DNA from: Candidatus Brocadiia bacterium
GTDB taxonomy: Bacteria; Planctomycetota; Brocadiia; CAIUPP01
Assembly (NCBI GenBank): GCA_050015075.1
Contig: JBEKCB010000018.1
Location: 20,461-84,460, forward strand
Direction of reading: 5' to 3'
Length of the DNA: 64,000 nucleotides
In this document: positions 1 to 64,000 of the stretch, piece by piece
How positions within the stretch are numbered: the first letter of the stretch is position 1
How the letters are laid out: each line of letters begins with the position of its first letter
The notes under the pieces: generated by a model
What the model was told of the DNA's origin: nothing
Seen by the model: only the letters and a program-made list of their open reading frames with translations
The model's database searches: none
Made by a program: the position numbers and the translations under genes

Positions 1-178
1 CGTAGGCGGGCATCGCGTGGATGAAGCAGTCCGCGCGCGGATGGATCCCCGGCTTCGGCGGCATCTCGGTCCGGCCGAGCCCCTTCAGGCGAAACCCGTT
101 CTCCACCGCCTCAAGCACTTCCGCCATGGTCATGCCGAGGGACTCGACGGCGCTGCGGCTCAGATAGATGATCTCCAC
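1..178 (-). CDS. ornithine cyclodeaminase / mu-crystallin family protein (N-terminal fragment; gene runs off the window start)
   Basis: Minus-strand translation from a GTG at about 178 gives VEIIYLSRSAVESLGMTMAEVLEAVENGFRLKGLGRTEMPPKPGIHPRADCFIHAMPAY, a typical OCD/mu-crystallin N-terminus. A GGAGGA RBS lies 6 nt upstream. Confidence 0.5.
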   Translation of the reverse strand, partial: MEIIYLSRSAVESLGMTMAEVLEAVENGFRLKGLGRTEMPPKPGIHPRADCFIHAMPAY

Positions 179-265
179 GATCGTCCTCCGTTTCCATGGA
201 ATCGTCAACGCGACGGCTTCGATTATATCACTCGGAGCGGCGCACGATAAATGATGGTCCGCGGT

Positions 266-1216
266 CTATCGCCAGTCCTCCGCCGGCGGCCTATCGTCCC
301 TCCGTTCAACCACGGAGAACTTGCAGATGACGGCGCCGGCGATGACCAGCCCGCAACCGAGCCACAGCGCGCGCGTCAGCGGGACGCGCAGATACAGCGA
401 GCTGATGACCGTCGAGAAGAGCGGCAGCAGGTACGAGAAGGACGCGACGAAGACCATCCGCCCGCGGCGCATGGCGATGTCCCAGAACGGATAGGCCAGG
501 CCGATCGGGAAGATGACATAGAGCGCCATTTTTACGGCGATGTCCGGGCTCCAGTGCGGGTGCTCGTGGAAAAAGCAGCGCGCGAGGAGCAGGACCAGCC
601 CGCTCGCGACCATGAACAGATTCATCGCCCCGCCGCCGGCGTCCGCGGCCCAGCGGCGGCTGAGGTTGGAATAGAGCGCCCAGGCGACCGCCGCCGCGAG
701 CGCGAGCAGATACGGCGCAGCGTTCGCGCGCAGGTCGGCCGTGAATCCCGACCAGGACAGGACCTGGTTCTGCGCACTGGCGACGAGAGCGATGCCCGCG
801 AAGGCGATCAGCACGCCGGGGACGAGGCCGATGCGCGCGCGATCGCCCAGGATCGGCATGGCGAGCAAGAGCGTCAGCACCGGCCATAGGTAGTTGATCA
901 AACCGACCTCGACGGCCTGCGCGCGGTCAGCGGCCAGCCCCACGGCCAGGAAGAAGCAGAGGACGTAGAGTACGACCAGTCCGCCGCAGCCGAACAGGTA
1001 CGCGCGCGGCAGCCGGAGCATCCGCTGGATGCGTTCCGGCCGGATGAGCAGCGGAAGACTGCTCAGCACGCCGCCGGCCAGGTAAAGCACGGCGCTCGCC
1101 GTCAGCGGTCCCAGGCATTCGACGATGTCCCGCGCGACCGCCACCGTCGTGCTCCAGAACAGCACCGCCAGGATGCCCGCGACGGTGGGCAGATGTTTGG
1201 ACGAGGAAGACTGCAT
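266..1216 (-). CDS. DMT superfamily (EamA-like) membrane transporter
   Basis: 316 aa with about 10 predicted TM helices and an EamA-like duplicated architecture; high GC3. Confidence 0.7.
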   Translation of the reverse strand: MQSSSSKHLPTVAGILAVLFWSTTVAVARDIVECLGPLTASAVLYLAGGVLSSLPLLIRPERIQRMLRLPRAYLFGCGGLVVLYVLCFFLAVGLAADRAQAVEVGLINYLWPVLTLLLAMPILGDRARIGLVPGVLIAFAGIALVASAQNQVLSWSGFTADLRANAAPYLLALAAAVAWALYSNLSRRWAADAGGGAMNLFMVASGLVLLLARCFFHEHPHWSPDIAVKMALYVIFPIGLAYPFWDIAMRRGRMVFVASFSYLLPLFSTVISSLYLRVPLTRALWLGCGLVIAGAVICKFSVVERRDDRPPAEDWR

Positions 1217-1344
1217 CCGGCGCTTTCCTTGAGGGCTGATGGAAGTTCGAAGGAAAAGACCAGGAACAAAGGCGGCATCTTACATGGACCCGGCGGCTCG
1301 GAGCAAGTGCTTCGACGCGCGCCGCCGGACGCCCTGTTCTCCGA

Positions 1345-2538
1345 TCAGATTGCCCGGAGCGCCCTGACCATCGCCAGCACATTCTCCGCCGGGACGTCCG
1401 GTTGGATATTGTGAACCTGCGTAAAGACAAATCCTCCATGCGCTCCGAAGATCGCCGCGTTTCGGCGCACTTCCCGGCCGACCTGCGCCGCGGAGGCGCG
1501 GTTCAACGTGCGCTGGGTGTCGCACCCGCCGCCCCAGAAGACGATGTCCTTGCCGAATTCGCGCTTGAGCTGCGCTGGGTCCATGCCGGCCGCCGAAATC
1601 TGCACGGGGTTGATCGCCTGCACGCCGCATTCGATCAGGTCCGGAAGAAACTCCGCGATGGCCCCGCAGGAGTGCAAAAGCAAGACGCCGTCGAAAACTT
1701 GCCTGAGATGGCCGAAGAACCGCTTCTGGTACGGCCGGATCATTTCCCGGTACGTGCTCAGAGAGATGATCGGCCCGTTCTGCGTTCCGAGATCGTCGTT
1801 GACGAGAATGACATCCAGATACGGACCGAGTGTTTTCACATAGCGATCGGCGCGGCGCATGTACGCGGCGCAGAGCGCATCGAGGAGCGCGTGGGCCAGC
1901 GCCTTCTCGGCCACGAGATCGCACATGAAATTCTCGTAACCTCGAAGCGCTTCGCCGGCGGCCAGAAGGTGGCAGGCGAGGTTGCCGACCACGGCGCGAC
2001 CGGTGGCGTGCAGGCGCCGGGCTCGGGCGGCGCGCTCTTCCCACGTTTCGTCGGAGAATCCTGGCACGTCGAAGTTCACAATGCAGGGCGCCGCGGGGTC
2101 CACCTGCGATGCGGACGTCAAGCTCCTGAGCGGCGCGTCGCACCACTCAAAATAGAATCCCTCCGCCGGCATGCGCGCCAGCAGGCTTCCGCCGTCACCG
2201 CGCACCTCGCGCGAGCCGTCCGGCAAGAACTTCTCGTTCCAAAGTCCGGGGACTTCGCACGCCGATCCATCGGGCAGGGTTGACCGCTTCCACGTTCTCG
2301 GCTCCCAATTCAGCGATACCGCGTCAATCTCCAGCGCGTCCAGGATGGCGGGTTCGATCAGGGACAATTGCTGGTACGGGTCGTAGATCCTCGGCGCGCC
2401 GCCGAGCCCCAGGGCCGCTTTCAGACGGGCATAGGCAATCCCGGTCATGCCCGAGGAGTCCGTAGCGCCGATGTCGAGGGGGATCCGGTCCGGCGCCTTG
2501 TGAGCCAGCGCCGCCTTAACGCGCTCCCGGGAATTCAT
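1345..2538 (-). CDS. uroporphyrinogen decarboxylase (URO-D) family methyltransferase (MtaA/CmuA-like methylcobamide methyltransferase)
   Basis: From the internal start MNSRERVKAALAHKAPDRIPLDIGATDSSGMTG... with a URO-D/MtaA fold signature. The upstream GTG at 2742 would overlap the mttB-family gene by 140 bp, so the internal ATG is preferred. Confidence 0.65.
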   Translation of the reverse strand: MNSRERVKAALAHKAPDRIPLDIGATDSSGMTGIAYARLKAALGLGGAPRIYDPYQQLSLIEPAILDALEIDAVSLNWEPRTWKRSTLPDGSACEVPGLWNEKFLPDGSREVRGDGGSLLARMPAEGFYFEWCDAPLRSLTSASQVDPAAPCIVNFDVPGFSDETWEERAARARRLHATGRAVVGNLACHLLAAGEALRGYENFMCDLVAEKALAHALLDALCAAYMRRADRYVKTLGPYLDVILVNDDLGTQNGPIISLSTYREMIRPYQKRFFGHLRQVFDGVLLLHSCGAIAEFLPDLIECGVQAINPVQISAAGMDPAQLKREFGKDIVFWGGGCDTQRTLNRASAAQVGREVRRNAAIFGAHGGFVFTQVHNIQPDVPAENVLAMVRALRAI

Positions 2539-2603
2539 TCTTGCGCGTGTCCAATGTCCAGTTGTGTGAAGCGTTGCGCTTTCGGCGGCGGCGCATCCGG
2601 CCT

Positions 2604-4172
2604 CTATCCGCGTCGCGCCAGCGCCTGGTCCATCGCCCGGGCTTGACCCCGCGTGAATGCTTGGGGCTGGGCCGTGGACAACACTTCTTGAGCTTTGCGG
2701 CGCGCGGCGGCGTCCACCGGCTGACCGCCGGCCGCGGACCACGCGTCATGCCGTGAGCGGTCGAAGATCTGCGGATACCACACCTCGCGCCGGAAGTGCT
2801 TCACCGTGTGCGGATGGCTCATGAAGTCGCCCTGCGGGCCGACGGCGTCAATGACGTCCAAAGCCAGGGCCTCGGCATTGATCTCCGTCCCCGCGCGATA
2901 GCGTTTGACCATGCCGATGATCTCGTCGGCCAGGACGATGCTCTCCATCGAGCAGCACAGTCCGGTCTCCAGGTATCCGACGTCGTGAATCAGGTTGCAG
3001 CCGTTCAGGGCGCTGACCAGAAGGGAAGCGGCCATCTCCGCTCCTGCCTGCGCGTCGAGTACTTTGGAATCCGTCGCGCCCGCGATGCAGAAGAAGGGCA
3101 GTTGGTAGTGATGGGCCAAGTCCGCGAAGGCGATGTTCATCATCTGAAGTTCCGGCGCTCCATAGGAGAAGATCATGGTGCGCATATCCATGATGGACGC
3201 ATCCGCCCCGAAGATGAACGGCGCGCCGGGGTTCTTCAACTGATGGATCACCAGCCCGGAGAGCGCCTCGGCGTTCGCCAGGGCGATGCAGCCGGCCATG
3301 GTCACCGGGGCCGACGCCCCCATCATCGGGCTGGCGATATAGATCATCGGCATCCGGTGCTCGGCGCAGAACAGCAGCTTGCCCGTTCCGTTCGGAGTGT
3401 GGTGCAAGGGACTGACCGGTTCGTTGTAGTGAACGTACCGCGGCCGCTCCTCCAGGTCCCGGCGCCCGCCCCCGGTTGCAATCTCGGCCAGGGACAGGAT
3501 GTCGCGCATGTCCTCCGCATCGTGTGCGGTGAACAGGACCGGTTTAGACGTGTTCCGGACCATGGCGTCGAACTGGTGGACAAAGCTCGTCAGGCGGCTG
3601 GCGTCCGATGCGATCCCCATGGACATGCAGAAATCAATGTTGGCGAGACGGTCGCAGAGGAGGGCCAGGCGGCCCACGTCCGCCTTGGTGCTGGGCCGAT
3701 GCAGGCCGGTGTCGGCGTCCAGGGCGCTGGGGCAATCGGACCCGGTGCCGTAGTAAGAGTTCCAGCCTTCGAGACGCATCGCCGGTTGGCCGGCGCGGTT
3801 ATAGATCTGAATACTCTTGGGCGCGGTCTTCAGCGCGCGCTCCACGAGAACGGCCTTCATGCGGACCCGCTCGCCCTCCACCCGCGCGCCCGCCTTCTTG
3901 AGCAGGCCCAGCGCCGCCGCATCCTGCACGGCCACGCCGGTCCGGTCCAGAATTTTCAGCGCGGCCGCGTGAAGGGTCTGAATCTGTTGCTTGCCGAACA
4001 GACTCAAGGAAATTTCCGCGTGAGTGCGAAGTTTACGTGGCGTTATCACAAACTTCCTTTCGCCAAGGGGAAAATGAGCGAGGGTTGCATCCGGCGCGGC
4101 CTTGCGCGTTGCCGGGTGTTCGCCGGCAAGGCGATTGAGGTCGGAGAGCCCATGCGTCCCGCGGCATCGCAC
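2604..4172 (-). CDS. trimethylamine/quaternary-amine methyltransferase MttB family (non-pyrrolysine type, MtgB-like)
   Basis: 522-aa ORF containing ISLSLFGKQQIQTLHAAALKILDRTGV plus MttB-family core motifs. No in-frame TAG. The true start is probably downstream of 4172 (a candidate GTG near 4049 with a GAAAGGAAG RBS). Confidence 0.65.
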   Translation of the reverse strand: MRCRGTHGLSDLNRLAGEHPATRKAAPDATLAHFPLGERKFVITPRKLRTHAEISLSLFGKQQIQTLHAAALKILDRTGVAVQDAAALGLLKKAGARVEGERVRMKAVLVERALKTAPKSIQIYNRAGQPAMRLEGWNSYYGTGSDCPSALDADTGLHRPSTKADVGRLALLCDRLANIDFCMSMGIASDASRLTSFVHQFDAMVRNTSKPVLFTAHDAEDMRDILSLAEIATGGGRRDLEERPRYVHYNEPVSPLHHTPNGTGKLLFCAEHRMPMIYIASPMMGASAPVTMAGCIALANAEALSGLVIHQLKNPGAPFIFGADASIMDMRTMIFSYGAPELQMMNIAFADLAHHYQLPFFCIAGATDSKVLDAQAGAEMAASLLVSALNGCNLIHDVGYLETGLCCSMESIVLADEIIGMVKRYRAGTEINAEALALDVIDAVGPQGDFMSHPHTVKHFRREVWYPQIFDRSRHDAWSAAGGQPVDAAARRKAQEVLSTAQPQAFTRGQARAMDQALARRG

Positions 4173-4185
4173 GGGGCATAATGAG

Positions 4186-4258
4186 TGGCGGGGGTGGGAG
4201 TCGAACCCACACTCTTGTCCTTATGAAGAACCTGCTTTATCCCTTAAGCTACCCCGCC
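4186..4258 (-). tRNA. tRNA-Met(CAT): tRNA-Met, anticodon CAT (elongator-type or tRNA-Ile2 precursor; CCA not encoded)
   Basis: 73 nt: GGCGGGG-TA-GCTT..AAGC-A-GGTTC-TTCATAA-GGACA-AGAGT-GTGGG-TTCGACT-CCCAC-CCCCGCC-A. It has a 7-bp acceptor stem, a GTTCGA T-loop and a CAT anticodon, and lacks the initiator-type 3xG:C anticodon stem. Confidence 0.8.
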
Positions 4259-4477
4259 GTGCGCTCTCGAGCAGCCTGAGCGGCAGGCTTTCAAATTATC
4301 AGGCCGGGGCGAAACTGTCAAGCGATTGCGGCTGCTCGTAGTGTGCCCGTCAGGGCATACGAACTAGCGCCTGACGGCGCCACTACAAGCTGCGCATGAG
4401 AATCTTCCCTGCACTCGGCATGACGCGACATCAGGCACCACTCGCGCAGGCAACGCCGTCCGTTGTAGAATCACGCC

Positions 4478-5767
4478 ATGGAAGACTCCAGCATGAATCC
4501 CAATGTTCGCCGCGCGCAAAGCCGGACGTCCCTTGCGGCGTTCAACTGGAGCGTCGGGCTGCGGAGTTTCTACGACACCACCTGCGGCGGCGGGCTGTTC
4601 ATCTTTGTCTCGTTCGCGCTCTCGCTGGGCCTGGCCAAGGAGCGCGTCGGGTTGATCACCTCGGTCGTGAGCTTTGCCTGCCTGCTGCAGGTCGTGAGCA
4701 TTGCGGTGGTCAATTTCATTCCGGACAAGAAGCGGTTCATCCTCTCGGTCGGGCTCTGCGAGCCGCTGGCGCTGATCGTCACGGCGCTGGCGACGCCGTT
4801 TCTGCCGGCGGGCCTGCGGCTCTGGGCGCTGGGCGCGGGAATTTTTCTGGCGGGCGCCGCCTATCACCTGACGCGTCCCCTGGCGGACGATTGGCTGGTC
4901 TCGAGCATCCCGGTGGCCATCCGGCCGAGCTACCTCGGCGGGCGGTTCCGGGTGATCAGCGCATGCACGATCGTGGCGATGCTGCTGGCGGGCTGCGTGG
5001 CTGAGCGGATCGCGAAGTCCGATTCGTTCGGCCTCGGCCTGGCGCTGGCCGGCGGCGGCGTGTTCGGGGTGCTCTCCATTCTGGCGCTGCGGCGCGCGCC
5101 GATGCCGGTCCGGTCGGCGCTCGCGCGCGTCGCCTGGAAGGATGCGCGCGAGGCGCTCCGCGTCAAACCGTTCCGCAATTACCTGGCCGGGTTCTTCGTC
5201 TACAACATTCCGTTCCTGGCGGCCATCCCGTATTACCAGGTGTTCAATCTCAAAGTGCTTCAGATGAAGGAGAGCCGGATCGCGTACGTGGCCATCGGCT
5301 ATCTGGGCATGAAGCTGCTCGTGACGGGATTCTGCGCGCGGGTCATTCGCCGGTACGGGATCCGGCGGGTGCTCTGGGCGTGCGGGCCGCTGTACGCGCT
5401 GTTCTTCCTGGCGTACCTCTTCTGCACGCCGGAACGCACCTGGCCGCTCTATGCGGCGTGGGCGCTGGTCGGCATTGCGGACGCGGCCTTCTCGATCGCC
5501 GCGGCGATGGCGCTTTACGATTGCGTGCCGGAGACTCCCGGGCGGCCGGTCTATTTCGCCATCGCCAACGTGCTGTCCATCGGCATTTTCTGCATCGGCG
5601 GCGTCGTGGCGGTCCCGATCCTGGAAGCTCTCCAGGGCGCGGCCGTTCAGATCGGCCCGCTCACGCTCGGGCAGTTCCACTGCCTCTACGCGATCTGCTT
5701 CATCCTGATGATCCCCGCCACGTGCGGCGCGGCGTTTTTCCCTGCACGTGAAAGGTCCCTCGAGTAG
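4478..5767 (+). CDS. MFS transporter
   Basis: 429 aa with 12 predicted TM helices in an MFS-like arrangement. Confidence 0.7.
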   Translation: MEDSSMNPNVRRAQSRTSLAAFNWSVGLRSFYDTTCGGGLFIFVSFALSLGLAKERVGLITSVVSFACLLQVVSIAVVNFIPDKKRFILSVGLCEPLALIVTALATPFLPAGLRLWALGAGIFLAGAAYHLTRPLADDWLVSSIPVAIRPSYLGGRFRVISACTIVAMLLAGCVAERIAKSDSFGLGLALAGGGVFGVLSILALRRAPMPVRSALARVAWKDAREALRVKPFRNYLAGFFVYNIPFLAAIPYYQVFNLKVLQMKESRIAYVAIGYLGMKLLVTGFCARVIRRYGIRRVLWACGPLYALFFLAYLFCTPERTWPLYAAWALVGIADAAFSIAAAMALYDCVPETPGRPVYFAIANVLSIGIFCIGGVVAVPILEALQGAAVQIGPLTLGQFHCLYAICFILMIPATCGAAFFPARERSLE

Positions 5768-5783
5768 CCGGACACGTGTACGA

Positions 5784-5936
5784 ACCACCGAGACACCAAA
5801 GCACCAAGAACGCCAAATGATAATGCAACCACGGAACACACGGAAGACACTGAAACTGTTTAGCAAAGCCTTTCGGTGTGCTCCGTGTATTCCGTGGTGG
5901 AAGCCGTTGTCTCTTTGTGCCTTGGTGTCTTGGCGG
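5784..5936. repeat. nested palindromic repeat element (outer CACCAAG-unit arms, inner CCACGGAA/ACACGGA-unit arms) between convergent genes
   Basis: gagacaccaaagcaccaag...ccacggaacacacggaagacac || gtgtgctccgtgtattccgtgg...cttggtgtcttggcgg. The same inner module occurs at 29462-29612 and the same outer module at 40874-41047. Confidence 0.8.
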
Positions 5937-5948
5937 TAAATGCGGCGC

Positions 5949-6641
5949 TTAGCTTTTCTGCCCGTAATACGCGTCCGGCCCGTGCTTGCGGAGGAAGTGT
6001 TTCGCGAGGAGGAACTCCGGGATGGGGCCCGCCGCGCCGTTGAGCTGCAACGTGCCCAGCGCGGTCTGCGCGACCAGCTCCAGCGCGACGCTGTTCGTCA
6101 GCGATTCGGCGGCGGTCCTGCCCCACGTGAACGGGCCATGATGCGCGACGAGGACGGCGGGCATCTCGTTCGGGTTGATCTTCTTGAACCGCTCGACGAT
6201 CGCGCGGCCGGTGTTCTCCTCGTACTTGCCGGCGACCTCTTTGCGGGTCAGGGCGCGCGTGACGGGAACCTCGCCGTTGAAATGGTCCGCGTGCGTCGTC
6301 CCCAGGCACGGAATGCCGCGGCCGGCCTGCGCGAACATTGTCGCGCAGGGGCTGTGCGTGTGCGTCACGCCGCCGATTCCCGCAAAGGCGCGGTAGAGCG
6401 CCAGGTGCGTCGGCGCGTCCGTCGAGGGCTGGAGCCTGCCCTCCGCGCGCGCTCCGTCCAGGTCCACGAGCACGATGTCGTGCCGCTTCAAAGCGGCATA
6501 GCCGACGCCGCTGGGCTTGATCGCCATCATCCCTTTCGCGCGGTCGAAGCCGCTGACGTTGCCGAACGTCAGCGTCACCAGCCGGCAGCGCTCCAGTTCC
6601 CGGTTCGCCCGGCACACTTGTTCTTTCAAGTCCTCAAGCAT
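5949..6641 (-). CDS. araD: L-ribulose-5-phosphate 4-epimerase (class II aldolase/adducin family)
   Basis: 230 aa with AraD-like motifs (GVTHTHSP, HHGPFTWG). Confidence 0.8.
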   Translation of the reverse strand: MLEDLKEQVCRANRELERCRLVTLTFGNVSGFDRAKGMMAIKPSGVGYAALKRHDIVLVDLDGARAEGRLQPSTDAPTHLALYRAFAGIGGVTHTHSPCATMFAQAGRGIPCLGTTHADHFNGEVPVTRALTRKEVAGKYEENTGRAIVERFKKINPNEMPAVLVAHHGPFTWGRTAAESLTNSVALELVAQTALGTLQLNGAAGPIPEFLLAKHFLRKHGPDAYYGQKS

Positions 6642-6692
6642 GAGTTCCCTTCGATCCCGTTTTATCCTGTAATCCTGTCAAATCCGTTATCA

Positions 6693-8387
6693 TTATCCGC
6701 GCTGACGTTCGCGGATGCGGATGAGGTCCTTCATCACGTGGTCGAGCTTGCCCGACCACTCGCGCGTGCCGAAGGCGTCGTGCAGCGTGCGGTAGAGCGG
6801 GTAGAGTTCGGCGTAGACCGCCTGCGCCTTCGGGTTCGGGCGGTAGAACTTGTCCTTCACGCCGCAGACGGCGCGCTGCGCCTCGGCCGCGTCCGCGAAC
6901 CCGCCGGCCTCTTTGCCGGCGGCGACCGCGCCGAAGATCGCCGCGCCGAGCGCGCAGGTCTGGTCGCTGCGCGAGACCTTCATCGGGCGGCCGGTGACGT
7001 CGGCGTAGATCTGCATCAGCAGCGGGTTCTTCGCCGCCAGGCCGCCGCAGTTGACGAACTCCTTCACCGGCACGCCGTACTCCTCGATGCGCTTGGCGAT
7101 CGTCAGCGCGCCGAACGCGGTCGCCTCGATCAGCGCGCGGTAAATCTCGTGCGCCTCGGTGTGCAGCGTCTGCCCGAGCAGCAGTCCGCTCAGGCGCACG
7201 TCCACCAGGATCGTGCGGTTGCCGTTGTTCCAGTCGAGCGCCAGCAGGCCGTGCTCGCCGGGCTTCTGCTTCGCGGCGAGCGCGCCAAGCGTCTTGAATT
7301 TCTCGTCCGTCGTCCGGCCGAAGCGCTCCGGCACGAGATGGGCGATGAACCAGAGGAAAATGTCGCCGACGGCGGACTGCCCGGCCTCGATGCCGTAGAA
7401 CCCGGGCAGGATCGAGCCGTCCACGATCCCGCAGACGCCGGGGATGTCGGCGAGCTTCTTCGCGTTGGGCATGACCATCATGTCGCAGGTGCTCGTGCCG
7501 AGGATTTTCACGAGCGTCCCTTCGCGGACGCCGGCGCCTACCGCGCCCATGTGCGCGTCGAACGCGCCGGCGGCGATCGCGATGCCCGGCTTCAGCCCGA
7601 GCTTCTTCGCCCATTCCGCCGAGAGTCGCCCCGCCGCGTGGTCAGCCGGCACCGCCTTCTCGTAGAGCCGCCGGCGCAGCGCGGCCAGAGCCGGGTCGAG
7701 CCCGCGCAGGAACTCCTCGTCCGGCAGGCCGCCCCATTCCGGGCAGTACATCGCCTTGTGGCCGGCGGCGCAGACGCCGCGGACGATTTGCTCCGGCCGC
7801 GTGTCGCCGGCGAGCAGCGCGGGCATCCAGTCGCAGTGCTCGACGAAGCTGTGCGCGGCGGCGAAGACCTTCGGCGCGGCGCGCTTGCAGCGCAGGGCCT
7901 TGCTCCAGAACCACTCCGAGGAATAAGTCCCGCCGCATTTGGCCAGGTACTGCGGCCGGATTTTCCGCGCGCGCGCGGTGATCTCCGCCGCCTCGGCGTG
8001 GCCGGTGTGGTCCTTCCAGAGCCAGGCCATCGCATCGAGGTTCCCCTTGAACTGCGGCAGCATGGCCAGCGGCGTGCCGTCGCGGTCCACCGGCATCGGC
8101 GTGCTGCCGGTGGTGTCAATGCCGATGCCGACGATCTGCGCCGGGTCGAACCGGCGGTCCGCCTTCTTCGCGCGGCGGATCGTCCGCGGCACAACGCCCA
8201 GCGCGGCGACGTAGTCCTGCGGATTCTGCCGCGCCAGGTTCGGCTCGCGCGGATCGAGCAGAATCCCCGCCGCGCCGGACGGAAAATCGAAGACGCAGCT
8301 TTCCACCTCGCGCCCGTCGGCCAGGTCCACGATCAGGCAGCGGCAGGAGTTCGTCCCGTAGTCGAGTCCCAACGCATATCTCTTCAT
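6693..8387 (-). CDS. araB: ribulokinase (FGGY carbohydrate kinase)
   Basis: Start at MKRYALGLDYGTNSCRC with a GGAGAG RBS. FGGY/AraB motifs run throughout. It lies upstream of araD on the same strand. Confidence 0.8.
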   Translation of the reverse strand: MKRYALGLDYGTNSCRCLIVDLADGREVESCVFDFPSGAAGILLDPREPNLARQNPQDYVAALGVVPRTIRRAKKADRRFDPAQIVGIGIDTTGSTPMPVDRDGTPLAMLPQFKGNLDAMAWLWKDHTGHAEAAEITARARKIRPQYLAKCGGTYSSEWFWSKALRCKRAAPKVFAAAHSFVEHCDWMPALLAGDTRPEQIVRGVCAAGHKAMYCPEWGGLPDEEFLRGLDPALAALRRRLYEKAVPADHAAGRLSAEWAKKLGLKPGIAIAAGAFDAHMGAVGAGVREGTLVKILGTSTCDMMVMPNAKKLADIPGVCGIVDGSILPGFYGIEAGQSAVGDIFLWFIAHLVPERFGRTTDEKFKTLGALAAKQKPGEHGLLALDWNNGNRTILVDVRLSGLLLGQTLHTEAHEIYRALIEATAFGALTIAKRIEEYGVPVKEFVNCGGLAAKNPLLMQIYADVTGRPMKVSRSDQTCALGAAIFGAVAAGKEAGGFADAAEAQRAVCGVKDKFYRPNPKAQAVYAELYPLYRTLHDAFGTREWSGKLDHVMKDLIRIRERQRG

Positions 8388-8491
8388 CGCCGGCTCTCCC
8401 GGAACATTCTGACATCCAGCAGGCGTCCACCGTTGCACTATTATCTCCGAGGCGGCGGTTTTTGCAAGAGCTTTGTGCAAACTGACAGAGG

Positions 8492-8640
8492 CTCGCCCGT
8501 TTGACGTCGCGACCCTGCTCGCGATATGCTGCGCGAGCCGTCGGAACGGATCGTCCTCGTCTTCGAACTCGTCCTCGTCCTCGGCTGTTCGTAACGGCCG
8601 TTCGAGGACGGGGACGAGGACGACGACGAGGACGCTTGGC
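8492..8640 (+). repeat. promoter-hairpin repeat cassette, copy 1 (sigma70-like TTGACG-N17-ATATGC followed by a long GTC/GAC-rich imperfect hairpin)
   Basis: cccgtttgacgtcgcgaccctgctcgcgatatgctgcgc, then an imperfect palindrome of about 85 bp built from CGTCCT/AGGACG units. It is nearly identical to 9266-9412. Confidence 0.75.
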
Positions 8641-8733
8641 TAATGGGCGACTCGCCACGAAGAGGCAAGTCGCACGCAACGGGTGCGATACAGTCCGCGC
8701 GCAAGGACGGCGGCTCCCGGTGGAGGAAAATCC

Positions 8734-9135
8734 ATGGCTGATGCGCTTCCGAAAGAGGAAAGTCCCGGAATCTCTGAGGAGGTTAAGCGTGTTGCAGGCG
8801 GTCTCGCACTCTGGATGCGGGTAGTGGCCATCATGGGCTTTCTCGGCGTACTCTACCAGTGGGGTAGGATGTTGCCGCAAGCAAAATTCGCCTCGGCATC
8901 CGAATTCGTTTTCGCCGTCATCAGCGGACTAATAGAATGCTTCGCGCTATTCTATTTATGGCAAAGCGCCGGCTCCTTTCGCCGGCTAGCAAGAGTTGAG
9001 CAGAGCGACGGCCGGCCACTGGAGCATGCGCTCCGGCAACTGAAGACGTACTTCTGCTTCGCGACGATTCTGACCGTGATCGAATTTGCGGCATTCTTTT
9101 GGCTTACCCGCTGGGTCGGCGCGGGAACGCGTTGA
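8734..9135 (+). CDS. small membrane protein (2-3 TM helices), hypothetical; markedly lower GC than its surroundings
   Basis: Start MADALPKEE with a GGAGGA RBS. TM segments VAGGLALWMRVVAIMGFLGVLY and FVFAVISGLIECFALFYLW. Flanked by two copies of the promoter-hairpin repeat. Confidence 0.5.
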   Translation: MADALPKEESPGISEEVKRVAGGLALWMRVVAIMGFLGVLYQWGRMLPQAKFASASEFVFAVISGLIECFALFYLWQSAGSFRRLARVEQSDGRPLEHALRQLKTYFCFATILTVIEFAAFFWLTRWVGAGTR

Positions 9136-9265
9136 GTGACGCCGCAATGCAACAGATACTTGATGCAGTCAAGAAAGCCAACACGGAAAGCCTTCACCAA
9201 TGAGTTTCGCGGCCCGAGCAGGTGGGGCCTGGCCGCTCTAACACCTGACTCCAAACCGATATAGG

Positions 9266-9412
9266 TCCGCCCGTTTGACGTCGCGACCCTGCGCGCGATA
9301 TGCTGCGCCATTTGTTGGAATGGATCGTCCTCGTCCTCGAACTCGTCCTCGGCCGTTTTCTAACGGCCGTTCGAGGACGAGGACGAGGACGGGGACGAGG
9401 ACGATTGGCTTA
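9266..9412 (+). repeat. promoter-hairpin repeat cassette, copy 2
   Basis: cccgtttgacgtcgcgaccctgcgcgcgatatgctgcgc plus a GTC-rich hairpin, immediately upstream of the aldolase gene. Confidence 0.75.
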
Positions 9413-9451
9413 TGGGGAGACTCACGAGTGAAGAGACCCTCTGTCGCCACA

Positions 9452-10336
9452 ATGATGCAGGCGGCGTGCGAGAAGCAGATCCTGATCCCGGCGTTCAACA
9501 TCGCCTACCTGCCGATGACGCGGCCGGTGGCGCGGACGCTCGAACGGCTCGGGACGTTCGGGCTGGCCGAGGTGGCGATGCCGGACGTGACGCGCTTCGG
9601 CGCGAAGAGTTTCGACGCGGTCGCCGCCGAGTACCGCAAGGAGGCGAACCCGGAGTTCGTGGCGCTCCACCTCGACCACGTGCCGGTGATTGACGAGGAA
9701 CACAAGCGCCTGGATTGGGAAGCGCTGATCCGCAAGGGACTGGATCTCCGGTTCGAGTCGGTGATGCTCGACGGCTCGCGCCTGCCGCTGGAGGAGAACA
9801 TCGCGGCGGTGCGTCAGGTCGTAGAGATGTGCCACCCCAGGGTCGCCGTCGAGGCGGAGCTCGGCGCGGTGCTCGGACACGAGGCCGGGCCGATCCCGCC
9901 GTACGAGGAACTCTTCCGGACGAAGAGAGGATTCACCGACCCGGACGAGGCGCGGCGGTTCGTGAAGGAGACCGGCGTGGACTGGCTCAGCGTGGCCGTC
10001 GGCAGCATCCACGGCGCGATCACCGGCGCGGGCAAGGACCAGGCGAAAGTCGCCGCACGGCTGCACAGCGAGCATCTGCGCACGCTCCGCAAGGCCACCG
10101 GCGTGCCGCTGGTGCTCCACGGCGGATCGGGCGTGCAGAAGGAATCCGTCCTTGAGGGCATCCGCAACGGCATCGCTAAGATCAATATCGGAACCGAGAT
10201 ACGACAGGCTTACGAGAAGCCGCTGGCCGCCGGCAAGGGCGAGAAGGCCGCGCAGGAGGCGGTCGCCGCGAAGGTCGAGGAACTCATCGTCGAGGTTTAC
10301 GGCATCGCCGGCTCGCGGGCGAAGCTGTGCGGATGA
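9452..10336 (+). CDS. class II fructose/tagatose-bisphosphate aldolase family protein
   Basis: Start MMQAACEKQILIPAFNIAY, with LHLDH and LHGGSG zinc-aldolase motifs. The upstream part of the ORF (from 9275) lies inside the repeat hairpin and is not coding. Confidence 0.75.
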   Translation: MMQAACEKQILIPAFNIAYLPMTRPVARTLERLGTFGLAEVAMPDVTRFGAKSFDAVAAEYRKEANPEFVALHLDHVPVIDEEHKRLDWEALIRKGLDLRFESVMLDGSRLPLEENIAAVRQVVEMCHPRVAVEAELGAVLGHEAGPIPPYEELFRTKRGFTDPDEARRFVKETGVDWLSVAVGSIHGAITGAGKDQAKVAARLHSEHLRTLRKATGVPLVLHGGSGVQKESVLEGIRNGIAKINIGTEIRQAYEKPLAAGKGEKAAQEAVAAKVEELIVEVYGIAGSRAKLCG

Positions 10337-10342
10337 ACTCCC

Positions 10343-10425
10343 AATCGTCCTCGTCCTCGCTCTCGTCCTCGTCCTCGAACGGTAGGTCATAACGGCCGAG
10401 GCGGAGGACGACGACGAGGACGATC
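10343..10425. repeat. GTC/GAC-rich hairpin (hairpin-only copy of the cassette; probable terminator between the aldolase gene and murJ)
   Basis: cgtcctcgtcctcgctctcgtcctcgtcctcgaacgg...ccgaggcggaggacgacgacgaggacg. Confidence 0.7.
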
Positions 10426-10446
10426 GAGGCGCAATCGGCGTTATAG

Positions 10447-12045
10447 ATGCCTGAAAAACACGACATTCTTCCCGGCATGCTCAAGACCGGCGCGGGGACA
10501 TTGGCCAGCCGGATTCTGGGGCTTCTGCGCGAGGTGTTCACCACGCGCTTTTTCGGCGCCGGCCCCGCGTTCGATATGTTCGTCATCGCCTTCCGCGTGC
10601 CGAACCTCTTTCGTGCGCTCTTCGGCGAGGGCGCGTTGAACGCGTCGTTCATCCCGGTCTTCACGCGCGAGGGGCTCGATCCGGCGGGCGATGCGCGGCG
10701 GCTGCTCAACGCCGTCATGACGGCGCTCGCCGCGCTGCTGATGGGCATCACCTGCCTGGGCTGGCTGATCTGCGGCATCGCCCTGCTCTCCGGCCGCCTG
10801 CCGCCCAACGGCAAGCTGTTCTGCCTGCTGCTGATGATCCTGCTGCCGTACCTTCCGCTCATCTGCCTCACCGCGCTGCAGGGCGCCGCGCTGAACGTGA
10901 AAGGGCATTTCCTCCGGCCCGCGTTCGCGCCGACGATCATGAACATCTGCTGGATCGGCGCGATTGTCCTGCTGCGGTTTTGGCACGTCAAGGACTTGAG
11001 CCTGGGCGCCACCGCGCTCGCGGTCGGAGTGCTGATTTCGGGCGGGCTCCAGTTCGCCTATCAGGCGATGATGCTGCGCCGCTGCAAGCTCCATTTTCGG
11101 CTGGTCTGGGACCTGGCGCATCCGGGCCTGCGGCAGATCGTTCACCTGACGCTCCCGGTGGCGCTGGGAGTGGGCGTCATCCAGGTCAACACGTTCGTGG
11201 ATTCGCTCTTTGCGCAGTTCTGCGTGCGGGATGCGGGCGCCAACAGCGCGCTGTGGTATGGCAACAACCTGATGCAATTTCCGCTGGGCGTGCTGGGTAC
11301 CGCGCTGGCGACGGCGGTGCTTCCGGCGCTGGCGCACCACGAGGCCGTGGGCGACCGCAAGTCGTTCGTGGACGCCATCGGCCTGTCGCTCCGGACGGCG
11401 TTCTTCGTCTCGCTTCCCTGCGTCGCCGCCACGGTCGCGCTCAGCGCGCCGATCGTGCGGGTGCTCTATGAGGGCGGGCGGTTTACGCCTGAATCCACGG
11501 CGCGGACGGCGGCGGTCTTCCTCTGTTTCACCGCGGGCCTGTGGGCGTTCTGCGCCATCCAGGTGCTGGCGCGCGCGTTCTACGCTCAGCAGGACGTGCG
11601 CGCGCCCAGGCGGATTGCGGTCATGATGGTCGGCGCAAACTTCGTCCTGAACGCGATTTTGGTCTGGCCGATGCGCGAGGCGGGACTGGCGCTGTCGAGC
11701 AGCATCTGCGGGGTCGGGAACATGGTGCTGCTGTGGATACACCTGAGAAAGAAGATCGGTCCGATCGGCGGGCGCGCTGTGGCGGCCAGCGCGGTGAAGT
11801 CCGCCGTCGCCGCCGCGATCGCAGGGCTCGCCGGGTACGGCGCATTTTACGGAACTCTGCGAGCGGCCGGCGGGCCGGCGATGACCTCGCCGCGGGCCTG
11901 GCCTCAACTCCTGGCGCTCTCGTGCGGCCTGGCCGCCGTGTGCGCGGTCTTCCTGCTGGCGGCGTGGGCGCTGCGCGCGACGGAACTGAGCGAGTTCCTC
12001 CAGTCCCTCCGCCGGAAGAAAGACCGGGCGCCTTCGGACGGCTGA
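10447..12045 (+). CDS. murJ: lipid II flippase MurJ/MviN
   Basis: 532 aa with 14 TM helices and a MurJ N-terminal signature (LASRILGLLREV...FGAGPAFDMFVIAFRVPNLFRALFGEGALNASFIPVF). Confidence 0.85.
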   Translation: MPEKHDILPGMLKTGAGTLASRILGLLREVFTTRFFGAGPAFDMFVIAFRVPNLFRALFGEGALNASFIPVFTREGLDPAGDARRLLNAVMTALAALLMGITCLGWLICGIALLSGRLPPNGKLFCLLLMILLPYLPLICLTALQGAALNVKGHFLRPAFAPTIMNICWIGAIVLLRFWHVKDLSLGATALAVGVLISGGLQFAYQAMMLRRCKLHFRLVWDLAHPGLRQIVHLTLPVALGVGVIQVNTFVDSLFAQFCVRDAGANSALWYGNNLMQFPLGVLGTALATAVLPALAHHEAVGDRKSFVDAIGLSLRTAFFVSLPCVAATVALSAPIVRVLYEGGRFTPESTARTAAVFLCFTAGLWAFCAIQVLARAFYAQQDVRAPRRIAVMMVGANFVLNAILVWPMREAGLALSSSICGVGNMVLLWIHLRKKIGPIGGRAVAASAVKSAVAAAIAGLAGYGAFYGTLRAAGGPAMTSPRAWPQLLALSCGLAAVCAVFLLAAWALRATELSEFLQSLRRKKDRAPSDG

Positions 12046-12085
12046 GCGATTGCGGGTCGGAAAATCTGATGGAGAGGAGATGACC

Positions 12086-13096
12086 ATGAAGCGAACCCTG
12101 CTCACGACCGCGGCCGCCGCGTGGGTCGCCGTCTCCCTTGCCGCATGCCGGACCGCGCCGAGCCACCCGCCTTCGTTCAAGGAGTTGCTCGGGTTGACGG
12201 CGGTGAAAGGCTCGCAGCTTCCGGCCGCGGCGAAAATGAAGATGTTGCAGGAGCTTCACCAGGCCATACAGTTCACGCCGGCGGAACTGCGGAAAATTCA
12301 GGACAGCGGCGATGTCCGCCTGATGGCCGGAGCGCTCGCGGTCACCGACGGCGAGAACCTGCTCGCGCCGGCGCTTCTGAGCCTGGCCCTTTCGAAAGCG
12401 CCGGACGATCCCGCGCTGCTGGCCGTTCTTGCGTACCGGGCGACTTTTTTTCAGCAGCAGCGGGAAATGCCCGAATCGGAGTTTCTGGATGCCCTGGACC
12501 GATGGCGGAAACTGGAGCCGGAAAACTCAGTCCCTTATTACCTCGAGGCGGCGTGGCGGGTGAATGAAAAGAAGTTCGGGGACGCCGCCCGGGCGCTGGC
12601 CGAGGCGAGCCGCCATCCGAAATTCGACTCGTACTGCGCGGCGCTGCGACTGGACGTCGTCGCCGCGGGCGATTTCGCCGACTATCCGAAATTCACCGCG
12701 CGCTACCTGGCCCTCACTTTTCCCGGCGAGGCGCCTTTCGCCAATGCCGCCTGGCGTTGCCTGGATTGGCAAGGCGCGAACGAGCAGGTGGCGCGCGACT
12801 GCATCGTCCTCGGCAAGCGCCTGGAGGCCGAAAAAACGCTCCTGGTCGGCGAGTTGATGGGCCTGACGCTGCAGTCGGCGGCCATGACGAGATTCGCTCA
12901 AACCGGCAGCGCGGCGGAGTTGAAACGCGTCCTGGAACGCGCGAAACGGATCAGGGAGATCGGCGACCGGATGAACGCCCTGTCAGAGCGCATACCCGAG
13001 AAGCGCTTCGTCGCGTTCCTGGACGAAGGGCTTGCCGGATCCGAGGCCGCGGCGGACGAGAAGCTCATTGCGGAATATGGAGATTCCTCGAAGTGA
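12086..13096 (+). CDS. hypothetical lipoprotein (signal peptide + LAAC lipobox), alpha-helical
   Basis: MKRTLLTTAAAAWVAVSLAAC... with a GGAGAGGAG RBS. No recognisable catalytic motif. Confidence 0.55.
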   Translation: MKRTLLTTAAAAWVAVSLAACRTAPSHPPSFKELLGLTAVKGSQLPAAAKMKMLQELHQAIQFTPAELRKIQDSGDVRLMAGALAVTDGENLLAPALLSLALSKAPDDPALLAVLAYRATFFQQQREMPESEFLDALDRWRKLEPENSVPYYLEAAWRVNEKKFGDAARALAEASRHPKFDSYCAALRLDVVAAGDFADYPKFTARYLALTFPGEAPFANAAWRCLDWQGANEQVARDCIVLGKRLEAEKTLLVGELMGLTLQSAAMTRFAQTGSAAELKRVLERAKRIREIGDRMNALSERIPEKRFVAFLDEGLAGSEAAADEKLIAEYGDSSK

Positions 13097-13243
13097 CCGG
13101 GACTCGCCGGGCCCGGCCGCGCGGCGCGCCGACACGAGGAGCGTCGGCCGGTTCCTGGGCGCGGACTGGTTCCGGGAACCGGCGCTCGGTCGCGATGGGG
13201 TGTGCCGTGGACGAAGCGGGATTGTGTCGTTCGAGGGAGAGCG

Positions 13244-13444
13244 TTACTCGGCTTCGATCATGGCCGCCTGATCGGGTTCGGACTCCATGTCCATTTCCAG
13301 GTCGTTCTCTTCCTGGAAACTCTCCAGCAGTTCCTTCTCGATCTCCTGCCGCTGCTTCAGAATGAGCTTCTGGTAGCGCTCCTTCAGAAGCGGCAGCCGC
13401 GCGGTCCTCGATCTCTTGTTCGACATCTGAGCCTTCGCGATCAT
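13244..13444 (-). CDS. small acidic hypothetical protein (66 aa)
   Basis: High GC3 consistent with coding: MIAKAQMSNKRSRTARLPLLKERYQK...EENDLEMDMESEPDQAAMIEAE. Function unknown. Confidence 0.4.
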   Translation of the reverse strand: MIAKAQMSNKRSRTARLPLLKERYQKLILKQRQEIEKELLESFQEENDLEMDMESEPDQAAMIEAE

Positions 13445-13773
13445 GCTTGCGCCTTCTCCTTCAATAGGGCTGTCCGGGTTAGAGCCATCCGCGGTGCAAC
13501 TGCAGGCATCAAAGGGGCGAATTATACCATCGGAAACTGCCTTGTCAACCCTAATTCGACAGAATTTTGAAAATATTCAGCGGCCCGCCCGTTCGACCAT
13601 GCTCAGGGCGGCCCTGAGCGAAAGTCGAAGGGCCGCCCGCGCCGCCGCCGGTTGTCTCGGTTTTCGCGCCGTGCTATGATTGCGTTCGACCTGATATCAC
13701 AAGGGCGGGACGCGTTTGAAGAGGCATTCCAGCCGGGCGCCGGCGGACTGAAACAGGCACAGGAGCTCGCACC

Positions 13774-14799
13774 ATGAAACTGACCGTCGCGGAAGTGAGC
13801 CGCCTTGTAGGCGGCGAGTTGATCGGACCGGGCGAAGCGATCGTCGAGCGCGTGGCCGGCCTGTCGCAGGCCGGGCCGGGCGACATCACCTTCGCGAAGC
13901 GCGAGAACCTCAAGGCGGCGGCCGCCAGCCGCGCGACCGCCGTGCTGGTCCCGGAGCGCGTCGCCGGAATGGCCGCGGCGCAGATCGTCGTCGCGAACCC
14001 GCACTTCGCCTTCGGGGTGCTGCTCGCCCTCGTGGAGAAGGAGCAGCGCGCGCACCCGGCCGGCATTCACCCGTCGGCGGTCCTCGGAGCGGGCGTCCGG
14101 CTGGGGAAGGACGTCGGGCTCGGCGCGCACGCGGTCCTCGGCGACGGCTGCGTTCTCGGCGACCGGACCGTCATTTATCCGAACAGCACCCTGGGCGCGC
14201 ATTGCTCCGTCGGGTCGGATTCGATCATTTACTCCAACGTCGCCATCCGCGAGTGCGTGAGCCTCGGGAGCCGGACGATCATCCACAGCGGCTGCTCGAT
14301 CGGCGGCGACGGCTTCGGCTACCTCCAGGTCGAAGGCCGCCACGTGAAGGTGCCGCAGGTGGGCACGGTCGAGATCGGCGACGACGTCGAGATCGGCTGC
14401 AACTGCACCGTGGACCGCGCGACGATGGACAAGACGATCATCGAGAACGGCGTGAAGATAGACAACCACAGCCACATCGCGCACAATTGCCGGATCGGGG
14501 CGAACTCGATGCTGATCGCCTACGCGCGCATGGGCGGCAGCACGGTGCTGGGCCGGAACGTGCTGCTCGCCGAGGACGTGGGACTCACGAACGGGATTAC
14601 GCTCGGCGACCGCTGCATTGTCGGGGCCTGCTCCAAGGTCTCCCGTTCCTGGCCGGCCGACTCCGTCATCCTCGGCGCGCCCGCGCAGCGCATACAGGAC
14701 GAGAAACGCCAGATCGTGATGATCAAGAAACTCTCGCGGCTCTACGAGATGATGCGGGAGTTGAAGAGAAGCGTTCAGGGCGGGAAAACGGAAGACTGA
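13774..14799 (+). CDS. lpxD: UDP-3-O-(3-hydroxyacyl)glucosamine N-acyltransferase
   Basis: 341 aa with an N-terminal LpxD domain and left-handed beta-helix hexapeptide repeats. Confidence 0.85.
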   Translation: MKLTVAEVSRLVGGELIGPGEAIVERVAGLSQAGPGDITFAKRENLKAAAASRATAVLVPERVAGMAAAQIVVANPHFAFGVLLALVEKEQRAHPAGIHPSAVLGAGVRLGKDVGLGAHAVLGDGCVLGDRTVIYPNSTLGAHCSVGSDSIIYSNVAIRECVSLGSRTIIHSGCSIGGDGFGYLQVEGRHVKVPQVGTVEIGDDVEIGCNCTVDRATMDKTIIENGVKIDNHSHIAHNCRIGANSMLIAYARMGGSTVLGRNVLLAEDVGLTNGITLGDRCIVGACSKVSRSWPADSVILGAPAQRIQDEKRQIVMIKKLSRLYEMMRELKRSVQGGKTED

Positions 14800-14807
14800 C
14801 CCTTACG

Positions 14808-14880
14808 AATTGCGGATTGGGGAATGCGGACTGCGGATTAGCGTGCCGGCTTTCGCCGTCCACTCCGCACTCCCTAGTCC
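14808..14880. repeat. palindromic element with TGCGGA(T/C)T tandem-unit arms between the convergent lpxD and STAS genes
   Basis: aattgcggattggggaatgcggactgcggatt ... ccgtccactccgcactcc (the reverse complement resembles the left arm). Confidence 0.6.
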
Positions 14881-15383
14881 GGTCCCTTCATCCCGCGCTG
14901 CTTCATCTCCAGCTCCAGCGCGGCGACGAACGGGCGGAAGATCTCCTCGTTGCGGTCGTTGATCTTCATCAGGTGCTCGTGCGCGGCATGGACGCACGCC
15001 AGGCGTTCCTTTTCGCCGCGTTGTTCCTCGAGCCGGACGAATTCCAGCGCCGGCGTCTCGAACGGCTCCGACTCGACGAAAATCAACTCCGTGAGCCCCA
15101 CATTTTTCAACAGTTGCAGCAGCGGCGCGGAGACGTTGACCGCGGCGATACCGGGCGTCTTGTCGTTCTGCTCGAAGGTGGCCGCGCCGGCGAGCACGCC
15201 CATGAACGTGCTGTCCATGCCGGTGCAATCGCCCAGGTCCACGACGATGAAACTCCGTCCCGCGGCGAGCAGGCCTTCCATGAAGGTGCGCAGGCACAGG
15301 CAGTTGCTCATCGTCGCCAGTCCGTGCACGCGCACATAGACGGCGCGCGTGCCGGTGGCGACTTCGTAATACCCGCCTTGCAT
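14874..15383 (-). CDS. STAS-domain protein (anti-sigma-factor antagonist-like)
   Basis: From MQGGYYEVATGTRAVYVRVHGLATMSNCLCLRTFMEG...FIVVDLGDCTGMDSTFMGVL. The ORF part upstream of 15383 overlaps csaA in another frame and is rejected. Confidence 0.5.
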   Translation of the reverse strand: MQGGYYEVATGTRAVYVRVHGLATMSNCLCLRTFMEGLLAAGRSFIVVDLGDCTGMDSTFMGVLAGAATFEQNDKTPGIAAVNVSAPLLQLLKNVGLTELIFVESEPFETPALEFVRLEEQRGEKERLACVHAAHEHLMKINDRNEEIFRPFVAALELEMKQRGMKGPD

Positions 15384-15426
15384 CACAACCAAATCCGAAT
15401 CTCCGCAAACGCCGAGCCAGCAGGCG

Positions 15427-15747
15427 CTATGAGACGCGAGAACCGGGCGCCGCCTGGCCATCCGGCCGGAGCACCAGCACCTTCGGCCCGTCCTGCGCCG
15501 CCAGCAGCATGCCCTGGCTCTCCACTCCGCGCAGCACGGCCGGTTCCAGGTTCGCCACGACGACGATCGTCGAGCCCAGGAGCTGCTCGGGCGTGTAATA
15601 CGCCCGCAGACCGGCGACGATCTGCCGCTCCGTGCCCCCCAGATCAATTTTGAGCACGTACAGCTTGTCGGCGTTAGGATGGTTCTCGACGGAAAGGACC
15701 TTCGCGACGCGGAGGTCCAGCTTTTGAAATTCTGCGAATGGGATCAT
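15427..15747 (-). CDS. csaA: tRNA-binding protein (CsaA/EMAP-like OB fold)
   Basis: 106 aa: DLRVAKVLSVENHPNADKLYVLKIDLGGTERQIVAGLRAYY, a typical tRNA-binding domain. Confidence 0.7.
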   Translation of the reverse strand: MIPFAEFQKLDLRVAKVLSVENHPNADKLYVLKIDLGGTERQIVAGLRAYYTPEQLLGSTIVVVANLEPAVLRGVESQGMLLAAQDGPKVLVLRPDGQAAPGSRVS

Positions 15748-15894
15748 TTTGCTCCCCTCCGAACGCGCGCGACCAAGCGAATCGGAATCAGCCTACCAGA
15801 AACGCCGCCGCCTTCGCAACGCAGAACAGCGCGCAATTTCCCACTCTCCGCGGCGCCGGGCGCAGCGCTGTAAACCGTGCAAGGCTGGCTGACC

Positions 15895-17244
15895 TCAGCG
15901 CGGATTCCGCTTCGGCCCGCCGACGAGGAACAGGTACAAGTCCATGACGTTCGTGCCGGTCGGCCCGGTCATCAGCAGGTCGCCGAGCGGCTGGAAGAAA
16001 TGGTACGAGTCGTTGCGGGCCAGGAAATCCGCCGCGCTGAGGCCGAGTCCAGCGGCGCGGTCGCACGTCGCGCCGTCGGCCAGGGCGCCGGCCGCGTCGG
16101 TCGGGCCGTCGGTCCCGTCGGTGCCGCCGGCGAGGATGGCCACGCCTTCCAGCCCGCGCGCGGCGAGGGCGGCGGCGAGCGCGAACTCCTGGTTTCGGCC
16201 GCCGAGCCCGCTCCCGCGGAGCGTGACGGTGGTCTCGCCGCCGGCGATCAGGCAGGCCGGCGGCGCGACGGGCCGGCCGCTCGCCAGCGACTCGCGCGCG
16301 ATGGCCACGCACACGCGCGCCACTTCGCGGGCCTCGCCCTCGATCGTGGACGAGAGCACCAGCGGGCGATAGCCGAGTTCGCGGGCCTTCCGGGCGCAGG
16401 CGGCGACGGAGGCGGCGTTGTTCGCGATGAGCAGGTTGCGGACCTTCGCGAAGATCGGGTCGCCGGGCTTCGGCGTCTCGGGTTTCGCACCGGCCGCGCC
16501 GGCGCGCAGATGCTCCAGCACGCCTCGCGGCGCGCGGGACTCGATGCCGTACTTGCTCAACACGGCCAGCGCGTCGGCGAAGGTGGTGCTGTCCGGCGCC
16601 GACGGCCCCGACGCGATGGCGTCGAGCGGGTCGCCGACGACGTCGGAGAGGATCAGCGCGACGACCTCGGCCGGCTGCGCCGCTTGCGCGAATCGCCCGC
16701 CCTTCAACTGCGACAGATGCTTGCGCACGGTGTTGATTTCGCGGATGTCCGCGCCGCACGCCAGGAGCGCCTGCGTGACCGCCTGCTTGTCCGCCAGCGA
16801 CACGCCTTCAACCGGCAGCGGCATCAGCGCCGAGCCGCCGCCGCTCAGGCACAGCAGCACCAGGTCGCCTGCGCCGGCCGATTCGAGGATCTTGACGATC
16901 TCGCGCGCGCCGCCCAGTCCGGCTTCGTCCGGCACCGGATGCCCGGCCTCATGGACATGAATCCGCCGCAGCGGTTTCTCCGCGGCGGCCGACTTGACGT
17001 TGATCCAGCCGCCGGCGATTCGGTCGCCGAGGATTTCCTCCAGCGCGCCGGCCATCCGCGCCGACGCCTTGCCCGCGCCGACGACAAAAATATTCCGCAC
17101 CTTCGTCAGGTCCCAGGAGTAATCGCCGAGCCGCAGCTTCCGCCCGCGCCGGACCACGTGGCGCCGGACCGCGTCAACCGGGTCGGCCGCCGCGAGCCCG
17201 GCCTTGAAGATTGCGAGGATATCCCTGCGCGCGCGCTTGTCCAT
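15895..17244 (-). CDS. glycerate kinase (MOFRL family, GckA/TtuD-like)
   Basis: Start MDKRARRDILAIFKAGLAAADP; MOFRL-family motifs throughout. Confidence 0.8.
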   Translation of the reverse strand: MDKRARRDILAIFKAGLAAADPVDAVRRHVVRRGRKLRLGDYSWDLTKVRNIFVVGAGKASARMAGALEEILGDRIAGGWINVKSAAAEKPLRRIHVHEAGHPVPDEAGLGGAREIVKILESAGAGDLVLLCLSGGGSALMPLPVEGVSLADKQAVTQALLACGADIREINTVRKHLSQLKGGRFAQAAQPAEVVALILSDVVGDPLDAIASGPSAPDSTTFADALAVLSKYGIESRAPRGVLEHLRAGAAGAKPETPKPGDPIFAKVRNLLIANNAASVAACARKARELGYRPLVLSSTIEGEAREVARVCVAIARESLASGRPVAPPACLIAGGETTVTLRGSGLGGRNQEFALAAALAARGLEGVAILAGGTDGTDGPTDAAGALADGATCDRAAGLGLSAADFLARNDSYHFFQPLGDLLMTGPTGTNVMDLYLFLVGGPKRNPR

Positions 17245-17364
17245 TGCCCGCCTCTCTCCATTTCGCCCAGGATTATAGGTGCACCGCGTCCGGCCGGTCA
17301 AACGATGGACAAGACGGAAACGACGTGTTACGATCCGTCATCGTGATCATGATTGAGGCCGCAC

Positions 17365-19041
<1,677 letters not shown>

Positions 19042-19164
19042 TGAATGATGAGCGGCGGGGAAAGCGGCGCTGGTCCGGCGCGGCACAGACGGCGTCAAAT
19101 ATGGTATGATGCGATCGGGAGGAGTTTCAGAGAACCTCCTCGCGGCGAGGCGAAAGGATCGAGA

Positions 19165-19545
19165 ATGGGCCTGACCAATGTGACGGCCGAGGTGGCGAAT
19201 CCGTTTGACTTGAAGCGGAAAAAGATGCTGACCTTTCTTGTGGATTCCGGGGCGGTCTACTCGGTGATCCCGTCTGCGCAACTCAAGGCGCTGGGCATTG
19301 CCAGCACCGGCCAGCGGACGTTCTTTCTCGCCAACGGGCAGCCTGTCAAGCGCCGCACGGGAGAAGCGCGCATCAAACTGAACGCGGACTCGGCCACCTG
19401 CGTGGTGCTCTTCGGCGAGAAAGGCGACAGCACTCTTCTCGGTGTGACCACGCTGGAGAACCTCGGGTTGATATTCGATCCCATCCGCCAGAAACTCATG
19501 TCTCTGCCGATGCTCATAGCCGATGTGCGGAGATACTTCCGCTGA
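19165..19545 (+). CDS. retropepsin-like aspartic protease family protein
   Basis: Start MGLTNVTAEV; catalytic-motif context LVDSGAVYSVIP (D-S-G-A). Confidence 0.55.
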   Translation: MGLTNVTAEVANPFDLKRKKMLTFLVDSGAVYSVIPSAQLKALGIASTGQRTFFLANGQPVKRRTGEARIKLNADSATCVVLFGEKGDSTLLGVTTLENLGLIFDPIRQKLMSLPMLIADVRRYFR

Positions 19546-19594
19546 CGGCCAGGAAGCGGTGAAGCTTCTTTGTCCCTCGTCATGCCTGAAACAC

Positions 19595-20170
19595 ATGAAA
19601 AACCGATGCGAATGGGGCGTCAGCGATCCGCTGTATGTGAAGTACCACGACCGCGAATGGGGAACGCCTCTGCATGACGATCACGGGCTTTTCGAGTTCC
19701 TGGTTCTGGAGGGCGCGCAAGCGGGGCTGAGCTGGCTGACCATCCTCCGGAAACGCGACAACTATCGCAAGGCGTTCGACCGGTTCGATCCGCAGAAGGT
19801 CGCGCGCTATTCGGCGGCGGATGTCCGGCGCCTTCGTGCCGACCCCGGCATTGTGCGCAATCGCCTGAAGATCGAATCGGCCATTCGAAACGCGCGGTGC
19901 GCGCTCGCCGCCGCTGACGAGTTCGGCTCCTTCGACTCCTTCATCTGGCGCTACGTGGACCACCAGCCTCGGCAGAATGCCTGGCGCACGCTGGCCGAAC
20001 TGCCGGCCAGAACCGCGCTCTCCGACAGGATGAGTAAAGAGTTGAAGAAGCGGGGATTCAGCTTCGCGGGCTCGACGATCTGCTACGCCTTCATGCAGGC
20101 GGTCGGGATGGTGAACGACCACGTCGTGGGCTGCTTCCGGCATGAGGAACTGAAGAAGATGGCCCGATAA
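19595..20170 (+). CDS. tag: DNA-3-methyladenine glycosylase I
   Basis: MKNRCEWGVSDPLYVKYHDREWGTPLHDD...GSTICYAFMQAVGMVNDH, a Tag signature. Confidence 0.85.
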   Translation: MKNRCEWGVSDPLYVKYHDREWGTPLHDDHGLFEFLVLEGAQAGLSWLTILRKRDNYRKAFDRFDPQKVARYSAADVRRLRADPGIVRNRLKIESAIRNARCALAAADEFGSFDSFIWRYVDHQPRQNAWRTLAELPARTALSDRMSKELKKRGFSFAGSTICYAFMQAVGMVNDHVVGCFRHEELKKMAR

Positions 20171-20248
20171 GGCAAAACGAGCATTTCCCTTTCGTACAAT
20201 TCCTGGCACAGCAACGATTAATGATTCGCCCGCACAGCTAGCGGATTA

Positions 20249-21061
20249 TTACGTCGAAGAAGGGTTAGTTTCGATTTCCGTCTCTACTATCGCATCGGGT
20301 ATTCCAACCTTATCAATCCAATCACGAAGACGTGCGGCGTTCTCAGGCGTTAGCTCATTCCAGTCCTTGAGATGAACATGTAGGACGACAGACATAGCTA
20401 CCGCGTGTTTCTGCTGAACGCACACATCACCTTTCACTTGTGTTGCGACTGCCGCCATCTGTTCAATGTTTGGAGTGGGAGTTTGCGCCGGTACTTCAAC
20501 TTCATCGAGGTTCCCCTTTGTGAGCGTACCGGCGTCATCTGCCAACACTAGCCCGGTGTACAGGATGAAATCGATGAGTCGGTCCAAAGCGGATGAATCG
20601 CCCTCGGTCGCCCCCGCCTTGATTGCTAGTGATTTCTTCATCTCGGACCTGGACAACGAAGGACGCAAAGCAAAGTTCTGAACTACGACCTGTCCATACC
20701 AGCACCGAGCTACGAGCCTACGAAGATAAGATTTCGCCTTCTCCTCATCCCACGCCGCTTCGCGAGCAAACCGAACAGCCTCTTGGCTGGGAACATAATA
20801 CCCGTACTTGGGCGATACCAGAATCTGGGACTCCGACAAGAAATTGTTGTTGGCACTAACCGTAGACTGCCCCAAACCAGTAGCGCTTGCCACATCGCTG
20901 TACTTGACCGGAGACTCTCCGCCATTCGAGGCAACGACATAACCCTTTATTACTCTGACAAGTACGTCCGCTCCAGAAAGGGGAAGCGCTTTCTCTGCTG
21001 TAAGCTTCGGCAGTTTTGTCTTTATTTGTTGCTCGACTTTTTGTTCCTCATCTTTACTCAT
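20249..21061 (-). CDS. hypothetical protein with a predicted N-terminal (winged) HTH; last gene of the low-GC island operon
   Basis: 270 aa with an HTH-like YSDVASATGLGQSTVSANNNFL. The GC is much lower than the host genome. It overlaps the upstream NTPase gene by ATGA. Confidence 0.5.
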   Translation of the reverse strand: MSKDEEQKVEQQIKTKLPKLTAEKALPLSGADVLVRVIKGYVVASNGGESPVKYSDVASATGLGQSTVSANNNFLSESQILVSPKYGYYVPSQEAVRFAREAAWDEEKAKSYLRRLVARCWYGQVVVQNFALRPSLSRSEMKKSLAIKAGATEGDSSALDRLIDFILYTGLVLADDAGTLTKGNLDEVEVPAQTPTPNIEQMAAVATQVKGDVCVQQKHAVAMSVVLHVHLKDWNELTPENAARLRDWIDKVGIPDAIVETEIETNPSST

Positions 21062-22422
21062 GACGCGCCTCCAATCTTTAGGGCCAAGGCATAAAGGTAA
21101 GGAATCTCAAACGAATCAGATTGATTGACCGCCTTCCTGTCTTTTACGGCCACAGCACCAATCCTGACAAGATCGGATATGACCAACTTGGCGTCTAGAT
21201 CAGCCTTACCAAGAGCAGCAGATAGTTGCTTCCGGTTGAAAGTCCGCGAGTTGTGCCCGCTCAACTGTTTATATGTTTGGCTGTAGTTTGGAAAAACCTG
21301 AAGGAAATCGTTCAGCTTATCCGCAGCGGTAAGATCTATTGCCTGTCGAATTGCCTCAGCGGAAATCAAACACGTCGGCTTGTTTACACCCTGGCGGTTG
21401 AAAGTTAACTGCGATTTCTGAGCCTCGATGCAGAAATTTACAAAATCGCGCGGAAGTGCATCGCCATTTCCGTCCTTGAAGCGTTCATACAGCACTTCAA
21501 ACCCGCCCGCGTAAGGCTCTTCCCAATCGAAAACTTCATCGAGCCACTTTTGGGCAACGGGATAGATGATGTCGTCATTATGCTCTGGATGTAAGACAGC
21601 GAGACGGTGGGCGAGAAGAATCCCTATGTCCTCCTTAGTCCACTTCAAAGTCAATTTCAACGCGCTGAAATGGTCTTTGTTGACATAGCCGAGTTCGTCA
21701 TAAATGTCAGACCGGAAAAACAGCTTAAACTTCAATCTCCTGAGTCGTATCAAGTCGCTGACAGCCGTCATTAGGCTGCTGAGGAGCTCGGCGATTTCAT
21801 CTTCCTTACTGCCGTTCAGCCGGACCTCGTCCAGACTGTCGAGGCAAATCCACAAGTCTGCTCCTTGCTCATCCAACCATGAACTTGCCAGATGGATAAC
21901 CTGATCGCATTCCGTCATCGCAAGGGGTATCTTCGGCGGTATCTCTGTAGTCACATACTCACCGATCCCGACCTTGAACTTCAAAGTCCTCAACGACTGC
22001 CACGGCGTAGGAACTATCCCGACCAGTCCCCAACGCACTAAGAATCGCTCGAACGTCTTTCTTGTCGTCTCGGCCAGACGGTCTTCATTGATGAGAAGCC
22101 CCGCGATGAGTGACGCGATATGAAAACGCCATAACCCAACCTTCGATGATGAAACAGCCGGATGCAAAGTGGCCCAGTGTTGTTGAAGTTGCGGCTCTTC
22201 ACCGAGCCAAAGGTTCGGTTTCTTGAAAATCGGGATCTTGTCTTCCCACTCGCGCAACATTTGGTAAATGGCGCTTTTACCGGCGCCCTTTGCTCCGAGA
22301 ACGAGGTAAATCCTATCGGAGCATGTCAAATCAAAAGCAACCGACTTATAGAAATAGTGCTTCAGATTGGTATCATGCTGCGCAGCACCGAAGCCAAAAT
22401 CAATCTTTTCGAGTGCGTTCAT
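21058..22422 (-). CDS. P-loop NTPase with a NACHT-like Walker B motif (STAND-like ATPase), hypothetical
   Basis: 454 aa. Walker A LVLGAKGAGKSAIYQ at about residue 45; Walker B LWICLDSLDEV (hhhhD[GAS]hDE) at about residue 195. Low GC. ATGA overlaps with both neighbouring genes. Confidence 0.6.
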   Translation of the reverse strand: MNALEKIDFGFGAAQHDTNLKHYFYKSVAFDLTCSDRIYLVLGAKGAGKSAIYQMLREWEDKIPIFKKPNLWLGEEPQLQQHWATLHPAVSSSKVGLWRFHIASLIAGLLINEDRLAETTRKTFERFLVRWGLVGIVPTPWQSLRTLKFKVGIGEYVTTEIPPKIPLAMTECDQVIHLASSWLDEQGADLWICLDSLDEVRLNGSKEDEIAELLSSLMTAVSDLIRLRRLKFKLFFRSDIYDELGYVNKDHFSALKLTLKWTKEDIGILLAHRLAVLHPEHNDDIIYPVAQKWLDEVFDWEEPYAGGFEVLYERFKDGNGDALPRDFVNFCIEAQKSQLTFNRQGVNKPTCLISAEAIRQAIDLTAADKLNDFLQVFPNYSQTYKQLSGHNSRTFNRKQLSAALGKADLDAKLVISDLVRIGAVAVKDRKAVNQSDSFEIPYLYALALKIGGAS

Positions 22423-22634
22423 TGATGTTCAAGGCCATCCGCAGGGTAAACGCTTCTGACAAGACGTCCACGTAATACGTTGACCGTTCGCATCCGTTGC
22501 CTTGGAGTATACCAACGTGAGGCGTTTCGCGCCAGCACGCTGTGAGACCCTTTAGCCTCTCGTTTAACGGACCCGCCGACGCGAAGGAGCACAGCGCGAA
22601 CGTGACGTGTCTTGGCGGACGGCCAATCGCTCAT
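22419..22634 (-). CDS. hicA: HicA-like mRNA interferase toxin (putative)
   Basis: 71 aa, basic, with a GSH motif (KREAKGSHSVLAR). Translationally coupled downstream of the HicB-like gene. The assignment is tentative. Confidence 0.4.
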   Translation of the reverse strand: MSDWPSAKTRHVRAVLLRVGGSVKREAKGSHSVLARNASRWYTPRQRMRTVNVLRGRLVRSVYPADGLEHQ

Positions 22635-22831
22635 ACCGGCATCGCGAAAAGTTCGTCCAGTTCCGGAATCGCTTCACCGTGCTCCAGGCGGTCAGCGATG
22701 ACACGCAGAGCCAATGCCTCGGCTTTGCAAACCGCCTCTTTCCGGGTCTTGCCATACGCCATAACTCCCGGCAGATCCGGCACTTCGGCGATCCAGCGGC
22801 CATCCGTTTCGCGCTCGATTTCAATCTTCAT
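22631..22831 (-). CDS. hicB: HicB-like antitoxin (UPF0150 family)
   Basis: MKIEIERETDGRWIAEVPDLPGVMAYGKTRKEAVCKAEALALRVIADRLEHGE, typical of HicB/UPF0150. Confidence 0.6.
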   Translation of the reverse strand: MKIEIERETDGRWIAEVPDLPGVMAYGKTRKEAVCKAEALALRVIADRLEHGEAIPELDELFAMPV

Positions 22832-22890
22832 CCAGGTAGCCTCCGTCGCATACGATATCACACGCCTCCGAACTGAGCAAGTTTTTCCCG

Positions 22891-25227
22891 TCACTCTTGC
22901 GTGTAAATCACAATCCGGTCATGGATGAGCAGCACGATGTCGGGCTTGCCGCCGGTGACGGCGCCGATGGCGAACTCGCGCGGTTCCGACGAGGCCGCCG
23001 GCGCCGGACCCATGCGGCCGCCGACGAACGCCTTGGCTTCGAAGACCGGCCAGGCGAGCACGCGCTCGATGCGCGGCTCTTCTTTCCGCCACGTCAGCAG
23101 TTCCATCAACTGCTTCGTCCCCTCGGTGACGATGATCTGCGGCCGGCCGTCGCCGCGGAGGTCGCCGACCTCGACGTTCTCCAGCCGCCCGTTGCGCACC
23201 GGCGATTCGTACGAGGCGATCGAGCGCAGCGCCACGCGCGGCAGGCCCGGGCGCAGGATGTGGAAATCGTCCTGCCCGGCCAGGATGACGGCCGGCTTGC
23301 CGCTTCCATCCAGGTCCGCGACGTGCAGCCGCTCGAGGTTGACCGCGCCGGTCTGGAGTTTGTCCGCGACTTCGTACACGCCGGTCTTGTTCGCCCGGAG
23401 CACGGTCAGGCAATGGTTCGCCGCGTCCGCGAGGAGGATGTCCGTGGTCGAACTTCCGTTGAGCCGGACAGCGGAGGCCGCGACGATCTGGCTGGTCGGC
23501 GCCACGCCGTTGAACTGCTCGACGATCTCGATCCGGTCCTTGTCGTCGAGCCGCAGCGCGCGCGCGAAGCTCTTCGCGGCGACGAGGATCGTCGGCTTGC
23601 CGTCACCCTTGAGGTCGGCGATCGAGACGGCCCGCCGCGTGACGCCCTGCACGAGCCCCTTGCCGTAATCCGGCCCGCGCGAGACGTCAACGAATTGCGC
23701 GTCGGCCGTCTGCTTGAAGATGCGCATCTCCTGGTACGGCGTGAAGAGCAGGATGTCCGGCCGGCCGTCCTGGTTCGCGTCGGCCACGAGCAGGCCGTCG
23801 GGATCGGTGCGCGCGTCCTCGATCGGGATGCGCAGGGACTCGACGAAGGTCGCGCCCGGCCCGATGGTCAGCACGCGAATGGACTTGTCGCGTGCCTGGG
23901 AGGAGACGTAGAGGATCTCGCGTTTGCCGTCGGCGAAGAGGTCGGCGACGCACATGCAGGTCGGCTTGCCGACGATCGGCAGCGACCGCGGGAAGGTCAG
24001 GCGGCCCTGCGCGTCGAGGCGCATCAGGCCCAGCATCGGTTCATCGGGGCTGAGGACGAGCACCGCCGGGGCGCCGTCCACTTCGAGCACGGCGACGTCC
24101 GTCACTCCCTGCAGGCACGGGAAGGCCGCCTGCCGGTCCCACTGGCCGGACTGGTTCTGGCGGAAGAGTTCGATCTCGGCCGCGTCGGGGTCAGCGACGA
24201 CGATGTCCATCCGTCTCGGATCGGTCAACGGGCCGAAAGCGAGCGGGTGCGCGCGCCGCGAGCCGGTCCCGCGCAGCGCGTAACGCTCGAACGGCCCGTC
24301 GAGGAGCACGCCCGGATCCGCCGGCTCCGTGCCGACCTTGTAAACCACCAGCCGGCCCTGTGACCGCTCAATCGCGACCAGTTCGGTGCAGCCGTCCTTG
24401 TCGAGGTCGCCGAGGGCTACGCTGCTCATCGGCGGCGCCTTGCAGCGCACTTCGGGGCCGAGCCGCCCTTCGGCGTTCTGGAACCGGAAGCAGAACGGCG
24501 CGGCCTCGTCGCTGCAGAAGTAGAGCAGGTCCTTCCGGCCGTTGCCGTCGAAATCGGCGATGGCGATGCCGACGGCGCCCTCGGGCAGGCCCGATTCCTT
24601 GATCGGCGCTTCGAGCTGGCCGGCGGCGTTCTGGTGGAAGAAGTAGGTGCCGTCCGTGCCGAGGAGGACCAGGTCGTTCCGGCCGCTCTTGCGCAGGTCG
24701 CCGATCGCCAGGGCGTTCATCTGCGTGGAGCCGTCGGCGATGTCAAACGTCCGGCGCGGTCCCCATTGCCCGTTCTTGTCCTGGTAGACCACGACGAGTT
24801 CGCGCGGATCGCCGTAGTACGCCATGTCCGTCCGGCCGTCGCCGTTGAGGTCGCCAAGCTCCAGGCTGTAGACGTGCTTCTCGGTCAGATAGGGCCGGCT
24901 GTCGAACTGCGCGTCGTTGGGAACCTCGTTCGGCTCCGCGTCCGCCGGCTTCGCCGCCGGGGCCTTCGCAGCGCCGGCCGTTTTCGGGCGCTGCAGCAGG
25001 CACTCGATCCGCGCGCGCGCGTTGTTCACCACGACGATGTCGGTCAGCCCGTCGCCGTTGACGTCGGCGAGGCGCAGGTTGCTCGTGTCCCAGTCGAGCT
25101 TGTACATCTCCATACCGGAGAAGCCGAAAGATTCCGTCGCCGGCTTCGTTTCGCCGGACGCCGGCAATGAGAGCACGCCCAGGCATAACGCGGCGAAGAC
25201 CAGACGAATCACCGGTGGATTTCGCAT
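22891..25227 (-). CDS. secreted FG-GAP / VCBS repeat protein (integrin-alpha-like beta-propeller repeats)
   Basis: Signal peptide MRNPPVIRLVFAALCLGVLSLPASG, followed by many (N/D)xDGxxD(I/L)(V/L) FG-GAP repeats. Confidence 0.75.
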   Translation of the reverse strand: MRNPPVIRLVFAALCLGVLSLPASGETKPATESFGFSGMEMYKLDWDTSNLRLADVNGDGLTDIVVVNNARARIECLLQRPKTAGAAKAPAAKPADAEPNEVPNDAQFDSRPYLTEKHVYSLELGDLNGDGRTDMAYYGDPRELVVVYQDKNGQWGPRRTFDIADGSTQMNALAIGDLRKSGRNDLVLLGTDGTYFFHQNAAGQLEAPIKESGLPEGAVGIAIADFDGNGRKDLLYFCSDEAAPFCFRFQNAEGRLGPEVRCKAPPMSSVALGDLDKDGCTELVAIERSQGRLVVYKVGTEPADPGVLLDGPFERYALRGTGSRRAHPLAFGPLTDPRRMDIVVADPDAAEIELFRQNQSGQWDRQAAFPCLQGVTDVAVLEVDGAPAVLVLSPDEPMLGLMRLDAQGRLTFPRSLPIVGKPTCMCVADLFADGKREILYVSSQARDKSIRVLTIGPGATFVESLRIPIEDARTDPDGLLVADANQDGRPDILLFTPYQEMRIFKQTADAQFVDVSRGPDYGKGLVQGVTRRAVSIADLKGDGKPTILVAAKSFARALRLDDKDRIEIVEQFNGVAPTSQIVAASAVRLNGSSTTDILLADAANHCLTVLRANKTGVYEVADKLQTGAVNLERLHVADLDGSGKPAVILAGQDDFHILRPGLPRVALRSIASYESPVRNGRLENVEVGDLRGDGRPQIIVTEGTKQLMELLTWRKEEPRIERVLAWPVFEAKAFVGGRMGPAPAASSEPREFAIGAVTGGKPDIVLLIHDRIVIYTQE

Positions 25228-25667
25228 CGTTCCGCGCGCCTCCTCTATCACGAACTCAGGACGCCTGGATTCCCGCTTTCGCGGCAATGACGTAAGGTGT
25301 TTTCAGCACAGTGTTTGCTGCAAATTGGATTCGTTTTTTCAAATCGCATTTTCAGCTTCATATCCTTGCCTGCCAATAACTTACGGCATCTCGAGGCTTG
25401 GATTATACAATAAGTTTTCTGATATGTCAAGGGCCGCGCTGCTGTTTTAATGGTGCCATGCATACAGATTATAATCATAACAGATTATAGCTACGGTGCT
25501 TACGGCTTATCTCTCCGATAACAACGTTTCCGTTTTTCCGGTTTTCAGCCCTTCGGCCGTGAGAGGAGCCGAACGGGTCAGCGCCGAACGGCTGAAAACA
25601 ACCGACCAAGCATATTGCAGTCTAGCGGTTTTGCAAGAGGCGTTCAATGGGTGGCGGCCATCAATCC

Positions 25668-27014
25668 TCAACCGCCGATCGTCGGCCGCAAATCGCCGGC
25701 CGGCGCTTGGCTGCCGGCGAGCGTGAGCGGCGTGGCGGACTCGACGCGGACGCGGACGAGTTCGCCGGCGAGCGCCTCCGGACCCTCGAAGACGACGATC
25801 TGGTTGGTGCGCAGGCGGCCGGTCAGGCGCGAGGCGTCGCGGTGGCTGCGCCCTTCGACGAGGACTTCCACCTCCTGCCCGATGAACTTGCGGTTCTCCT
25901 CGAGCTGGACCGCTGACTGAATCTCCAGCAGCGCCAGGTTTCGGCGGCGCTTCTCTTCCCAGGGCACGTCGTCGGCGAGTTTCGCGGCGGCGGTGCCGGG
26001 GCGCGTTGAGTACTTGAAGACAAAGGAGTTCTGGAAGCGAAGGTCGCGGACGAGCGCGGCGGTCTCGTCGAATTCCGCCTCCGTCTCGCCGGGGAAGCCG
26101 ACGATGAAGTCGCTGGCGATGGCGATGCCCGGCACGAGTTCGCGCGCGAGGGCGACGAGGTCGCGGTAACCGCGCGCGGTGTAGCTGCGGTTCATCGCGG
26201 CCAGGACGCGGTCGCTCCCGGACTGCGCAGGCATGTGCAGATGCTCGCAGACCGCCGGCAGGTCGCGCACGGCCTCGAGGATTTCGCGCGACATGTCCTT
26301 CGGATGCGAGGTGACGAAACGCACTCGCGCCAGCCCGGCGATCCGGTCCAGCCGCGCGAGCAGGTCCGCCAGCGCGTGCGCCGGCGGGTCGAACGACTTC
26401 CCATAGCTGTTGACGTTCTGGCCGAGCAGCGTGATCTCGCGGCAGCCGTCATCGGCGAGGCGATGCGCCTCGTCCACGACTTCGGTGATGGGCCGGCTGA
26501 TTTCAGGCCCGCGCACGTACGGCACCACGCAGTAGGCGCAGTAGTTGTCGCAGCCGCGCATGATGCCGAGGAACGCGCGGCGGCGGTCCGGCCGGACCGA
26601 GATCTCGCGCGCCTCCGAGACCGCCGCGGCCTCGCTGCACGCCAGCACGCGGTCCGCGCGGCGCGCCTCCTCGATCAGCTCGGCGATGCGCGGGAACTCG
26701 CGCGTGCCGCAGACGAGGTCCACGTGCGGCAGCCGCTCGAAGATTTTCTCGCCGTCCTTCTGAGCCATGCAGCCGAGGATGCCGATGATCAGGCGGGGCT
26801 TGCGGCGTTTCAGGCTCTTGAGCTTGCCGACGTTGCTGTACACGCGCTCCTCGGCGTGCGCGCGCACCGAGCAGGTGTTGTAGAGCACCACGTCAGCCTC
26901 GTCGGGCGTGGCGGCCTCTTCGTAGCCGGCGCGCCGAAGCGCGGAGAGCGCCAGTTCGGCGTCCAGCTTGTTCATCTGGCAGCCGAAGGCGTGGATGAAG
27001 ACTTTATGCGGCAC
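25668..27014 (-). CDS. miaB: tRNA-2-methylthio-N6-dimethylallyladenosine synthase (radical SAM methylthiotransferase)
   Basis: GTG start with a GAGGA RBS. It has an MTTase N-terminal domain with 3 Cys, a radical SAM motif CDNYCAYC and a TRAM domain. Confidence 0.85.
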   Translation of the reverse strand: MPHKVFIHAFGCQMNKLDAELALSALRRAGYEEAATPDEADVVLYNTCSVRAHAEERVYSNVGKLKSLKRRKPRLIIGILGCMAQKDGEKIFERLPHVDLVCGTREFPRIAELIEEARRADRVLACSEAAAVSEAREISVRPDRRRAFLGIMRGCDNYCAYCVVPYVRGPEISRPITEVVDEAHRLADDGCREITLLGQNVNSYGKSFDPPAHALADLLARLDRIAGLARVRFVTSHPKDMSREILEAVRDLPAVCEHLHMPAQSGSDRVLAAMNRSYTARGYRDLVALARELVPGIAIASDFIVGFPGETEAEFDETAALVRDLRFQNSFVFKYSTRPGTAAAKLADDVPWEEKRRRNLALLEIQSAVQLEENRKFIGQEVEVLVEGRSHRDASRLTGRLRTNQIVVFEGPEALAGELVRVRVESATPLTLAGSQAPAGDLRPTIGG

Positions 27015-27090
27015 TCTGCGGTCCTCAGTTCGATGGGAGGAATGGGGAATGCCGGGAGGTATGGACGAGCGGATTGCTCGTCTGCACTCC

Positions 27091-28500
27091 TCACTCGGCA
27101 TTCCTGGTCAGCCTGGCCATGAACAGCCCGTCTCCACCGTCGTGCGCCGGCAGGAATTCCTCCTGCGCTTCGAGCCGGAAGCCCGGCGCGGAGCGCAGCG
27201 CCGCGGCGACGACGTGCGCGTTCTCGTCCGGCTCCACGCTGCACGTGCTGTAAACCAGCGTGCCGCCGGGGCGGAGGCAATGCAGCGCGGCCTCGAGCAG
27301 CGCGCGCTGCTGCGCGGTCAGTTCGGCCAGGCCCGCGTCGGAGAAACGCCAGCGCGCCTCCACGCGCCGGCGCAGGACGCCGGTGTTCGAGCAGGGCGCG
27401 TCGAGCAGCACGCGGTCGAACTTGCCCGGATGCTGCCGCGCGAAGTTCGCGCCTTCCGACTCGACCGTCGCGATGATCCGCAGGTCCAGGCGCTGCACGT
27501 TCTCGACCAGCCGCTTGAGCCGCCGCGCCGAGTCGTCCACCGCGGCGATCATGCCCCGGTTCTGCATCCGCTCGGCCATGTGGCACGCCTTGCCGCCCGG
27601 CGCGGCGCAGAGGTCGAGGACGTTCTCGCCCGGCTGCGGCCCGACGAACGGCGCGACCGCGGCACTGGAATCGTCCTGCACCTGGAAGAGCCCCTCGCGG
27701 AAGGCGCGCAGCCGCGACACCTGCGTTCCCGGCGGCAGCAGCAGCGTACGGCCGGTCGCCGACGGGCGGGCTTCCACCTGCTCGGCGAGAAGGCTCGCGA
27801 TGAGCTGCTCCGGCGAAGTCCGCAGCGCGTTCGGCCGAATGAAAAGCGGCGGCGGCTCGTTCGCCAGCCGGCAGAGCTCGCACGCGCGCGACGTGCCGAA
27901 CCGCGCCAGCCAGCGCCGCATCAGCCCGACCGGGAACGAGAGCGCGGCGGCCAGGTGCGCCGCGGATTCCGCGGGCGGCGGCAGGACTTTTTTCCCGAGC
28001 ACGCAGGCACGGCCCGGCCGAACCTCGAAGGAACATTGCGGCTGGGCGAGATCGGGCTCGGCGGCGAAGCGCAGGTCGCGGCCGATGGAGCGCAGGACGG
28101 CGTTGACGAAACCGGTCGCGCGCGATTTTCCCGTCGCGCGCGCCAGCCGAACCGATTCGTCCACGATCGCGTGCTGCGGGACGCGCTCGAGGAAGAGCAT
28201 CTGGTAGACGCCCAGCCGCAGCGCCTGCCGGACCACCGGGTCGAGTTCGTCCAGCGGCCGCGCCGAATACGCCGCGAGCACCGCATCGAGCGTGGCCAAC
28301 CGCCGAATGACGCCATACGTCAGGTCCGCCGCCAAGCGCCGGTCCTCGGGTTTCATCGGCGCGCCCGAGAACCGCTCGTCGAGCAGCTCGCGGGCGAACG
28401 CTTTGCCGGTCGGCGACAGCGCCTGGCTGATGACCTCGAGCGCGCAGCGCCGCGGATTGGGCGAGAAGCCGCGCGGTTCGTCGCCGGTTTCACGCGCCAT
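27091..28500 (-). CDS. rsmB: 16S rRNA (cytosine967-C5)-methyltransferase RsmB/Sun
   Basis: N-terminal NusB-like region and a C-terminal m5C methyltransferase (DLCAAPGGK, DAPCS, TLVYSTCS). Confidence 0.8.
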   Translation of the reverse strand: MARETGDEPRGFSPNPRRCALEVISQALSPTGKAFARELLDERFSGAPMKPEDRRLAADLTYGVIRRLATLDAVLAAYSARPLDELDPVVRQALRLGVYQMLFLERVPQHAIVDESVRLARATGKSRATGFVNAVLRSIGRDLRFAAEPDLAQPQCSFEVRPGRACVLGKKVLPPPAESAAHLAAALSFPVGLMRRWLARFGTSRACELCRLANEPPPLFIRPNALRTSPEQLIASLLAEQVEARPSATGRTLLLPPGTQVSRLRAFREGLFQVQDDSSAAVAPFVGPQPGENVLDLCAAPGGKACHMAERMQNRGMIAAVDDSARRLKRLVENVQRLDLRIIATVESEGANFARQHPGKFDRVLLDAPCSNTGVLRRRVEARWRFSDAGLAELTAQQRALLEAALHCLRPGGTLVYSTCSVEPDENAHVVAAALRSAPGFRLEAQEEFLPAHDGGDGLFMARLTRNAE

Positions 28501-29437
28501 GGAGAAGGTCTCCGGGTTTGACAACGTGGCCGCGCAGGTACGCGGCGGCGTCCATCGGCTTGCGGCCTTCGGGCTGGACGCGCAATACGGTGACGCATCC
28601 ACGCCCGGTCCCGACGATGAGCCGATCCTCGGCGCGGAGGACCTGTCCGGGCGTCGCCGCCGCGCCCGCATCGTCAGCCGGACGCGCGGCCAGCAGGATC
28701 AGCCGCTCGCGCCGCTCGCCGCAGAGGTAGAACGTGAACGCGCCCGGCCAGGGCGTCATGCCGCGGATGAAATTGCAGACGCCGCGCGCATCGAGGCGCC
28801 AAGGAACCAGGCCGTCGTTTTTCCGCAGGCTCGGCGCCTCGGTCGCCCGCGCGGCATCCTGCGGCTGCTCGACGGCCGCGCCGGACTCGACCGCGTCGAG
28901 CAGCGGCGCGATCATCTCGGCCGCCAGCACCGCGAGACGCACGGAAAGCTCGCCGGCGGTCTCCTCGTCGCCGATGCGCAGCGCGCGCTGGACGAGAATT
29001 GCGCCGGCGTCCAGCTCGGGCGCCATGCGCTGGATGGTGACGCCGGTCTCCGATTCGCCGCACAGGATCGCGCGCTCGATCGGCGCGGCGCCGCGGTACT
29101 TCGGCAGGAGCGAGGCATGCGCGTTGAAGCAGCCGAGCCGCGGCAGCGCCAGCACGCGCCGCCCCAGGCGCTTGCCGTACGCGGTGACGACGATCGCGTC
29201 CGGCGCGGCGGCGCGCAGCGACTGCACCGCCTCGGGCCGGTTGATGCTCTCCGGCTGGATCACCGGCACGCCCCGCGATTGGGCGACCTGCTTGACCGGC
29301 GGTGCCCACGGCACGCGCCCGCGCCCGCGCGGCTTGTCCGGCTGCGTGACGACCAGGCAGACCGCGTGGCGGCTGCGCAGCAGCGCCTCCAGCGTCGGGA
29401 CGGCGAAATCGGGGGTTCCGGCGAAACAGATCTTCAC
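28490..29437 (-). CDS. fmt: methionyl-tRNA formyltransferase
   Basis: MKICFAGTPDFAVPTLEAL...NAHASLLPKYRGAAPI, an Fmt signature. Confidence 0.85.
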   Translation of the reverse strand: MKICFAGTPDFAVPTLEALLRSRHAVCLVVTQPDKPRGRGRVPWAPPVKQVAQSRGVPVIQPESINRPEAVQSLRAAAPDAIVVTAYGKRLGRRVLALPRLGCFNAHASLLPKYRGAAPIERAILCGESETGVTIQRMAPELDAGAILVQRALRIGDEETAGELSVRLAVLAAEMIAPLLDAVESGAAVEQPQDAARATEAPSLRKNDGLVPWRLDARGVCNFIRGMTPWPGAFTFYLCGERRERLILLAARPADDAGAAATPGQVLRAEDRLIVGTGRGCVTVLRVQPEGRKPMDAAAYLRGHVVKPGDLLHGA

Positions 29438-29461
29438 TCGGCGTTTTCCGTTAACCCGAAT

Positions 29462-29612
29462 TTACCACTAAGTTACCAAGGCTCAAAGAGACAACGGCTT
29501 CCACCACGGAATACACGGAGCACACCGAATGACTTTCCTGAACAGCTTCAGTGTCTTCCGTGTGTTCCGTGGTTGCAATATCAGTTGGCGTTTTTGACGC
29601 CTTGGTGGTTCA
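29462..29612. repeat. nested palindromic repeat element inserted between def and fmt (same inner module as 5784-5936)
   Basis: ccaccacggaatacacggagcacaccgaa...ttcagtgtcttccgtgtgttccgtgg, flanked by ccaaggc / gccttggtgg outer arms. Confidence 0.8.
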
Positions 29613-29615
29613 ACA

Positions 29616-30203
29616 CTAACGTTGGTCGTCAGACGAGGGCGGGCCGGACGCCTGACGTTCAGCCATCTCCTGGAGCTTCGGCTCGATGATGAGCTTGGCG
29701 GTCGGGGTGAGGCGGTCCACGAAGAGCGTGCCGTCGAGGTGGTCCAACTCGTGCTGCCACGCGCGCGCGACCAGGCCCTGCGCCTCCATCTCGACCGTCT
29801 CGCCGGACGGGAGCATCGCGCGGACGGTGACGATCTCCGCGCGGCGCACTTTGGCGAAGACGCCGGGCACGCTCAGGCAGCCTTCCTCCTCGAAGAGCTT
29901 TCCGCGCTTGGACAGGATCACCGGATTGATGAACGTCTCGACCTTTCCCGGCTCCGAGGTCGTGTTGATGAGCATGAACCGGAACGGCCAGCCGACCTGC
30001 GTAGCGGCCAGCCCGACGCCCTTCTCCTGGTGCATCAGTTCCGCCATGCGTTCGGACATCTCGCGGAGGAAACTGTTGATTTCCTTGATGCGATCCGCGT
30101 GCGCGCGCAGCGCCGGCGCCGGATAACGGAGGACGTGCAGCGTCTTCAGATCGGGATATTGCACAGGTTTCAATCCACGCCCTGCCGGCCGCAGGCGGGG
30201 CAA
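29616..30203 (-). CDS. def: peptide deformylase
   Basis: GVGLAATQVG, EGCLSVPG and HELDHLDG motifs. The exact start is uncertain. Confidence 0.8.
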   Translation of the reverse strand: MPRLRPAGRGLKPVQYPDLKTLHVLRYPAPALRAHADRIKEINSFLREMSERMAELMHQEKGVGLAATQVGWPFRFMLINTTSEPGKVETFINPVILSKRGKLFEEEGCLSVPGVFAKVRRAEIVTVRAMLPSGETVEMEAQGLVARAWQHELDHLDGTLFVDRLTPTAKLIIEPKLQEMAERQASGPPSSDDQR

Positions 30204-30287
30204 CCAGAGGTCCGCGGCAGATGCAGCCGCCGTACGACCCCAGCAAAGAACGCGGGCGGCGAGTTGACTTCCTGCAGAACCGTCCGC

Positions 30288-30560
30288 CTATTCCGCCGCT
30301 TTCGCCGCGCCGCCGTTGAGCTTGGAGTCGATCAGGGTGATCAGGTCGCCGACGGTGCGGAGTTTCATGGCTTCGTCGTCGGCGATCTTGACATTGAGCC
30401 GCTCCTCGATCTCGAACAGGAGCTCGGTGAGCTGCAGCGAGTCGAACCCCAGTCCCTCGCGCATGACGGTTTCTTCCTGCACCTGCACGCGCTTGAGGAG
30501 CTGATCGTCCACGATGTTCAGAATTTTTTCCAGCTCGGCCTTGATCTGCTGTCTGTCCAT
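30288..30560 (-). CDS. acyl carrier protein
   Basis: MDRQQIKAELEKILNIV...LGFDSLQLTELLFEIEE, with the DSL phosphopantetheine-attachment motif. A GAGGG RBS is present. Confidence 0.75.
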   Translation of the reverse strand: MDRQQIKAELEKILNIVDDQLLKRVQVQEETVMREGLGFDSLQLTELLFEIEERLNVKIADDEAMKLRTVGDLITLIDSKLNGGAAKAAE

Positions 30561-30565
30561 TGGCT

Positions 30566-31828
30566 TCATCCCTCGTAGGCTCGGACGGCGAGAACGGCGT
30601 TGGATCCTCCGAACGCGAACGAATTGCTGAGCGCGGCGCGGATGCGGGCGGGCCGCGCGACATTGGGGACGTAATCCAGGTCGCACTCCGGGTCGGGCTC
30701 ATCGAGGTTGACCGTCGGCGGCATGACCTGATGCCGGATGGCGAGGATGGTGGCGATGAGCTCCAGCGCGCCGCTGGCGCCCAGGGCGTGTCCGACGACG
30801 GACTTGGTGGAGCTGATGCCGACGCGCCGCGCGTGTGCGCCGAGCGCCAGCTTGATCGCCTGCGTCTCGGTGCTGTCGTTGAGGAGCGTGCTGGTGCCGT
30901 GGGCGTTGATGTAGTCCACGTCTTCGGCGGCCAGGCCGGTGACGCGCAGCGCGTGGCGGATGGCGCTGGCCTGGCCTTCGGGGCTGGGCTTGGTGATGTG
31001 CGTGGCGTCGCTGGAGGAGCCGCTGCCGAGGATCTCGGCGTAGATGTGAGCGCCGCGGCGCACGGCGTGCTCGGCCTCTTCGAAGACGAGCATGGCGGAG
31101 CCCTCGGCGAGGACCAGGCCGTCGCGCCGGCGGTCGAACGGGCGGCAGGCCTTGGCCGGGTCCGGGTTCTTGGAGAGGACGCGCAGGTTGATCCACGCGC
31201 CGAACATGCTCTGGATGATCGGCGAATCGCACCCGCCGGTGACGACCATGTCCTCGCGGCCGGTCTGGATCCATTCGCAGGCGTCGGCCATGGCGAGCGC
31301 GCCGCTGGCGCAGGCGGCGGCGACGACGTGATGACCGCCGAGGAGGTGGCATTCCATGGAGATGTGGCTGGCGATGACGTTGTACATCGAGCGCGGGACG
31401 GTGGTCGGCCGGACGCCCTGCCAGCCGCGCGCGTTGTAGAGGGCGTAGGATTCGGTGACCGTCTCGCACGGGCCGAGGCCGGAGCCGATCAGGAGTCCGA
31501 TGCGCGCGCCGTTGCGCGCGGCCTCCGCCAACGCAGCATCCTCCAGGGCGCGCCGCGCGGCAATGAGCCCGAGCAGCGCGCTGCGGTCGGTGCGCTCGAT
31601 GGCGCTCGCCGGCACGGCTTTGAGCAGGTCCGCCTGGTCCACCTCGCCGGCGCTGTGGATGGGCATTTCGCTGCTGTCGAAATTGCGGATGGCGCGGACG
31701 GCGGAACGGCCGCAGGTAAGGCCGGCCCAATACGCGTCGAGGTCGCACCCGGCCGGGCTGAGAAGCCCCATGCCGGTGACGACGACGCGGCGCTGCGGGT
31801 GAGCACGGCCGGCGGACTCCACCATCAT
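30566..31828 (-). CDS. beta-ketoacyl-[ACP] synthase (KAS I/II family, FabF-like)
   Basis: A thiolase-fold KAS with active-site AACASG and a C-terminal HGTSTxxND...GHALGASG. The start ATGATG overlaps the upstream stop (ATGA). Confidence 0.8.
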   Translation of the reverse strand: MMVESAGRAHPQRRVVVTGMGLLSPAGCDLDAYWAGLTCGRSAVRAIRNFDSSEMPIHSAGEVDQADLLKAVPASAIERTDRSALLGLIAARRALEDAALAEAARNGARIGLLIGSGLGPCETVTESYALYNARGWQGVRPTTVPRSMYNVIASHISMECHLLGGHHVVAAACASGALAMADACEWIQTGREDMVVTGGCDSPIIQSMFGAWINLRVLSKNPDPAKACRPFDRRRDGLVLAEGSAMLVFEEAEHAVRRGAHIYAEILGSGSSSDATHITKPSPEGQASAIRHALRVTGLAAEDVDYINAHGTSTLLNDSTETQAIKLALGAHARRVGISSTKSVVGHALGASGALELIATILAIRHQVMPPTVNLDEPDPECDLDYVPNVARPARIRAALSNSFAFGGSNAVLAVRAYEG

Positions 31829-32829
31829 CCTCGCTTCCTGAGTTTCTTTTGCGCGGAGGCCATCTCGCGGAAGACCAGGGCGACGGCGTCGCGCGCGTCT
31901 TCCGCGGTGGCGGTCTCGGGCGCGCGGCCGGCTTTCAAGCAGTCCACGAAGTATTTCACCTCGTTGAAGTAACCGCCGAGGCTGCTGATGTTGCCGCCGG
32001 CCTGGACTTCTCCGGCCTTCACTTGGGGCACACTGACCAGCGCCGGGGGCTTGCCTTTTTCGTAACGGGCGAGCGGCTGACTCTTCGAGGAGTAGCTGAG
32101 CACGCCCTTCGCGAAGACGGCGCGGAAAGCCATCTCGAACGGCTCGGGTGCGTCGCACCAGCCGCCCTGGGCGGTGACGGCGACGGCCGGGTAGTGATAG
32201 TGCGTCGCGATCTGGTTCCACGCGCCGCCCTGGCACACGCCGACGCTGTCGAGGCCCTTCGGCTTGCCCAACAGGTACAGCGCGTAGTCCACGTCGTGGA
32301 TGTGCAGGTCGAGCGCGGCGCCGCCGCTGAGGGCCGGCTTGCGGAACCACCCTTTCCAGCCGACGGGCATTTCGCCGAAGCGCCGCATCTCGAGCGAGAC
32401 GAGCGGACCGAGCGTTTTCTGCTCGGTGTACTGCTTCAGGAGCTGATACTCCGGCCAGAAGCGGAGGACGTGGCCGACCATGAATTTGATTTTCGCGTCG
32501 CGGATGGCCTTGACCATGCGGTTGGCCTGGGCCGGATCGCGCGCGATGGGTTTTTCGCAAAGGCAATCCAGGCCGCGCTTTGCGGCAAGGAGCGCCGCCT
32601 CGCAATGCAGGTAGGTCGGCAGGCAGATGTCCACGAGGTCTACCGGCGCGCGGGTGATGAGTTCGCGCGCGGTGGAGAAGACGGCGGCGCCGTGTTTCGC
32701 GGCGAGCGGCTGCGCGTTCTCCGCCTGGTCATCGGCGATGGCGACGATTCGGACATCAGGGATCGCGGCGTAACAGGCCGCGTGCATTCTTCCCATGAAG
32801 CCGACGCCGCAGAGACCGACTTTGATCAT
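31825..32829 (-). CDS. Gfo/Idh/MocA family NAD(P)-dependent oxidoreductase
   Basis: MIKVGLCGVGFMGRMHA...EKP, a Rossmann fold followed by a GFO_IDH_MocA C-terminal domain. Confidence 0.8.
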   Translation of the reverse strand: MIKVGLCGVGFMGRMHAACYAAIPDVRIVAIADDQAENAQPLAAKHGAAVFSTARELITRAPVDLVDICLPTYLHCEAALLAAKRGLDCLCEKPIARDPAQANRMVKAIRDAKIKFMVGHVLRFWPEYQLLKQYTEQKTLGPLVSLEMRRFGEMPVGWKGWFRKPALSGGAALDLHIHDVDYALYLLGKPKGLDSVGVCQGGAWNQIATHYHYPAVAVTAQGGWCDAPEPFEMAFRAVFAKGVLSYSSKSQPLARYEKGKPPALVSVPQVKAGEVQAGGNISSLGGYFNEVKYFVDCLKAGRAPETATAEDARDAVALVFREMASAQKKLRKRG

Positions 32830-32862
32830 GACCGCTCCTATCGCGCAGGAAGGCGACGACTC

Positions 32863-33714
32863 TCACATCGCCAGGATGGCGTCCATGGCGTTCGAGGTGT
32901 TCTGGATCCGCACCATGGGGCCCGTCCTGTAGGCCGGGACCATCTCGGCGGTGCAGAAGCCATCATATCCGACGGCCTTCAACGCCTTGACGACCTCCGG
33001 CCAGTTCACGTCGCCTTCGAGCAGGTCGCAGAACCCGTCCGCGCCGCCGGCGGAGGCCTTGTAATCCTTGAAATGCACGCGCTTGATGCGCTTGCCGAGG
33101 ATGCGGATCCAGTGCTGCGGGTATCCGAACGCCACGACGTTGCCGACGTCGAAGTACGCCGCGACGAACTCGCTGTCGAACCCGTCAATGAAGTCGCGCA
33201 TCTCGATCGGGCTGAGGAGAAACTTGTTCCAGACGTTCTCGACGCACAGGACGACCTTGCACTGCTCGGCGGTGCGGAGCAGCCGCTGCGTGCCTTCCTT
33301 GGCGCGCGCGAAGAGGATGTCGTACGGGATCACCTCCGCCGCCGGATTGAAGAACACGTCCACCGCGCCCGGGATGAAGAGCAGCGCGTCCGTCCCGAGC
33401 CATTGCGCGATTTGCAGCATCTTCTTCGCGGCCTGCTCGGCGCGGTTGCGGTCGGTGACCTTGTCGCCGCCGAGGCTGTACGACCAGTAGATGCCGCTGG
33501 CGAGCGAGGCGATTTTCACACCGGTCTTCTCGGCCTTCGCGCGGATGTCGGAGCATTCCTTCAGCGTCGTCTTGAGCGTCAACGGCCCCGACTCGGCGCA
33601 GCACAGTTCAACTGCGGGGAAGCCGGCGGCTTTGGCCTCGGCGAAAAACTCGCTGAGACTCTTCTTCGCTTCCAGTCCGCCCGGAAACGACCAGTAGTTG
33701 ATGCTCTTCTGCAT
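32863..33714 (-). CDS. sugar phosphate isomerase/epimerase (xylose isomerase-like TIM barrel)
   Basis: 283 aa with AP-endonuclease-2 / xylose-isomerase-like TIM-barrel features. Confidence 0.7.
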   Translation of the reverse strand: MQKSINYWSFPGGLEAKKSLSEFFAEAKAAGFPAVELCCAESGPLTLKTTLKECSDIRAKAEKTGVKIASLASGIYWSYSLGGDKVTDRNRAEQAAKKMLQIAQWLGTDALLFIPGAVDVFFNPAAEVIPYDILFARAKEGTQRLLRTAEQCKVVLCVENVWNKFLLSPIEMRDFIDGFDSEFVAAYFDVGNVVAFGYPQHWIRILGKRIKRVHFKDYKASAGGADGFCDLLEGDVNWPEVVKALKAVGYDGFCTAEMVPAYRTGPMVRIQNTSNAMDAILAM

Positions 33715-33860
33715 GCACCGACTCCTTGCAAGGCAAAGCTTCTGCGCTCGCGCTGATGCGCGTTTTCAACCCCAGGCAGTGACGAAAGATTCTACCAGAG
33801 TGCTTCGGCGGAAAACAACCGGGTCCGGCGGGAGGCGCCGGAGCGCGTATCGCAACTCGT

Positions 33861-34673
33861 TCAGGCGCTTGGGGTAGCGTTGCGAACGATCGCCATCGCC
33901 CGCAGGTATGCGTCCGCCGGCGCGAAAAACTCGAACGTCAGCGGCCCGCGATAGCCTTCCCCGGCGATGCGCGGCAAAATCTCGCCCCACCGGATCGCTC
34001 CATCGCCCAGCGGCAGGTGCTGGTCCTCCGCGCCGAGGTTGTCGTGCAGGTGGATGTTGAACACGCGGTCGAACGGCTGGCGGAGGAATTCCTCGAGCTG
34101 GTTGTTGATGTGCGCGTGCCCGAGGTCGAGCGTGCGCCCGATCCGCGGCGAGGGAAGTTCGGCCATGACCTGTTCGAAATCCTCCGGCCGATCGCCGAGC
34201 GCGTCGGTGATGATGGCCTTCGTGTGGTTCTCGAGCGCGAGGCGCATTCGCCGCCGCTCGAGTTCCGGAACCGCCAGGCGGATTCCCGCGGCGACGTTGC
34301 CGAGCGCCGCGGCGCGGCCGGTCCCGGCCGGGCAGGAGCCGAGATGCAGCGTGACGAGCGACGCCTCCAGGCGCTGCGCGCGGTCGAGGATCGTCGAGAT
34401 CGTCGCCGCGATGGCCTGCGGCGGGCGCAGCGTTTCGCCGGCGCGCGAGAGGTCGAACGGCGCTTCGTATGGCCCGTGATACTGCGGCGCCAGCTTGTGC
34501 CGCTTGTCCAGCGCGCACAACTGAGGCGCCGTCTCGGTCCCGGACCACGGATCCGCGCTGCCGGGCTCGAACCACTCGACGCGCGCGAACCCGACCTGCG
34601 CGATTGCCTCGACGAGCGCGTCGAGGCTCGAAAACGGATTCCGGTCCACGCAGACGGCAATAGGGTTATCCAT
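33861..34673 (-). CDS. sugar phosphate isomerase/epimerase (xylose isomerase-like TIM barrel), second paralog
   Basis: 270 aa: LDLGHAHINN...NIHLHDN. Confidence 0.65.
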   Translation of the reverse strand: MDNPIAVCVDRNPFSSLDALVEAIAQVGFARVEWFEPGSADPWSGTETAPQLCALDKRHKLAPQYHGPYEAPFDLSRAGETLRPPQAIAATISTILDRAQRLEASLVTLHLGSCPAGTGRAAALGNVAAGIRLAVPELERRRMRLALENHTKAIITDALGDRPEDFEQVMAELPSPRIGRTLDLGHAHINNQLEEFLRQPFDRVFNIHLHDNLGAEDQHLPLGDGAIRWGEILPRIAGEGYRGPLTFEFFAPADAYLRAMAIVRNATPSA

Positions 34674-34725
34674 CGGGCAGTCCCTGATGATGGCGGACGG
34701 GCACGGGCCGAGCGGTCTTCGCCGG

Positions 34726-35694
34726 CTACGACGTCAGGTACAACTCGCGCCGCAGCTCCGCGTAAGCGCCGCCGGATTCTTCCTTCACCTCGGCGCCGAA
34801 AGCGCGCGAGATCCCGTCGCGCTCCTCGGCGGTAAGTTCGAAATCGGACGCCTTGAGGCTGTCTTCGAGTTGATCGAGCCGGCTGGCGCCCACGATCGGG
34901 CAGGTGACCGCGGGGCAGGAGGAAACCCACGCGATGGCCACATGCACGGGCGAAACGCCGCGCCGCGCGGCCAGTTCCAGGAGGAAGCGCATGCCGCTGG
35001 TGTAGCGATCGAGCCAGTCGGTGATGCGCTCGTCCGTCTCCGCGCGCGAGTCCTTGGGAATCGGCCCGCCCGGCTGATATTTCCCGGCCAGCAGCCCGAT
35101 CAGCAGCGTGCGGTAAATGGTGATGGCGCTCCCTTCCGCGAGCGCCTGCGGCAGCACTTCGACCTCGACGCCGCGCTCGATCGGGTTGTACGGCACCTGG
35201 TTGCAGACGAGTTCCGTCCAGCCGTGGAGCCTGGAGATCGCGTTCGAGTAGCAGAACAGCCAGGCCGGGTAGTTGCAGCAGCCGACGAAGCGCGCCTTGC
35301 CGGACTTCACGACGCGGTCCAGCGCCTCCATCACCTCCATCGGCTTCATGCCTTTCTTCGGCCAGTGGATCATGTAGAGATCCACGAAGTCCGTCTGGAG
35401 GCGGCGCAGGCTCTCCTCGATGCTCTGGGTGATCGCCTCGGCGTCAATGCCGCGGTGCACCTTCGTCGCCAGGAAGACTTTCTTGCGCGCGGGCTTGAGG
35501 ATGCGGCCCAGGAGTTCCTCGGCGGCGCCTTCGCCGTACATCGCGGCGGTGTCCACGAAATTCACGCCCGCGTCGAGCGCCGCGGAGATGATGCGGCTCG
35601 CCTCGGCCTCGTCGGTGCGCCGGCCGAACATCATCGTGCCGAGGCACAGGTGCGAGACTTTGACGCCGGTCTTCCCGAAGGTGACTTGCTTCAT
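34726..35694 (-). CDS. aldo/keto reductase
   Basis: LGTMMFG, DTAAMYG, and LYMIHWP motifs. Confidence 0.8.
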   Translation of the reverse strand: MKQVTFGKTGVKVSHLCLGTMMFGRRTDEAEASRIISAALDAGVNFVDTAAMYGEGAAEELLGRILKPARKKVFLATKVHRGIDAEAITQSIEESLRRLQTDFVDLYMIHWPKKGMKPMEVMEALDRVVKSGKARFVGCCNYPAWLFCYSNAISRLHGWTELVCNQVPYNPIERGVEVEVLPQALAEGSAITIYRTLLIGLLAGKYQPGGPIPKDSRAETDERITDWLDRYTSGMRFLLELAARRGVSPVHVAIAWVSSCPAVTCPIVGASRLDQLEDSLKASDFELTAEERDGISRAFGAEVKEESGGAYAELRRELYLTS

Positions 35695-35963
35695 CAGGTT
35701 CGTTCCGATCCGTTGAGGTTGCGTTCAAGTTGCGTTCAGAAACGATGACGGCGATGAGAACACCCGTCCCCGCACGACTGAGCGGTGCCCGTATTGACCC
35801 TGCTACGGCGAGGCAGTATATCACATGTGCGACTTTGAGACAAGTTTTTTCGACGCGGCGGGTTCAAGGCCGTCCTGATTGGCCGAACGGCGGGGTTCTC
35901 CTTGACAGGCCGCGCCCTGCGACTATAATGCACGAACGGGTTGGAATTCAGAAGGAGCATGCG

Positions 35964-36422
35964 ATGGCCGAACTGCTGCAAAGCCAGGTGGCGCAGATCC
36001 TGTCGGACAAGTACATCGTCATCGCCGTCGGCGCGCTCGCCGGCGCGAAGGTTGGGATGACCTTCGTCGTCCTCATGCAGGGCGAAGAGGTGAAGGATCC
36101 CGCCACCGGCGCGGTGCTCGGCCGGTGGGAACTGCCGAAGGGCTACCTGCGCGCGACGCACGTGCAGGAGCGGATGACCACGTGCGAGGGCATTCCGGCG
36201 CCGGGGCAGGACTCGCGCTCGACCGACGAGACCGGCGTGCTCTCGGCCACCATGATCTCCGATTCCCTGCGGCCGGAAACCTGGGGCGGCGCCGGCGACC
36301 GGCTCAACGTGAACCGCGCGCAGGTCGCCGGTATCCCACGCGTCGGCCCCATCTCCGTCGGCGACGTCGTCCGCGAATGCAAACTGGATTCGCCGGCCGA
36401 CCCGAAGGCCCCTCGGCCATGA
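35964..36422 (+). CDS. hypothetical protein (152 aa)
   Basis: GAAGGAG RBS, and the stop overlaps the hisD start (ATGA). No recognisable domain. Confidence 0.45.
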   Translation: MAELLQSQVAQILSDKYIVIAVGALAGAKVGMTFVVLMQGEEVKDPATGAVLGRWELPKGYLRATHVQERMTTCEGIPAPGQDSRSTDETGVLSATMISDSLRPETWGGAGDRLNVNRAQVAGIPRVGPISVGDVVRECKLDSPADPKAPRP

Positions 36423-37774
36423 AGATTCTCCGCGCCGGAGAAACCGATCTCTCGGCCGCGCTCCGGGAACTCTCGTCGAAGCTGGGACTCGGCGGCGGCA
36501 TGGTCTCCGAGAGCAGCCGCCGGAAGACGCTGGAAATCTTCGGCGAGGCGCTCACGCCGCTCGAGGTCGTGCGGAGGATCCTGCGCGACGTGCGCGCGCG
36601 CGGGGACGAGGCGATCTCCGAATACGCGCGCAAGCTCGACGGCGCGACGCTGCCGCCGAAAAAGTTCCTTGTCACGCGCAGGGAGATGGACGCCGCTTGG
36701 CGCTCCGTGCCGGCGCGTTTCCGGAAGAGCCTCGCGCGGGCGAGCGCCAACATCCGCCGCTTCCAGGAGCGCATCAAGCTCAAGGCGCCCGCGCCGCTGT
36801 GGAACCGCGAAGGAGGCCGGGTCGCGGTGGAGTACCGGCCGCTGGCGCGCGTCGGCCTCTGCGTGCCCGGCGGCCGCGCCGCGTATCCGTCCTCGGTGCT
36901 GATGACGGCCATCCCGGCGCAGGTCGCCGGCGTGGACGAGATCGCGATGGTCACGCCGTGCCGGCCCGACGGGACCGTCTGGCCGCAGACGCTCGCCGCG
37001 GCGCGCGTGGCGGAGCTGACCGAAGTCTATCGCATCAGCGGCGCGCCGGCGGTCGCCGCGCTCGCCTACGGGACGAAGACCATCCGCCGCGTGGACAAGA
37101 TCGTCGGCCCCGGAAGCATTTTCGTCACGCTGGCCAAGCGCGAGGTGTACGGCGAAGTCGCCCTCGACATGCTTGCCGGGCCGAGCGAGGTGCTGATCAT
37201 CGCCGACGCGAAGGCCGATCCGCGTTTCGCGGCCGCCGATCTGCTCAGCCAGGCCGAGCACGACCCGGCCGCGGCCGTGCTGCTGACGCCCGATGAACGC
37301 GTGGCGCGCGAGACGCTCGCGGAGATCGAGCGGCAACTGCCGAAGCTCTCGCGCGAGAAGGCCGCGCGCGACGGCCTCGAGCGATATGGTTTGATCGCCG
37401 TCACGCGCGATCTGGACCAGGCCGTCGTCCTGGCGAACCAGTTCGCGCCGGAGCACCTTGAACTCGCGGTCGAGAAGCCGGACGCTCTGCTCGGAAGAAT
37501 CCGGTCCGCCGGCGCGGTCTTCATGGGCGCCTATACGCCCGAACCGGTCGGCGATTACCTGGCCGGCCCGTCGCACGTGCTGCCGACCGGCGGCACCGCG
37601 CGGTTCTTCAGCGGACTGAGCGTGAACGATTTCCTCCGCCGCATCAGCGTGCTGCGCTACACGAAAGCGGCGCTCAGGAAGAGCGTCGCCGACATCGACA
37701 CGCTCGCCCGAGCCGAGGGCCTCGACGCGCACGCGCGGGCGGCCACGATACGGTTTGAAGACGAGGGACAATAG
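36419..37774 (+). CDS. hisD: histidinol dehydrogenase
   Basis: A full-length HisD signature. Confidence 0.85.
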   Translation: MKILRAGETDLSAALRELSSKLGLGGGMVSESSRRKTLEIFGEALTPLEVVRRILRDVRARGDEAISEYARKLDGATLPPKKFLVTRREMDAAWRSVPARFRKSLARASANIRRFQERIKLKAPAPLWNREGGRVAVEYRPLARVGLCVPGGRAAYPSSVLMTAIPAQVAGVDEIAMVTPCRPDGTVWPQTLAAARVAELTEVYRISGAPAVAALAYGTKTIRRVDKIVGPGSIFVTLAKREVYGEVALDMLAGPSEVLIIADAKADPRFAAADLLSQAEHDPAAAVLLTPDERVARETLAEIERQLPKLSREKAARDGLERYGLIAVTRDLDQAVVLANQFAPEHLELAVEKPDALLGRIRSAGAVFMGAYTPEPVGDYLAGPSHVLPTGGTARFFSGLSVNDFLRRISVLRYTKAALRKSVADIDTLARAEGLDAHARAATIRFEDEGQ

Positions 37775-37826
37775 ACTACCGGTTTCGTTCCATCGTCCAT
37801 CGTCTGCAGTTCTTCTAAGGTGCAAC

Positions 37827-38903
37827 ATGAGTTACTTCCGCCGCAACATCCAGCGCATGACCGGCTACGTGCCGGGCGAGCAACCGCAGGAGAAAGGGTT
37901 TATCAAGCTCAACACGAACGAGTCGCCGTATCCGCCATCGCGGAAGGTGCTCCGCGCGGTCCGGGCGGCGGTGAACGCGGACGTGCGGCTCTACCCCGAC
38001 CCGATGGCCAACGCGCTCCGGCGCAGGGCGGCGGAACTCTTCGGGACTCGGCCGGAATGCGTGCTGGCGGGGAACGGGTCGGATGAGCTGCTCACGATCG
38101 TTGTGCGCGCGTTCGCCGGGCCGAAGCGCGTCGTGGCGTATCCGACGCCGACCTATTCGCTCTATCCGACGCTCGCCGCCATCGAGGACGCGCGCACGCG
38201 CCCGGTCCCGTACCCGCGCGATTTCTCGCTGCCCGCCGGGCTTTTCCGCAAGGGCGCGGCGGTGACGATCGTGGCGAACCCGAACAGCCCGACCGGCACC
38301 GCGGCGTTGCCGAAAGAACTCGCGCGGCTGGCGCGCGCGGTCAGCGGCGTGCTGGTGATTGACGAGGCGTACGTGGATTTCGCGGACCTCGACTGCATGG
38401 AACTCGCGAGACGCCACAGCAACGTGATCGTGCTGCGGACGTTCTCGAAGTCGTTTTCGCTCTGCGGCCTCCGGCTCGGCCTGGCCGTCGCCGACGAGAA
38501 GCTCATCGAGGGCATGGCCAAGGTCAAGGACAGCTACAACGTCAACCGGCTGGCGATCGTGGCGGGCGCGGCGGCGCTCGACGACATCGGCTCGATGCGG
38601 GCGAACGCGGAGAAAATCCGCCGGACGCGCGCGCGGCTGACGGCGGCGCTGGAATCGCGCGGCTGGTTCGTTTATCCTTCGCAGAGCAACTTCATCTTCG
38701 CGCGTGTGCCGCCGCCGCTCTCGGCGCGCCGGATTTACCAGGAGCTGAAGCGCCGGAAAATCCTCGTCCGCTATTTCGACGCGCCCGGTCTCGACGACGG
38801 GCTGCGCATCACCATCGGCAGCGACCGCGAGATCAGCGCATTGATCCGCGGCCTGCGAAGCATCGAGGAACAAAGAATTTTAACCACAGATGGACACAGA
38901 TGA
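37827..38903 (+). CDS. hisC: histidinol-phosphate aminotransferase
   Basis: MSYFRRNIQRMTGYVPGEQ...KLNTNESPY, and TFSKSFSLCGLRLG containing the PLP-binding lysine. Confidence 0.85.
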   Translation: MSYFRRNIQRMTGYVPGEQPQEKGFIKLNTNESPYPPSRKVLRAVRAAVNADVRLYPDPMANALRRRAAELFGTRPECVLAGNGSDELLTIVVRAFAGPKRVVAYPTPTYSLYPTLAAIEDARTRPVPYPRDFSLPAGLFRKGAAVTIVANPNSPTGTAALPKELARLARAVSGVLVIDEAYVDFADLDCMELARRHSNVIVLRTFSKSFSLCGLRLGLAVADEKLIEGMAKVKDSYNVNRLAIVAGAAALDDIGSMRANAEKIRRTRARLTAALESRGWFVYPSQSNFIFARVPPPLSARRIYQELKRRKILVRYFDAPGLDDGLRITIGSDREISALIRGLRSIEEQRILTTDGHR

Positions 38904-38962
38904 ACACAGATACGCAATAACTTTCTTGTCCACATCTGTGCTCATCTGTGTCCATCTGTGGT
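38884..38962. repeat. palindrome with CACAGATG(A/G)A tandem-unit arms (28-bp arms, 1 mismatch) overlapping the hisC stop codon
   Basis: ccacagatggacacagatgaacacagat-[loop]-atctgtgctcatctgtgtccatctgtgg. The same module occurs at 40921-41000. Confidence 0.8.
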
Positions 38963-38992
38963 TTCAAAATGAATTAAACTGAGGAGATGAAC

Positions 38993-39583
38993 ATGGCATC
39001 CCGCAAGTCCGAGGTCCGCCGCAAGACGAAGGAGACGGACGTGACGCTCTCGCTGGTGCTCGACGGCGGCGGCGCGGGCGCGATTTCCACCGGAGTCGGG
39101 TTCCTCGATCACATGCTCGACCTGCTGGCGCGGCACGGGCTGCTGGACCTGACCGTGAAGGCGACGGGCGATACGCACGTGGACGCGCACCACACCGTCG
39201 AGGACGTCGGCATCTGCTTCGGCCAGGCGCTGAAGGAGGCGCTCGGCGACCGCAGGGGCATCCGCCGGTTCGGCGATTGCGCCGTGCCGATGGAGGACTC
39301 GCTGGCGCAGGTGGCGCTGGACCTCGGCGGCCGCGGCGCGCTCGTCTTCAACGTCGCGTTCCCGACTCCGAAGACCGGCGATTTCGACGTGGTCCTCGTC
39401 GAGGAATTCTTCCGCGCCGTCGCGGGCAACTCCGGCATGAACCTGCACGTCAACGTCCCGTACGGCAAGAACAGCCACCACGTCGCCGAAGCGGTCTTCA
39501 AGTCCTTCGCCCGCGCGCTGGACCAGGCGATGCAGCTCGATCCGCGGATCAAGGGCGTGCCGTCAACGAAAGGTATGATTTAG
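38993..39583 (+). CDS. hisB: imidazoleglycerol-phosphate dehydratase
   Basis: IGPD motifs (GVGFLDHMLDLLARHG, HHTVEDVGI). A GAGGAG RBS is present. Confidence 0.85.
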   Translation: MASRKSEVRRKTKETDVTLSLVLDGGGAGAISTGVGFLDHMLDLLARHGLLDLTVKATGDTHVDAHHTVEDVGICFGQALKEALGDRRGIRRFGDCAVPMEDSLAQVALDLGGRGALVFNVAFPTPKTGDFDVVLVEEFFRAVAGNSGMNLHVNVPYGKNSHHVAEAVFKSFARALDQAMQLDPRIKGVPSTKGMI

Positions 39584-39595
39584 GGAATAACCAAA

Positions 39596-39675
39596 CTCGT
39601 AATCGTAATCGCCGTTTTACCTACAGCCGGACGAACGGACGAGTACGATTAGGAGCAAGATTACGATTACGAAAA
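39596..39675. repeat. palindrome with CGTAAT tandem-unit arms between hisB and alr
   Basis: actcgtaatcgtaatcgcc ... gattacgattacgaaaagt. Confidence 0.65.
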
Positions 39676-39724
39676 GTAGGCGCTCCTGGTTTTCTCGGCT
39701 CTTAGGTTTTGTCGTTGGAACCCC

Positions 39725-40864
39725 ATGCCTCGCCCCACGATCGTGGAAATTGATCTCTCCGCCATCCGCGACAACCTGCGCGCGATACGGGCGCTGGTTG
39801 GGCCGGCGGTGGAGATCATCGGCATGGTCAAGGCCGACGCGTACGGCCATGGCGCGGCGGCGGTCGGCCGGACGCTGGCGGCGGAGGACGTGAAGCGGTT
39901 CGGCGTGGCGCTGGTCGAGGAAGGCGCGGCGCTGCGCGCAGCGGGGATCCCCGGAGAAGTGCTCGTCCTCGGCGCGCTGCTGCCGGAGGACGCGCCGGAG
40001 ATCGTCGAGAATGGGTTCGAGGCGGCGCTGAGCGACCTGGATTTCGCCCGCCGGCTGGACGAAGTTTCCCGCCGGCGGCACGGTCCGCCGGTCGGCGTCC
40101 ACGTGAAGCTCGATACCGGCATGGGCCGGTTTGGATTCCCGCTGAAGCGGGCGCTGGACGTCATCTGCGAACTGGCCGGCCTGCGCGGTCTGAGGCTGGT
40201 CGGCGCGATGACGCATTTTCCCTCGGCGGATGAAGCCGGGCCGCCGGGCCGCGGGAGCGACGGCGTGGAGTTCACGCGCGGGCAGATCGGCGCGTTCCTG
40301 AAAATCCGCGAGGCGGTCGCGGCGGCGGGAATCCGGCTGCCGCTCTGGCACGCGGCGAATTCGGCGGGCATCCTGCTGCATCCCGAGTCGCGCCTGGACG
40401 CGGTGCGGCCCGGGCTGGCGCTCTACGGCGGGTTCCCGGCGGCGCAGGTGCCGCCTCCGGCGAAGCTGCGCCAGGCGATGACGCTCAAGACACGGATCGT
40501 GCTCGTCCGCGAGTTCCCGGCCGGCGCGACGCTGGGCTACGGGCGGACCTTCCGGACCGCACGCGCCTCGCGCATCGCGGCGCTGCCGATCGGCTATGCG
40601 GACGGATTCAGCCGCGCGCACTCGAACAAGGGGCAGGCGCTGGTCCGCGGGCGGCGCGCGCCGATCGTCGGGCGGGTGTCCATGGACACGGTGCTGGTGG
40701 ACGTGACCGACGTGGCGGGCGCGCAAGCCGGCGACGAGGCGGTGCTCTACGGCCGGCAGGGCGCGGCGGAGATCTCCATCGTCGAAGCGGCCGAGACGCT
40801 CGGCACGATCCCCTACGAACTGATGACCTCGCTCACAGCCCGCGTGCCGAGGGTCTGGCGCTAA
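39725..40864 (+). CDS. alr: alanine racemase
   Basis: PLP site VKADAYGHG, and a C-terminal RVSMD. Confidence 0.85.
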   Translation: MPRPTIVEIDLSAIRDNLRAIRALVGPAVEIIGMVKADAYGHGAAAVGRTLAAEDVKRFGVALVEEGAALRAAGIPGEVLVLGALLPEDAPEIVENGFEAALSDLDFARRLDEVSRRRHGPPVGVHVKLDTGMGRFGFPLKRALDVICELAGLRGLRLVGAMTHFPSADEAGPPGRGSDGVEFTRGQIGAFLKIREAVAAAGIRLPLWHAANSAGILLHPESRLDAVRPGLALYGGFPAAQVPPPAKLRQAMTLKTRIVLVREFPAGATLGYGRTFRTARASRIAALPIGYADGFSRAHSNKGQALVRGRRAPIVGRVSMDTVLVDVTDVAGAQAGDEAVLYGRQGAAEISIVEAAETLGTIPYELMTSLTARVPRVWR

Positions 40865-40873
40865 ACGGTTCTA

Positions 40874-41047
40874 TTAACCACCAAGACACCAAGGCACCAA
40901 GGACGACGGCAGTTTTCGGAACCACAGATGAACACAGATGAGCACAGATACGAATTTCGTTTTGGCCCCATCTGTGTTTATCTGTGTTCATCTGTGGTTC
41001 CTAAATCCGTCATCGTCCTTGGTGCCTTGGCGTCTTGGTGGTTAAGT
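40874..41047. repeat. roughly 175-bp near-perfect nested palindrome (outer CACCAAGG-unit arms, inner CACAGATGA-unit arms) between the convergent alr and ugd genes
   Basis: ttaaccaccaagacaccaaggcaccaaggacgacgg..ggaaccacagatgaacacagatgagcacagat | atctgtgtttatctgtgttcatctgtggttcc..ccgtcatcgtccttggtgccttggcgtcttggtggttaa. Confidence 0.85.
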
Positions 41048-41049
41048 TC

Positions 41050-42408
41050 TCAGTCCGCCGCAGCCGCTCCGATCCGGTAGGCGTGGAAGCCGATCTTCGC
41101 CAGCGCGTCGTGGTCCAGGAAATTCCAGCCGTCGAAGAGGAAGGCGGGCTTCTCCATCGCGTCGAAGATGCGGCGGAAGTCCAGGTCGCGGTACTCCGGC
41201 CAGGCGGTCAGCAGCGCGATGGCATGCGCGCCGCGCGCGGCTTCGTAGGGGTCGGCGGTGAAACTGCACTCGGCGGCGGCTTTCAGGTCCTCCTGCGCGC
41301 TCTCGAGCGCGCGCGGGTCGCTGATCGCCAGCCGGGCGCGCTCGTCGAGCAGCAGCTTGCAGACCGCCAGCGCCGGCGAATCGCGCGTGTCGCTCGTGCC
41401 GGGCTTGAAAGCGAAGCCGAGGACGGCGATGCGTTTCCCGGCCAGCGTGTTGAACATCGTGTGGACCATCGTCTTGACGAAGCGCTCCTTCTGGTCTTCG
41501 TTCATCCGGAGCACCTCTTCCCAGTAGCGCGCCGCCTCGGGCAGGCCGTTGGATTCGCAGAGGTAGGCGAGGTGGAGGATGTCTTTGCGGAAGCAGGAGC
41601 CGCCGAAGCCCAGTCCGGCGCGGAGGAACTCGGCCCCGATGCGGTGGTCCATGCCGACGGCGCGGCTGACCTCGGCGATGTTGGCGCCGGTGCGCTCGCA
41701 GAGGGCGGCGACGGCGTTGATCGAGCTGACGCGCTGGGCGAGCATGGCGTTGGCGGCCAGCTTGGCCAGTTCACTCGACCAGAGGCCGGTGGTAAGGATG
41801 CGGTCGCGCGGGACCCAGTGCGCGTAGATGTCCACGAGGTCCTGCTGGGCCTGGCGCCCGGTCGGCGTCGAGTGGGCGCCGATCAGCACGCGGTCGGGGT
41901 GCTCCAGGTCGCTCAGCGCGCTGCCCTCGGCGAGGAACTCGGGGTTGGAGACGACCTCGAAATGGACGCGGCCGCCGCTGCCGGAGAGGATGGCCTCCAT
42001 CGCCTCGGCGGTGCGCACCGGCAGGGTGCTCTTCTCGACGACGATTTTCGGGCGCGTGCTGCGGCGGGCGATGAGGCGGGCGGTCTGTTCCCAGTACTGC
42101 AGGTCGGCGGCTCGGCCGGCTCCCTGGCCGAAGGTCTTCGTCGGCGTGTTGACGCTCACGAAGACGATGTCCGCGCGGTCAATGCGGTCCTCGACGTCGG
42201 TGTAGAAGAAGAGGTTGCGGCCGCGCGCGAGCCGGATCGTCTCGAGCAGCCCCGGCTCGAAGATCGGCAGCCGGTCGGTCTGCCAGGCCGCGATGCGCTC
42301 CGCGTTGATGTCCACGATCTCCACGCGGTGCTCGGGGCAGTGCTTGGCGATCACGGCCATCGTCGGGCCGCCGACGTATCCGGCGCCGATGCACAGGATA
42401 TTCTTCAT
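41050..42408 (-). CDS. ugd: UDP-glucose 6-dehydrogenase
   Basis: MKNILCIGAGYVGGPT, the catalytic GGSCFRKD, and a full UDPG_MGDP_dh architecture. Confidence 0.85.
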   Translation of the reverse strand: MKNILCIGAGYVGGPTMAVIAKHCPEHRVEIVDINAERIAAWQTDRLPIFEPGLLETIRLARGRNLFFYTDVEDRIDRADIVFVSVNTPTKTFGQGAGRAADLQYWEQTARLIARRSTRPKIVVEKSTLPVRTAEAMEAILSGSGGRVHFEVVSNPEFLAEGSALSDLEHPDRVLIGAHSTPTGRQAQQDLVDIYAHWVPRDRILTTGLWSSELAKLAANAMLAQRVSSINAVAALCERTGANIAEVSRAVGMDHRIGAEFLRAGLGFGGSCFRKDILHLAYLCESNGLPEAARYWEEVLRMNEDQKERFVKTMVHTMFNTLAGKRIAVLGFAFKPGTSDTRDSPALAVCKLLLDERARLAISDPRALESAQEDLKAAAECSFTADPYEAARGAHAIALLTAWPEYRDLDFRRIFDAMEKPAFLFDGWNFLDHDALAKIGFHAYRIGAAAAD

Positions 42409-42672
42409 GTCCACCTCGGCGATGAAGAAAGCGCGAGATTCCACCGGCCGCGCTAACACTATACCGGTCTCGCGCGCGCGGTTCAATCGGTCTCGCGTCA
42501 TTCTCCGGCGCGCGAGGGTTAATAGCGCGTCAAGTTATTGACACACGGCGCCTAACCCGATAAACTCCTCCCGCATGCGTTGAAAGGCTCCCGCGGCCGC
42601 GGGCTTCCGCCTTCTCCACCGGGGACAAGACGGTTTCTTCGCCTGCCGACGGGTTCATTGCGTGGAGGCCTG

Positions 42673-43434
42673 ATGATGCCGAGCCGGACGCTCCTGGGAC
42701 CAGGTCAACGGAAGCAGACCGCGACTCGGGCGCTGGTCCTCTTTTCCGGCTTTTTCGGCGACGTGTCCAACTGGGCTGCGACGGTCGAGCGCTTCCAGGA
42801 GCGGTACCGCGTCCTGCCGATGGCGTTCCAGCTCTACCGGCGCGACGCCCCCTATCACACCGTGGCCAGCCTGACGCGCACGGTGTGCGAGGAGATGGAC
42901 CGGCTGGGCCTGGCGCAGGCGGTGCTCTTCGGGAACTCGATGGGCGGGCAGATCGCCCTGAACGTGGCGCTCGAGCAGCCGCATCGCGTGGCCGGGCTGG
43001 TGCTCACCGGCTCGGCGGGGCTGATGGAGCGGAACCTGGCCGAGTACCCGCCGCTGGACCCGCCGCGAGAATACATCCGCGGCAAAGTCGAGCAGGTCTT
43101 CTTCGATCCGCGCCACGCGACCGACCAGATCGTGGACGAGGTCCAGAGCATCCTCCGCGACAACCGCAACAAGCTGCGGCTGGTGAAGCTGGCGCGGTCG
43201 GTGCGCGAGTTCAACCTGCACGACCGCCTGCCGGCGATCACCGCGCCGACGCTGCTGGTGTGGGGAAAGCAGGACTCGATCACGCCGGTGGAGGTAGGAG
43301 AGATCTTCGCCCAGCGCCTGCCCCAGGCGCGGATGTTCGTGCTCGACCGCTGCGGCCACGCGCCGAACATCGAGCAGCCCGACGAGCTCAACCGCCTGGC
43401 CGATGAGTTCCTGGCCGAGATCGGATATGTATGA
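42673..43434 (+). CDS. alpha/beta hydrolase fold protein
   Basis: Nucleophile elbow GNSMGG; a catalytic Asp and His (DRCGH) near the C-terminus. Confidence 0.7.
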   Translation: MMPSRTLLGPGQRKQTATRALVLFSGFFGDVSNWAATVERFQERYRVLPMAFQLYRRDAPYHTVASLTRTVCEEMDRLGLAQAVLFGNSMGGQIALNVALEQPHRVAGLVLTGSAGLMERNLAEYPPLDPPREYIRGKVEQVFFDPRHATDQIVDEVQSILRDNRNKLRLVKLARSVREFNLHDRLPAITAPTLLVWGKQDSITPVEVGEIFAQRLPQARMFVLDRCGHAPNIEQPDELNRLADEFLAEIGYV

Positions 43435-44996
43435 GAGGCGTGATCGGTAAGGTCTTCCGGGGCCTGTCCGGTCCTCGGATGCGGACCGTCGCGGAATGGC
43501 AGCGCGACCCGGCGCCGACCCAGAAAGCCCTGCTCGACCACCTCGTCGGAACCGCCGCGCGGACGCGCTTCGGCGCCGAACACCATTTTGAATCCATCGG
43601 GTCCATCGCCGATTACCAGGCGCGCGTGCCGCTGAGGACCTACGCGGACTTCAAGCCGTACTGGGACCGCGTGTTCGAGGGCGAACGCGACGTCACCTGG
43701 CGGGGCCACCCGCGGTATTTCGCCGTCACCTCCGGCACGACCTCGATCGCCGCCGCGGGGAACAAGTACATCCCGGTCTCCGACGAAGGCATCCACAGCC
43801 AGATGCGCGTGGGCCGCGATATCCTCAACTTCTACTTCAACCACACGCACGACACGGACCTCTTCCGCGGGCGGTTCATGTTTCTCGCCGGCAGCACGGA
43901 GCTGAAGCGCCATCCGCACGGCATACTCACCGGCGACCTCAGCGGCATCATGGCGCTCGAGACGCCGCTCTACACCGGTTTCCTGCGCCTGCCCACCGGG
44001 CGGACGGCGGCCATCGCGGACTGGGAGCAGAAGCTCGACGCAGTCGCGCGCGAGGCCCACGCGGCCGACGTGCGCGGCATCGGCGGCACGCCCTCGTGGC
44101 TGATCTGCGTTTTCGAGCGCGTCCTGGAGCTGCGCCGCAAGGCCGGCCGCCCGGCGCGCACGCTGGCCGACGTCTGGCCGCACCTGTCGCTCCTCGTCCA
44201 CGGCGGCGTGAACTTTAGCCCCTACCGCGCCGCGTTCGAGGCGCTCTTCGGCAAGCCGGTGACCACGCTCGAAGTCTATCCCGCCTCCGAGGGATTCATC
44301 GGCGTCGAGGACGTGCCCGGCACGCAGGACCTGCTGCTGATGATGGACTCGGGGCTGTTCTACGAATTCATCCCGGCCGCGGAGGTCGGCGGCGCACCGC
44401 CGGCGCGGCGGACGGTCGCCGACGTGGAGACCGGCGTGGACTACGCCATCGCGCTCAGCACGAACAGCGGGCTGTGGAGCTACCTCGTCGGCGACACGGT
44501 CCGGTTCACCTCGCTGCGCCCGCACCGCCTGCGCGTCACCGGGCGGACGCAGCAGTTCCTCAGCGCCTTCGGCGAGCACCTGGTCGTCGAGGACGTCGAG
44601 ATCGCGATGGCCGCCGCCTGCCGTGCCGCCGGCGCGCAGGTGCAGGACTTCCACGTCGTGCCGGTCTATCCCATCTCTGATCCAGCGGGCAAGCCGGCCG
44701 GGACGGACATGCGCCCGCAGCATCAATGGCTCGTGGAATTTATCCAGCCGCCGGCCGACGCGGAGAAGTTCGGCGCGGCCCTCGACGACGCGCTGCGGCG
44801 GCAGAACGAGGACTACGCCGCGCACCGGCAGGGCGACGCCGGCATGCGCCCGCCGGAGGTCGTGGCGCTTCCGCCGAAGACGTTCTACCGCGCGATGAAG
44901 GAGATCGGCCGCTTCGGCCCGCAGAACAAAGCGCCGCGCCTCCGCAACGACCGCGAATTCGCCGAAGTTCTGCTCCGGAACGCCCAGGCCAGTTAA
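43431..44996 (+). CDS. GH3 family (auxin-responsive-promoter-like) acyl-acid amido synthetase / adenylating enzyme
   Basis: 521 aa with GH3-family conservation (YFAVTSGTTS, a YASSE-like PASEGFIGVED). ATGA overlap with the upstream hydrolase gene. Confidence 0.7.
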   Translation: MRGVIGKVFRGLSGPRMRTVAEWQRDPAPTQKALLDHLVGTAARTRFGAEHHFESIGSIADYQARVPLRTYADFKPYWDRVFEGERDVTWRGHPRYFAVTSGTTSIAAAGNKYIPVSDEGIHSQMRVGRDILNFYFNHTHDTDLFRGRFMFLAGSTELKRHPHGILTGDLSGIMALETPLYTGFLRLPTGRTAAIADWEQKLDAVAREAHAADVRGIGGTPSWLICVFERVLELRRKAGRPARTLADVWPHLSLLVHGGVNFSPYRAAFEALFGKPVTTLEVYPASEGFIGVEDVPGTQDLLLMMDSGLFYEFIPAAEVGGAPPARRTVADVETGVDYAIALSTNSGLWSYLVGDTVRFTSLRPHRLRVTGRTQQFLSAFGEHLVVEDVEIAMAAACRAAGAQVQDFHVVPVYPISDPAGKPAGTDMRPQHQWLVEFIQPPADAEKFGAALDDALRRQNEDYAAHRQGDAGMRPPEVVALPPKTFYRAMKEIGRFGPQNKAPRLRNDREFAEVLLRNAQAS

Positions 44997-45008
44997 GGGG
45001 ATCAGGCC

Positions 45009-47057
45009 ATGGTGAACGATTCTCAGGCAGACGCCGGACCGCAAACGGAGATCGTCGTCGGGACGGAACTCGATCTGCGGATCCTGCTGTTTTTGATCAT
45101 ACCGTTTTCATTGATGGTGCCTGTCCAATTCCTGCTTGGAGGCATCACCGACACGGTTTACATATCACTCTTTGAGTTCGCCGTCGTGCTCTTCGTTTTT
45201 CTCGGCTGCCGATATGCAGAGTCCCGCCGCGTGCTCTTCGATCGCGAGGGAATGACTTTTCTTGCGCGCGGCATCGGCCGCCTGCGCGCGCCTCCTTTCC
45301 ATTTCCGCTGGGACGAAGTCGCTGAAATCCGGCCCGCGATGCTCGGGACGATGCGGCTCCGCCTCAACCGCCCGCGGAAATTCTGGACGTTCCGTTCGCA
45401 GCCGAAGAATTCGATCTGGGTTCCCAAACGCATCCGGACTGAGCCACAGTTCACCGAGGCGCTTCGCACTTTCGTGCCGGCTGAGCGAATCCGTGCGGAA
45501 CTGGTATTCGACGAACGCCTTTCATGGTCTGCCCGGTATGGGTGGATTCTGGCGCCGGTCATGCTCCTCTGCGCTGCGGCGGCCGCGGGGTGCGGCTCAG
45601 TCGCGTTCCGCAGCCTGGAGTTCATGGTATTTCTCGCGAGGTGCGGTCTTGGGCTGGTCATCCTGGCGTTGGTCATGCTCCTTCGCCGGTCCGCTGACCG
45701 CGCGCGGCCCGCGCTCGTGGTGGTCGCGGGACTCCTGTTCACATTCACGCTTCTGATGTCGTCCACGGCAATGGCGGCGTTGTTGCTGCCCCGGGGTCTG
45801 AAGCTGGCCACCGGTTACTGGGGCGCGCTGGCCGGCGCGCTGATCGGCTCGGCGATTATGGTGATACACGGCAGGAAGCGCGGCGGATGGCGCTATGCCG
45901 GCGCGACTTTTCTTCTGGCTGCGGCCGGGTTCTGGTGCGGCTGGGCCGGCTTTCACGGGGTCGCCGCAACATGTCTGGGCACCGGATGGTTTTACCGGAG
46001 TCCTTGGACACCCAACGGCGAGGCTTTCCTGTGGACAGGGGTCGCTCATTCCGGGTCGCCTGAAAGGCAGTTGACGGTGCGCTGGTATTCCTCCGACTTG
46101 AAACTGGAACACCGGGCCGTCCTGCCTGTCGATGCGTTCCTTATCGCGGTCGGCCAGGAAGCGGCGCTTTTTTACGCCAACCGCAAGGAGGGCTCGCAAC
46201 TCTGGTTCGTTCCCAGGCACGCGGAAGCGCGAGTCATTGATACGGCGACATATTTCGGATACAGGAACATGATATCCCCCGATTGTCGGCACGCACTCAT
46301 CGCCGATTGGGACAGACGAGGCAATATTCTCGCCTGGAAAATCTGCGACCTTGAGACCGGCGCGGTCGAGCCGGTCAACTTTCCCGTGCCGCTGAGCGAG
46401 ACCACCGTGATCGCGCTGCGCGACGACGGAACGGTCCTATGGCTATCCGGCTCCGGGCCGCTGGACAAAGAGAATCGCCCGTGGCCGCGCGCTAATCCCG
46501 TGCCGGAGAGCGGCGAATTCCCGCATCCCGGCAAGCCGTACGTCGTCTGGTCATGGAAGATCAATTCCGCCGACGCCCCGGCGCGGCTCCATGCCGCCAA
46601 AACGCAGTGGGTTCATTGGGAACGGTCCGCTGAGCCCGGGCGGCTTTGCGTCTTGCGCGTCGCCGAAAGTCCGCCCGCGCGGACCGAGTACGTCGCGCTG
46701 GATTTCTCGCAGTCGCCGCCTGCCGAGACAACGATTTCAGAGGAGGAGTTCGACAGGACGTGGAGGCAGCCGCAGGACAGGTGCTTCGACGGACGCTTCG
46801 CGTTCGAGCCCAAAGATGCAGGCAGGTTCGCTCCCGGCTGGATTGTGGACACGAAGACCGGCCGGAAATTCGGCATGGTGTCGCGGGCTACGGCGTATAA
46901 CGACGCGTCCCTTTGGTGGTCGCCGGGCGCGCACAAGTTCCTGATGGAAGTCCCGGAATTCGTGCTTGCGGGCGGCCGGTGGCACTGGCGCCACATGTCC
47001 GAGGAGATGTTCGACACCGTCTTCGTCGTCTACTTCGTGGACATGGACCGCCAATAA
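45009..47057 (+). CDS. membrane protein, tandem paralog 1 (N-terminal bPH-like domain, multi-TM core, large C-terminal domain)
   Basis: 682 aa, with conserved blocks shared by all three paralogs: DREGMT(F/L)L, FRWDEV, RLNRPRKFW, WKICDLETG, VVYFVDMDRQ. Confidence 0.65.
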   Translation: MVNDSQADAGPQTEIVVGTELDLRILLFLIIPFSLMVPVQFLLGGITDTVYISLFEFAVVLFVFLGCRYAESRRVLFDREGMTFLARGIGRLRAPPFHFRWDEVAEIRPAMLGTMRLRLNRPRKFWTFRSQPKNSIWVPKRIRTEPQFTEALRTFVPAERIRAELVFDERLSWSARYGWILAPVMLLCAAAAAGCGSVAFRSLEFMVFLARCGLGLVILALVMLLRRSADRARPALVVVAGLLFTFTLLMSSTAMAALLLPRGLKLATGYWGALAGALIGSAIMVIHGRKRGGWRYAGATFLLAAAGFWCGWAGFHGVAATCLGTGWFYRSPWTPNGEAFLWTGVAHSGSPERQLTVRWYSSDLKLEHRAVLPVDAFLIAVGQEAALFYANRKEGSQLWFVPRHAEARVIDTATYFGYRNMISPDCRHALIADWDRRGNILAWKICDLETGAVEPVNFPVPLSETTVIALRDDGTVLWLSGSGPLDKENRPWPRANPVPESGEFPHPGKPYVVWSWKINSADAPARLHAAKTQWVHWERSAEPGRLCVLRVAESPPARTEYVALDFSQSPPAETTISEEEFDRTWRQPQDRCFDGRFAFEPKDAGRFAPGWIVDTKTGRKFGMVSRATAYNDASLWWSPGAHKFLMEVPEFVLAGGRWHWRHMSEEMFDTVFVVYFVDMDRQ

Positions 47058-47101
47058 CGCCGCGGCATCGCAATTACCGCACCGGTTAAAGAGGTTGGGC
47101 C

Positions 47102-49126
47102 ATGGTGAATGGTTCAAGCGCAGACGCCGGACCTCAGACGGAGATCGCCGCCAGGACGCGACTCGATCTACGGAGCGTGCTGCCTTTTATCATAGCGTTT
47201 GCGTTGACGGTATCTGTCGATTTCCTGATTTTGGGCGTCCGCAGCGCGGTTTTCCTGTCGCTCATGGGCATCGCCGTCGCGTGTTGCTTTCTATTCGGCG
47301 TCCGATATGCAGAGCTGCGCCGTGCGCTCTTTGATCGCGAGGGAATGACGTTGCTTCCACGCGGCATCGGCCGCCTGAGCGCGCGTCCGCAGCATTTTCG
47401 CTGGGACGAGGTCGTCGAAGTCCGGCGGATGCCGTTCGGGACGATGCGGCTCCGCCTCAACCGCCCGCGGAAATTCTGGGCGTTCTTTTCGCAGTCGAAG
47501 AATTCAGTCGTGGTCCCCCAACGCATCTGGACGGAGCCGCGATTCGCCGAGGCGCTTCGCACCTTCGTGCCGGCTGAGCGCATCCATGCGGAACTGGCAT
47601 TCGACGAATGCCTTTCTTTCCCGGTGCGATACGCCTGGGTCCTGATGCTGGTGCTCTTCCTTTGCGCTGCGGCGGCCGCAGGGTGCAGCTTCGTCGCTTT
47701 CCGCAGCGCGGGTCTCCCGAGGTCAATCCTCGACCTGTTAATCCTGGCGGTGGCCATGGTCCTTTGCACGGATAGTGCGCGGCCCGCGTTCAGGGTGGTC
47801 GCGGGTTTCCTGTTTACATTCGTGTTTCTGGCGGCGTTCACCATAATTGTAGCGTTTTCGTTTCCCCACGCTCTGAAGCTGATCGCCGGTTACTGGGGCG
47901 CGCTGGCCGGCGCGCTGATCGGCGCGGCGGTCATGGTGATGAACGGCAGGAAGTCCCGCGCAGGATTCTGCGCCGGCGCGACTTTTCTTCTGGCCGCGGC
48001 CGGGTTCTGGTGCGGATGGGCCGGCTTTCCCCAGGTCGCCGGGATACGCCTGGGCGCAGGAGAGGTGGATTATCGCAGTGCCTGGACGCCCAACGGCGAC
48101 GGGTTCCTGTTGACGGAGGACGATTCTTCCGGGGCGGTCGGGCGGCCGAAGACGGTGTGCTGGTATTCATCCGATGCGAAACTGGAACGCCGGAGCGTCC
48201 TGCCCGCCGGTGCGAGCCTTCTCGCAGTCGGCCGGGAAGCGGCGTTCTTCAAGGCCGGCGAGTCGCACGATCAACTCTGGTTCGTGCCGAGACGCGCGGA
48301 GCCGCGAGTCATTAACGAGGCGCCCTACTTCATCAATGTCAGCACGTCGCCCGATGTTCGGCACGCACTCATGGCAGATCGGGACAGGCGAGGCAAAATC
48401 CTCGCCTGGAAAATCTGCGACCTTGATACCGGCAAGGTCGAGCCGGTCAACCTTCCCATGCCGGTGAGTGAGGTTGACTTGATTGCGCTCCACGACGACC
48501 TGACGGCTCTATGGCTGCGCGGCTCGCTGGCGATGGACAAAGGGAATCTCAAGGTGAGCCGCCACGTTCCGGTGCCCGAGAGCGGCGACTTCCAGGTTCC
48601 CGGCAAGCCGTACGTCGTCTGGTCGTGGAAGGTCAATTCCGCCGACTCGCCTGTGAAAGTCTGCGCCGCCAAAACGCAGTGGCTCGATTGGAGGCCCTCG
48701 GACGAGCCCGGGCGAATTCGCGTCTGCCGTGTCTCCGAAAACCCGCCCGCGCGGGTCGAGTACGTCGAGCTGGATTTCACGCAGTCGCTTCCTGCGGAGG
48801 CAACGATCTCCGAGGAGGAGTTCGTCACGACGTGGACGCCGCGGCCGGCCAGCTCCTTTGACGGACGGTTCGCGTTTGAGATCGGCGGTGGCAGATTCGC
48901 TCCCGCATGGATTGTGGACACGAAGGCCGGCAGGAAATTCGGCATGCAGTTGCAAGCAGTGATACTTGGCACGGTGCCTCTTTGGTGGTCGCCGAAGGCG
49001 CACAAGTGCTTGATGGAAATCCCGGAAGTGAAGCTGACGGGCGGGCGTTGGCACTGGCGCCGCGGTTCCGAGGGGATGTTCGATGCCGCCATGGTCGTCT
49101 ACTTCGTAGACATGGACCGTCAATAG
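47102..49126 (+). CDS. membrane protein, tandem paralog 2
   Basis: 674 aa, collinear with paralog 1 (estimated 55-65% identity), and the same C-terminus VVYFVDMDRQ. Confidence 0.65.
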   Translation: MVNGSSADAGPQTEIAARTRLDLRSVLPFIIAFALTVSVDFLILGVRSAVFLSLMGIAVACCFLFGVRYAELRRALFDREGMTLLPRGIGRLSARPQHFRWDEVVEVRRMPFGTMRLRLNRPRKFWAFFSQSKNSVVVPQRIWTEPRFAEALRTFVPAERIHAELAFDECLSFPVRYAWVLMLVLFLCAAAAAGCSFVAFRSAGLPRSILDLLILAVAMVLCTDSARPAFRVVAGFLFTFVFLAAFTIIVAFSFPHALKLIAGYWGALAGALIGAAVMVMNGRKSRAGFCAGATFLLAAAGFWCGWAGFPQVAGIRLGAGEVDYRSAWTPNGDGFLLTEDDSSGAVGRPKTVCWYSSDAKLERRSVLPAGASLLAVGREAAFFKAGESHDQLWFVPRRAEPRVINEAPYFINVSTSPDVRHALMADRDRRGKILAWKICDLDTGKVEPVNLPMPVSEVDLIALHDDLTALWLRGSLAMDKGNLKVSRHVPVPESGDFQVPGKPYVVWSWKVNSADSPVKVCAAKTQWLDWRPSDEPGRIRVCRVSENPPARVEYVELDFTQSLPAEATISEEEFVTTWTPRPASSFDGRFAFEIGGGRFAPAWIVDTKAGRKFGMQLQAVILGTVPLWWSPKAHKCLMEIPEVKLTGGRWHWRRGSEGMFDAAMVVYFVDMDRQ

Positions 49127-49163
49127 CGCCGCGGCATCGCAACGACCGCGCCGGCTAAAGGGG

Positions 49164-51227
49164 TTGGACATGATGAACGATTCTCAGGCGAACGCCGGCT
49201 CGCAGACGGAGATCGTCGCTGGGACGGAATCCAAGCTGGCGGCCGCGTTGCCTATGATCATACCATTTGCGTTCTGCGTCCTTTTGGAATTCGTGACTTT
49301 GGGCATTTGGGGCGTGGTCTGCCTGCTGCTCATTGGCATTGCCGTAGGGGCCGATGCTCTTTACTCGGCCCGATATAGAATGCCTCGCCGGGCGCTCCTT
49401 GATCGCGAGGGAATGACGTTGCTTCCGCTGGAGACCGGCCGCTTCAGCGGGCGTCCGCTGCATTTTCGCTGGGACGAGGTGCTCGAAGTCCGGCGCGCAT
49501 CGCGCTGGAAAGGCTGCGCGTTGCAAGTGCGCCTGGACCGCCCGCGGAAATTCTGGACGTTCAGTCCGCAGCGGCAGGATTTGATCTCGGTCCCCCGAGG
49601 CGTCTGTGCGAACCCGCAGTTTGCCGAGGCGATCCGCGCTCACGTCCCGGCTGAGCGGATCCATGGGGAACTGGCCTGCGACGAACGCCTTTCCTTATCA
49701 GCCCGATACCGGTGGGTCTTGGTTTTAGTGATGCTCGCCTGCGCCGCCATGACCGCAGGGTGCAGCTTCGCTATTATTCGCGGCGAGAATTTCCTGGCGG
49801 CCCTTTTGGCGGCGGTCATCGCACTGATGATCGGAGCGATGGCCATGGCGTTTTGCGCCAGCCATGCGCCCAGGGCATTCGGACTGATCGCAGGGATCTT
49901 CAATACGTTCGCCTTTCTCTCGCTTACAGGCCCTTTCATGCCATTTTTCTTCCCGAGCGGCCTGGCGCTGATCGCCGCTGGCCTGGGCGCCGCGGCCGGT
50001 ACGTTGGCCGGTGCGGCGATCATGGTGATCAAAGGCAGGAAGGCCGGCGGATGGGGCTACGCCGGCGCGACTTTTGTTCTGGCCGCGGCCGGGTTCTGGT
50101 GCGCGTGGACAAGCTTTCACCAGATCAGCGAGATACGCGTGGACGCCGGCAGCCTTGACATTCGCAGCCCGTGGACGCCCAAGGGCGATGCTTTCTGGAT
50201 AACGGAGGGCGATTCTTTCGCCTCACCCGATGAGCCGGCCTCGGTGTGCTGGTATTCGCGCGACTTAAAACTGGAACGCCGCGCCGTCCTGCCCGGCCAT
50301 GCGCACACTCTCGCGGTCGGCGAGGATGCGGCGCTCCTCTGCGTCAAGGGCCAGCCGGATGACCAGCTCTGGCTCGTCCCCAGGAACGCGGAACCGCGAG
50401 TCGTTGACGAGGCGCCGTACTTCGGGAACGGCGCTGTTATATCGCCCGATTCTCGTCATGCTCTCGTTTCCATTTGGGGTACGGAGCGTGAACCGGTTGC
50501 GTGGAAAGTCTATGACCTTGAGACCGGCGAGGTGGAGACCGTGAACTTCCCCGTGCCGCTGAAAGAGGTTTCCCCGATCACGCTCCGCGACGACGGAACG
50601 GTCCTATGGCTGTCCGGCTCGCGGCCGCTGGACAAGGGGAATTACCCGACGACCCACCTTACCCCGCTGCCCGAGAGCGGCGAGTTCCCGCATCCCGGCA
50701 AACCGTTCGTCGTCTGGGCGTGGAAGATCAATTCCGTCGATGCGCCCGCGAAGCTCTACGCCGCCGGGACCCAGTGGCTTGAATGGCGCCGGCCGGACAA
50801 GTCCCAGCGGCTTTACGTCTGCCGCGTCTCAGAGAATCCGCCTGCGCGGGTCGAGTGCGTCACGCTCGATTTCGCGCAGTCGCCGCCCGCCCAGACAACG
50901 ATATCGCAAGATGAGTTCGAGTTCCACCAGCCCTGGATGCCCCGGACGCGCTCCTTTGACGGACGTTTTGCGTTCGCGGCTGCCGAACGCGGCTTCTTCG
51001 CCCCGGCGTTCATCGTGGACACGAAGACCGGCAGAAAATTCCGCTTGCCGGCTCCGGCAATGCCGTTCGGCCCGTCGTACGTTCATTGGTCGCCGAGCGA
51101 GAACAAATTCTTGATCGAGGTCACGCAATCCAAGCTCCCGGCCGGACTCTGGCGCTGGCGCCGGGACACTGAGAAGACCTTAGAGCCCGCCACCGTCGTT
51201 TACTTCGTGGACATGGACCGTCAATAA
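49164..51227 (+). CDS. membrane protein, tandem paralog 3
   Basis: 687 aa, collinear with paralogs 1 and 2, with the same N-terminal and C-terminal blocks. Confidence 0.65.
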   Translation: MDMMNDSQANAGSQTEIVAGTESKLAAALPMIIPFAFCVLLEFVTLGIWGVVCLLLIGIAVGADALYSARYRMPRRALLDREGMTLLPLETGRFSGRPLHFRWDEVLEVRRASRWKGCALQVRLDRPRKFWTFSPQRQDLISVPRGVCANPQFAEAIRAHVPAERIHGELACDERLSLSARYRWVLVLVMLACAAMTAGCSFAIIRGENFLAALLAAVIALMIGAMAMAFCASHAPRAFGLIAGIFNTFAFLSLTGPFMPFFFPSGLALIAAGLGAAAGTLAGAAIMVIKGRKAGGWGYAGATFVLAAAGFWCAWTSFHQISEIRVDAGSLDIRSPWTPKGDAFWITEGDSFASPDEPASVCWYSRDLKLERRAVLPGHAHTLAVGEDAALLCVKGQPDDQLWLVPRNAEPRVVDEAPYFGNGAVISPDSRHALVSIWGTEREPVAWKVYDLETGEVETVNFPVPLKEVSPITLRDDGTVLWLSGSRPLDKGNYPTTHLTPLPESGEFPHPGKPFVVWAWKINSVDAPAKLYAAGTQWLEWRRPDKSQRLYVCRVSENPPARVECVTLDFAQSPPAQTTISQDEFEFHQPWMPRTRSFDGRFAFAAAERGFFAPAFIVDTKTGRKFRLPAPAMPFGPSYVHWSPSENKFLIEVTQSKLPAGLWRWRRDTEKTLEPATVVYFVDMDRQ

Positions 51228-53836
51228 CGCCGCGCTTTTCGGGCGAGCAGCCCGCCGAGCGCCGCCAGCCAGCCGGCCGCCGCGATGATGGAAATCCACA
51301 ACCCGATCCGGAAGCCTCGCGGCGCGTACTCCATCAGGATCTTGTGATGGCCCGCCTGCAGCGGCACCGCGCGCAGGCAGTAGTTCGCGGGCATGATCTC
51401 GTAGTGCGACTGCGGGCCGGCCTCCAGCGGCCGCGCGCGCCAGCCGGCGGAATAGTCGTCGGTCACCAGCAGGATCGCCGGCCGCTCCGTCTCCGCTTCG
51501 ATGACCAGGTAGTCCGTGCCCGATTCCACCACCGCCGCGTAGCCCGGCTTGCTCGCCGGCGCGGGCTCCGGGTCCGGCCGCGACTCGAGGATCACCTGGC
51601 GGCTCGGATCGAAGCGCACGTCAATCAGCGCGGCGAAGATGTCGTCGCGCTTCGTCAGAAGCACGTAGTCCCGCATCAGCGCGACGTGCGGCAGGATGTC
51701 GTGCACCTCCGCCGGGATGGCCGGCAGAATGCTGTACTGGCAGCGGAGCATTTTGTAAATCGGCAGATACAGGCGGAACGGCAGCGAAGGCTCCGCCACG
51801 TCCGGGTCTATGCCCTGCGTGAACCACATGAAGCGCCCGTAGCGCTCGGGCACCAGCGGGCCATATCCCCAGATGTCGTATCCGCCGGCCGCCATGACGA
51901 AATCGCCCTCGGCCGGCTGCAGGACGCGGAAGTCGCCGGGGTGGCCCTGGAAGAAATCCTTGAGGCCGAACGCTCTCTTCGAGAGATCGAACGACGTCCT
52001 CAGCGACCCGGCGAAGAGGAGCATCTCGCCCATGCCGAGGACCGCCAGGCAGAGGCCGAGTTTCCGCGGCGATTTGAGGAAGAGCAGGCAGATTCCGGCG
52101 ACCACGCACGGGCCGGCCGCCCACAGCAGCGATTGGCCCGCATGGACCTGGGCCTGTCGCGCGAACGCGGGATCGTTGTACAGCCTGTTGTACATGTGAA
52201 TTTCCGGCGTGTCGCGGACGTCGCGCATGATCCGCCACCACCAGGGCGCCGGTTCCGTCGGCCCGACCGACACCGCCATTCCCGCGCCGAGGCCGATCAG
52301 CAGCGCCGCCAGTACCAGCGGCGCCGCCGCCAGGCGCACGTTGAACTTCTCCGCGCGCAGGAGCCGGTCCAGCCCGATGCCCGAAAGCAGCACCAGGAAC
52401 GCCGTGGCCGGCACGGCGAATTTCGACATGCCGCGGAACCGGTTGAACCCCGGCGCCCAATCGTAAAGGAGGCGGAAAAGCCGCACGTCGAAAAGCGGCG
52501 TGAACCACCACAGAGCCAGCACCGCCGATAGCAGAAGGACCAGCGCCGTCCGGATGAACAGCCGCAGCCGAGGCCTGTCCGCGGCCGCCCTCCAGAACCT
52601 CAGCAGAAGGACCACGCCGATGAGCGAAGGGAAAAGCCCCGTCACCACCGGCGGCAGCCAGGCTCCGAGCGCGAGCACCAGCAGCACCAGCACCATCGCG
52701 AGCGAGAACCGCCGCTTCGCGCGCTCGCCGGCGACGGCCCCGTAAATCGCCAGCAGCAGGCCGGTGAGGCCGATGAACAGGCACATCTCCCACACGAAGC
52801 ACCGGCCCCAGTACCGGAAAAAGGCCGTCTCGGTCTCCGGCCCGAAGAAGCCCGGCGCCAGGAAGGTCAGGAAATTCTCCGGCGGCAGCCAGAACACGCG
52901 GGCGAAATCGTACGGCACGCCGTGCCCGCCGCGAAGGCTCTCGCCGGTCGTCTCCATGCCCGAGAGGATCTGCACGGCCGCGATCGCGGCGCCGACGGCG
53001 CATATCGCCGCGAGCCCCGCCAGGATCCGCGCCCGGTTCACGGACCTCACCCAGCAGAGCGCCGAATAGATCGCCGCGGCCACGCCGACGTGGAAGAGAT
53101 ACTGCGGGTCGCCGCCGAGGGCCATCATCGCAATCGTCAGCGAGCCCAGCAGAATCCATTTGGAGTGCAAAGTGCGGAGTACGGACTCGTCCGCCGAAGC
53201 CTTGGCGAAGGCGGAGTGCGGAATGAAAGAGGCGTTCGCGTCCTCGAAAAGGCCGTCCAGCGTAAGGAACAGCAACGGGATCCACGCCGTCGAGATCAGG
53301 CCGGTCAGGTGCCCCGCCATGATATGGTAATAGTGCTGCCCGCAGAACATCCACAGCACGCCGCAGAACAGGCAGGCCAGGAACCGCAGCCCGCGCCGGC
53401 TCGCCCACAGGTACATGAACAGGCCGCCCAGGAACACGTGCAGCGCCACGCCGGTGTTGATCGCCCGGGCCAGCGGCAGGAAGAGGTACGGCCAATTCAG
53501 CGGATAGAGCAGGCCCGTCTGCGCCCCGCCGAAGAACGGCGCGCCGGAAAAGATGTGCGGGTTCCACAGGGGGAAATTCCCGTGGCGCAACTGCGAGAAG
53601 CCGAAGTCCCGCCACGGCGCGTATTGCAGGCAGATGTCGGTGCGCGCTTCGGAGACGACCCGGTCGCCGGTCGCGAAGAGCACGTCGCCGAAGATCACCA
53701 GCACAAAGGCCAGCAGGATTGCGGCGGCGAGCCACGTGCGCCGCGGGCGCTCGGCCCGCGCCTCAGCGGCGGCTGCCTCGGCGCGGCCGGATTGCGCATC
53801 AGGAGCCGTGCCCGGCTTTTTTCTCTTTGAGCTCAT
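51221..53836 (-). CDS. YfhO family membrane protein (putative glycosyltransferase-like, large polytopic)
   Basis: Start MSSKRKKPG with a GGAAGGA RBS. YfhO-like N-terminal region (NPHIFSGAPFFGGAQTGLLYPLNWPYLFLP) and many TM helices. Confidence 0.65.
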   Translation of the reverse strand: MSSKRKKPGTAPDAQSGRAEAAAAEARAERPRRTWLAAAILLAFVLVIFGDVLFATGDRVVSEARTDICLQYAPWRDFGFSQLRHGNFPLWNPHIFSGAPFFGGAQTGLLYPLNWPYLFLPLARAINTGVALHVFLGGLFMYLWASRRGLRFLACLFCGVLWMFCGQHYYHIMAGHLTGLISTAWIPLLFLTLDGLFEDANASFIPHSAFAKASADESVLRTLHSKWILLGSLTIAMMALGGDPQYLFHVGVAAAIYSALCWVRSVNRARILAGLAAICAVGAAIAAVQILSGMETTGESLRGGHGVPYDFARVFWLPPENFLTFLAPGFFGPETETAFFRYWGRCFVWEMCLFIGLTGLLLAIYGAVAGERAKRRFSLAMVLVLLVLALGAWLPPVVTGLFPSLIGVVLLLRFWRAAADRPRLRLFIRTALVLLLSAVLALWWFTPLFDVRLFRLLYDWAPGFNRFRGMSKFAVPATAFLVLLSGIGLDRLLRAEKFNVRLAAAPLVLAALLIGLGAGMAVSVGPTEPAPWWWRIMRDVRDTPEIHMYNRLYNDPAFARQAQVHAGQSLLWAAGPCVVAGICLLFLKSPRKLGLCLAVLGMGEMLLFAGSLRTSFDLSKRAFGLKDFFQGHPGDFRVLQPAEGDFVMAAGGYDIWGYGPLVPERYGRFMWFTQGIDPDVAEPSLPFRLYLPIYKMLRCQYSILPAIPAEVHDILPHVALMRDYVLLTKRDDIFAALIDVRFDPSRQVILESRPDPEPAPASKPGYAAVVESGTDYLVIEAETERPAILLVTDDYSAGWRARPLEAGPQSHYEIMPANYCLRAVPLQAGHHKILMEYAPRGFRIGLWISIIAAAGWLAALGGLLARKARRY

Positions 53837-53922
53837 TGCGGCCCTGCGGTCCTTCCGACAGGAGGCGCCTCTTCCCTCGGCGGGATTATCCGCCATTGCG
53901 GCGGCGCGTGTCAACGAGGCGC

Positions 53923-53959
53923 TTGACGCTCAGCCCGCGACGCGATATAATTCGTTATA
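53923..53959 (+). promoter_or_regulatory. sigma70-type promoter (TTGACG-N17-TATAAT) with an overlapping ATATAA-ttcg-TTATAT inverted repeat (putative ArsR operator) upstream of arsR
   Basis: cttgacgctcagcccgcgacgcgatataattcgttatat. An AGGAG RBS lies 7 nt before the arsR ATG. Confidence 0.6.
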
Positions 53960-53981
53960 TGGCGAAGTATAGGAGCGAAAG

Positions 53982-54344
53982 ATGAAGGAGTTCATGGCGG
54001 TCACGAAGGCGCTGGCCGACGACAACCGGACGCGGGCGCTGATGTGCCTGCGCGACGGCGAACTGTGCGTCTGCCAGATCATCGAGCTGCTGCAGCTCGC
54101 GCCCTCGACGGTCTCGAAGCACTTGAATATCCTGCACCGGGCCGGGCTGCTCGAGTCGCGCAAGGAGGGGCGCTGGATCTATTACCGGCTCGCCGGCCCG
54201 GACGCGCCGGAGGCCGCGCGCGAGGCGCTGCGCTGGGTCCGCCAGTCGCTCGCGAAAGACCCGCAGATCGCCCGCGACGCCGCCCGGCTCAAAGCGATCC
54301 GCAAGATGGACGTGCGGCAACTGTGTGAACGGTATCGTAGTTAG
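53982..54344 (+). CDS. arsR: ArsR/SmtB family metalloregulatory transcriptional repressor
   Basis: LCVCQIIELLQLAPSTVSKHLNILHRAGLL, with an ELCVCQI metal-binding site. Confidence 0.8.
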   Translation: MKEFMAVTKALADDNRTRALMCLRDGELCVCQIIELLQLAPSTVSKHLNILHRAGLLESRKEGRWIYYRLAGPDAPEAAREALRWVRQSLAKDPQIARDAARLKAIRKMDVRQLCERYRS

Positions 54345-54364
54345 TCGCTGCCGTGGAGAGAGTT

Positions 54365-55231
54365 ATGGCGAAGACGCTCAAGGTCCTGTTCCTGTGCACG
54401 GGCAATTCCTGCCGAAGCCAGATGGCCGAGGGCTGGGCGCGACGCCTCAAAGGCGACGTGATCGAGGCTTGGTCCGCCGGCATCGAAACCCACGGGCTGA
54501 ACCCGCTGGCGGTGAAGGCGATGGCCGAGGCCGGAGTGGACATCTCGCGCCAGCGCTCGAAGAGCGTGGCCGAAGTGAAGGACGTGCCTTTCGACTACGT
54601 GGTGACCGTCTGCGACCACGCGCACGAGAGCTGCCCGCTGTTTCCGGGCAAGGCGAAGATCGTCCACGTGGGATTCGACGATCCGCCGCGCCTCGCCAGG
54701 GACGCCAGGACCGAAGAGGAGGCGCTGGGACATTACCGGCGCGTCCGGGATGAGATCCGCGCGTACGTCGAGCGCATTCCGGAGGCATTGACCGGCGCGG
54801 GCTGGAATCACAAGGCGCGCGTGCTCTTCTTATGTACAGGCAATTCCGCGCGCAGCCAGATGGCCGAGGCCTTCCTGCGCAAGTACGGCGGAGACCGCTT
54901 TGAACCGCACAGCGCGGGGTTGGACCCGCGGCCCATCCACCCATTGGCGGTGCGCGTGATGCAGGAGGCCGGGATAGACATCCGCCGGCAGCGCTCGAAA
55001 AGCGTGCGCGAGTACCTGGGCAAGATGCATTTTCACCACCTGATCGTCGTGTGCGAGCAAGCCGACCGCAACTGTCCGACGACCTTCCCCGGCATCGGCG
55101 GCCGGCTGTTCTGGCCCTTTGAAGACCCCGCCTCATTCGCCGGCGCCGACGACGAAAAGCTGGCCAGGTTCCGTGAAGTCCGCGACCGGATCGAGGCTCG
55201 CATCAGGGAGTGGATCAAGAGCCAGCCATGA
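54365..55231 (+). CDS. arsC: tandem-fused arsenate reductase (two LMW-PTP / thioredoxin-coupled ArsC domains)
   Basis: Two repeats, each with a CTGNS(C/A)RSQMAE P-loop and a C-X6-C pair (CDHAHESCP / CEQADRNCP). Confidence 0.8.
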   Translation: MAKTLKVLFLCTGNSCRSQMAEGWARRLKGDVIEAWSAGIETHGLNPLAVKAMAEAGVDISRQRSKSVAEVKDVPFDYVVTVCDHAHESCPLFPGKAKIVHVGFDDPPRLARDARTEEEALGHYRRVRDEIRAYVERIPEALTGAGWNHKARVLFLCTGNSARSQMAEAFLRKYGGDRFEPHSAGLDPRPIHPLAVRVMQEAGIDIRRQRSKSVREYLGKMHFHHLIVVCEQADRNCPTTFPGIGGRLFWPFEDPASFAGADDEKLARFREVRDRIEARIREWIKSQP

Positions 55232-55255
55232 CTCTCACAGCAACGGAAAGATCGA

Positions 55256-56362
55256 ATGAATGAAAGCCTCGCAAGGCGTTTGTCGTTTCTCGACCGGTAC
55301 CTGACGCTCTGGATTTTCCTGGCCATGGCGGCGGGCGTACTGCTGGGATATCTCGCGCCGGGCGTCGGCGACTGGATCGGCTCGCTTCGCCCCGCCGGCA
55401 CGCAGACGAGCATCCCCATCGCCGTCGGCCTCATCCTGATGATGTACCCGCCGCTGGCGAAGGTGAAGTACGAGGAACTCGGCGACGTCTTCCGCAATTA
55501 CAAGGTGCTGGGCCTGTCGCTGCTCCAGAACTGGGTCATCGGCCCGGTCCTGATGTTCGGCCTGGCCGTGCTGTTCCTGCGCGGGCGGCCGGAGTTCATG
55601 ATCGGCCTGATTATGATCGGCCTTGCCCGCTGCATCGCGATGGTGATCGTGTGGAACGACCTGGCCAAAGGGGACGCCGAATACGCCGCCGGGCTGGTGG
55701 CGTTCAACTCCATCTTCCAGGTGTTTTTCTACAGCGTGTATGCATGGTTTTTCATCACCGTCCTGCCGCCGATGCTCGGACTGAAAGGGGCCGACACCTC
55801 GGCCATCACCATCGGGCAGATCGCGCGGAGCGTGTTCATCTACCTGGGCATTCCGTTCCTGGCCGGCATGATCACGCGCGCGGTCCTGGTGAAGCTCAAG
55901 GGCAAGGAGTGGTACCATGGCGCCTTCATTCCGAAGATCAGCCCGATCACGCTGGTGGCGCTGCTGTTCACGATTGTGGTAATGTTCTCCATGCAGGGCC
56001 GGAAGATTATCGCGCGGCCGCTTGACGTGGTGCTGATCGCCGTGCCGCTGCTGATCTACTTCGTCGTGATGTTCCTGGCGAGCTTCTGGATGAGCCGGAA
56101 GGTCGGCGCGAATTACGCGCAGAGCGCCACGCTGTCGTTCACGGCGGCCAGCAATAACTTCGAGCTGGCCATCGCGGTGGCCGTCGGGGTGTTCGGCATC
56201 AACCACGGGGCCGCATTCGCCGCGGTCATCGGCCCGCTGGTGGAAGTGCCGGCGCTGATCGGCCTGGTGAATGTCAGCCTGTGGCTCAAGAGGAAGTGGT
56301 TCGCCGGCGAGCCGGCCGAGGTCGCGCCCGGCTGCGCCGTCGGCGGGCGCTCAGCGCAATAA
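55256..56362 (+). CDS. acr3: arsenite efflux transporter ACR3 family
   Basis: 368 aa with 10 TM helices and ACR3/ArsB-like conservation ([31 protein letters not shown]). Confidence 0.85.
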
Positions 56363-56372
56363 GGAGGCGGCG

Positions 56373-57419
56373 ATGGATGCGAAACTGACGCGATGTTCGC
56401 CTGCAAGAGTCGTCCTGGGCGTGGCGCTGGCGGCCGGCGGCTTGCTCTGGTCCGGGTGCAATCCCGGTGCCGACGTGCAGCAAAAACCTGTTGTCGTCGG
56501 CTGCGCCACTTCTACCGCGGTCAAGTCGCCGAAGGAACTCGCCCTGGCCGGCTTCCTCAGCGGGTTGAAGTTGGAGGGCAAGCCCGTCCTGATCGAGTTC
56601 GGAATGGTCGGCTGCGTGTTGAGCGGACAGGGCCTCGACAACATGATCGCCCTGCAATCGGCCGGCACAGTGCCCGGCCTGGCGTTCGTGCGCGTGGAAG
56701 GCAACCCGGACGACGCAGCCGTCGCGCAGTACTTCAAAGACAAGGCGCCGCCGTTTCCCGTTTACCGGGACCGCCAATCCGCTCTGGCCAAGGCGCTCAG
56801 CGCCACGGCCTATCCCACGTTCCTGCTGGCGGACAAGTTCGGGCACATTCGCTACCAGGGCAATTACCCGCAGGAGAACCTGGTGAAGTGGGCCCAGGCT
56901 CTCGTGGCCGAGAACCAGGACCCGGACGGCAACGCGCCGCAATTCGGCGCAAGGGAGCTCGACGTCGAGAAACTCCTGGCGGACAAACTGCCCGACCTGA
57001 AAGACCGGATCAAGCCCCTGGGCGAGTACAAAGGAAGCGGCGGGCTGGTGCTGCTGTTCGTGGATACCTCCTGTCCTTTCTCGGCGGCCGCGTTGCGGGA
57101 GATGCCGGCGGTCTCCAAGACGCTCGCCGGGCGGAACGTTAACGCAGTCGTCCTGAACACCGGCGATTCGCAGTCCGACGTGCGGGAGTTCTACGCGCGG
57201 AACGACCCTGGCGCGCCGGTCCTTTACGACGTCGGAGCAGCCACGCGCGACGGGTGGAACGTGCATTCGGTTCCGGTCGTCGTTTACATCAGCCCGGCCG
57301 GCAAGGTCGGCTATCAGGGCGAAGCGATCTGGGCCAACATGGGGTCGGCCATCGGGACCTCGCTGGGGCTGGCGCCCGGCGCCATCAAGTTCACGGCGAC
57401 CGGCACAGGCTTTGGCTGA
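56373..57419 (+). CDS. thioredoxin-like (redoxin/TlpA-like) tandem two-domain lipoprotein with CxxS motifs
   Basis: AAGGAGG RBS. Signal peptide with lipobox LWSGC. Two thioredoxin-fold halves with CVLS and CPFS in place of CxxC. Confidence 0.55.
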   Translation: MDAKLTRCSPARVVLGVALAAGGLLWSGCNPGADVQQKPVVVGCATSTAVKSPKELALAGFLSGLKLEGKPVLIEFGMVGCVLSGQGLDNMIALQSAGTVPGLAFVRVEGNPDDAAVAQYFKDKAPPFPVYRDRQSALAKALSATAYPTFLLADKFGHIRYQGNYPQENLVKWAQALVAENQDPDGNAPQFGARELDVEKLLADKLPDLKDRIKPLGEYKGSGGLVLLFVDTSCPFSAAALREMPAVSKTLAGRNVNAVVLNTGDSQSDVREFYARNDPGAPVLYDVGAATRDGWNVHSVPVVVYISPAGKVGYQGEAIWANMGSAIGTSLGLAPGAIKFTATGTGFG

Positions 57420-57435
57420 GGGAAGTAACGACGTT

Positions 57436-57456
57436 GCGCCGCCCGTGAGGCGGCGC
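57436..57456 (+). terminator. GC-rich stem-loop after the thioredoxin-like gene (candidate terminator, weak U-tract)
   Basis: gcgccgcc-cgtga-ggcggcgc. Confidence 0.35.
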
Positions 57457-57539
57457 GGAAGAACGATTCCTGGGGTCCCGGCGGAGGCCCTTCGCTCCGC
57501 TGGAGCATGAAGTGAAGTCGTCGTTGCAGGAGGAAAACC

Positions 57540-57995
57540 ATGAGCAAGAACGGCGAGGCCGCCGTGGCGATGTTCCTGCAGGGGTACAACTGCGCGCAAT
57601 CCGTGCTGGTGAGCTGCGGGCAAGAGTACGGCCTGCCGCGCGAGACGGCGGTGCGGGTGGCGCAGGCGTTCGGCGGCGGCATCGGCCGCAGCGGCAACGT
57701 CTGCGGCGCGGCGACCGGCGCGCTGATGACCGTCGGGCTGAAATGCTCCGTGAAGGACGCGACGGACCTCGCGGCGAAAGCGGAGGCCGGCCGCATCGCG
57801 CAGGAATTCCTCGCGCGCTTCAAGGCGCGCAGCGGATCGCTCCTGTGCCGCGACATCATCGGCTGCGACCTGTCCACGGCGGAAGGCTACAAGTACGCCG
57901 TCGAGAGCGGCCGCCACCAGACCATCTGCCCCAAGGCCATCCGCGACGCGATCGAGATTATCGAAGATCTCTTGAACCCTGTGGAGAAACGTTAG
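57540..57995 (+). CDS. C_GCAxxG_C_C family redox-active protein
   Basis: GYNCAQSVL and VCGAATGA motifs. Confidence 0.7.
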   Translation: MSKNGEAAVAMFLQGYNCAQSVLVSCGQEYGLPRETAVRVAQAFGGGIGRSGNVCGAATGALMTVGLKCSVKDATDLAAKAEAGRIAQEFLARFKARSGSLLCRDIIGCDLSTAEGYKYAVESGRHQTICPKAIRDAIEIIEDLLNPVEKR

Positions 57996-58092
57996 GACAT
58001 TGGGAAATTGGGAGATTAGGAGATTGGGACATCTGAAGAGCGCTGCGACAGCCTCCTAATCTCCCAATCTCCTAATCACCCAATCTCCTAAC
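57996..58092. repeat. palindrome with TTGGGAGA/TTAGGAGA tandem-unit arms between the C_GCAxxG gene and arsM; a half-copy also at 58897-58935
   Basis: ggacattgggaaattgggagattaggagattgggac ... cctcctaatctcccaatctcctaatcacccaatctcc. Confidence 0.7.
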
Positions 58093-58105
58093 CAGGAGAA
58101 AAACC

Positions 58106-58900
58106 ATGCGACGAAATGACGCGACTCACACGATGGTGAAGAAGGCTTATGCGGCCGTTGCCCGGCGGCAGTCCTCCCGCTGCGGCAGGCGCGCGGCCTC
58201 GTGCTGCGACAAGTCCTGCGACGTGCCGGACCAGCCGGTCCCGGAAGCGGAACTGGGCCTCTCGTGCGGCAACCCGGTGGCCTTCTCGCACCTGAAGAAA
58301 GGCGACACCGTCCTCGACCTGGGCAGCGGCGCGGGGCGCGACGTGTTCCTGGCCGCGCAGAAAGTCGGCTCGAAGGGAAAGGCCATCGGCGTGGACATGA
58401 CGCCGGAGATGCTCCGGCTCGCGCGCCGCAACGCGGAGAAATTCCGCACAGCGGCGCGGCTCGACAATGTGGAGTTCCGCAGGGGGCTCATCGAAAAGCT
58501 GCCGGTCGCCGACGCGGCCGTGGACGTCGTGATCTCCAACTGCGTCATCAACCTCTCGACGGACAAGCCGCAGGTGTTCCGCGAGGTGCACCGCGTGTTG
58601 AAGCCCGGCGGGCGGATGATCGTCTCGGACATCGTCCTCGAACGCGCGCTGCCGGCGAAGCTGAAGGCGGACGAACAGCTCTACAGCGCCTGCATCGCCG
58701 GCGCGCTGCTGCGGCGCGACTACCTGGACGCGATCCGCGCGGCCGGCTTCGCGAGCGTGAAGATCCTCTCCGACCGCCGGCGCAACAAGGCTGACATCGG
58801 CGGCGACCCGATCACCGCCGACGTCGCCTCCGATCTCAAAAACGCCGCGTCGTCCGTCACCGTTATGGCCGTGAAACGTGCAGCGTGCTGCTGTCATTAG
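58106..58900 (+). CDS. arsM: arsenite S-adenosylmethionine methyltransferase
   Basis: SAM-MTase motif VLDLGSGAGRD, conserved Cys pairs (SCCD...C, and the C-terminal CCCH), and ArsM-like length. Confidence 0.75.
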   Translation: MRRNDATHTMVKKAYAAVARRQSSRCGRRAASCCDKSCDVPDQPVPEAELGLSCGNPVAFSHLKKGDTVLDLGSGAGRDVFLAAQKVGSKGKAIGVDMTPEMLRLARRNAEKFRTAARLDNVEFRRGLIEKLPVADAAVDVVISNCVINLSTDKPQVFREVHRVLKPGGRMIVSDIVLERALPAKLKADEQLYSACIAGALLRRDYLDAIRAAGFASVKILSDRRRNKADIGGDPITADVASDLKNAASSVTVMAVKRAACCCH

Positions 58901-58988
58901 GAAATCGGGACATTGGGAAATTGGGAGATTGGGGCTCTCTGAAAAGCGTAAGCCGTTCCCATGCGGCTCAACCGATGATGGCTGCCAG

Positions 58989-60149
58989 CTACTTCGTGTC
59001 GATGCCGGCGTCGCGGTCGAAAAGGTTCCAGACCCGTTGGCTGGTCGGTGAACTGATCGTCAAATCGTCCACGCCCATAAGGGCGGTTGCGCGGCCGGTA
59101 GTTCCGTTGGGCAAGGTATAAGTGTAGCCGGTATTCCATCCACTGAAGTTGCTGATGCGGTGGTCCGAATCATCATACCACTTGACGTGGTTGTCTCCGT
59201 AGAGAACGTTATAACCGACCTTGTGCGCCGATCTCGCGAGGCCGCCGCCCGATTTGAAGCCGGTTGGCATGGATGTGTTCCAGGCATAATCAAAGGTGTC
59301 GGAGCAGATGGCCCGGTCCTGCAGCGCGCGGCGCGTCTTGAACGCCGGTGTCATGAATTGGGGAAATACCAAAGGGGACACTGATTCCAGCGGCACGACG
59401 CACTGGCCGCTGCCATTGTCCAAGCCCGCCGGATCACTTCCGCCTGCGGGATTCGGGTCATAATAAAATGGGGTATCGCGGTAGGCATAGCTGGAGAGGA
59501 TCGCAACACCTTTATTGCCGTCAGCCAGCGGCGTCTGGAACAGCCACCTGCCGTCGCCGGCTAGAAACATCTGCGTAAGCATCCCGATGCCAGGCGAGCC
59601 GGCGATCTTCTCCCATGCCGCGGGGTCGTAATGGTATTCGAAGTTGTTATAGTACGTGGTGGCGCTGCTTCGCATCTGAGGGCAATCGAGCACCCGCACG
59701 TCAGCCAGATATTGGCTCGCCACTAGGATTCCAAGCCCCACCGGGACGAAATTCGCCTTCACCTGGGAACCGCCGGTCCGTGGCGAGAGGTCCTTGACGT
59801 TCCACGGGGCGCCGGTGGCTGCGTTGTGCTCTAAGCTGCACGCAACAACCATGTGCCGGCTTGGCACCGGAGGAAGCGCGTAGTTCGTGATCGGATTGTG
59901 CAGGTCGCCGTTGGGATTCGGACAGACTGTGGCCGTGGTCGAGCCGTAGCACGCCCAACTCGGCAGATAATCGTCGTTACTGGCGCAATAGATGGCGAGC
60001 GTTGCGCCGATATCGTAGAGGTTACTCGCGCATCTCGGGCGACGATCCGGGCTTGAAGCGGTGAAAACCGGAATCAAGATCAGGCAGAGAAGTGCGACTA
60101 TGAAGAGAACCACGACCACTTCGACGAGTGTAAGCCCCTGATTTTTCAT
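58989..60149 (-). CDS. prepilin-type N-terminal cleavage/methylation domain protein with a DUF1559-like (H-X9-DG) C-terminal domain
   Basis: MKNQGLTLVEVVVVLFIVALLCLILIPVF (class III signal), with a perfect AAGGAGG RBS. A C-terminal ...HKVGYNVLYGDNH motif. This is a PVC-superphylum hallmark family. Confidence 0.65.
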   Translation of the reverse strand: MKNQGLTLVEVVVVLFIVALLCLILIPVFTASSPDRRPRCASNLYDIGATLAIYCASNDDYLPSWACYGSTTATVCPNPNGDLHNPITNYALPPVPSRHMVVACSLEHNAATGAPWNVKDLSPRTGGSQVKANFVPVGLGILVASQYLADVRVLDCPQMRSSATTYYNNFEYHYDPAAWEKIAGSPGIGMLTQMFLAGDGRWLFQTPLADGNKGVAILSSYAYRDTPFYYDPNPAGGSDPAGLDNGSGQCVVPLESVSPLVFPQFMTPAFKTRRALQDRAICSDTFDYAWNTSMPTGFKSGGGLARSAHKVGYNVLYGDNHVKWYDDSDHRISNFSGWNTGYTYTLPNGTTGRATALMGVDDLTISSPTSQRVWNLFDRDAGIDTK

Positions 60150-60160
60150 CGCGCCTCCTT

Positions 60161-61630
60161 TCAGCCGAGTGCGCGATCCCCGGTCGAGCGGTCGCCCTTC
60201 CACTTGCGCCAGATGAGCAGCCCGAGCAGGAAAACCGCCGTCGCGGCGGAGACGAGGAGCGAGAGCTTCAAGACCGTTTCGTACGCCGTCGCGGGCGCGG
60301 CGACGATGCGGACGTCCACCGGATACGGGTAGAGAACTTCCGTCCGCTCGAACAGCACGACGGACCAGCGGACGGAATGGTTGATGATCTCGAACGCGCT
60401 GATGAGGAACGCCGGCACGAGGAGCCACTTCAAGTTTCCCCTCGCGATCAGGCGGTCGAGCGCCTCCTGCATGCGCGCGCAGGAGATCACCACCAGCAGC
60501 AGGACGGGGATGATCAGGAAGCGCGACGAGGCGCGCTCGGAGTTGACCAGCGGCAGCGGCAGCAGGGCGATGAACGCCCAGAAGTAGCCCATCGAGAGCA
60601 GCGCCATCAGCCCGAGCGGCCAGTCGAGCGCCTTGTATTCCCCCCCGCGCAGGTCCCAGTCCTTGCGCCAGCGGACGGCGATCCCCAGGACAATCAGCAT
60701 GGCGAGCCCGAGGACCCCGACGTAGTAATCGTATTCCCACCATCCCTGCCGCCCGAAGATGCCGCCGATGCTGAACTCCGAGCGCTCCTTGATGGCGACG
60801 AAGCTTTGGAAGAGGTCGTACAGCGAGCGGTGGCCGCTGATGAAGCGATAGGCGCTCATGTTCCGGTACTCAAGCGCCGAGGGTAGGAACCGGAACGCGC
60901 CGAGGAGCGCGGTGAAGAGGATCGTCCACGCGACCGTCGCGCGGCTCGGCCGGTGGGCGATCGCCAGCAGCGCCAGGAACATGCAGCACCAGATCACGAT
61001 GTGGAACGACCCTTGCAGAAGCATCGCGAGGAGGACGAACGCCATGGCGGCGGCGGCGCCCGGGCCGGTTTTTCCCTCGGCCAGGTTCAGCGTGATCAGG
61101 CAGAAGAACGGCAGGAAGAAGTAGCCGAGAGACCACGCATGCCCGACGCCGACGTGGCTGGTGACGAAGCCGTTGAAGTTGAAAAGCAGGAACAGCACGG
61201 CGGTGGCGAAGGCCGAGAGCCGGTACTTCCGCCGGATCAGCAGGCACCCGATGAACCCGGCCGTGTAGAGCAGCAAAATGTTGCAGAGCGCGTACTGCCC
61301 GACCGGCAGCCAGGCGAGCGCGAGCACCTGCGGCGAGAGCGTCGTCTCCGGGATCGCCAGGAAGTGCGTGGTGTTGAGCACCTGCCGCGAGATGTGCCAC
61401 GGCATCGCATGCTGCGTGACGGCCTGCTTGAGGACGTTGCCGTACATGAGCTGCAGCGGCCAGTCCTCGACAGTCATCCGCATCTCGCCCAGGTCGAGGA
61501 AGGCGGCCCAGTGCAGCGCGCCGAGGACGAAGAGGACGGCCAGGAAGGCGGCCTGACAGGCCCGCGCGCCGCGGCTATCGTGCGGCGCGCAGAAGAGGAA
61601 CTTGCTGATCCGACTCAGCAGCCGCTGCAT
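60161..61630 (-). CDS. polytopic integral membrane protein, hypothetical (possibly glycosyltransferase-like)
   Basis: 489 aa with more than 10 TM helices; no confident family assignment. Confidence 0.45.
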   Translation of the reverse strand: MQRLLSRISKFLFCAPHDSRGARACQAAFLAVLFVLGALHWAAFLDLGEMRMTVEDWPLQLMYGNVLKQAVTQHAMPWHISRQVLNTTHFLAIPETTLSPQVLALAWLPVGQYALCNILLLYTAGFIGCLLIRRKYRLSAFATAVLFLLFNFNGFVTSHVGVGHAWSLGYFFLPFFCLITLNLAEGKTGPGAAAAMAFVLLAMLLQGSFHIVIWCCMFLALLAIAHRPSRATVAWTILFTALLGAFRFLPSALEYRNMSAYRFISGHRSLYDLFQSFVAIKERSEFSIGGIFGRQGWWEYDYYVGVLGLAMLIVLGIAVRWRKDWDLRGGEYKALDWPLGLMALLSMGYFWAFIALLPLPLVNSERASSRFLIIPVLLLVVISCARMQEALDRLIARGNLKWLLVPAFLISAFEIINHSVRWSVVLFERTEVLYPYPVDVRIVAAPATAYETVLKLSLLVSAATAVFLLGLLIWRKWKGDRSTGDRALG

Positions 61631-61698
61631 CGTGACTCCTGAGACTTGCCGCGCGCCGTGAAAACTTCCCGGTCCGGCCGCCAGCGAGGGCGGAGCGC

Positions 61699-64000
61699 TC
61701 AGCGAGCCGCGCCGGGGTTGAGCTGCAGCGCTTTCTCGGCCTGGCGCTTCATCTCCCTGGCGCGCTCGACCAGCGTCGGACTGGGATTATCCTTGATGAT
61801 GCCGTCACAAGTCTCTATCACTTCGTTCGTCCTGACGCCGTTCTTCAAGGCGTTTTCGGCGCTGATCATGGGGACGTCGTACCGGCAGAGCTTGTTCTTG
61901 ACCGGATTGAGCAGTTCCCACTCCTGCTCCTCGTACGCATTGCGCGCCTGATGAGAGAGGGCCTCGTACCGGGCTCGTATTTCCTTCGAGACGTCCACGT
62001 CGTCGAGCGTCATCAGCGTCTCGATCGCGCAATACCGCGTGGCCGGACCCGGACTCTGGATAAGCCCCACGAGCACCTTGCCCGCCTCGAACCTGTCGAA
62101 CCGCGCGAGGCCGGCGCACACCAGCGCGGCCACCGTCCGCGAGTACCGCTGCTCCGCGGGCGGCCGTGCGCCCGCTTCCGCAAGAGCCGCCGGCGGCGGA
62201 AAGCGGTCGCCCGCGTCGGACTGCATGAGCAGGCGCGCCACGGACGACAGGATCTCGAAGGCCAGCGGCGATTGCTCTTTTTCGATCCCTTTGCACAGGC
62301 TGTAGAGCGTTTCCGGGTCGGGTCCGAGAGACTGGCCGACGAATGCCCGAACATCGTCCTGCAGTTCCTTGAGGTTTCCCTCGGTGACCACCGTCACCGC
62401 CGCGTCGACCCGCTGGCCGGGCGTACCGCTGCGGATCAGCCACTCGAGCACCGTCTGCGCCGTCTGCGGCGGAAACATCAGGCTGGCGCGGGGCTGGCGC
62501 ACCTCGGAGAACGCTTTCACCGCATGCTTGTCAATCAGGGCATTCACTTCCGGCCCGGGCCGGCCCAGGTCAATCAGCGCGCAAGTGGCCGCCTGGACGG
62601 ACTCCGGCGAATGGTCGGCCGGCGTCGCGACCCACTGGAGGAAATCCTTCTGGTTCTCCTCCTTCGCCTGGCGCGCCAGGCAGACCATTGCCGCGTCGCC
62701 GAAGGGGCCGCGCAGGGCGAGGAACGGGCCCGCCCATTCCGGGCTGCTGCGTTCTTCCTTGAGGACCGCGACCAGCGCGTCCGCCGAGGGATGCGGCAGC
62801 CGGTCCGGCGTTGCCGTCACGACCCCGGCGATGGCCGGGCCGCCGCCGAGTCGCAGGATATTCCGGCAAGCGGCGGCGGTCGCCCCCTTGTCGGCCTTTC
62901 CGTCCCAGAGCGTTTGCCAGTCCGCCTCGGGCGCGGCCAGGAGCCCGGCCGCCAGTTTGCCCGCCTCCGCTGCATCGGCGTGCAGGTCCAGGTCATCATA
63001 TTGGCAGAAGCCGGAGAGAAGGCAGGCTCGGTCCGGGCCCATCTGGCCGGTGAGATGGATTTCGCGGAGCTGCTTCGGACGGTGGAACGGCGGCGCCGCG
63101 CCGGTTTCGGCGCCCTTGTCGGAGAGCGCCGCGTCCGCCTCGACGGGCCCGCCGATCATCTCGTGCGTCTGGCCGCCGACTTCCCAGACGACCCGCACGA
63201 TCGAGATGCGCAGCCCGCAGGGCAAGGGGTCCGCCTGGGCATCGTCGCTGGGGACCGCGTACCAAATCTCCGCGGCGCCGGGGATGAATTGCGCGTTTAT
63301 CGTCAGGCCGCCGCTCACCAGTTTCTCCCAGAGTCTCACCGGCGACGGCGGCGCCATCGCCGGCCCGCGGCCCGCCGCGCGCGGGCCACGGCGTGAGAAA
63401 TTCGGCCCCGGTTGGCCTCGCCCCGGCCGGCCCGGCCGAGACGGCATCAGCACCGGCGGAGTCCCGCCCTCGCTGAAATTGAACCTGGCCCACGCCGGCG
63501 CGGTGCTGAAGAAAACCTTGAGGCGGCTGCGCAGCTCTCCGGGATTCGCGGCGCCGGTGGACTGCCCCGCCTCGGCCGGCGCCAGGCCCTTCTCGCGAAG
63601 TATGGCGGCCACGCCCTCATAGACCGTCGCCCGGCTCGCCGAGCGCATCTCTTGAATGCCGGCGTCGGCGTCGTCCTTGTCACGGATGTGCAGGTTCGCT
63701 GCCTCCAGCATCAGGTCGCCGGTCGGGGTGAGGACCGGCATCGGCGGCGCGGCGGCCCCCGCCGAAGCTTCGACCACTTCCACCTCGACGGGCGCCTTGG
63801 CGGCCAGGGCCTGGGCGGCTTCCTTCAGCGCCGCCGGGAACTCAGGCGCCGCCTCCGGCTGCGGCGCAGGCTGGGTCACGAGAATCGGCTGCGCTCTTAC
63901 GCGCGGCTTCCTGCTGCTGAAGCCGATGCTGAGCGCGACGATGACGACGATGAGCAGCAGCAGGCCGCCCGCTACGCCGACCAGAGTCCGCAGCGGCTGC
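61699..64000 (-). CDS. large hypothetical protein, 5' end beyond the window (N-terminal TM anchor just upstream of the annotated Met)
   Basis: A 726-aa ORF. The reading frame stays open upstream to the window edge and encodes a hydrophobic segment (..VGVAGGLLLLIVVIVALSIGFSS..). Confidence 0.45.
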   Translation of the reverse strand, partial: QPLRTLVGVAGGLLLLIVVIVALSIGFSSRKPRVRAQPILVTQPAPQPEAAPEFPAALKEAAQALAAKAPVEVEVVEASAGAAAPPMPVLTPTGDLMLEAANLHIRDKDDADAGIQEMRSASRATVYEGVAAILREKGLAPAEAGQSTGAANPGELRSRLKVFFSTAPAWARFNFSEGGTPPVLMPSRPGRPGRGQPGPNFSRRGPRAAGRGPAMAPPSPVRLWEKLVSGGLTINAQFIPGAAEIWYAVPSDDAQADPLPCGLRISIVRVVWEVGGQTHEMIGGPVEADAALSDKGAETGAAPPFHRPKQLREIHLTGQMGPDRACLLSGFCQYDDLDLHADAAEAGKLAAGLLAAPEADWQTLWDGKADKGATAAACRNILRLGGGPAIAGVVTATPDRLPHPSADALVAVLKEERSSPEWAGPFLALRGPFGDAAMVCLARQAKEENQKDFLQWVATPADHSPESVQAATCALIDLGRPGPEVNALIDKHAVKAFSEVRQPRASLMFPPQTAQTVLEWLIRSGTPGQRVDAAVTVVTEGNLKELQDDVRAFVGQSLGPDPETLYSLCKGIEKEQSPLAFEILSSVARLLMQSDAGDRFPPPAALAEAGARPPAEQRYSRTVAALVCAGLARFDRFEAGKVLVGLIQSPGPATRYCAIETLMTLDDVDVSKEIRARYEALSHQARNAYEEQEWELLNPVKNKLCRYDVPMISAENALKNGVRTNEVIETCDGIIKDNPSPTLVERAREMKRQAEKALQLNPGAAR

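Follow-up and report, generated by a model that had tools for sequence, protein, structure and literature searches.

The window analyzed here, a 64,000-nt stretch of DNA, contains ten intergenic hairpins and one half-copy, or about one hairpin per 6 kb. A sequence-only reading had proposed at least ten such hairpins, and an inverted-repeat search of the window, which supplied the arm coordinates, together with RNA folding bore this out, with the proposed positions being exact or a few bases off. Fold z-scores, calculated for each element against 200 dinucleotide shuffles, spanned –4.2 to –20 for the ten hairpins, and 0/200 shuffles matched the native fold for any of them. The arms are 27–76 nt long and consist of phased tandem units of 6–10 nt, with periods of 6, 8, 9, and 10 nt detected by TRF, and units are more alike inside one arm than between different elements. 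The stems have no U-tract and are 40–50% GC in a genome that is 66% GC. Ten of the 11 elements, none of the hairpins being assigned a strand, sit past the 3′ end of a gene, and a Pfam survey of gene context revealed no common function among the flanking genes.

Element A (5784–5937; z –8.4) is a composite hairpin between convergent genes for an MFS transporter (4478–5767, +) and a class II aldolase (5949–6641, –). Its outer arms (5784–5809 and 5912–5937) carry 8-nt units of the CACCAAG type and its inner arms (5828–5855 and 5871–5898) carry 9-nt CACGGAAyA units, in both cases with an AACC tip. Element E (29462–29612; z –6.4) does split the def–fmt pair, as had been suggested, because Pfam places it between fmt (28490–29437, –) and def (29616–30203, –); its inner arms (29503–29529 and 29547–29573) are intact, and one 8-nt unit has dropped out of the outer right arm. 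Aligned in opposite orientations, A and E match at 88.8% identity across 152 bp, spacers and loops included, and are copies of one 152-bp composite at unlinked sites, duplicated within the genome. The module sharing previously noted among A, E, F, and G was thus real and understated. E is identical in two further assemblies (L001 and L002). Fold-back chimeras made by metagenome assemblers might be suspected, as one contig (L004) terminates at E in an artificial fold-back and another (L003) breaks off inside it, but the same elements lie internal to long contigs of independent assemblies, and the module of F and G described below is also present in isolate genomes (Scytonema sp. NIES-4073, Fischerella thermalis PCC 7521, and Wenzhouxiangella). 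We give an assembly artifact practically no credence.

Element F (38882–38963; z –12.4) is a simple hairpin with a 22-nt loop and arms (38882–38911 and 38934–38963; 97% complementary) of the form AACC-ACAGATGrA ×3. It contains the hisC stop codon, as first read, and the hisC tail (..TTDGHR, then stop) is ~10 amino acids longer than in relatives; the occurrence of the same tail on both strands, to which attention had been drawn, is a trivial result of palindromy. A minus-strand ORF ending in F (38942–39481) overlaps hisB and is spurious. Element G (40874–41045; z –20.1, –125.6 kcal/mol) is a composite hairpin between convergent alr (39725–40864, +) and UDP-glucose dehydrogenase (41050–42501, –) genes, with 76-nt arms (40874–40949 and 40970–41045) that are 89% complementary. 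Its outer module, CACCAAGr ×3 (40876–40902 and 41017–41043), differs from the outer arms of A at ~3/26 positions, in agreement with the proposed A/G module, and its inner module, GGAACC-ACAGATGA ×3 (40918–40949 and 40970–41001), has CACAGATGrA ×3 in common with F, as also proposed. We refer to the module of F and G-inner as the CACAGATGA module.

The other elements resemble A, E, F, and G in architecture but have unrelated 6–8-nt unit sequences, which outside the window are mostly found as one-sided tandem arrays bordering genes. Element B (8552–8634; z –7.9; arms 8552–8583 and 8603–8634) is a hairpin of CGTCCT/GAGGAC hexamers in a divergent intergenic region, and element C (9324–9405; z –7.9; arms 9324–9354 and 9375–9405) is a copy of B upstream of fba, within a duplicated block of ~165 bp that comprises a promoter-like site and the hairpin. 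This site, TTGACG-18-TATGCT, is present at both B (8501–8530) and C (9275–9304), with the hairpins ~20 nt downstream. B and C are therefore not in terminator position but at the 5′ ends of probable transcripts, which fits poorly with a 3′-end role. Element D (10344–10424; z –4.4; arms 10344–10384 and 10390–10424), a hairpin of B-type hexamers, begins 8 nt past the fba stop codon (10336), ahead of murJ. Element J (39596–39675; z –4.5) is a weak hairpin of CGTAAT/ATTACG hexamers between hisB and alr, and element K (14808–14881; z –4.2) is an imperfect hairpin of TGCGGAy heptamers between convergent lpxD (13774–14799, +) and STAS-domain (14874–15647, –) genes. Element H (57992–58091; z –9.8; arms about 57992–58032 and 58053–58091), built of ATTrGGAr octamers, lies between a C_GCAxxG gene (57540–57995, +) and a SAM methyltransferase gene (58106–58900, +). 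The half-copy that had been described for H (H2; 58895–58933, +) is a one-sided tandem array of H units at the 3′ end of the methyltransferase gene, has no partner arm, and is not a hairpin (z +1.1).

Comparison with relatives, a check that the sequence-only reading had suggested, revealed that these sites differ in content. In L311, whose HisB is 91% identical to that of the window and whose nucleotide identity is 85–92%, the hisC–hisB spacer is 2 nt versus 83 nt in the window (F), the hisB–alr spacer is 6 nt versus 141 nt (J), and the spacer between alr and the next gene, a dehydrogenase homolog, is 1 nt versus 185 nt (G). F is absent from L311, where the hisC tail (..SHRGTQMRRS, then stop) is a degenerate single-arm remnant. 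At the hisB–alr site, L312 (92%) has an AATTGCG/AATTGGG heptamer hairpin instead of J, L126 (77%) has a CACGGAG ×3 hairpin, and L124 (88%) and L311 have none. L124 and L126 also carry other tandem-unit hairpins at sites of the hisC–alr region where the window has F, J, and G. In L124/L125, H-type units build a hairpin elsewhere, at a site that is empty in the window. Conservation of exact hairpins at orthologous sites is contradicted by these comparisons. Presence, absence, and replacement favor insertion and turnover, and we conclude that the window hairpins are insertions with turnover rather than conserved host signals. The sequence-only reading had doubted that the hairpins were independent terminators, and rightly so: the copying of A and E, the recurrence of modules far outside this genome, and the differences among relatives all speak against conserved terminators or regulatory RNAs that evolved independently.

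That reading also regarded the elements as one REP/BIME-like family, mobile or recombining. Extragenic location, palindromy, mosaic modules, and a density of about one per 6 kb would all suit classical REP/BIME (REPIN) sequences spread by a RAYT, an IS200-like Y1 transposase. Insertion and turnover stand, but the label and the implied partner are not supported: no arm carries a GTAG or CGTC head, the arms are 27–76 nt of tandem units rather than simple 20–40-nt palindromes, a Pfam search found no Y1 or other transposase encoded in the window and no Y1 transposase in the annotated contigs of relatives, and the gene found between such arms elsewhere encodes a PD-(D/E)XK nuclease. Spread by a RAYT thus appears very improbable.

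A scan with CACAGATGrACACAGATG matched at least 119 stretches from bacterial phyla and Methanosarcina. Among the matches listed, carriers include Cyanobacteria, Acidobacteriota, Planctomycetota, Verrucomicrobiota, Chloroflexota, Proteobacteria, NC10, Spirochaetota, and Methanosarcina, locus GC is 38–69%, most arms have three units, and an inverted partner lies downstream in 85/138 and upstream only in just 3. Outside the window, the CACAGATGA module almost always takes the form of inverted arms, each tipped by AACC and made of three 10-nt units, and identical 30-nt arms are found from Cyanobacteria to Methanosarcina. Such arms enclose a GxxExxY gene of ~125 codons in L021, L028, L032, L063, and L083, with matches to TIGR04256 (E about 1e-43) and PF13366 (E about 1e-41); in L063, composite outer and inner arms surround the gene-carrying cassette. 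L108 and L077 are arm-enclosed examples that were not picked via the arm pattern. In a sample of 80 metagenome loci picked by protein similarity only, 61 of the 76 testable GxxExxY genes were bracketed by inverted repeats that scored above the best shuffled control (11.5), and these brackets are tandem-unit arms of the same type. GxxExxY is the only gene that recurs between such arms elsewhere.

The arms of the superfamily have the consensus GGAACC-rC-nGATGAA-CrC-nGATGAA-CrC-nGAT. Across the family, the left arm supplies the start codon of the GxxExxY gene and the codons that directly follow, with the N-terminal consensus MNADxxRL corresponding to the arm unit ATGAACGCnGAT, and this placement ties arm and gene together. 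An HMM built from 45 GxxExxY-cassette arms matched only four arms in the 64-kb window (E 9e-9 to 2e-7), those of F (9e-9 and 2e-7) and G-inner (about 1e-7). It recognized neither A and E, whose units are 9 nt, nor the outer modules of the CACCAAG type, and no CACCAAG module was found in ~2 Mb of other loci. The notion of one repeat family is therefore too broad, as B, C, D, H, J, and K have nothing but the architecture in common with the rest. Judged by sequence, at least two classes can be told apart among the ten elements. No linked gene was found for B, C, D, H, J, and K, which probably form a parallel class or one that diverged after gene loss.

The GxxExxY protein is predicted to be a minimal RecB/Cas4-like PD-(D/E)XK nuclease. 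Its structure model (pLDDT 92) has Cas4 SSO0001 and lambda-exonuclease-like enzymes as best PDB matches, and of three residues conserved at 90% or more (D71, E81, and K83), E81 and K83 are invariant. We propose, with a probability of about 0.55, that A, E, F, and G are gene-less, MITE-like relatives of cross-phylum GxxExxY insertion cassettes. Work by Steczkiewicz et al. is cited in support of the cassette reading. The assignment is weaker for A and E, which are included because of their AACC tip, their three-unit arms, and their nesting with recognized modules. Each arm of these elements comprises an AACC tip followed by three phased units of 8–10 nt; the complete form would hold the GxxExxY gene between its two arms, a place taken in the window copies by a loop of just 15–22 nt. 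Cassettes are lodged a few bases past the stop codon of a host gene, mostly co-oriented with it; by crude ORF calls, cassette orientation matches that of the upstream ORF in 22/26 cases with gaps of 3–30 nt, and gene-less copies in other phyla show no avoidance of divergent regions. One possibility is that a nuclease encoded elsewhere in the genome acts in trans to move or copy the elements; another is that host recombination and repair do so by acting on the palindrome. Once inserted, the stable RNA hairpin could act as a 3′-end structure, terminator-like or stabilizing, in a region where canonical hairpin-plus-T-run terminators are not enriched (14 versus 14.7 expected; 4 versus 13.4 expected) and sigma-70-like promoters are. 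No GxxExxY gene was found in the window or in available fragments of close relatives, and no filled and empty allele pair was found at any one site; the gene may have been lost from a cassette, or it may have lodged in a hairpin that already existed. In 19 contigs that carry one identical GxxExxY protein, the neighborhood was the same every time, and thus there is no sign of recent movement.

Could the host have made the hairpins? Replication slippage would build the units, intrastrand template switching would copy them into the other arm, and the products would be kept as U-tract-less terminators or mRNA 3′ stabilizers; similar units in distant genomes would be convergent or occasionally transferred, and GxxExxY genes would merely lodge there. 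Concerted local evolution predicts the greater likeness of units within an arm, and the variety of unit sequences at the same sites among close relatives, the prevalence of sites past gene 3′ ends, and the lack of canonical-terminator enrichment are also as expected. A search for target-site duplications found none and defined no transposition-like junction, again in line with host-made hairpins. Set against this, A and E are 152-bp copies at unlinked sites, loops included; identical 30-nt arms with the AACC tip and near-uniform polarity occur in genomes of 38–69% GC; the GxxExxY gene begins inside an arm throughout its family; and B and C are found where transcripts probably begin. Moreover, arm mismatches have no G-U strand bias (51 versus 41, p = 0.35), and nothing here argues for selection on RNA structure. 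We consider a host origin unlikely.

Less probable still is that the elements are arrays of protein-binding sites, in which a sequence-specific protein would read phased 7–10-nt repeats on one helix face or as single-stranded RNA and the arrays would form a regulatory or chromosome-organizing network, as proposed for TAACTGA and cyanobacterial STRR repeats. A unit of ~10 nt equals one helical turn, and an alignment of the arms shows almost no variation at positions C-C--GAT--A, with the others variable. In addition, the K heptamer array recurs in L030 and 71 viral-contig stretches and the H unit in 32 viral-contig stretches, and in phage contigs both types are mostly one-sided tandem arrays at gene boundaries. 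TAACTGA repeats are shared by distant phyla, and a regulatory role has been proposed for them (MacGregor, 2015; PMC4679880). However, the only candidate binding protein is the enclosed nuclease, which would merge this explanation with the cassette reading; close strains differ in presence and unit type at one gene junction, which is hard to reconcile with a regulon; and the flanking genes have no common function.

The GxxExxY-cassette reading can be placed among known systems. Like intrinsic (rho-independent) terminators, 10 of the 11 elements put a stable hairpin directly past a stop codon, but stems of 27–76 bp without a U-tract, at 40–50% GC in a 66% GC genome, are unlike such terminators, as are arm sequences common to several phyla and the location of B and C. 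REP, BIME, and REPIN sequences are likewise palindromic, extragenic, and combined as mosaics, are frequently located at the 3′ ends of genes, and have candidate roles in termination or mRNA stabilization; the window arms are longer and internally repetitive, have no GTAG/CGTC tag and no RAYT gene, and, unlike lineage-specific REPs, share sequence across phyla. Intervening sequences of 23S rRNA carrying a small ORF, which Ralph and McClelland are said to have described in 1993, resemble the cassettes in having this ORF within inverted repeats, a long transcript stem, and a sporadic distribution, but their ORF family is a four-helix bundle, they lie inside rRNA, and they are removed by RNase III; we know of no report of tandem-unit arms in them. 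Cyanobacterial STRR heptamers, reportedly short tandem intergenic repeats (attributed to Mazel and colleagues, 1990), and TAACTGA repeats match H, H2, K, J, B–D, and the phage-contig arrays in having 6–8-nt units repeated a few times at gene boundaries and common to distant phyla, by means of transfer that are not known in either case. Those repeats are described as direct arrays that often immediately precede start codons, whereas most window arrays are paired into hairpins. Foldback (FB) transposons of Drosophila have long inverted ends made of short tandem subrepeats, and in many copies nothing but the ends is present; as eukaryotic, kilobase-sized elements with unrelated sequence and enzymes, they offer an analogy of architecture only. 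What is new here is the cross-phylum recurrence of the CACAGATGA module and its tie to GxxExxY genes. MITEs and their autonomous parents differ from these elements in three respects: no target-site duplication was seen; the cassette gene encodes a 125-residue PD-(D/E)XK nuclease, with a hypothetical role in mobility, rather than a DDE, serine, or tyrosine transposase; and the cassette ends are three phased tandem units, with a start codon inside one end. Like MITEs, the proposed cassette derivatives are short and gene-less, with inverted ends common to a longer gene-carrying element, are intergenic, vary in presence among close relatives, and include copies at unlinked sites (A and E).

Every hairpin repeat listed in the sequence-only reading (A–H, J, and K) was found in the window by an inverted-repeat search, Tandem Repeats Finder, and folding, and the arms of A, B, C, D, E, F, G, and H were among the longest pairs returned by the inverted-repeat search. 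Arms contained internal periods of 6, 8, 9, and 10 nt (Tandem Repeats Finder), and every hairpin folded far better than 200 dinucleotide shuffles of its own sequence, with z-scores ranging from –4.2 for K to –20.1 for G (–125.6 kcal/mol). H2 (58895–58933), proposed earlier to be a half-copy, is a one-sided array (z = +1.1). All elements are intergenic and have the flanking genes named previously: E lies between def and fmt, F, J, and G follow the order hisC-F-hisB-J-alr-G, and A, G, and K are each located where genes converge. The A, E, F, and G class is 42–50% GC, well under the genome average (~66% GC in the window). In an Rfam 15 scan of the window at gathering thresholds, the sole match was a tRNA at 4186–4258, with none at the elements. 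The source bacterium is metagenome-assembled, stretches identical to the window were found in several ENA and Logan assemblies, and the closest named protein to HisB of the window comes from Candidatus Brocadiia (69% identity). With a prepilin-type N-methylation protein encoded in the window as well, Planctomycetota or a neighbouring phylum is the probable affiliation. In independent assemblies, contig L003 ends inside E and contig L004 terminates (positions 1–165) in an artificial fold-back of E (window 29445–29609); these palindromes are assembly breakpoints.

Module sharing proved stronger than had been claimed. A and E are two copies of a single composite that lie in opposite orientations and share 88.8% identity across 152 bp, loops and spacers included, and the mosaic is genuine, as inner modules of CACGGAA or CACAGATGA type are combined with outer CACCAAG modules. 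Consecutive junctions tend to carry the same unit type (B-C-D; H-H2), which suggests local copying. B and C lie within two direct copies of a ~165-bp block (8496–9425, ~88% identical), each with a promoter-like TTGACG-18-TATGCT site ~20 nt upstream of its CGTCCT hairpin. Between the blocks is a small ORF (8734–9135, 133 codons; low GC3, hydrophobic, no Pfam match), apparently a gene whose insertion was accompanied by duplication of the fba leader.

Relatives were located by their HisB homologues, and their hisC-hisB-alr regions were compared with that of the window. In the window, F occupies an 83-nt hisC-hisB spacer, J a 141-nt hisB-alr spacer, and G a 185-nt spacer between alr and the dehydrogenase gene. 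F, J, and G are absent from L311 (HisB 91%, 85–92% nucleotide identity), where the spacers are 2 nt (hisC-hisB), 6 nt (hisB-alr), and 1 nt (alr to the next gene), and other elements stand at these sites in three more relatives. In L312 (HisB 92%), hisC and hisB overlap, and a hairpin of AATTGCG/AATTGGG heptamers separates hisB from alr. In L124 (HisB 88%), an unrelated AACC-tipped hairpin lies between hisC and hisB and none between hisB and alr; elsewhere in this relative, an H-type octamer hairpin separates two genes that in the window are 52 nt apart with the site empty. In L126 (HisB 77%), there is no hairpin between hisC and hisB, a CACGGAG ×3 hairpin between hisB and alr, and a CCTGACA hairpin between hisD and hisC. 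This presence, absence, and replacement at fixed gene junctions excludes conserved regulatory RNAs, argues against stable host terminators, and, together with the A/E copies, supports the mobile or recombining nature proposed for these elements. In L311 (960–1005), the last ten hisC codons (..SHRGTQMRRS*) come from a single, degenerate arm of an F-like element, which means that such arms can turn into protein C-termini.

Once in place, the hairpins could plausibly act as 3'-end structures, as 10 of the 11 elements closely follow a stop codon and F, as noted earlier, supplies the stop codon of hisC. Such a role is at odds with the location of B and C behind promoter-like sites, and five other elements (E, F, J, D, and H) sit within probable operons. 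Intrinsic terminators have a GC-rich stem and a U-tract, whereas no T-run follows any element in the window. Consensus hairpin-plus-T-run terminators were not enriched in the window (14 versus 14.7 expected; 4 versus 13.4 expected), and the consensus scan placed none at gene ends or hairpin sites; sigma-70-like promoters were clearly enriched. Gene-less copies in other phyla occur in convergent, co-directional, and divergent contexts in roughly random proportions, as judged from crude and unreliable ORF calls.

Recurrence of the CACAGATGA module, anticipated for the source genome, extends far beyond it. Scanning 185,579 species genomes with the pattern CACAGATGrACACAGATG gave at least 119 stretches, compared to a chance expectation estimated at ~35. 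Matches listed came from Cyanobacteria (including isolates of Scytonema and Fischerella), Acidobacteriota, Planctomycetota, Verrucomicrobiota, Chloroflexota, many Proteobacteria, NC10, Spirochaetota, and Methanosarcina, with locus GC of 38–69%. An inverted partner was present downstream within 700 nt in 85 of the 138 matches listed and upstream only in 3, and the polarity is therefore always 5'-(A/G)nC-CACAGATGrA ×3 ... mirror-3'. These hairpins typically have three units per arm and loops of 4 to several hundred nt. In other phyla, outer CACGGAA, CACGGAG, or CACAGAG modules surround inner CACAGATG modules (L063, L067, L086), making the mosaic of A, E, and G a general feature.

Importantly, the longer loops contain a gene. 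In loci from five different lineages (L021, L028, L032, L063, L083), loops of 340–450 nt comprise an ORF of 120–137 codons that encodes a GxxExxY protein (TIGR04256, E ~1e-43; Pfam PF13366 PDDEXK_3, E ~1e-41). A GxxExxY gene (L108) and pseudogene (L077), at loci fetched for other reasons, also lie within three-unit inverted arms, whose units differ (CGCAGATnTC and CACGAATrnA). Multiple observations characterize this association. First, in an arm-unbiased test, we scanned metagenomes by protein alignment, obtained 591 relatives, and kept the best 80 loci. In 61 of 76 testable loci, the best flank-to-flank inverted repeat scored above the highest shuffled control (11.5; control mean 7.8), and the arms in this protein-chosen sample (the best 80 of 591) were again tandem units, of the AACC-rC-nGATGAA type. 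Second, the consensus of 45 arms in register was TgtAACCGCAGATGAACGCaGATGAACGCaGAT, with positions C-C--GAT--A nearly invariant in each unit. Third, the N-terminal consensus of the GxxExxY family, MNADxxRL, is the translated arm unit (ATG AAC GCn GAT), placing the start codon and first codons inside the left arm. Fourth, only GxxExxY recurred when other cargo was sought between tandem-unit arms in ~1.2 Mb of loci; larger apparent cargos were ordinary genes between two neighbouring hairpins. Finally, in 22 of 26 cases judged with crude ORF calls, the cassette points in the same direction as the ORF upstream of it, and cassettes lie only 3–30 nt from both neighbours.

We found no direct repeats indicative of target-site duplication at 43 cassette boundaries or at A, E, and G, with boundaries fuzzy enough to accommodate short ones. 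When one GxxExxY protein was sought in differing neighbourhoods as proof of movement, all 19 of 19 contigs shared a single context. One of these contigs carries a bAvd-like four-helix-bundle gene (PF22296) ~2.4 kb upstream of the GxxExxY gene, beyond a TIR-domain sulfatase-like gene. Other explanations of the arms fared poorly. Selection at the RNA level would favour G-U-compatible over A-C mismatches, and the counts in 46 cassettes were 51 and 41 (p = 0.35), with no strand bias toward G-U pairs. Provision of a stop codon in all three frames by three 10-nt units was a weak effect (26% of arms versus 14% of shuffles) and is inapplicable to 8- and 9-nt units. Readings of the arm unit as an integron attC site, DnaA box, LexA box, or IHF site, judged by eye, were poor fits.

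The GxxExxY protein is predicted to be a nuclease. Its AlphaFold model is confident (pLDDT 92), and the best matches to solved structures were Cas4 SSO0001, a lambda-exonuclease-like enzyme, and the AddAB nuclease domain (TM-scores ~0.38–0.56), with weaker matches to Hjc and tRNA-splicing endonucleases. No solved structure matched by sequence. In the D...ExK motif (D71, E81, K83), E81 and K83 are invariant in both alignments, and D71 is invariant in the alignment of six sequences, with at least 90% conservation in that of 35 members. PADLOC gave only a faint Cas4 match and PHROGs gave nothing. The family is very large, with more than 7,900 relatives scored, at least, in one search. In a superfamily survey, PDDEXK_3 is described in a sole entry as having unknown function and multiple transfers between bacterial divisions and Archaea (PMC3424549).

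A hidden Markov model built only from metagenomic GxxExxY arms matched exactly four arms in the 64-kb window, those of F and of the inner module of G (E 9e-9 to 2e-7), and the next-best match had an E-value of 0.05. By this model-based test, F and G-inner are gene-less members of the GxxExxY-arm family, whose AACC-tipped arms have about three phased units of the CrC-nGAT-rAA type. A six-frame hmmsearch of the window and of the fragments from relatives revealed no GxxExxY gene, and the window loops are only 15–22 nt where cassettes hold the gene, marking the window copies as gene-less derivatives rather than cassettes. The A-inner and E-inner modules (9-nt units, CACGGAAyA) and the CACCAAG outer modules, which the arm model does not recognise, have an AACC tip and three units of 8–9 nt and are nested with recognised modules. 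The 9-nt unit type also occurs in a gammaproteobacterium and a viral contig (L009, L298) and around GxxExxY genes in three loci (L195, L132, L157); the CACCAAG module was not seen in the ~2 Mb of other loci searched. A, E, and the CACCAAG outer modules probably belong to the same family. Because the arm carries the start codon of the gene, MITE-like loss of the gene from a cassette is the simplest history, and we infer that the window elements arose in this way. No filled/empty allele pair at one site was found. The enclosed nuclease, acting on phased repeats or a cruciform, is one candidate mover; host recombination or repair at palindromes is an alternative.

In architecture and turnover, B, C, D, H, J, and K match the other elements, but their units are unrelated 6–8-nt sequences. 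The K heptamer (TGCGGAy ×3) was found in 71 viral-contig stretches and the H octamer (ATTrGGAr ×2) in 32, mostly as one-sided arrays at gene boundaries and in a few cases as hairpins. K- and H-like hairpins are present in a Tepidisphaerales MAG (L030) and an Ardenticatenaceae MAG (L036). No gene was linked to this class. Four viral contigs (L244, L249, L263, L276) have TGCGGAT ×4 arrays in both orientations between phage structural and packaging genes (large terminase-like, portal-like), and phage genes are thus bracketed by inverted arrays.

In the window, the H hairpin and H2 array bracket an arsM-like SAM methyltransferase gene in an arsenic-type cluster (53982–58900) that also includes arsR (HTH_5), a double LMW phosphatase (arsC-like), an ACR3/SBF carrier, a thioredoxin-like gene, and a C_GCAxxG_C_C protein gene. 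Three consecutive paralogous-looking ORFs of ~680 codons each (45009–47057, 47102–49126, 49164–51227) have no Pfam match and a GC3 of 0.76–0.77, below that of neighbouring genes. A low-GC island (20000–22500; GC 0.51 versus 0.66), which adjoins a HicB-like antitoxin gene and contains two minus-strand ORFs without Pfam matches (20249–21061, 21058–22422), is possibly foreign DNA. On the minus strand of the 1345–4172 region, an MttB-family trimethylamine methyltransferase homologue (2604–4172) adjoins a URO-D/MtaA-like gene; the two make up a methyltransferase pair for methylamine or betaine in this Planctomycetota-like genome. An ARAGORN call of tRNA-Asn (32733–32808, minus strand) inside a GFO_IDH_MocA ORF (31825–32829) lacks Rfam support and is probably a false positive.

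Of these results, the most informative is that AACC-tipped three-unit arms are linked to a very large nuclease family of unknown function. In the literature searched, largely outside subscription journals, no description of the elements or of the arm–GxxExxY link was found under the arm sequence, its mini-ORF peptide, GxxExxY/PDDEXK_3, or tandem repeats of palindromic form in Verrucomicrobia and Planctomycetes. Tentatively, with a chance of roughly three in ten, GxxExxY cassettes may represent a class of autonomous bacterial and archaeal mobile elements that has so far gone unrecognised. In such a system, a minimal PD-(D/E)XK nuclease would recognise the three helically phased 10-bp repeats in each inverted end, and the cassette would copy itself, by homing or by cut-and-repair at the palindrome, to positions just after host stop codons, with expression of its gene relying on read-through from the host gene or on translational coupling to it. 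Gene-less hairpins, which are abundant and here include F, G, A, and E, would then be MITEs of the cassette and the source of widespread spurious '..ICVHLW..' mini-ORFs, and after gene loss the arms might drift by concerted evolution to the unrelated units of B–D, H, J, and K.

With arm and gene tied together, the anonymous GxxExxY family can be tested as a possible new type of mobile element, and the arm provides a concrete substrate for its biochemistry. If correct, this proposal would account for a class of long, AT-rich palindromes at which metagenome assemblies break and for the spurious small ORFs that these palindromes make. It would also account for the rapid remodelling of gene junctions, even of protein C-termini (hisC), in many genomes, Planctomycetota-like ones among them. 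A simple arm model would also allow the elements to be masked in annotation pipelines.

How do the elements compare with known systems? The mobile or recombining part of the sequence-only reading stands; its REP/BIME part is not supported. Extragenic location and a mosaic of motifs are common to both, but REP/BIME sequences are imperfect palindromes of 20–40 bp with a GTAG or CGTC head, whereas the window arms are long and internally repetitive (27–76 nt of tandem units), have neither head, and start with AACC in A, E, F, and G and differently in the others. REP/BIME genomes also encode a RAYT (Y1 transposase), usually with REPs on either side of its gene, and no such gene was found in the 64-kb window or annotated contigs. 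The elements are very unlikely to be REP/BIME sequences. Cyanobacterial STRR heptamers are short tandem repeats that resemble the B–D/H/J/K class. TAACTGA repeats of Beggiatoaceae, Cyanobacteria, and Bacteroidetes have been proposed to spread horizontally without a known mechanism and to have a protein-binding role (PMC4679880). Arms of H, H2, K, J, and B–D are like the STRR/TAACTGA type in being tandem 6–8-nt units at gene boundaries in distant taxa, although the published description has no hairpin pairing and most arrays here are paired. Eukaryotic Foldback elements, with tandem-subrepeat ends, may be likened to these hairpins in architecture only. MITEs differ in having target-site duplications and a recognised transposase, neither of which was found for the window elements; the likeness lies in dispersed copies, in insertion polymorphism between related genomes, observed for F, J, and G, and in inverted ends common to a longer gene-carrying element, as detected by the arm model for F and G-inner.

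Follow-up and report, generated by a model that had tools for sequence, protein, structure and literature searches.

The 64,000-nucleotide stretch analysed here in full (the window) originates from a peat-bog Candidatus Brocadiia (Planctomycetota) population. Between araB and murJ it carries a class II fructose/ketose-bisphosphate aldolase family gene preceded by two copies of a promoter-hairpin cassette, with a small low-GC gene lying between the copies. The features are as follows, with related sequences referred to by L numbers:

8440–8467, minus strand: araB promoter-like site, TTGCAA-N16-GATAAT (promoter scan)
8472–8667, plus strand: cassette copy 1, the resident copy (flank, variants and right-arm order as in L137)
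8501–8530, plus strand: copy 1's sigma70-like promoter (TTGACG-N18-TATGCT; scanner), which now precedes the small gene
8547–8640, plus strand: hairpin 1, a (TCGTCC)n/(GGACGA)n palindrome with arms within 8551–8636 (repeats, folding)
8641–8667, plus strand: decayed aldolase ribosome-binding site and codons 2–3, GGGCGACTCGCCACGAAGAG (alignment to copy 2 and L137)
8668–8733, plus strand: small-gene leader, which from GCAAGT on is colinear with its counterparts in L012, L013 and L014
8734–9135, plus strand: small open reading frame, 133 aa, rare family, weakly DUF5362-like, three hydrophobic segments
9126–9203, plus strand: frameshifted former C-terminus, whose +1 frame (NALSDAAMQQILDAVKKANTESLHQ, then a stop) matches the C-termini in L013 and L014
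9252–9427, plus strand: cassette copy 2, the putative working aldolase promoter region (alignment)
9275–9304, plus strand: sigma70-like promoter of copy 2, TTGACG-N18-TATGCT (scanner)
9321–9410, plus strand: hairpin 2, also placed at 9322–9406 (folding)
9428–10336, plus strand: class II fructose/ketose-bisphosphate aldolase family gene, GTG start at 9428
10341–10425, plus strand: hairpin 3, also placed at 10342–10425, between the aldolase gene and murJ (folding)

Both cassettes are real in the assembly. Across them, nine independent JGI and ENA contigs match the window letter for letter, which excludes an assembly artefact, and a tenth contig (L005) stops within copy 2. L001–L010 equal the window in the cassettes and therefore provide no comparative power there.

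Alignment of the two copies revealed direct repeats in two blocks, 8478–8580 versus 9252–9354 (86% identity) and 8592–8647 versus 9361–9416 (91% identity), spaced by 774 and 769 bp. Together with an exact 39-nt promoter string that occurs twice in the 64 kb (0 expected), this bears out the first-pass annotation, which had described a repeated cassette with a promoter and a hairpin each time. The limits proposed there for the repeats (8492–8640 and 9266–9412) were too narrow: homology extends over approximately 8478–8667 versus 9252–9435 and therefore takes in the ribosome-binding site of the aldolase together with its first codons. In length the direct repeats are 165–190 bp.

Despite this shared architecture, copy 1 and copy 2 are only 84.6% identical, versus 89.2% between copy 1 and the L137 cassette and 88.0% between copy 2 and the L154 cassette. 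The single cassette of relatives without the small gene is the orthologue of copy 1. With L137, copy 1 shares its flank (GCAAG followed by (A/G)GCTTTGT(G/C)CAAACTGACA(G/T)AGG), the variant GCGCGAGCCGT.GGAACGG and the order of the right arm. The remnant of the aldolase start that follows copy 1, in which the GTG start codon is gone, shows that this copy formerly adjoined the aldolase gene directly; it ends at a novel joint at 8667/8668. The left flank of copy 2, CTCTAACACCTGACTCCAAACCGATATAGG, recurs in the region 3′ of the small gene in L013, and more diverged versions of it occur in L014 and L012. At the aldolase start itself the window has GTG (9428), with ATG at the same position in L012, L014, L141 and L152.

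Each copy contains a candidate sigma70-type promoter. Our scan of the region returned three sites against 0.5 expected, and TTGACG-N18-TATGCT scored 9/12, with A2 and T6 of the −10 element present. The promoter had been described as TTGACG-N17-ATATGC; its sigma70-like character and its double occurrence hold, and the −10 call is better placed at TATGCT with an 18-nt spacer. Across both window copies, L012, L013, L014, L137, L139, L141 and L154, the hexamers and the distance between them are kept and the spacer sequence varies. The eight cassettes that immediately precede the aldolase gene all have GTTTGAC and GATATGCTGCG unchanged and a spacer of constant length, the pattern expected of a sigma70-type promoter, whose activity here is inferred. 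A metagenome scan for the promoter box retrieved orthologous loci only, plus chance matches; the box is therefore not a dispersed portable promoter. We read the cassette as the native control region of the aldolase, in which a sigma70-type promoter, divergent from that of araB, is combined with a palindrome of ~85 nt. A candidate leader peptide, MLRHPLE, starting at the ATG in GATATGCTGCGCCATCCG, was rejected: it has no ribosome-binding site, its ATG lies inside the −10 element, and its reading frame and stop vary among relatives.

The low GC content noted at first pass for the region between the copies is real. The small open reading frame has a GC of 0.567 and a GC3 of 0.63, versus a GC3 of 0.88–0.93 in its neighbours, and its region falls within the lowest 5% of 400-nt windows by GC. 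Low GC is nevertheless common to all homologues of the gene and is therefore a property of the gene, not a mark of an insertion event. The product had been described as a 2-TM protein; we found three hydrophobic segments instead.

Comparison of the araB–aldolase region among relatives revealed filled, empty and intermediate alleles coexisting in related populations. In close relatives the small gene is missing and only one cassette is present. Such empty sites occur in L137, L138, L139, L140, L141 and L154, and the order in L137, L139, L141 and L154 is araB, one cassette, aldolase. The aldolases of L137 and L139 share ~94% DNA and 95% protein identity with that of the window, and at least four lineages with ~94–95% identical aldolases show the empty arrangement. 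The more distant outgroups L133 and L135 are also without the small gene. The 774-bp unit is thus extra in the window, given the empty sites in relatives and the orthology of copy 1 to their single cassette. In L012, L013 and L014 the small gene stands behind its own TTGAAT-N17-TATAAT promoter, with no cassette upstream of it; that promoter, which there precedes the leader, is absent from the window.

Structural variation among the relatives all starts just upstream of the araB −35 element, after TTTTTGCAAG at 8471. The araB promoter block hardly varies among the window, L012, L013 and L014, and is present too in L137, L139, L141 and L154. An insert of ~450 bp occurs in L012, L014, L152 and L155; in the first three it contains CGTC-1-type REP dimers (TGTC-ATTCCCGC-GAAG-GCGGGAAT-CCA), which are clearly a different element from the hexamer hairpins described below. 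An Rfam search of the L012 insert gave just sub-threshold miRNA-like hairpin matches. The TGTCCA sequence beside the second box of L012 and L014 was considered as the flank of a resident cassette, an uncertain assignment; L152 indicates that GCGCTGT is the end of the insert.

The order aldolase–murJ is kept in all relatives compared, and murJ identities are mosaic among strains. L005 and L010 resemble L139 in araD/araB and are then 100% identical to the window from ~8200 or ~7400 onward. These mosaics indicate that the population recombines.

Taken together, recombination between strain alleles provides the best fit to these data, and we regard it as the probable origin of the arrangement, with a cassette native to the aldolase and hairpins belonging to a dispersed family. 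The ancestral order in the clade would have been araB, one cassette, aldolase, hairpin, murJ. The window population would then have gained a 774-bp unit, placed between the resident copy 1 and the aldolase gene and comprising the leader, the small low-GC membrane-protein gene and a diverged cassette with an intact aldolase start. The two parents may have been an empty, L137-like allele and an L013-like allele with the small gene directly upstream of the cassette. One junction would have formed by homology, in or beyond the aldolase gene, and the other illegitimately at 8667/8668. This putative route resembles homology-facilitated illegitimate recombination, in which likewise one junction lies in homologous DNA and the other, here at 8667/8668, has minimal microhomology, and the duplicated segment flanks newly acquired DNA; the difference is that here the process is deduced from sequence comparison only. 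The small gene would thereby have lost its own promoter and come to lie behind an aldolase-type promoter and hairpin, a natural promoter swap in which a small gene of an uncultured peat-bog planctomycete is placed behind a copy of its neighbour's promoter. Flanked by direct repeats of 165–190 bp, the unit would also be prone to loss by recombination.

The first-pass annotation had proposed that an insertion duplicated the cassette. The empty sites uphold its view that the gene between the copies was inserted; the duplication in place fares worse, given the divergence of the two copies. According to that reading, a foreign segment carrying the small gene duplicated ~190 bp of its target on insertion. 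Direct repeats do flank the insert, exactly one unit of 769–774 bp distinguishes the window from empty alleles, the GC of the small gene is atypical, and the patch GACGTCGCGACCCTGC is common to both window copies and absent from all other cassettes, so that the recombination model needs a later gene-conversion step. However, with only 84.6% identity between them, each copy is nearer to the single cassettes of other strains, and these identities already point away from copy 1 and copy 2 being sister sequences. The left flank of copy 2 and the leader are, moreover, common to L012–L014, in which the gene follows a promoter of its own and lacks a cassette upstream. We know of no insertion mechanism that yields a 190-bp target duplication, and we regard duplication in place as quite improbable.

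The direction of events given above is the probable one, but empty alleles could also derive from a window-like allele by recombination between the cassette copies. In that scenario the window-type arrangement is old and the small gene was removed from the empty alleles, for which the 165–190-bp direct repeats are good deletion substrates. L012, the deepest in-group member by araB, carries the small gene, so that loss in L137 and L139 is also conceivable, and L139 combines a copy-1-like flank on the araB side with the copy-2-like GCGCCATCCGTTGGAATGG. Against this, the GCGCCAT variant is found in L012, L013 and L014 too and is therefore probably the common state, not a recombination scar; the outgroups L133 and L135 are without the small gene; and the remnant after copy 1 reflects former direct contact with the aldolase gene. 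The scenario also explains how empty alleles arose, not how the duplication did. We consider it rather improbable, and recombination between an empty and an L013-like allele remains our preferred account. An integron gene cassette was rejected as an explanation: the hairpin ends read ATCGTCC...GGACGAT, without the RYYYAAC/GTTRRRY cores of attC, and the aldolase–murJ order is stable in all relatives.

The three hairpins of the window are built from TCGTCC/GGACGA hexamers, with lengths of ~85 nt and arms of 33–40 nt. Their predicted RNA minimum free energies are −67.6, −63.3 and −49.4 kcal/mol for hairpins 1, 2 and 3, with folding z-scores of −6.6, −6.8 and −4.5; hairpin 3 corresponds to the hairpin-only third copy that had been placed 3′ of the aldolase gene. 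The hexamer motif has 34 matches against 1.85 expected, 21 of them within the three hairpins; the other 13 are isolated and carry two mismatches each. A hairpin at the aldolase–murJ position is also found in L012, L013, L014, L134, L137 and L139. The upstream hairpin is gone in L013 and L152, which retain promoter and gene, and L012 alone has a hairpin in the araD/araB spacer.

A long structured leader behind a promoter had suggested attenuation or thermosensing control of the aldolase, and now of the small gene as well. In this reading the hairpin is a cis-acting RNA regulator, whether attenuator, thermosensor or ligand-responsive leader; it does sit between a conserved promoter and the ribosome-binding site, and it is retained 5′ of the aldolase in most lineages of the clade. 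The anatomy speaks against it. The ribosome-binding site (GGGGAG, 9414–9419) and the GTG at 9428 lie outside the stem, and a stability of −63 to −68 kcal/mol puts melting far beyond the physiological range. The U-tract of an attenuator is absent and terminator prediction returned none at any of the three hairpins, whose flanks read GCTTGGCTAATGG, ATTGGCTTATGG and ATCGAGGCGCAA. Among 17 homologous hairpins, 0 of 12 predicted pairs showed a compensatory change (the arms are low-complexity sequence), and the sense strand folds no better than the antisense strand. The Rfam search of 8000–11000 at E ≤ 1 gave zero matches, and over the whole 64-kb window a tRNA was the sole match. L013 and L152 keep promoter and gene without the upstream hairpin, and the same type of hairpin occurs 3′ of the aldolase, at unrelated loci and inside genes of other PVC genomes. 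We therefore judge an RNA regulator highly improbable. For riboswitch and leader hunting the locus offers a caution: a highly stable hairpin behind a conserved promoter can look like a leader and yet belong to a dispersed repeat family.

The hairpins belong to a dispersed palindrome family with tandem-hexamer arms and are not a dedicated riboregulator. Family members occupy 5′ regions, 3′ regions and operon spacers, and now and then lie in frame within genes. Among species-representative genomes we found ~58 true hexamer-armed hairpins, ~45 of them in PVC phyla with several per genome, and the family is common in Verrucomicrobiota, Planctomycetota, Kiritimatiellia and Lentisphaerae. Loci matching the strict pattern number six per MAG in L034, L043, L062, L090, L102 and L106, five in L019, L033, L072, L079 and L107, and three in L083, L122 and L129. 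By position, 32 hairpins are intergenic, 12 were classed as inside genes and 14 lie at a locus edge; their gene contexts are tandem (19), divergent (8) and convergent (5). Seven of the open reading frames with an inside hairpin were checked, giving three real insertions, two over-extended start codons and two without a Pfam match. In two Verrucomicrobiota genomes (L020 and L112) the hairpin lies in frame within RlmN, where it reads SSSSS...ITRTRTTTRT, separates the N-terminal domain from the radical-SAM core and corresponds to a 21-residue gap versus PDB 6fz6. Such in-frame coding insertion holds for the hairpin family, not for the three window copies. All six reading frames of the arms are free of stop codons. 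The family is absent from Rfam, and literature searches, run on both sequence strings and topics, brought up no account of the hexamer palindromes.

Dispersal raises the question of mobility. The hairpins might be active MITE/REPIN-type elements mobilised in trans by a transposase, in which case their movement could have produced the cassette duplication as a by-product. The family is multi-copy with genome-specific sequence variants, the two hairpins that flank the aldolase in one genome are closer to each other than to their orthologues, the araD/araB spacer shows presence in L012 alone, and there are the in-frame insertions within RlmN. Target-site duplications do not exceed chance, however: across 72 hairpins the mean best flanking direct repeat was 2.65 nt versus 2.67 nt in controls. 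A non-systematic look identified no associated transposase, the duplicated unit holds promoter, flank and gene start beside the palindrome, and variation in arm repeat number fits slippage equally well as transposition. We regard active transposition as unlikely.

Several known palindromic systems offer parallels. Correia elements (CREE/NEMIS) of Neisseria are likewise small palindromes near gene starts that end in 5′ untranslated regions, are promoter-associated and form long RNA hairpins. Their inverted repeats, however, include promoter-like sequences, and they have TA target duplications; in the present case the promoter is separate from the palindrome and locus-specific, and target duplications are absent. 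Rickettsia palindromic elements (RPEs) resemble the hairpin family in lying in frame inside conserved coding genes without destroying them, but their sequences have no obvious relation to it and they occur in other phyla. RPE arms are not known to be tandem hexamer repeats.

REP/BIME sequences of Enterobacteria and Pseudomonas are also dispersed, mostly extragenic palindromes with several copies per genome, often between co-directional genes and sometimes inside genes, and a role in transcript stabilisation or termination is proposed for both. The elements described here differ in their 75–110 nt length, 30–45-nt arms and tandem hexamers in variable number. REPs are 20–40 bp stem-loops with an unpaired GTAG or CGTC tag, and the CGTC families have 8–9-bp stems, 4–5-nt loops and no known dedicated transposase (Di Nocera et al. 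2013, PMC3733652, which also mentions RPEs). Membership of the CGTC REPs was rejected against that definition, given a length of ~85 nt, arms of 33–40 nt and CGTC occurring only within paired hexamers. If functional, the hairpins most likely act in a REP-like manner, as stable structures that bound or stabilise transcripts; with neither covariation nor sense-strand bias, this role is only an analogy, and the hairpins may be neutral or selfish DNA.

We tentatively raise a broader possibility, namely that the (TCGTCC)n/(GGACGA)n hairpins represent an undescribed self-propagating class with short-tandem-repeat arms, PVC-wide and with sister types in the same genome, whose stop-free arms would make it tolerated in coding sequence and which might promote the shuffling of promoters and small genes between strains wherever it is inserted.

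In practical terms, the hairpin family breaks assemblies, as at the end of contig L005 within copy 2, and yields spurious open reading frames such as SSSSSNSSSSS and RPRPRTRPRPR.

Elsewhere, the window contains further palindromes whose arms are tandem repeats, and the same genome holds sister palindrome types with GGGAGATT, CACAGATGA and TGATGA arms.

Two copies of a cassette, each a sigma70-like promoter (the box) followed by a hairpin of ~85 nt, lie within the gene order araD, araB (FGGY-family kinase), class II aldolase-family gene and murJ. The elements are as follows.

8472-8667: cassette copy 1, hairpin at 8551-8636
8734-9135, + strand: small gene, 133 aa
9252-9427: cassette copy 2, hairpin at 9322-9406
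10342-10425: third hexamer hairpin, 3′ of the aldolase gene

A repeat search recovered direct repeats at 8478-8580 and 9252-9354 (86%, 774 nt apart) and at 8592-8647 and 9361-9416 (91%, 769 nt apart). The 64-kb window contains exactly two instances of a 39-nt promoter string (0 expected), and a promoter scanner called TTGACG-N18-TATGCT at 8501-8530 and 9275-9304. In both copies the hairpin arms are hexamer repeats, with TCGTCC units in the left arm and GGACGA units in the right. Across the window, a purpose-built detector located three such hairpins and no more; their RNA energies are -67.6, -63.3 and -49.4 kcal/mol (z-scores -6.6, -6.8 and -4.5). These results bear out the first-pass annotation, which had described two promoter-hairpin copies and a third, hairpin-only copy after the aldolase gene. 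Because both cassettes are 100% identical to the window in nine independent metagenome contigs, with a tenth (L005) stopping within copy 2, an assembly artefact is excluded; an end inside copy 2 is expected where a repeat breaks assembly. Carriers of the 133-aa protein comprise JGI and ENA environmental metagenome contigs, taken to derive from peatland samples, and an NCBI-listed Candidatus Brocadiia (Planctomycetota) MAG.

The gene between the copies is low in GC, as first noted: its GC is 0.567 and its GC3 0.63, versus 0.88-0.93 for GC3 in its neighbours, and low GC3 (0.63-0.72) is common to all four small-gene homologues. Its product has three hydrophobic segments rather than the two transmembrane segments previously assigned. 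Among 5.8 billion proteins, homologues form only three other 90%-identity clusters (L012, L013 and L014), all located between araB and the aldolase gene, and only 22 of 1.84 billion representative proteins were recovered by a profile search (E<=1e-3). Three of the four homologues match DUF5362 weakly (best E = 4.4e-5), and dN/dS ranges from 0.29 to 0.74. The window ORF carries a frameshift close to its 3′ end; since the +1 frame (9126-9203) still reads NALSDAAMQQILDAVKKANTESLHQ*, the C-terminus in L013 and L014, either the truncation is recent or the gene is decaying. In L012, L013 and L014 the small gene has a promoter-like site of its own in front of it, TTGAAT-N17-TATAAT, and no cassette upstream, and the box, with or without hairpin, is kept between small gene and aldolase gene.

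We collected relatives for spacer comparison via the aldolase protein and further alleles via a metagenome scan for the box. The loci L137/L138 (an NCBI Brocadiia MAG) and L139/L140, whose aldolases share ~94% DNA and 95% protein identity with the window, have the order araB, one cassette, aldolase, hairpin, murJ and lack the small gene; the scan added two further such empty alleles, L141 and L154. The comparison proposed at the outset thus yielded relatives with one cassette and no small gene. The distant L133 and L135 (74-76% protein identity) have no small gene, box or hexamer hairpins. Just downstream of the box, four loci carry a ~450-bp insert (L012 6690-7135; L014 3470-3965; L152 665-1040; L155 2385-2599) with a strong promoter-like site, TTGAC(A/G/T)-N17-TATA(G/C/A)T, GAAAAAACGAACCCAATT repeats, two GATTTGAAAAAACGAACCCAATTT repeats and head-to-head REP dimers of CGTC-1/dRS3 type, TGTC-ATTCCCGC-GAAG-GCGGGAAT-CCA. 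An Rfam search gave no credible match for the insert, which may represent a small mobile element or sRNA gene. In L152 the hairpin is lost altogether, and the araB/aldolase spacer is structurally very plastic. The araD/araB spacer also turns over palindromes quickly: (TGATGA)n-armed hairpins occur in L137 (1453-1521), L139 (1426-1493) and L014 (668-777), a (TCGTCC)n hairpin takes their place in L012, and the window spacer, only 51 bp, holds neither type.

Flank comparison identifies copy 1 as the resident cassette. It shares with the empty alleles the araB-side flank TTTTTGCAAG, A/G GCTTTGT G/C CAAACTGACA G/T AGG, and with L137 the variant GCGCGAGCCGT.GGAACGG and the right-arm unit order. The sequence 3′ of its hairpin, ATGGGCGACTCGCCACGAAGAG, is a decayed aldolase ribosome-binding site plus codons 2-3, with the GTG start gone; copy 1 therefore formerly adjoined the aldolase gene directly. 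At 8667/8668 it meets GCAAGT..., the small-gene leader seen in L012-L014. By the same sequence comparison, the segment from 8668 to ~9441 is extra DNA, comprising leader, small gene, frameshifted former C-terminus, spacer and a second cassette with intact aldolase start. The left flank of copy 2, CTCTAAC.CCTGACTCCAA.CCGATATAGG, is the sequence 3′ of the small gene in L013; the L014 and L012 versions are more diverged.

The copies are 84.6% identical to one another, whereas copy 1 is 89.2% identical to the L137 cassette and copy 2 88.0% identical to that of L154. This greater similarity to other strains' cassettes disfavours a fresh in-place duplication. The earlier proposal that an insertion duplicated the cassette is therefore largely right about insertion, given the empty alleles and the extra segment, but not about duplication in place; the sequences favour a joining of two diverged alleles with no in-place target duplication. 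Identities in murJ are mosaic (window-L139 93%, L013-L137 92%, other in-clade pairs ~86-87%, L134 excluded), and L005 and L010, which carry an identical small gene, resemble L139 in araD/araB and then match the window at 100% identity beyond ~8200 or ~7400, indicating that the population recombines. The simplest single-step model would be a crossover of an empty allele with an L013-type allele, in which the small gene lies directly upstream of the cassette, joined by homology at one end and illegitimately, at 8667/8668, at the other. Both copies contain a window-specific patch, GACGTCGCGACCCTGC, where all other cassettes have GACGCCGCG..., which suggests later gene conversion. Equally plausible is the reverse reaction, recombination between the repeats deleting the 774-bp unit, and such loss may contribute to the empty alleles.

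Across eight cassettes directly upstream of the aldolase gene, GTTTGAC, GATATGCTGCG and their spacing are invariant, but the sequence between them differs. A functional promoter should show this pattern, and the box probably is one. In the metagenome scan the box was found only at the araB/aldolase locus, the other 13 matches being unrelated, so the cassette is not portable.

The suggestion that the hairpin acts as an attenuating or thermosensing leader is not supported. Neither the ribosome-binding site nor the start codon of the aldolase gene is within the stem, the hairpins have no U-tract and no Rfam match, and 17 homologous hairpins show no compensatory changes. The sense strand folds better in only 7/15 cases in this clade and 8/24 in other PVC contexts, no better than antisense. 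In L013 and L152 the upstream hairpin is missing while promoter and aldolase gene are kept.

The hairpin instead belongs to a widespread palindromic repeat family. Scanning 185,579 species-representative genomes for CGTCCTCGTC-N35-65-GACGAGGACG gave 117 loci among the matches listed, with at least ~58 true hexamer-armed hairpins, at least ~45 of them in Verrucomicrobiota, Planctomycetota, Kiritimatiellia or Lentisphaerae. Several per MAG are frequent among these matches (the L022 locus has a tandem triplet); L024 lies at an unrelated locus of the L137 MAG, and L012 has an additional hexamer hairpin between araD and araB. By crude gene calls on the matches listed, spacers are tandem (19), divergent (8) or convergent (5), and the hairpin often fills the whole spacer. 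In two Verrucomicrobiota genomes RlmN holds a hairpin in frame, encoding SSSSS...ITRTRTTTRT:

L020, 806-874: hairpin in the - strand RlmN ORF 194-1333
L112, 5148-5228: hairpin in the RlmN ORF 4596-5825

These proteins are 83% identical, and the hairpin adds ~21 residues between the N-terminal domain and the radical-SAM core, aligning to a 21-residue gap versus PDB 6fz6. Read directly, the hexamer arms contain zero stop codons in all six frames. They yield spurious ORFs or N-terminal extensions (SSSSSNSSSSS, RPRLRTRPRPR, IVLVLALVLVLER; in the window 8473-8643, 8501-8824, the 5′ part of 9275-10336, and 10152-10385) that could mislead gene callers.

Among known elements, the nearest counterparts of the hexamer hairpin are REP/BIME elements, Rickettsia palindromic elements (RPEs) and Correia elements. 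The REP definition covers size, stem, loop and tag (Di Nocera et al., PMC3733652), and the hexamer hairpin departs from it on all four. It differs from MITEs in target duplication, no target-site duplications beyond chance flanking the hairpins, and shares with RPEs in-frame residence inside genes. Literature searches by sequence and topic turned up no account of the hexamer palindromes, although journals beyond those covered could hold a description; the family is apparently uncatalogued. A structural, REP-like role would be only an analogy.

Other intergenic tandem-repeat-armed palindromes occur in the window:

38882-38963: CACAGATGA units
40874-41045: CACCAAG and CACAGATGA units
57992-58091: GGGAGATT units

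Two of the three stop 15-20 nt short of a ribosome-binding site and ATG, and one is flanked by convergent ORFs. Palindromes of the GGGAGATT type are also present in the araB/aldolase spacer of the distant L133 and L135. The sole Rfam gathering-threshold match in the whole window is a tRNA gene at 4186-4258 (- strand). GC falls to 0.47-0.53, versus a mean of 0.66, at 19900-22400 and ~25000-25300, where Rfam identified no rRNA. Positions 25269-25288 nearly match the CGTC-1 REP core, and a further hairpin occupies 25541-25599.

Follow-up and report, generated by a model that had tools for sequence, protein, structure and literature searches.

A low-GC island with four overlapping genes

Between tag and an FG-GAP gene, the window (the whole 64-kb stretch of DNA that was analysed) carries a short island of deviating composition. 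The GC content at positions 20171-22890 is 0.513, compared with 0.664 in the rest of the window, and among all 2.7-kb segments of the 64 kb (mean 0.656, SD 0.033) this one is the lowest, about 4 SD below the mean. The third codon positions behave likewise, with a GC3 of 0.51-0.64 in the four ORFs of the island versus 0.79-0.93 in tag, the FG-GAP gene, the sigma-54 activator gene and miaB. All four ORFs lie on the minus strand, at 22831-22631 (ORF1, 66 aa), 22634-22419 (ORF2, 71 aa), 22422-21058 (ORF3, 454 aa) and 21061-20249 (ORF4, 270 aa), and each is joined to the next by an ATGA start/stop overlap that can be read directly from the sequence (22634-22631, 22422-22419, and 21061-21058). The features discussed below are the following.

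20171..22890, no strand: low-GC island reaching from tag to the FG-GAP gene (GC content; the same site is occupied in locus L033)
22631..22831, minus strand: lineage-specific HicB-like antitoxin-domain protein of 66 aa (Pfam, PHROGs)
22419..22634, minus strand: degenerate HicA-like ORF of 71 codons (resembling HicA in its N-terminal half alone, up to and including the GSH motif)
21058..22422, minus strand: P-loop ATPase of 454 aa, Sll1717 family (STAND/ORC-Cdc6-like predicted fold)
22273..22296, minus strand: Walker A motif GAKGAGKS, ATPase residues 43-50 (conservation in 38 homologues)
21826..21855, minus strand: Walker B strand LWICLDSLDE, ATPase residues 190-199 (conservation and predicted strand)
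20249..21061, minus strand: partner protein of 270 aa, unnamed family (predicted structure)
20786..20974, minus strand: winged-helix domain 1 of the partner, residues 30-92 (secondary structure and conservation)
20516..20701, minus strand: winged-helix domain 2 of the partner, residues 121-182 (secondary structure)
20297..20395, minus strand: C-terminal element of the partner, residues 223-255, past a disordered linker (conservation; pLDDT 64-80)
20256..22432, minus strand: shared mobile cassette of ATPase and partner genes (blastn homology to unrelated contexts)

The sequence-only reading had described a low-GC segment with four minus-strand genes and three ATGA overlaps, flanked by tag and an FG-GAP gene, and the computed GC and GC3 values, the sequence and the names of both flanking genes (Adenine_glyco in the case of tag) bear it out. 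It had further proposed that the segment was acquired horizontally. This proposal is supported: the composition is strongly deviant in both GC and GC3, and elsewhere this cassette is found in unrelated contexts. A related species, represented by L033, carries the same island at the same site with 82% nucleotide identity. At the island ends, no flanking direct or inverted repeats, tRNA, integrase or Rfam family were found, and promoter and terminator signals there showed no excess above chance.

The ATPase is a compact member of the Sll1717 family

The P-loop NTPase predicted earlier for ORF3 was confirmed, and both Walker motifs are intact. In an alignment of 38 homologues, G43, K45, G46, A47, G48, K49, and S50 of Walker A are invariant, as are W191, L194, D195, L197, and D198 of Walker B, with E199 nearly so; the structure model places the Walker B strand at residues 190-194. 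The family of ORF3 is not a new one. The protein matches the NCBIfam model NF047389 end to end (151.9 bits, E-value 2.9e-44, residues 9-447 on profile positions 1-453 of 454) and well above the curated cut-off of 75 bits and, judged by this match, is a full-length member of the uncharacterised "P-loop ATPase, Sll1717 family". The ATPases of a diverged clade of the pair described below (with an HMM built here) and stand-alone prophage members (NCBIfam) match NF047389 as well. A literature search on "Sll1717" returned nothing.

According to the predicted structure, the ATPase consists of a nucleotide-binding domain (NBD), a helical lid, a helical bundle and a basic C-terminal winged helix, which together account for all 454 amino acids; neither sensor repeats (TPR, LRR, WD40) nor an effector domain were found by Pfam or in the predicted structure. 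The closest folds are those of archaeal ATPases, CED-4, BrxC, Cdc6/ORC, TnsC, Avs5, and RdrA. Calling the protein NACHT-like, as had been done, is fair as a description of the fold, because this resembles STAND, ORC-Cdc6 and archaeal ATPases and the Walker B motif reads LDSLDE. As a family assignment the name fails, since NACHT, NB-ARC and ATPase_2 are all absent from the Pfam matches at E ≤ 1. The only Pfam matches of the ATPase are AAA_22 and PrkA (E about 0.06), and its relatives show sub-threshold matches to ORC-CDC6-like, ATPase_2 and AAA_16.

The partner is an acidic protein with two winged-helix domains

The helix-turn-helix announced for the 270-aa product of ORF4 proved to be present in the form of two winged-helix domains. 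They are preceded by a lysine-rich N-terminal tail; after them come a disordered linker and, at the C-terminus, a small element of strand and helix. Domain 1 (helices 31-44, 54-61, and 65-77 and strands 81-85 and 88-91 in the model) is the most conserved part of the protein, with a VSxNNxFL helix, an SPKYGYYVP wing and the invariant residues N72, F74, L75, S78, S83, G87, Y89, and P91. Domain 2 is modelled with helices 121-132, 138-149, and 153-169 and strands 135-137, 172-174, and 179-182. In the C-terminal element H228, H230, A242, and W248 are invariant within the close subfamily, while the distant clades keep nothing but the alternating hydrophobic strand and helix pattern. The family comprises about 680 clusters at 50% identity, and the partner had no matches in Pfam, NCBIfam, PADLOC or PHROGs. 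The protein is acidic, with few basic residues in its recognition helix, and so gives no ground to infer that it binds DNA.

HicB is accompanied by a decayed HicA gene

ORF1 had been read as HicB-like, and this assignment passes the Pfam threshold narrowly (HicB_lk_antitox, PF15919, E-value 3.7e-6, 27.5 bits with a cut-off of 27), with a further match to phrog_497 (2.1e-7). The ORF is intact, and its dN/dS of 0.01 in comparison with L033 indicates very strong purifying selection. It contains the HicB_lk domain alone (residues 3-61), and no C-terminal DNA-binding domain of the RHH or HTH type was found.

The HicA-like ORF2, on the other hand, did not live up to its label. Its match to HicA_toxin (PF07927) reaches an E-value of 0.13 and 12.8 bits versus a cut-off of 27, and covers residues 10-40 on profile positions 2-31 of 58; for the orthologue in L033 the E-value is 7e-4. 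Codons 1-36 have a dN/dS of 0.13 and codons 37-71 one of 1.29, and within the C-terminal half we found neither a constrained alternative frame nor codon-position bias in any frame. The ORF is also omitted from the source gene calls. A frameshifted but otherwise intact hicA was also considered: for the window and for the L033 orthologue, the conserved N-terminal half was stitched to whichever alternative frame of the C-terminal half is better conserved. This brought no gain in the HicA score, and the C-terminal half still matched nothing. This idea was dropped, and the ORF is read as a degenerate remnant.

Compared with type II HicAB systems, the HicB antitoxin domain in ORF1 is shared, and the helix-strand region and GSH motif of HicA survive in the first half of ORF2. 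The window differs in its sub-threshold HicA with an unconstrained C-terminal half, in the shortness of HicB (66 aa) and its want of a DNA-binding domain, and in the gene order, hicB preceding hicA. HicB and the HicA-like ORF have a GC content of 0.57-0.58 versus 0.49-0.51 for the ATPase and partner genes, and they accompany these two only in the window's own contigs and, at the same site, in one related species (L033/L034). The supposed HicBA fusion is no new architecture; in this lineage only, the genes have come to lie side by side, and the toxin gene among them has decayed.

The ATPase and its partner form a conserved mobile pair

The conserved unit is made up of two genes, ATPase and partner, and not of four. 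Homologues of the two were expected by the sequence-only reading to co-occur, with or without HicBA, and among the GTDB species genomes carrying the partner they are adjacent in 16 of 16, in none of them with HicB or HicA. The earlier view of the four genes as one unit fails on the same evidence, as HicB and the HicA-like ORF stand beside the pair in this lineage only, and the loci examined outside it have the ATPase and partner alone. The 16 genomes come from 185,579 species representatives, a rare and patchy distribution, and the pair is found also in metagenomic loci with differing neighbours. A diverged clade keeps the pair although its ATPases are 36-37% and its partners about 25-30% identical. 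In other loci, the two reading frames share 4-14 nt or lie 3 nt apart.

The pair has evidently moved as a cassette. By blastn, the window aligns with L009 from 22432 to 20256 (78.7% identity) and with L035 from 22423 to 20256 (77.4%), in both cases with unrelated flanks; the DNA homology to such loci in unrelated contexts begins exactly where the ATPase gene starts and ends at the stop of the partner gene. The GC content of the pair is 7-20 points below that of the flanks in 12 of 12 loci. Both genes are under purifying selection, with dN/dS values of 0.13 (ATPase) and 0.15 (partner). A phage or plasmid origin of the pair was considered and rejected: ATPase and partner had no matches among the INPHARED phages, neither IMG/VR nor PLSDB contains the partner, and these two hold only distant ATPases that lack it.

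Comparison with known defence systems

The pair had been placed outside the established defence families, and it was indeed claimed by none of the defence systems of PADLOC and NCBIfam. With PADLOC-DB v2, the four island proteins gave PDC-M28C as their sole match, and Gabija, Septu, Avs, and the other named systems remained unmatched. Two systems are matched by the ATPase weakly and in part. DS-41 ("AAA2") is a single-gene anti-phage system that was validated in E. coli and is listed as a remote homologue of the STAND protein Avs1B (DefensePredictor; PMC13092281). Like the window ATPase, it is a P-loop NTPase, the two being similar in size and in their Walker A (GxxGAGKS) and Walker B (hhhDxLDE) motifs, and the NCBIfam model DS41_1 weakly matches all Sll1717 members (26-60 bits). 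However, DS-41 consists of one gene, whereas the system in the window has an obligate second gene; the window ATPase scores 37.7 bits against the DS-41 model NF053860, whose equivalog cut-off is 370, and hhalign of the family profile with the published DS-41 gave a probability of 24% over 77 columns in the Walker B region only. The second, PDC-M28C, is matched with an E-value of 2.7e-11 and 41 bits (residues 171-293 on profile positions 153-273 of 480), i.e., over about 120 of the 480 positions, from Walker B to the sensor region. All tested Sll1717 relatives match it too (42-72 bits). ORF1, ORF2, ORF4, and a diverged partner had no match whatever in PADLOC, none of the partner homologues matched a PDC-M28 component, and a literature search on PDC-M28, itself a candidate system, found nothing. 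Membership of the ATPase in DS-41 was rejected, the score being far under the cut-off, and membership in PDC-M28C is doubtful, the model being covered only in part.

The likeness to STAND and NACHT proteins lies in the structure, where an NBD, a helical domain and a winged helix follow one another. Compared with STAND, Avs and NLR proteins, the ATPase is far shorter and lacks a C-terminal repeat sensor and an N-terminal effector, and none of the Pfam families of the STAND/ORC group (NACHT, NB-ARC, PF01637) is matched. The resemblance to BrxC and BrxA of BREX is one of fold only, with no sequence similarity, and BrxC is about three times larger than the window ATPase. BrxA was not among the best 50 Foldseek matches, there was no global match with E < 1e-3, and PglX, PglZ, BrxB, and BrxL are absent from the island, the first two also from the related loci.

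Genomic neighbourhoods and distant relatives

The sequence-only reading had seen in the position next to a repair gene the mark of a defence island, which the neighbourhoods do not bear out. Scanned with PADLOC, 149 ORFs in the surroundings of 15 loci gave single generic matches (UvrD-like, IscS-like, MTase_II, and SoFic) and PDC-S05 in two ORFs, with no consistent defence context; by Pfam, the neighbours are mostly housekeeping genes, e.g., a ribosomal operon and proS, thiC, and maf. Toxin-antitoxin genes are frequent near the pair (HicB in the window, ParE, SocA_Panacea), and an Eco57I-type methyltransferase was also found.

Distant Sll1717 ATPases that stand alone occur in a moron-like position in a Mu-like prophage and on plasmids, where they lie beside an AbiEi-domain gene or among HerA/NurA, DUF3696, and HNH genes. 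These prophage and plasmid members are 483-513 aa in size and have no partner, whereas the subfamily of the window is about 455 aa in size and is always accompanied by the tandem winged-helix partner.

Distant relatives of the partner, in turn, adjoin IS1595 transposases in place of the ATPase. A DDE_Tnp_IS1595 transposase was seen in 8 of 12 such loci. Inverted repeats around the partner-like gene and the transposase were found at L038 only and not in the high-GC loci.

Possible role of the pair

We propose that a horizontally acquired two-gene cassette landed directly downstream of a HicB gene, either resident or co-acquired, and a decayed HicA remnant, and that these two are neighbours outside the conserved system. 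The first gene of the cassette would encode a minimal STAND/ORC-Cdc6-like NTPase and the second, translationally coupled, an acidic tandem winged-helix protein. The two proteins probably form a complex, in which the ATPase may serve as a nucleotide-dependent switch or oligomeriser, probably on DNA via its basic winged helix, and the partner as an adaptor, sensor or regulator. The pair would then act as a conflict module, either in defence against phages or other mobile elements or in an addiction-type manner. In this lineage, the still-open HicA-like frame may, by way of its ATGA overlap, supply the ATPase start with ribosomes. Taken as a whole, we give this explanation roughly an even chance.

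The predicted conflict role, be it defence or addiction, is plausible. The rare and patchy distribution is suggestive of it, as are the frequent toxin-antitoxin neighbours, the distant stand-alone members in prophage and on plasmids and, at the level of sequence, the partial similarity to PDC-M28C and DS-41. Counting against it, an effector domain is recognisable in neither protein, and many copies lie between housekeeping genes with no consistent defence context. If the pair does function in defence or addiction, Planctomycetota, Verrucomicrobiota, and Acidobacteriota would contribute a very small system of the STAND/AAA+ type. To our knowledge, almost no immunity has been studied experimentally in these phyla. 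Two families, the tandem winged-helix partners and the Sll1717 ATPases (the latter found in prophages and plasmids as well), would in that case gain a first function.

More tentatively, the pair might be a two-component conflict system of a new kind, in which a minimal STAND/ORC-like NTPase has outsourced the sensing or effector role to a tandem winged-helix protein whose family was independently recruited by IS1595 transposons. We regard this as a modest possibility. If true, the winged-helix family would be a general recognition module for DNA or mobile elements, common to defence and transposition machinery. That the family pairs with either the ATPase or IS1595 transposases offers a testable link between defence-like and transposon modules.

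The pair could instead be a toxin-antitoxin or addiction module without a role against phages, the ATPase being a growth-arresting toxin and the winged-helix protein its antitoxin and autorepressor. Its small size, the tight coupling of the two genes and their patchy, low-GC occurrence between housekeeping genes would suit such a module, as would the adjacency of the family to other toxin-antitoxin genes and the apparent disruption of several copies (L022, L024, and L035, with split matches). However, there is no similarity to a known toxin family beyond a faint Zeta_toxin match (E-value 0.09) confined to the P-loop, the distant ATPase homologues stand alone, which is unexpected of a toxin, and the acidic partner has no clear DNA-binding surface. 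We consider this reading unlikely.

The association of distant partner relatives with IS1595 transposases points to transposon biology as an alternative. The ATPase would then be a loader or target selector similar to TnsC, MuB and IstB or to ORC, the partner an adaptor interacting with DNA or a transposase, and the pair a transposon or replicon remnant or a stand-alone derivative of one. Against this, no transposase, integrase, replication or partition gene or terminal repeat was found at the cassette in any pair locus. In particular, tblastn with IS1595 transposases detected none in the window, nor at any locus that carries the pair, and the clades linked to IS1595 have no ATPase. The structural similarity, moreover, is not specific, being that of the AAA+/STAND fold in general. 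This alternative likewise appears unlikely.

A single four-gene defence system, in which HicB and HicA would be joined in function to the NTPase and its winged-helix partner, is very unlikely, and as a conserved system it is largely refuted. The ATGA overlaps that join all four ORFs, the arrangement kept in the related species and the strong constraint on HicB speak for it. On the other side, HicB and HicA are missing at all 16 genome loci and at the other pair-carrying metagenomic loci, the shared DNA homology ends at the ATPase start codon, the HicA-like ORF is under the Pfam threshold with an unconstrained C-terminal half, and the two pairs of genes differ in GC content. Finally, an ordinary cellular regulator, i.e., a housekeeping or niche-specific transcription factor pair controlled by the ATPase, is hardly credible: transcription factors typically have winged-helix domains, and purifying selection acts on both genes, but the pair is as rare as stated above, always compositionally foreign and with no conserved neighbours, and is about 78% identical in nucleotide sequence to loci whose flanks are unrelated.

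The low-GC island

The sequence-only reading had described four minus-strand genes joined by ATGA start/stop overlaps in a segment of low GC content, and both observations held. The three overlaps were read at 22634-22631, 22422-22419, and 21061-21058, and the open reading frames (ORFs) are the following:

22831-22631, minus strand: ORF1, HicB-like, 66 aa
22634-22419, minus strand: ORF2, HicA-like, 71 aa
22422-21058, minus strand: ORF3, ATPase, 454 aa
21061-20249, minus strand: ORF4, partner of the ATPase, 270 aa

The GC content of the island (20171-22890) is 51.3% versus 66.4% in the remainder of the window. It is the lowest-GC 2.7-kb stretch of the 64 kb, about 4 SD under the mean, and third-position GC is likewise deviant (0.51-0.64 in the island ORFs versus 0.79-0.93 in adjoining genes). 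On its two sides lie tag (Adenine_glyco) and the gene of an FG-GAP protein. The locus was found in several metagenome assemblies, and NCBI lists a protein identical to the ATPase under a 'Candidatus Brocadiia' MAG (Planctomycetota). In a related species the whole island lies at the same tag/FG-GAP site with 82% nucleotide identity. At the island ends no repeats, tRNA, or integrase were detected, and promoter- or terminator-like sites and Rfam matches were not in excess.

The conserved unit consists of two genes

Scanning one genome per species located ORF4 in 16 of 185,579 species, all represented by MAGs and mostly belonging to Verrucomicrobiota and Planctomycetota. The ATPase gene was directly upstream in every one of the 16, which agrees with the anticipated co-occurrence of ATPase and HTH protein, and HicB and HicA were present in none of these loci. 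These two were found beside the ATPase and partner genes in the window's lineage only, i.e., in its own contigs and in the related-species loci L033 and L034. DNA homology to two loci with unrelated flanks (L009 and L035, 77-79% identity) extends from 22432 or 22423 to 20256, its limits being the ATPase start codon and the partner stop. The conserved unit is therefore the ATPase and its partner, and the four-gene unit proposed earlier was not borne out.

The suspected horizontal acquisition is upheld by these homologues of approximately 78% nucleotide identity in unrelated flanks and by the foreign composition of the pair, the GC content of which is 7-20 points under that of its flanks in 12 out of 12 loci. 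The pair moves horizontally, is tightly coupled, and is under purifying selection (dN/dS between the window and the related species: ATPase 0.13, partner 0.15). Its metagenomic settings vary: after thiC, after a ribosomal protein operon, by maf, or by an Eco57I-type methyltransferase gene. A diverged clade (Terriglobia and others) retains the pair at 36-37% identity for the ATPase and approximately 25-30% for the partner. The junction of the two genes in other loci is an overlap of 4-14 nt or a gap of 3 nt.

Some copies look disrupted (L022 8634-10588, L024 3012-5007, and L035 7362-8067), with the ATPase in two tblastn segments or the partner called as 55 + 178 aa; these are either pseudogenes or assembly frameshifts. 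In one species of the Terriglobia clade, a divergent Uma2-family (restriction-endonuclease-like) gene is located 164 nt upstream of the ATPase gene (L058 2921-3466).

HicB and a putative hicA remnant

Of the HicB/HicA pair claimed for the island, only HicB stands. ORF1 has a HicB-like antitoxin domain, borderline in Pfam (27.5 bits, threshold 27) and backed by a match to a PHROG HicB family. Its 66 aa are without a DNA-binding domain, and it is strongly constrained between the window and the related species (dN/dS 0.01). ORF2 shares its likeness to HicA over the first 40 residues only (E-value 0.13 in the window, 7e-4 for the related-species orthologue) and is absent from the gene calls of the source assemblies. 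Its codons 1-36 are constrained (dN/dS 0.13, 17 of 26 changes at third positions); codons 37-71 are unconstrained (dN/dS 1.29, changes 13/10/8 by codon position) and display no constraint in any other frame. A frameshifted intact hicA was considered and rejected, as the HicA match was not recovered when the alternative frame was appended to the N-terminal half. From the unconstrained C-terminal codons and this result we conclude that hicA is a degenerate remnant. The frame is open and ATGA-coupled in both species, and its role may simply be translational coupling to the ATPase.

Properties of the ATPase and the partner

By its full-length match (151.9 bits, cut-off 75), ORF3 belongs to NCBIfam NF047389, 'P-loop ATPase, Sll1717 family', which is catalogued without an assigned function; a literature search on the name 'Sll1717' gave no result. 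The Walker A (GAKGAGKS) and Walker B (LDSLDE) motifs are invariant or nearly so among 38 homologues. The AlphaFold model (pLDDT 85.7) predicts a nucleotide-binding domain, a helical lid, a helical bundle, and a basic (pI 9.8) C-terminal winged helix. Given this layout, the earlier label 'NACHT-like' is a fair one for the fold; none of the NACHT or NB-ARC sequence models matched ORF3.

No match to ORF4 was found in Pfam, PADLOC, NCBIfam, or PHROGs, nor among PDB sequences, and its 156 homologues are all without a name. The model, with pLDDT >90 across residues 30-180, supports the HTH assigned to this protein in the form of two predicted winged-helix domains (residues 30-92 and 121-182); beyond them come a disordered linker (191-221) and, at the C-terminus, a small strand-helix element. 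ORF4 as a whole is acidic (pI 5.4), its winged-helix domains near neutral. A profile search of 1.84 billion representative proteins returned 680 clusters at E ≤ 1e-3, 250 of them at E ≤ 1e-10, nearly all of 245-300 aa and with the layout of ORF4. The pair thus joins an ATPase that has a STAND/ORC-like fold, and whose catalytic motifs are intact, to a tandem winged-helix protein. As far as the libraries and literature searched show, the partner family and its pairing with the ATPase are undescribed.

Relation to known defence systems

PADLOC assigned no system to the island proteins, its sole match being a partial one of ORF3 to the candidate PDC-M28C, which spans approximately 120 of the 480 positions of the profile. 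Partial PDC-M28C matches (42-72 bits) were obtained with all Sll1717 relatives too, and the partner proteins gave none in PADLOC. DS-41 ('AAA2'), a single 502-aa protein listed as a remote Avs1B homologue, protects E. coli against several phages (PMC13092281). Membership of ORF3 in the DS-41 family was rejected: the NCBIfam model scored 37.7 bits (cut-off 370), and hhalign of the ATPase family profile with 399 of the 502 aa of published DS-41 reached 24% probability, in the Walker B region only. By these scores, the ATPase is a remote cousin of this validated defence NTPase, outside its family.

Sll1717 family members that are distant (21-23% identity, 483-513 aa) and stand alone were found in IMG/VR contigs and on two plasmids. 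In one viral contig such a gene is immediately upstream of that of a Mu-like protease I; an Aeromicrobium plasmid has its copy beside a gene with an AbiEi domain, and on a Nostoc plasmid the surrounding genes are DUF87(HerA)/NurA, DUF3696, and HNH. The loci are:

L032, 9947-12746: stand-alone Sll1717 ATPase
L036, 4345-8366: stand-alone Sll1717 ATPase
L037, 1-7632: stand-alone Sll1717 ATPase

Neither the ATPase nor the partner matched cultured phage genomes. Among 149 neighbour ORFs in 15 pair loci, PADLOC gave scattered generic matches only; the surroundings are not defence-rich, contrary to the suggested defence-island setting.

Possible function and a link to IS1595

We give about an even chance to the reading that the ATPase and the partner form a complex acting in genetic conflict. 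In this complex, the ATPase would switch state or oligomerise depending on nucleotide, possibly on DNA via its basic winged helix, with the acidic partner as sensor, regulator, or adaptor. The target would be phages or mobile elements if the pair is a defence system; alternatively, it would be an addiction module. No effector domain is recognisable in either protein. The ATPase family is already catalogued, without characterisation, and the pair is a STAND/AAA+-type candidate conflict module. A pure toxin-antitoxin module is rather unlikely.

An accessory module of mobile DNA, of the TnsC/MuB/ORC kind, is unlikely, and a link to IS1595 makes it worth taking seriously. Loci were fetched for two distant partner clades (17-25% identity to ORF4), and none contained a Sll1717-like ATPase. 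Of the 12 loci with sufficient flank, 8 have a convergent IS1595-family transposase gene (ORF of approximately 320 aa; DDE_Tnp_IS1595, PF12762, and zinc ribbon, PF12760; E-values 1e-35 to 1e-38) approximately 200 nt downstream of the partner-like gene:

L038, 1108-3627: partner-like gene and convergent IS1595 transposase
L040, L041, L043, L044, L045, L048, L049: same arrangement

Both genes in L038 lie between the arms of a 36-nt imperfect inverted repeat, as would be expected of an IS with a passenger gene; such repeats were not found in the high-GC loci. No IS1595 transposase was present in the window or any pair-carrying locus. Since the distant-clade loci are without the ATPase and the pair loci without the transposase, the tandem winged-helix family is paired with either one or the other. 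Elsewhere in these clades, a partner-family gene lies between MutH-like nuclease and C5 cytosine methylase genes, a restriction-modification-like setting (L047 2166-6710), and another has a DDE_Tnp_1 transposase gene downstream (L051).

A system of all four genes is very unlikely, HicB and the HicA-like ORF being confined to one lineage, and a cellular regulator is scarcely credible for so foreign a pair. The cassette is clean, conserved, and testable, with an intriguing transposon link; its function is a candidate one, and two-gene candidate modules of such kind are common in metagenomes.

Surroundings of the island

The FG-GAP stop and the island start are 59 nt apart. This gap 5' of hicB (22831-22890, minus strand) contains a weak promoter-like site under the scan threshold (TTGCTC, 17 nt, TGaTATCGT) and a GGAGG ribosome-binding site 8 nt ahead of the hicB ATG. 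A perfect sigma-70 consensus (TTGACA, 17 nt, TATAAT) is located upstream of the FG-GAP gene at 25402-25430, minus strand, in a low-GC intergenic region (approximately 49-53% GC, 25000-25600); this predicted promoter could serve FG-GAP and, via read-through, the island. Between the sigma-54 activator gene and tag lies a retropepsin-like (gag-asp_proteas) gene (19165-19545, plus strand, 126 aa, 60% GC). The related species has an acetyltransferase gene in its place (L033 8761-9258), which indicates a second variable spot adjoining the island. In L033, the sigma-54 activator and DUF4147/MOFRL genes are also separated by an inserted PhdYeFM/PIN toxin-antitoxin pair (11049-11746), where the window has a short intergenic gap only, near 17300-17365.
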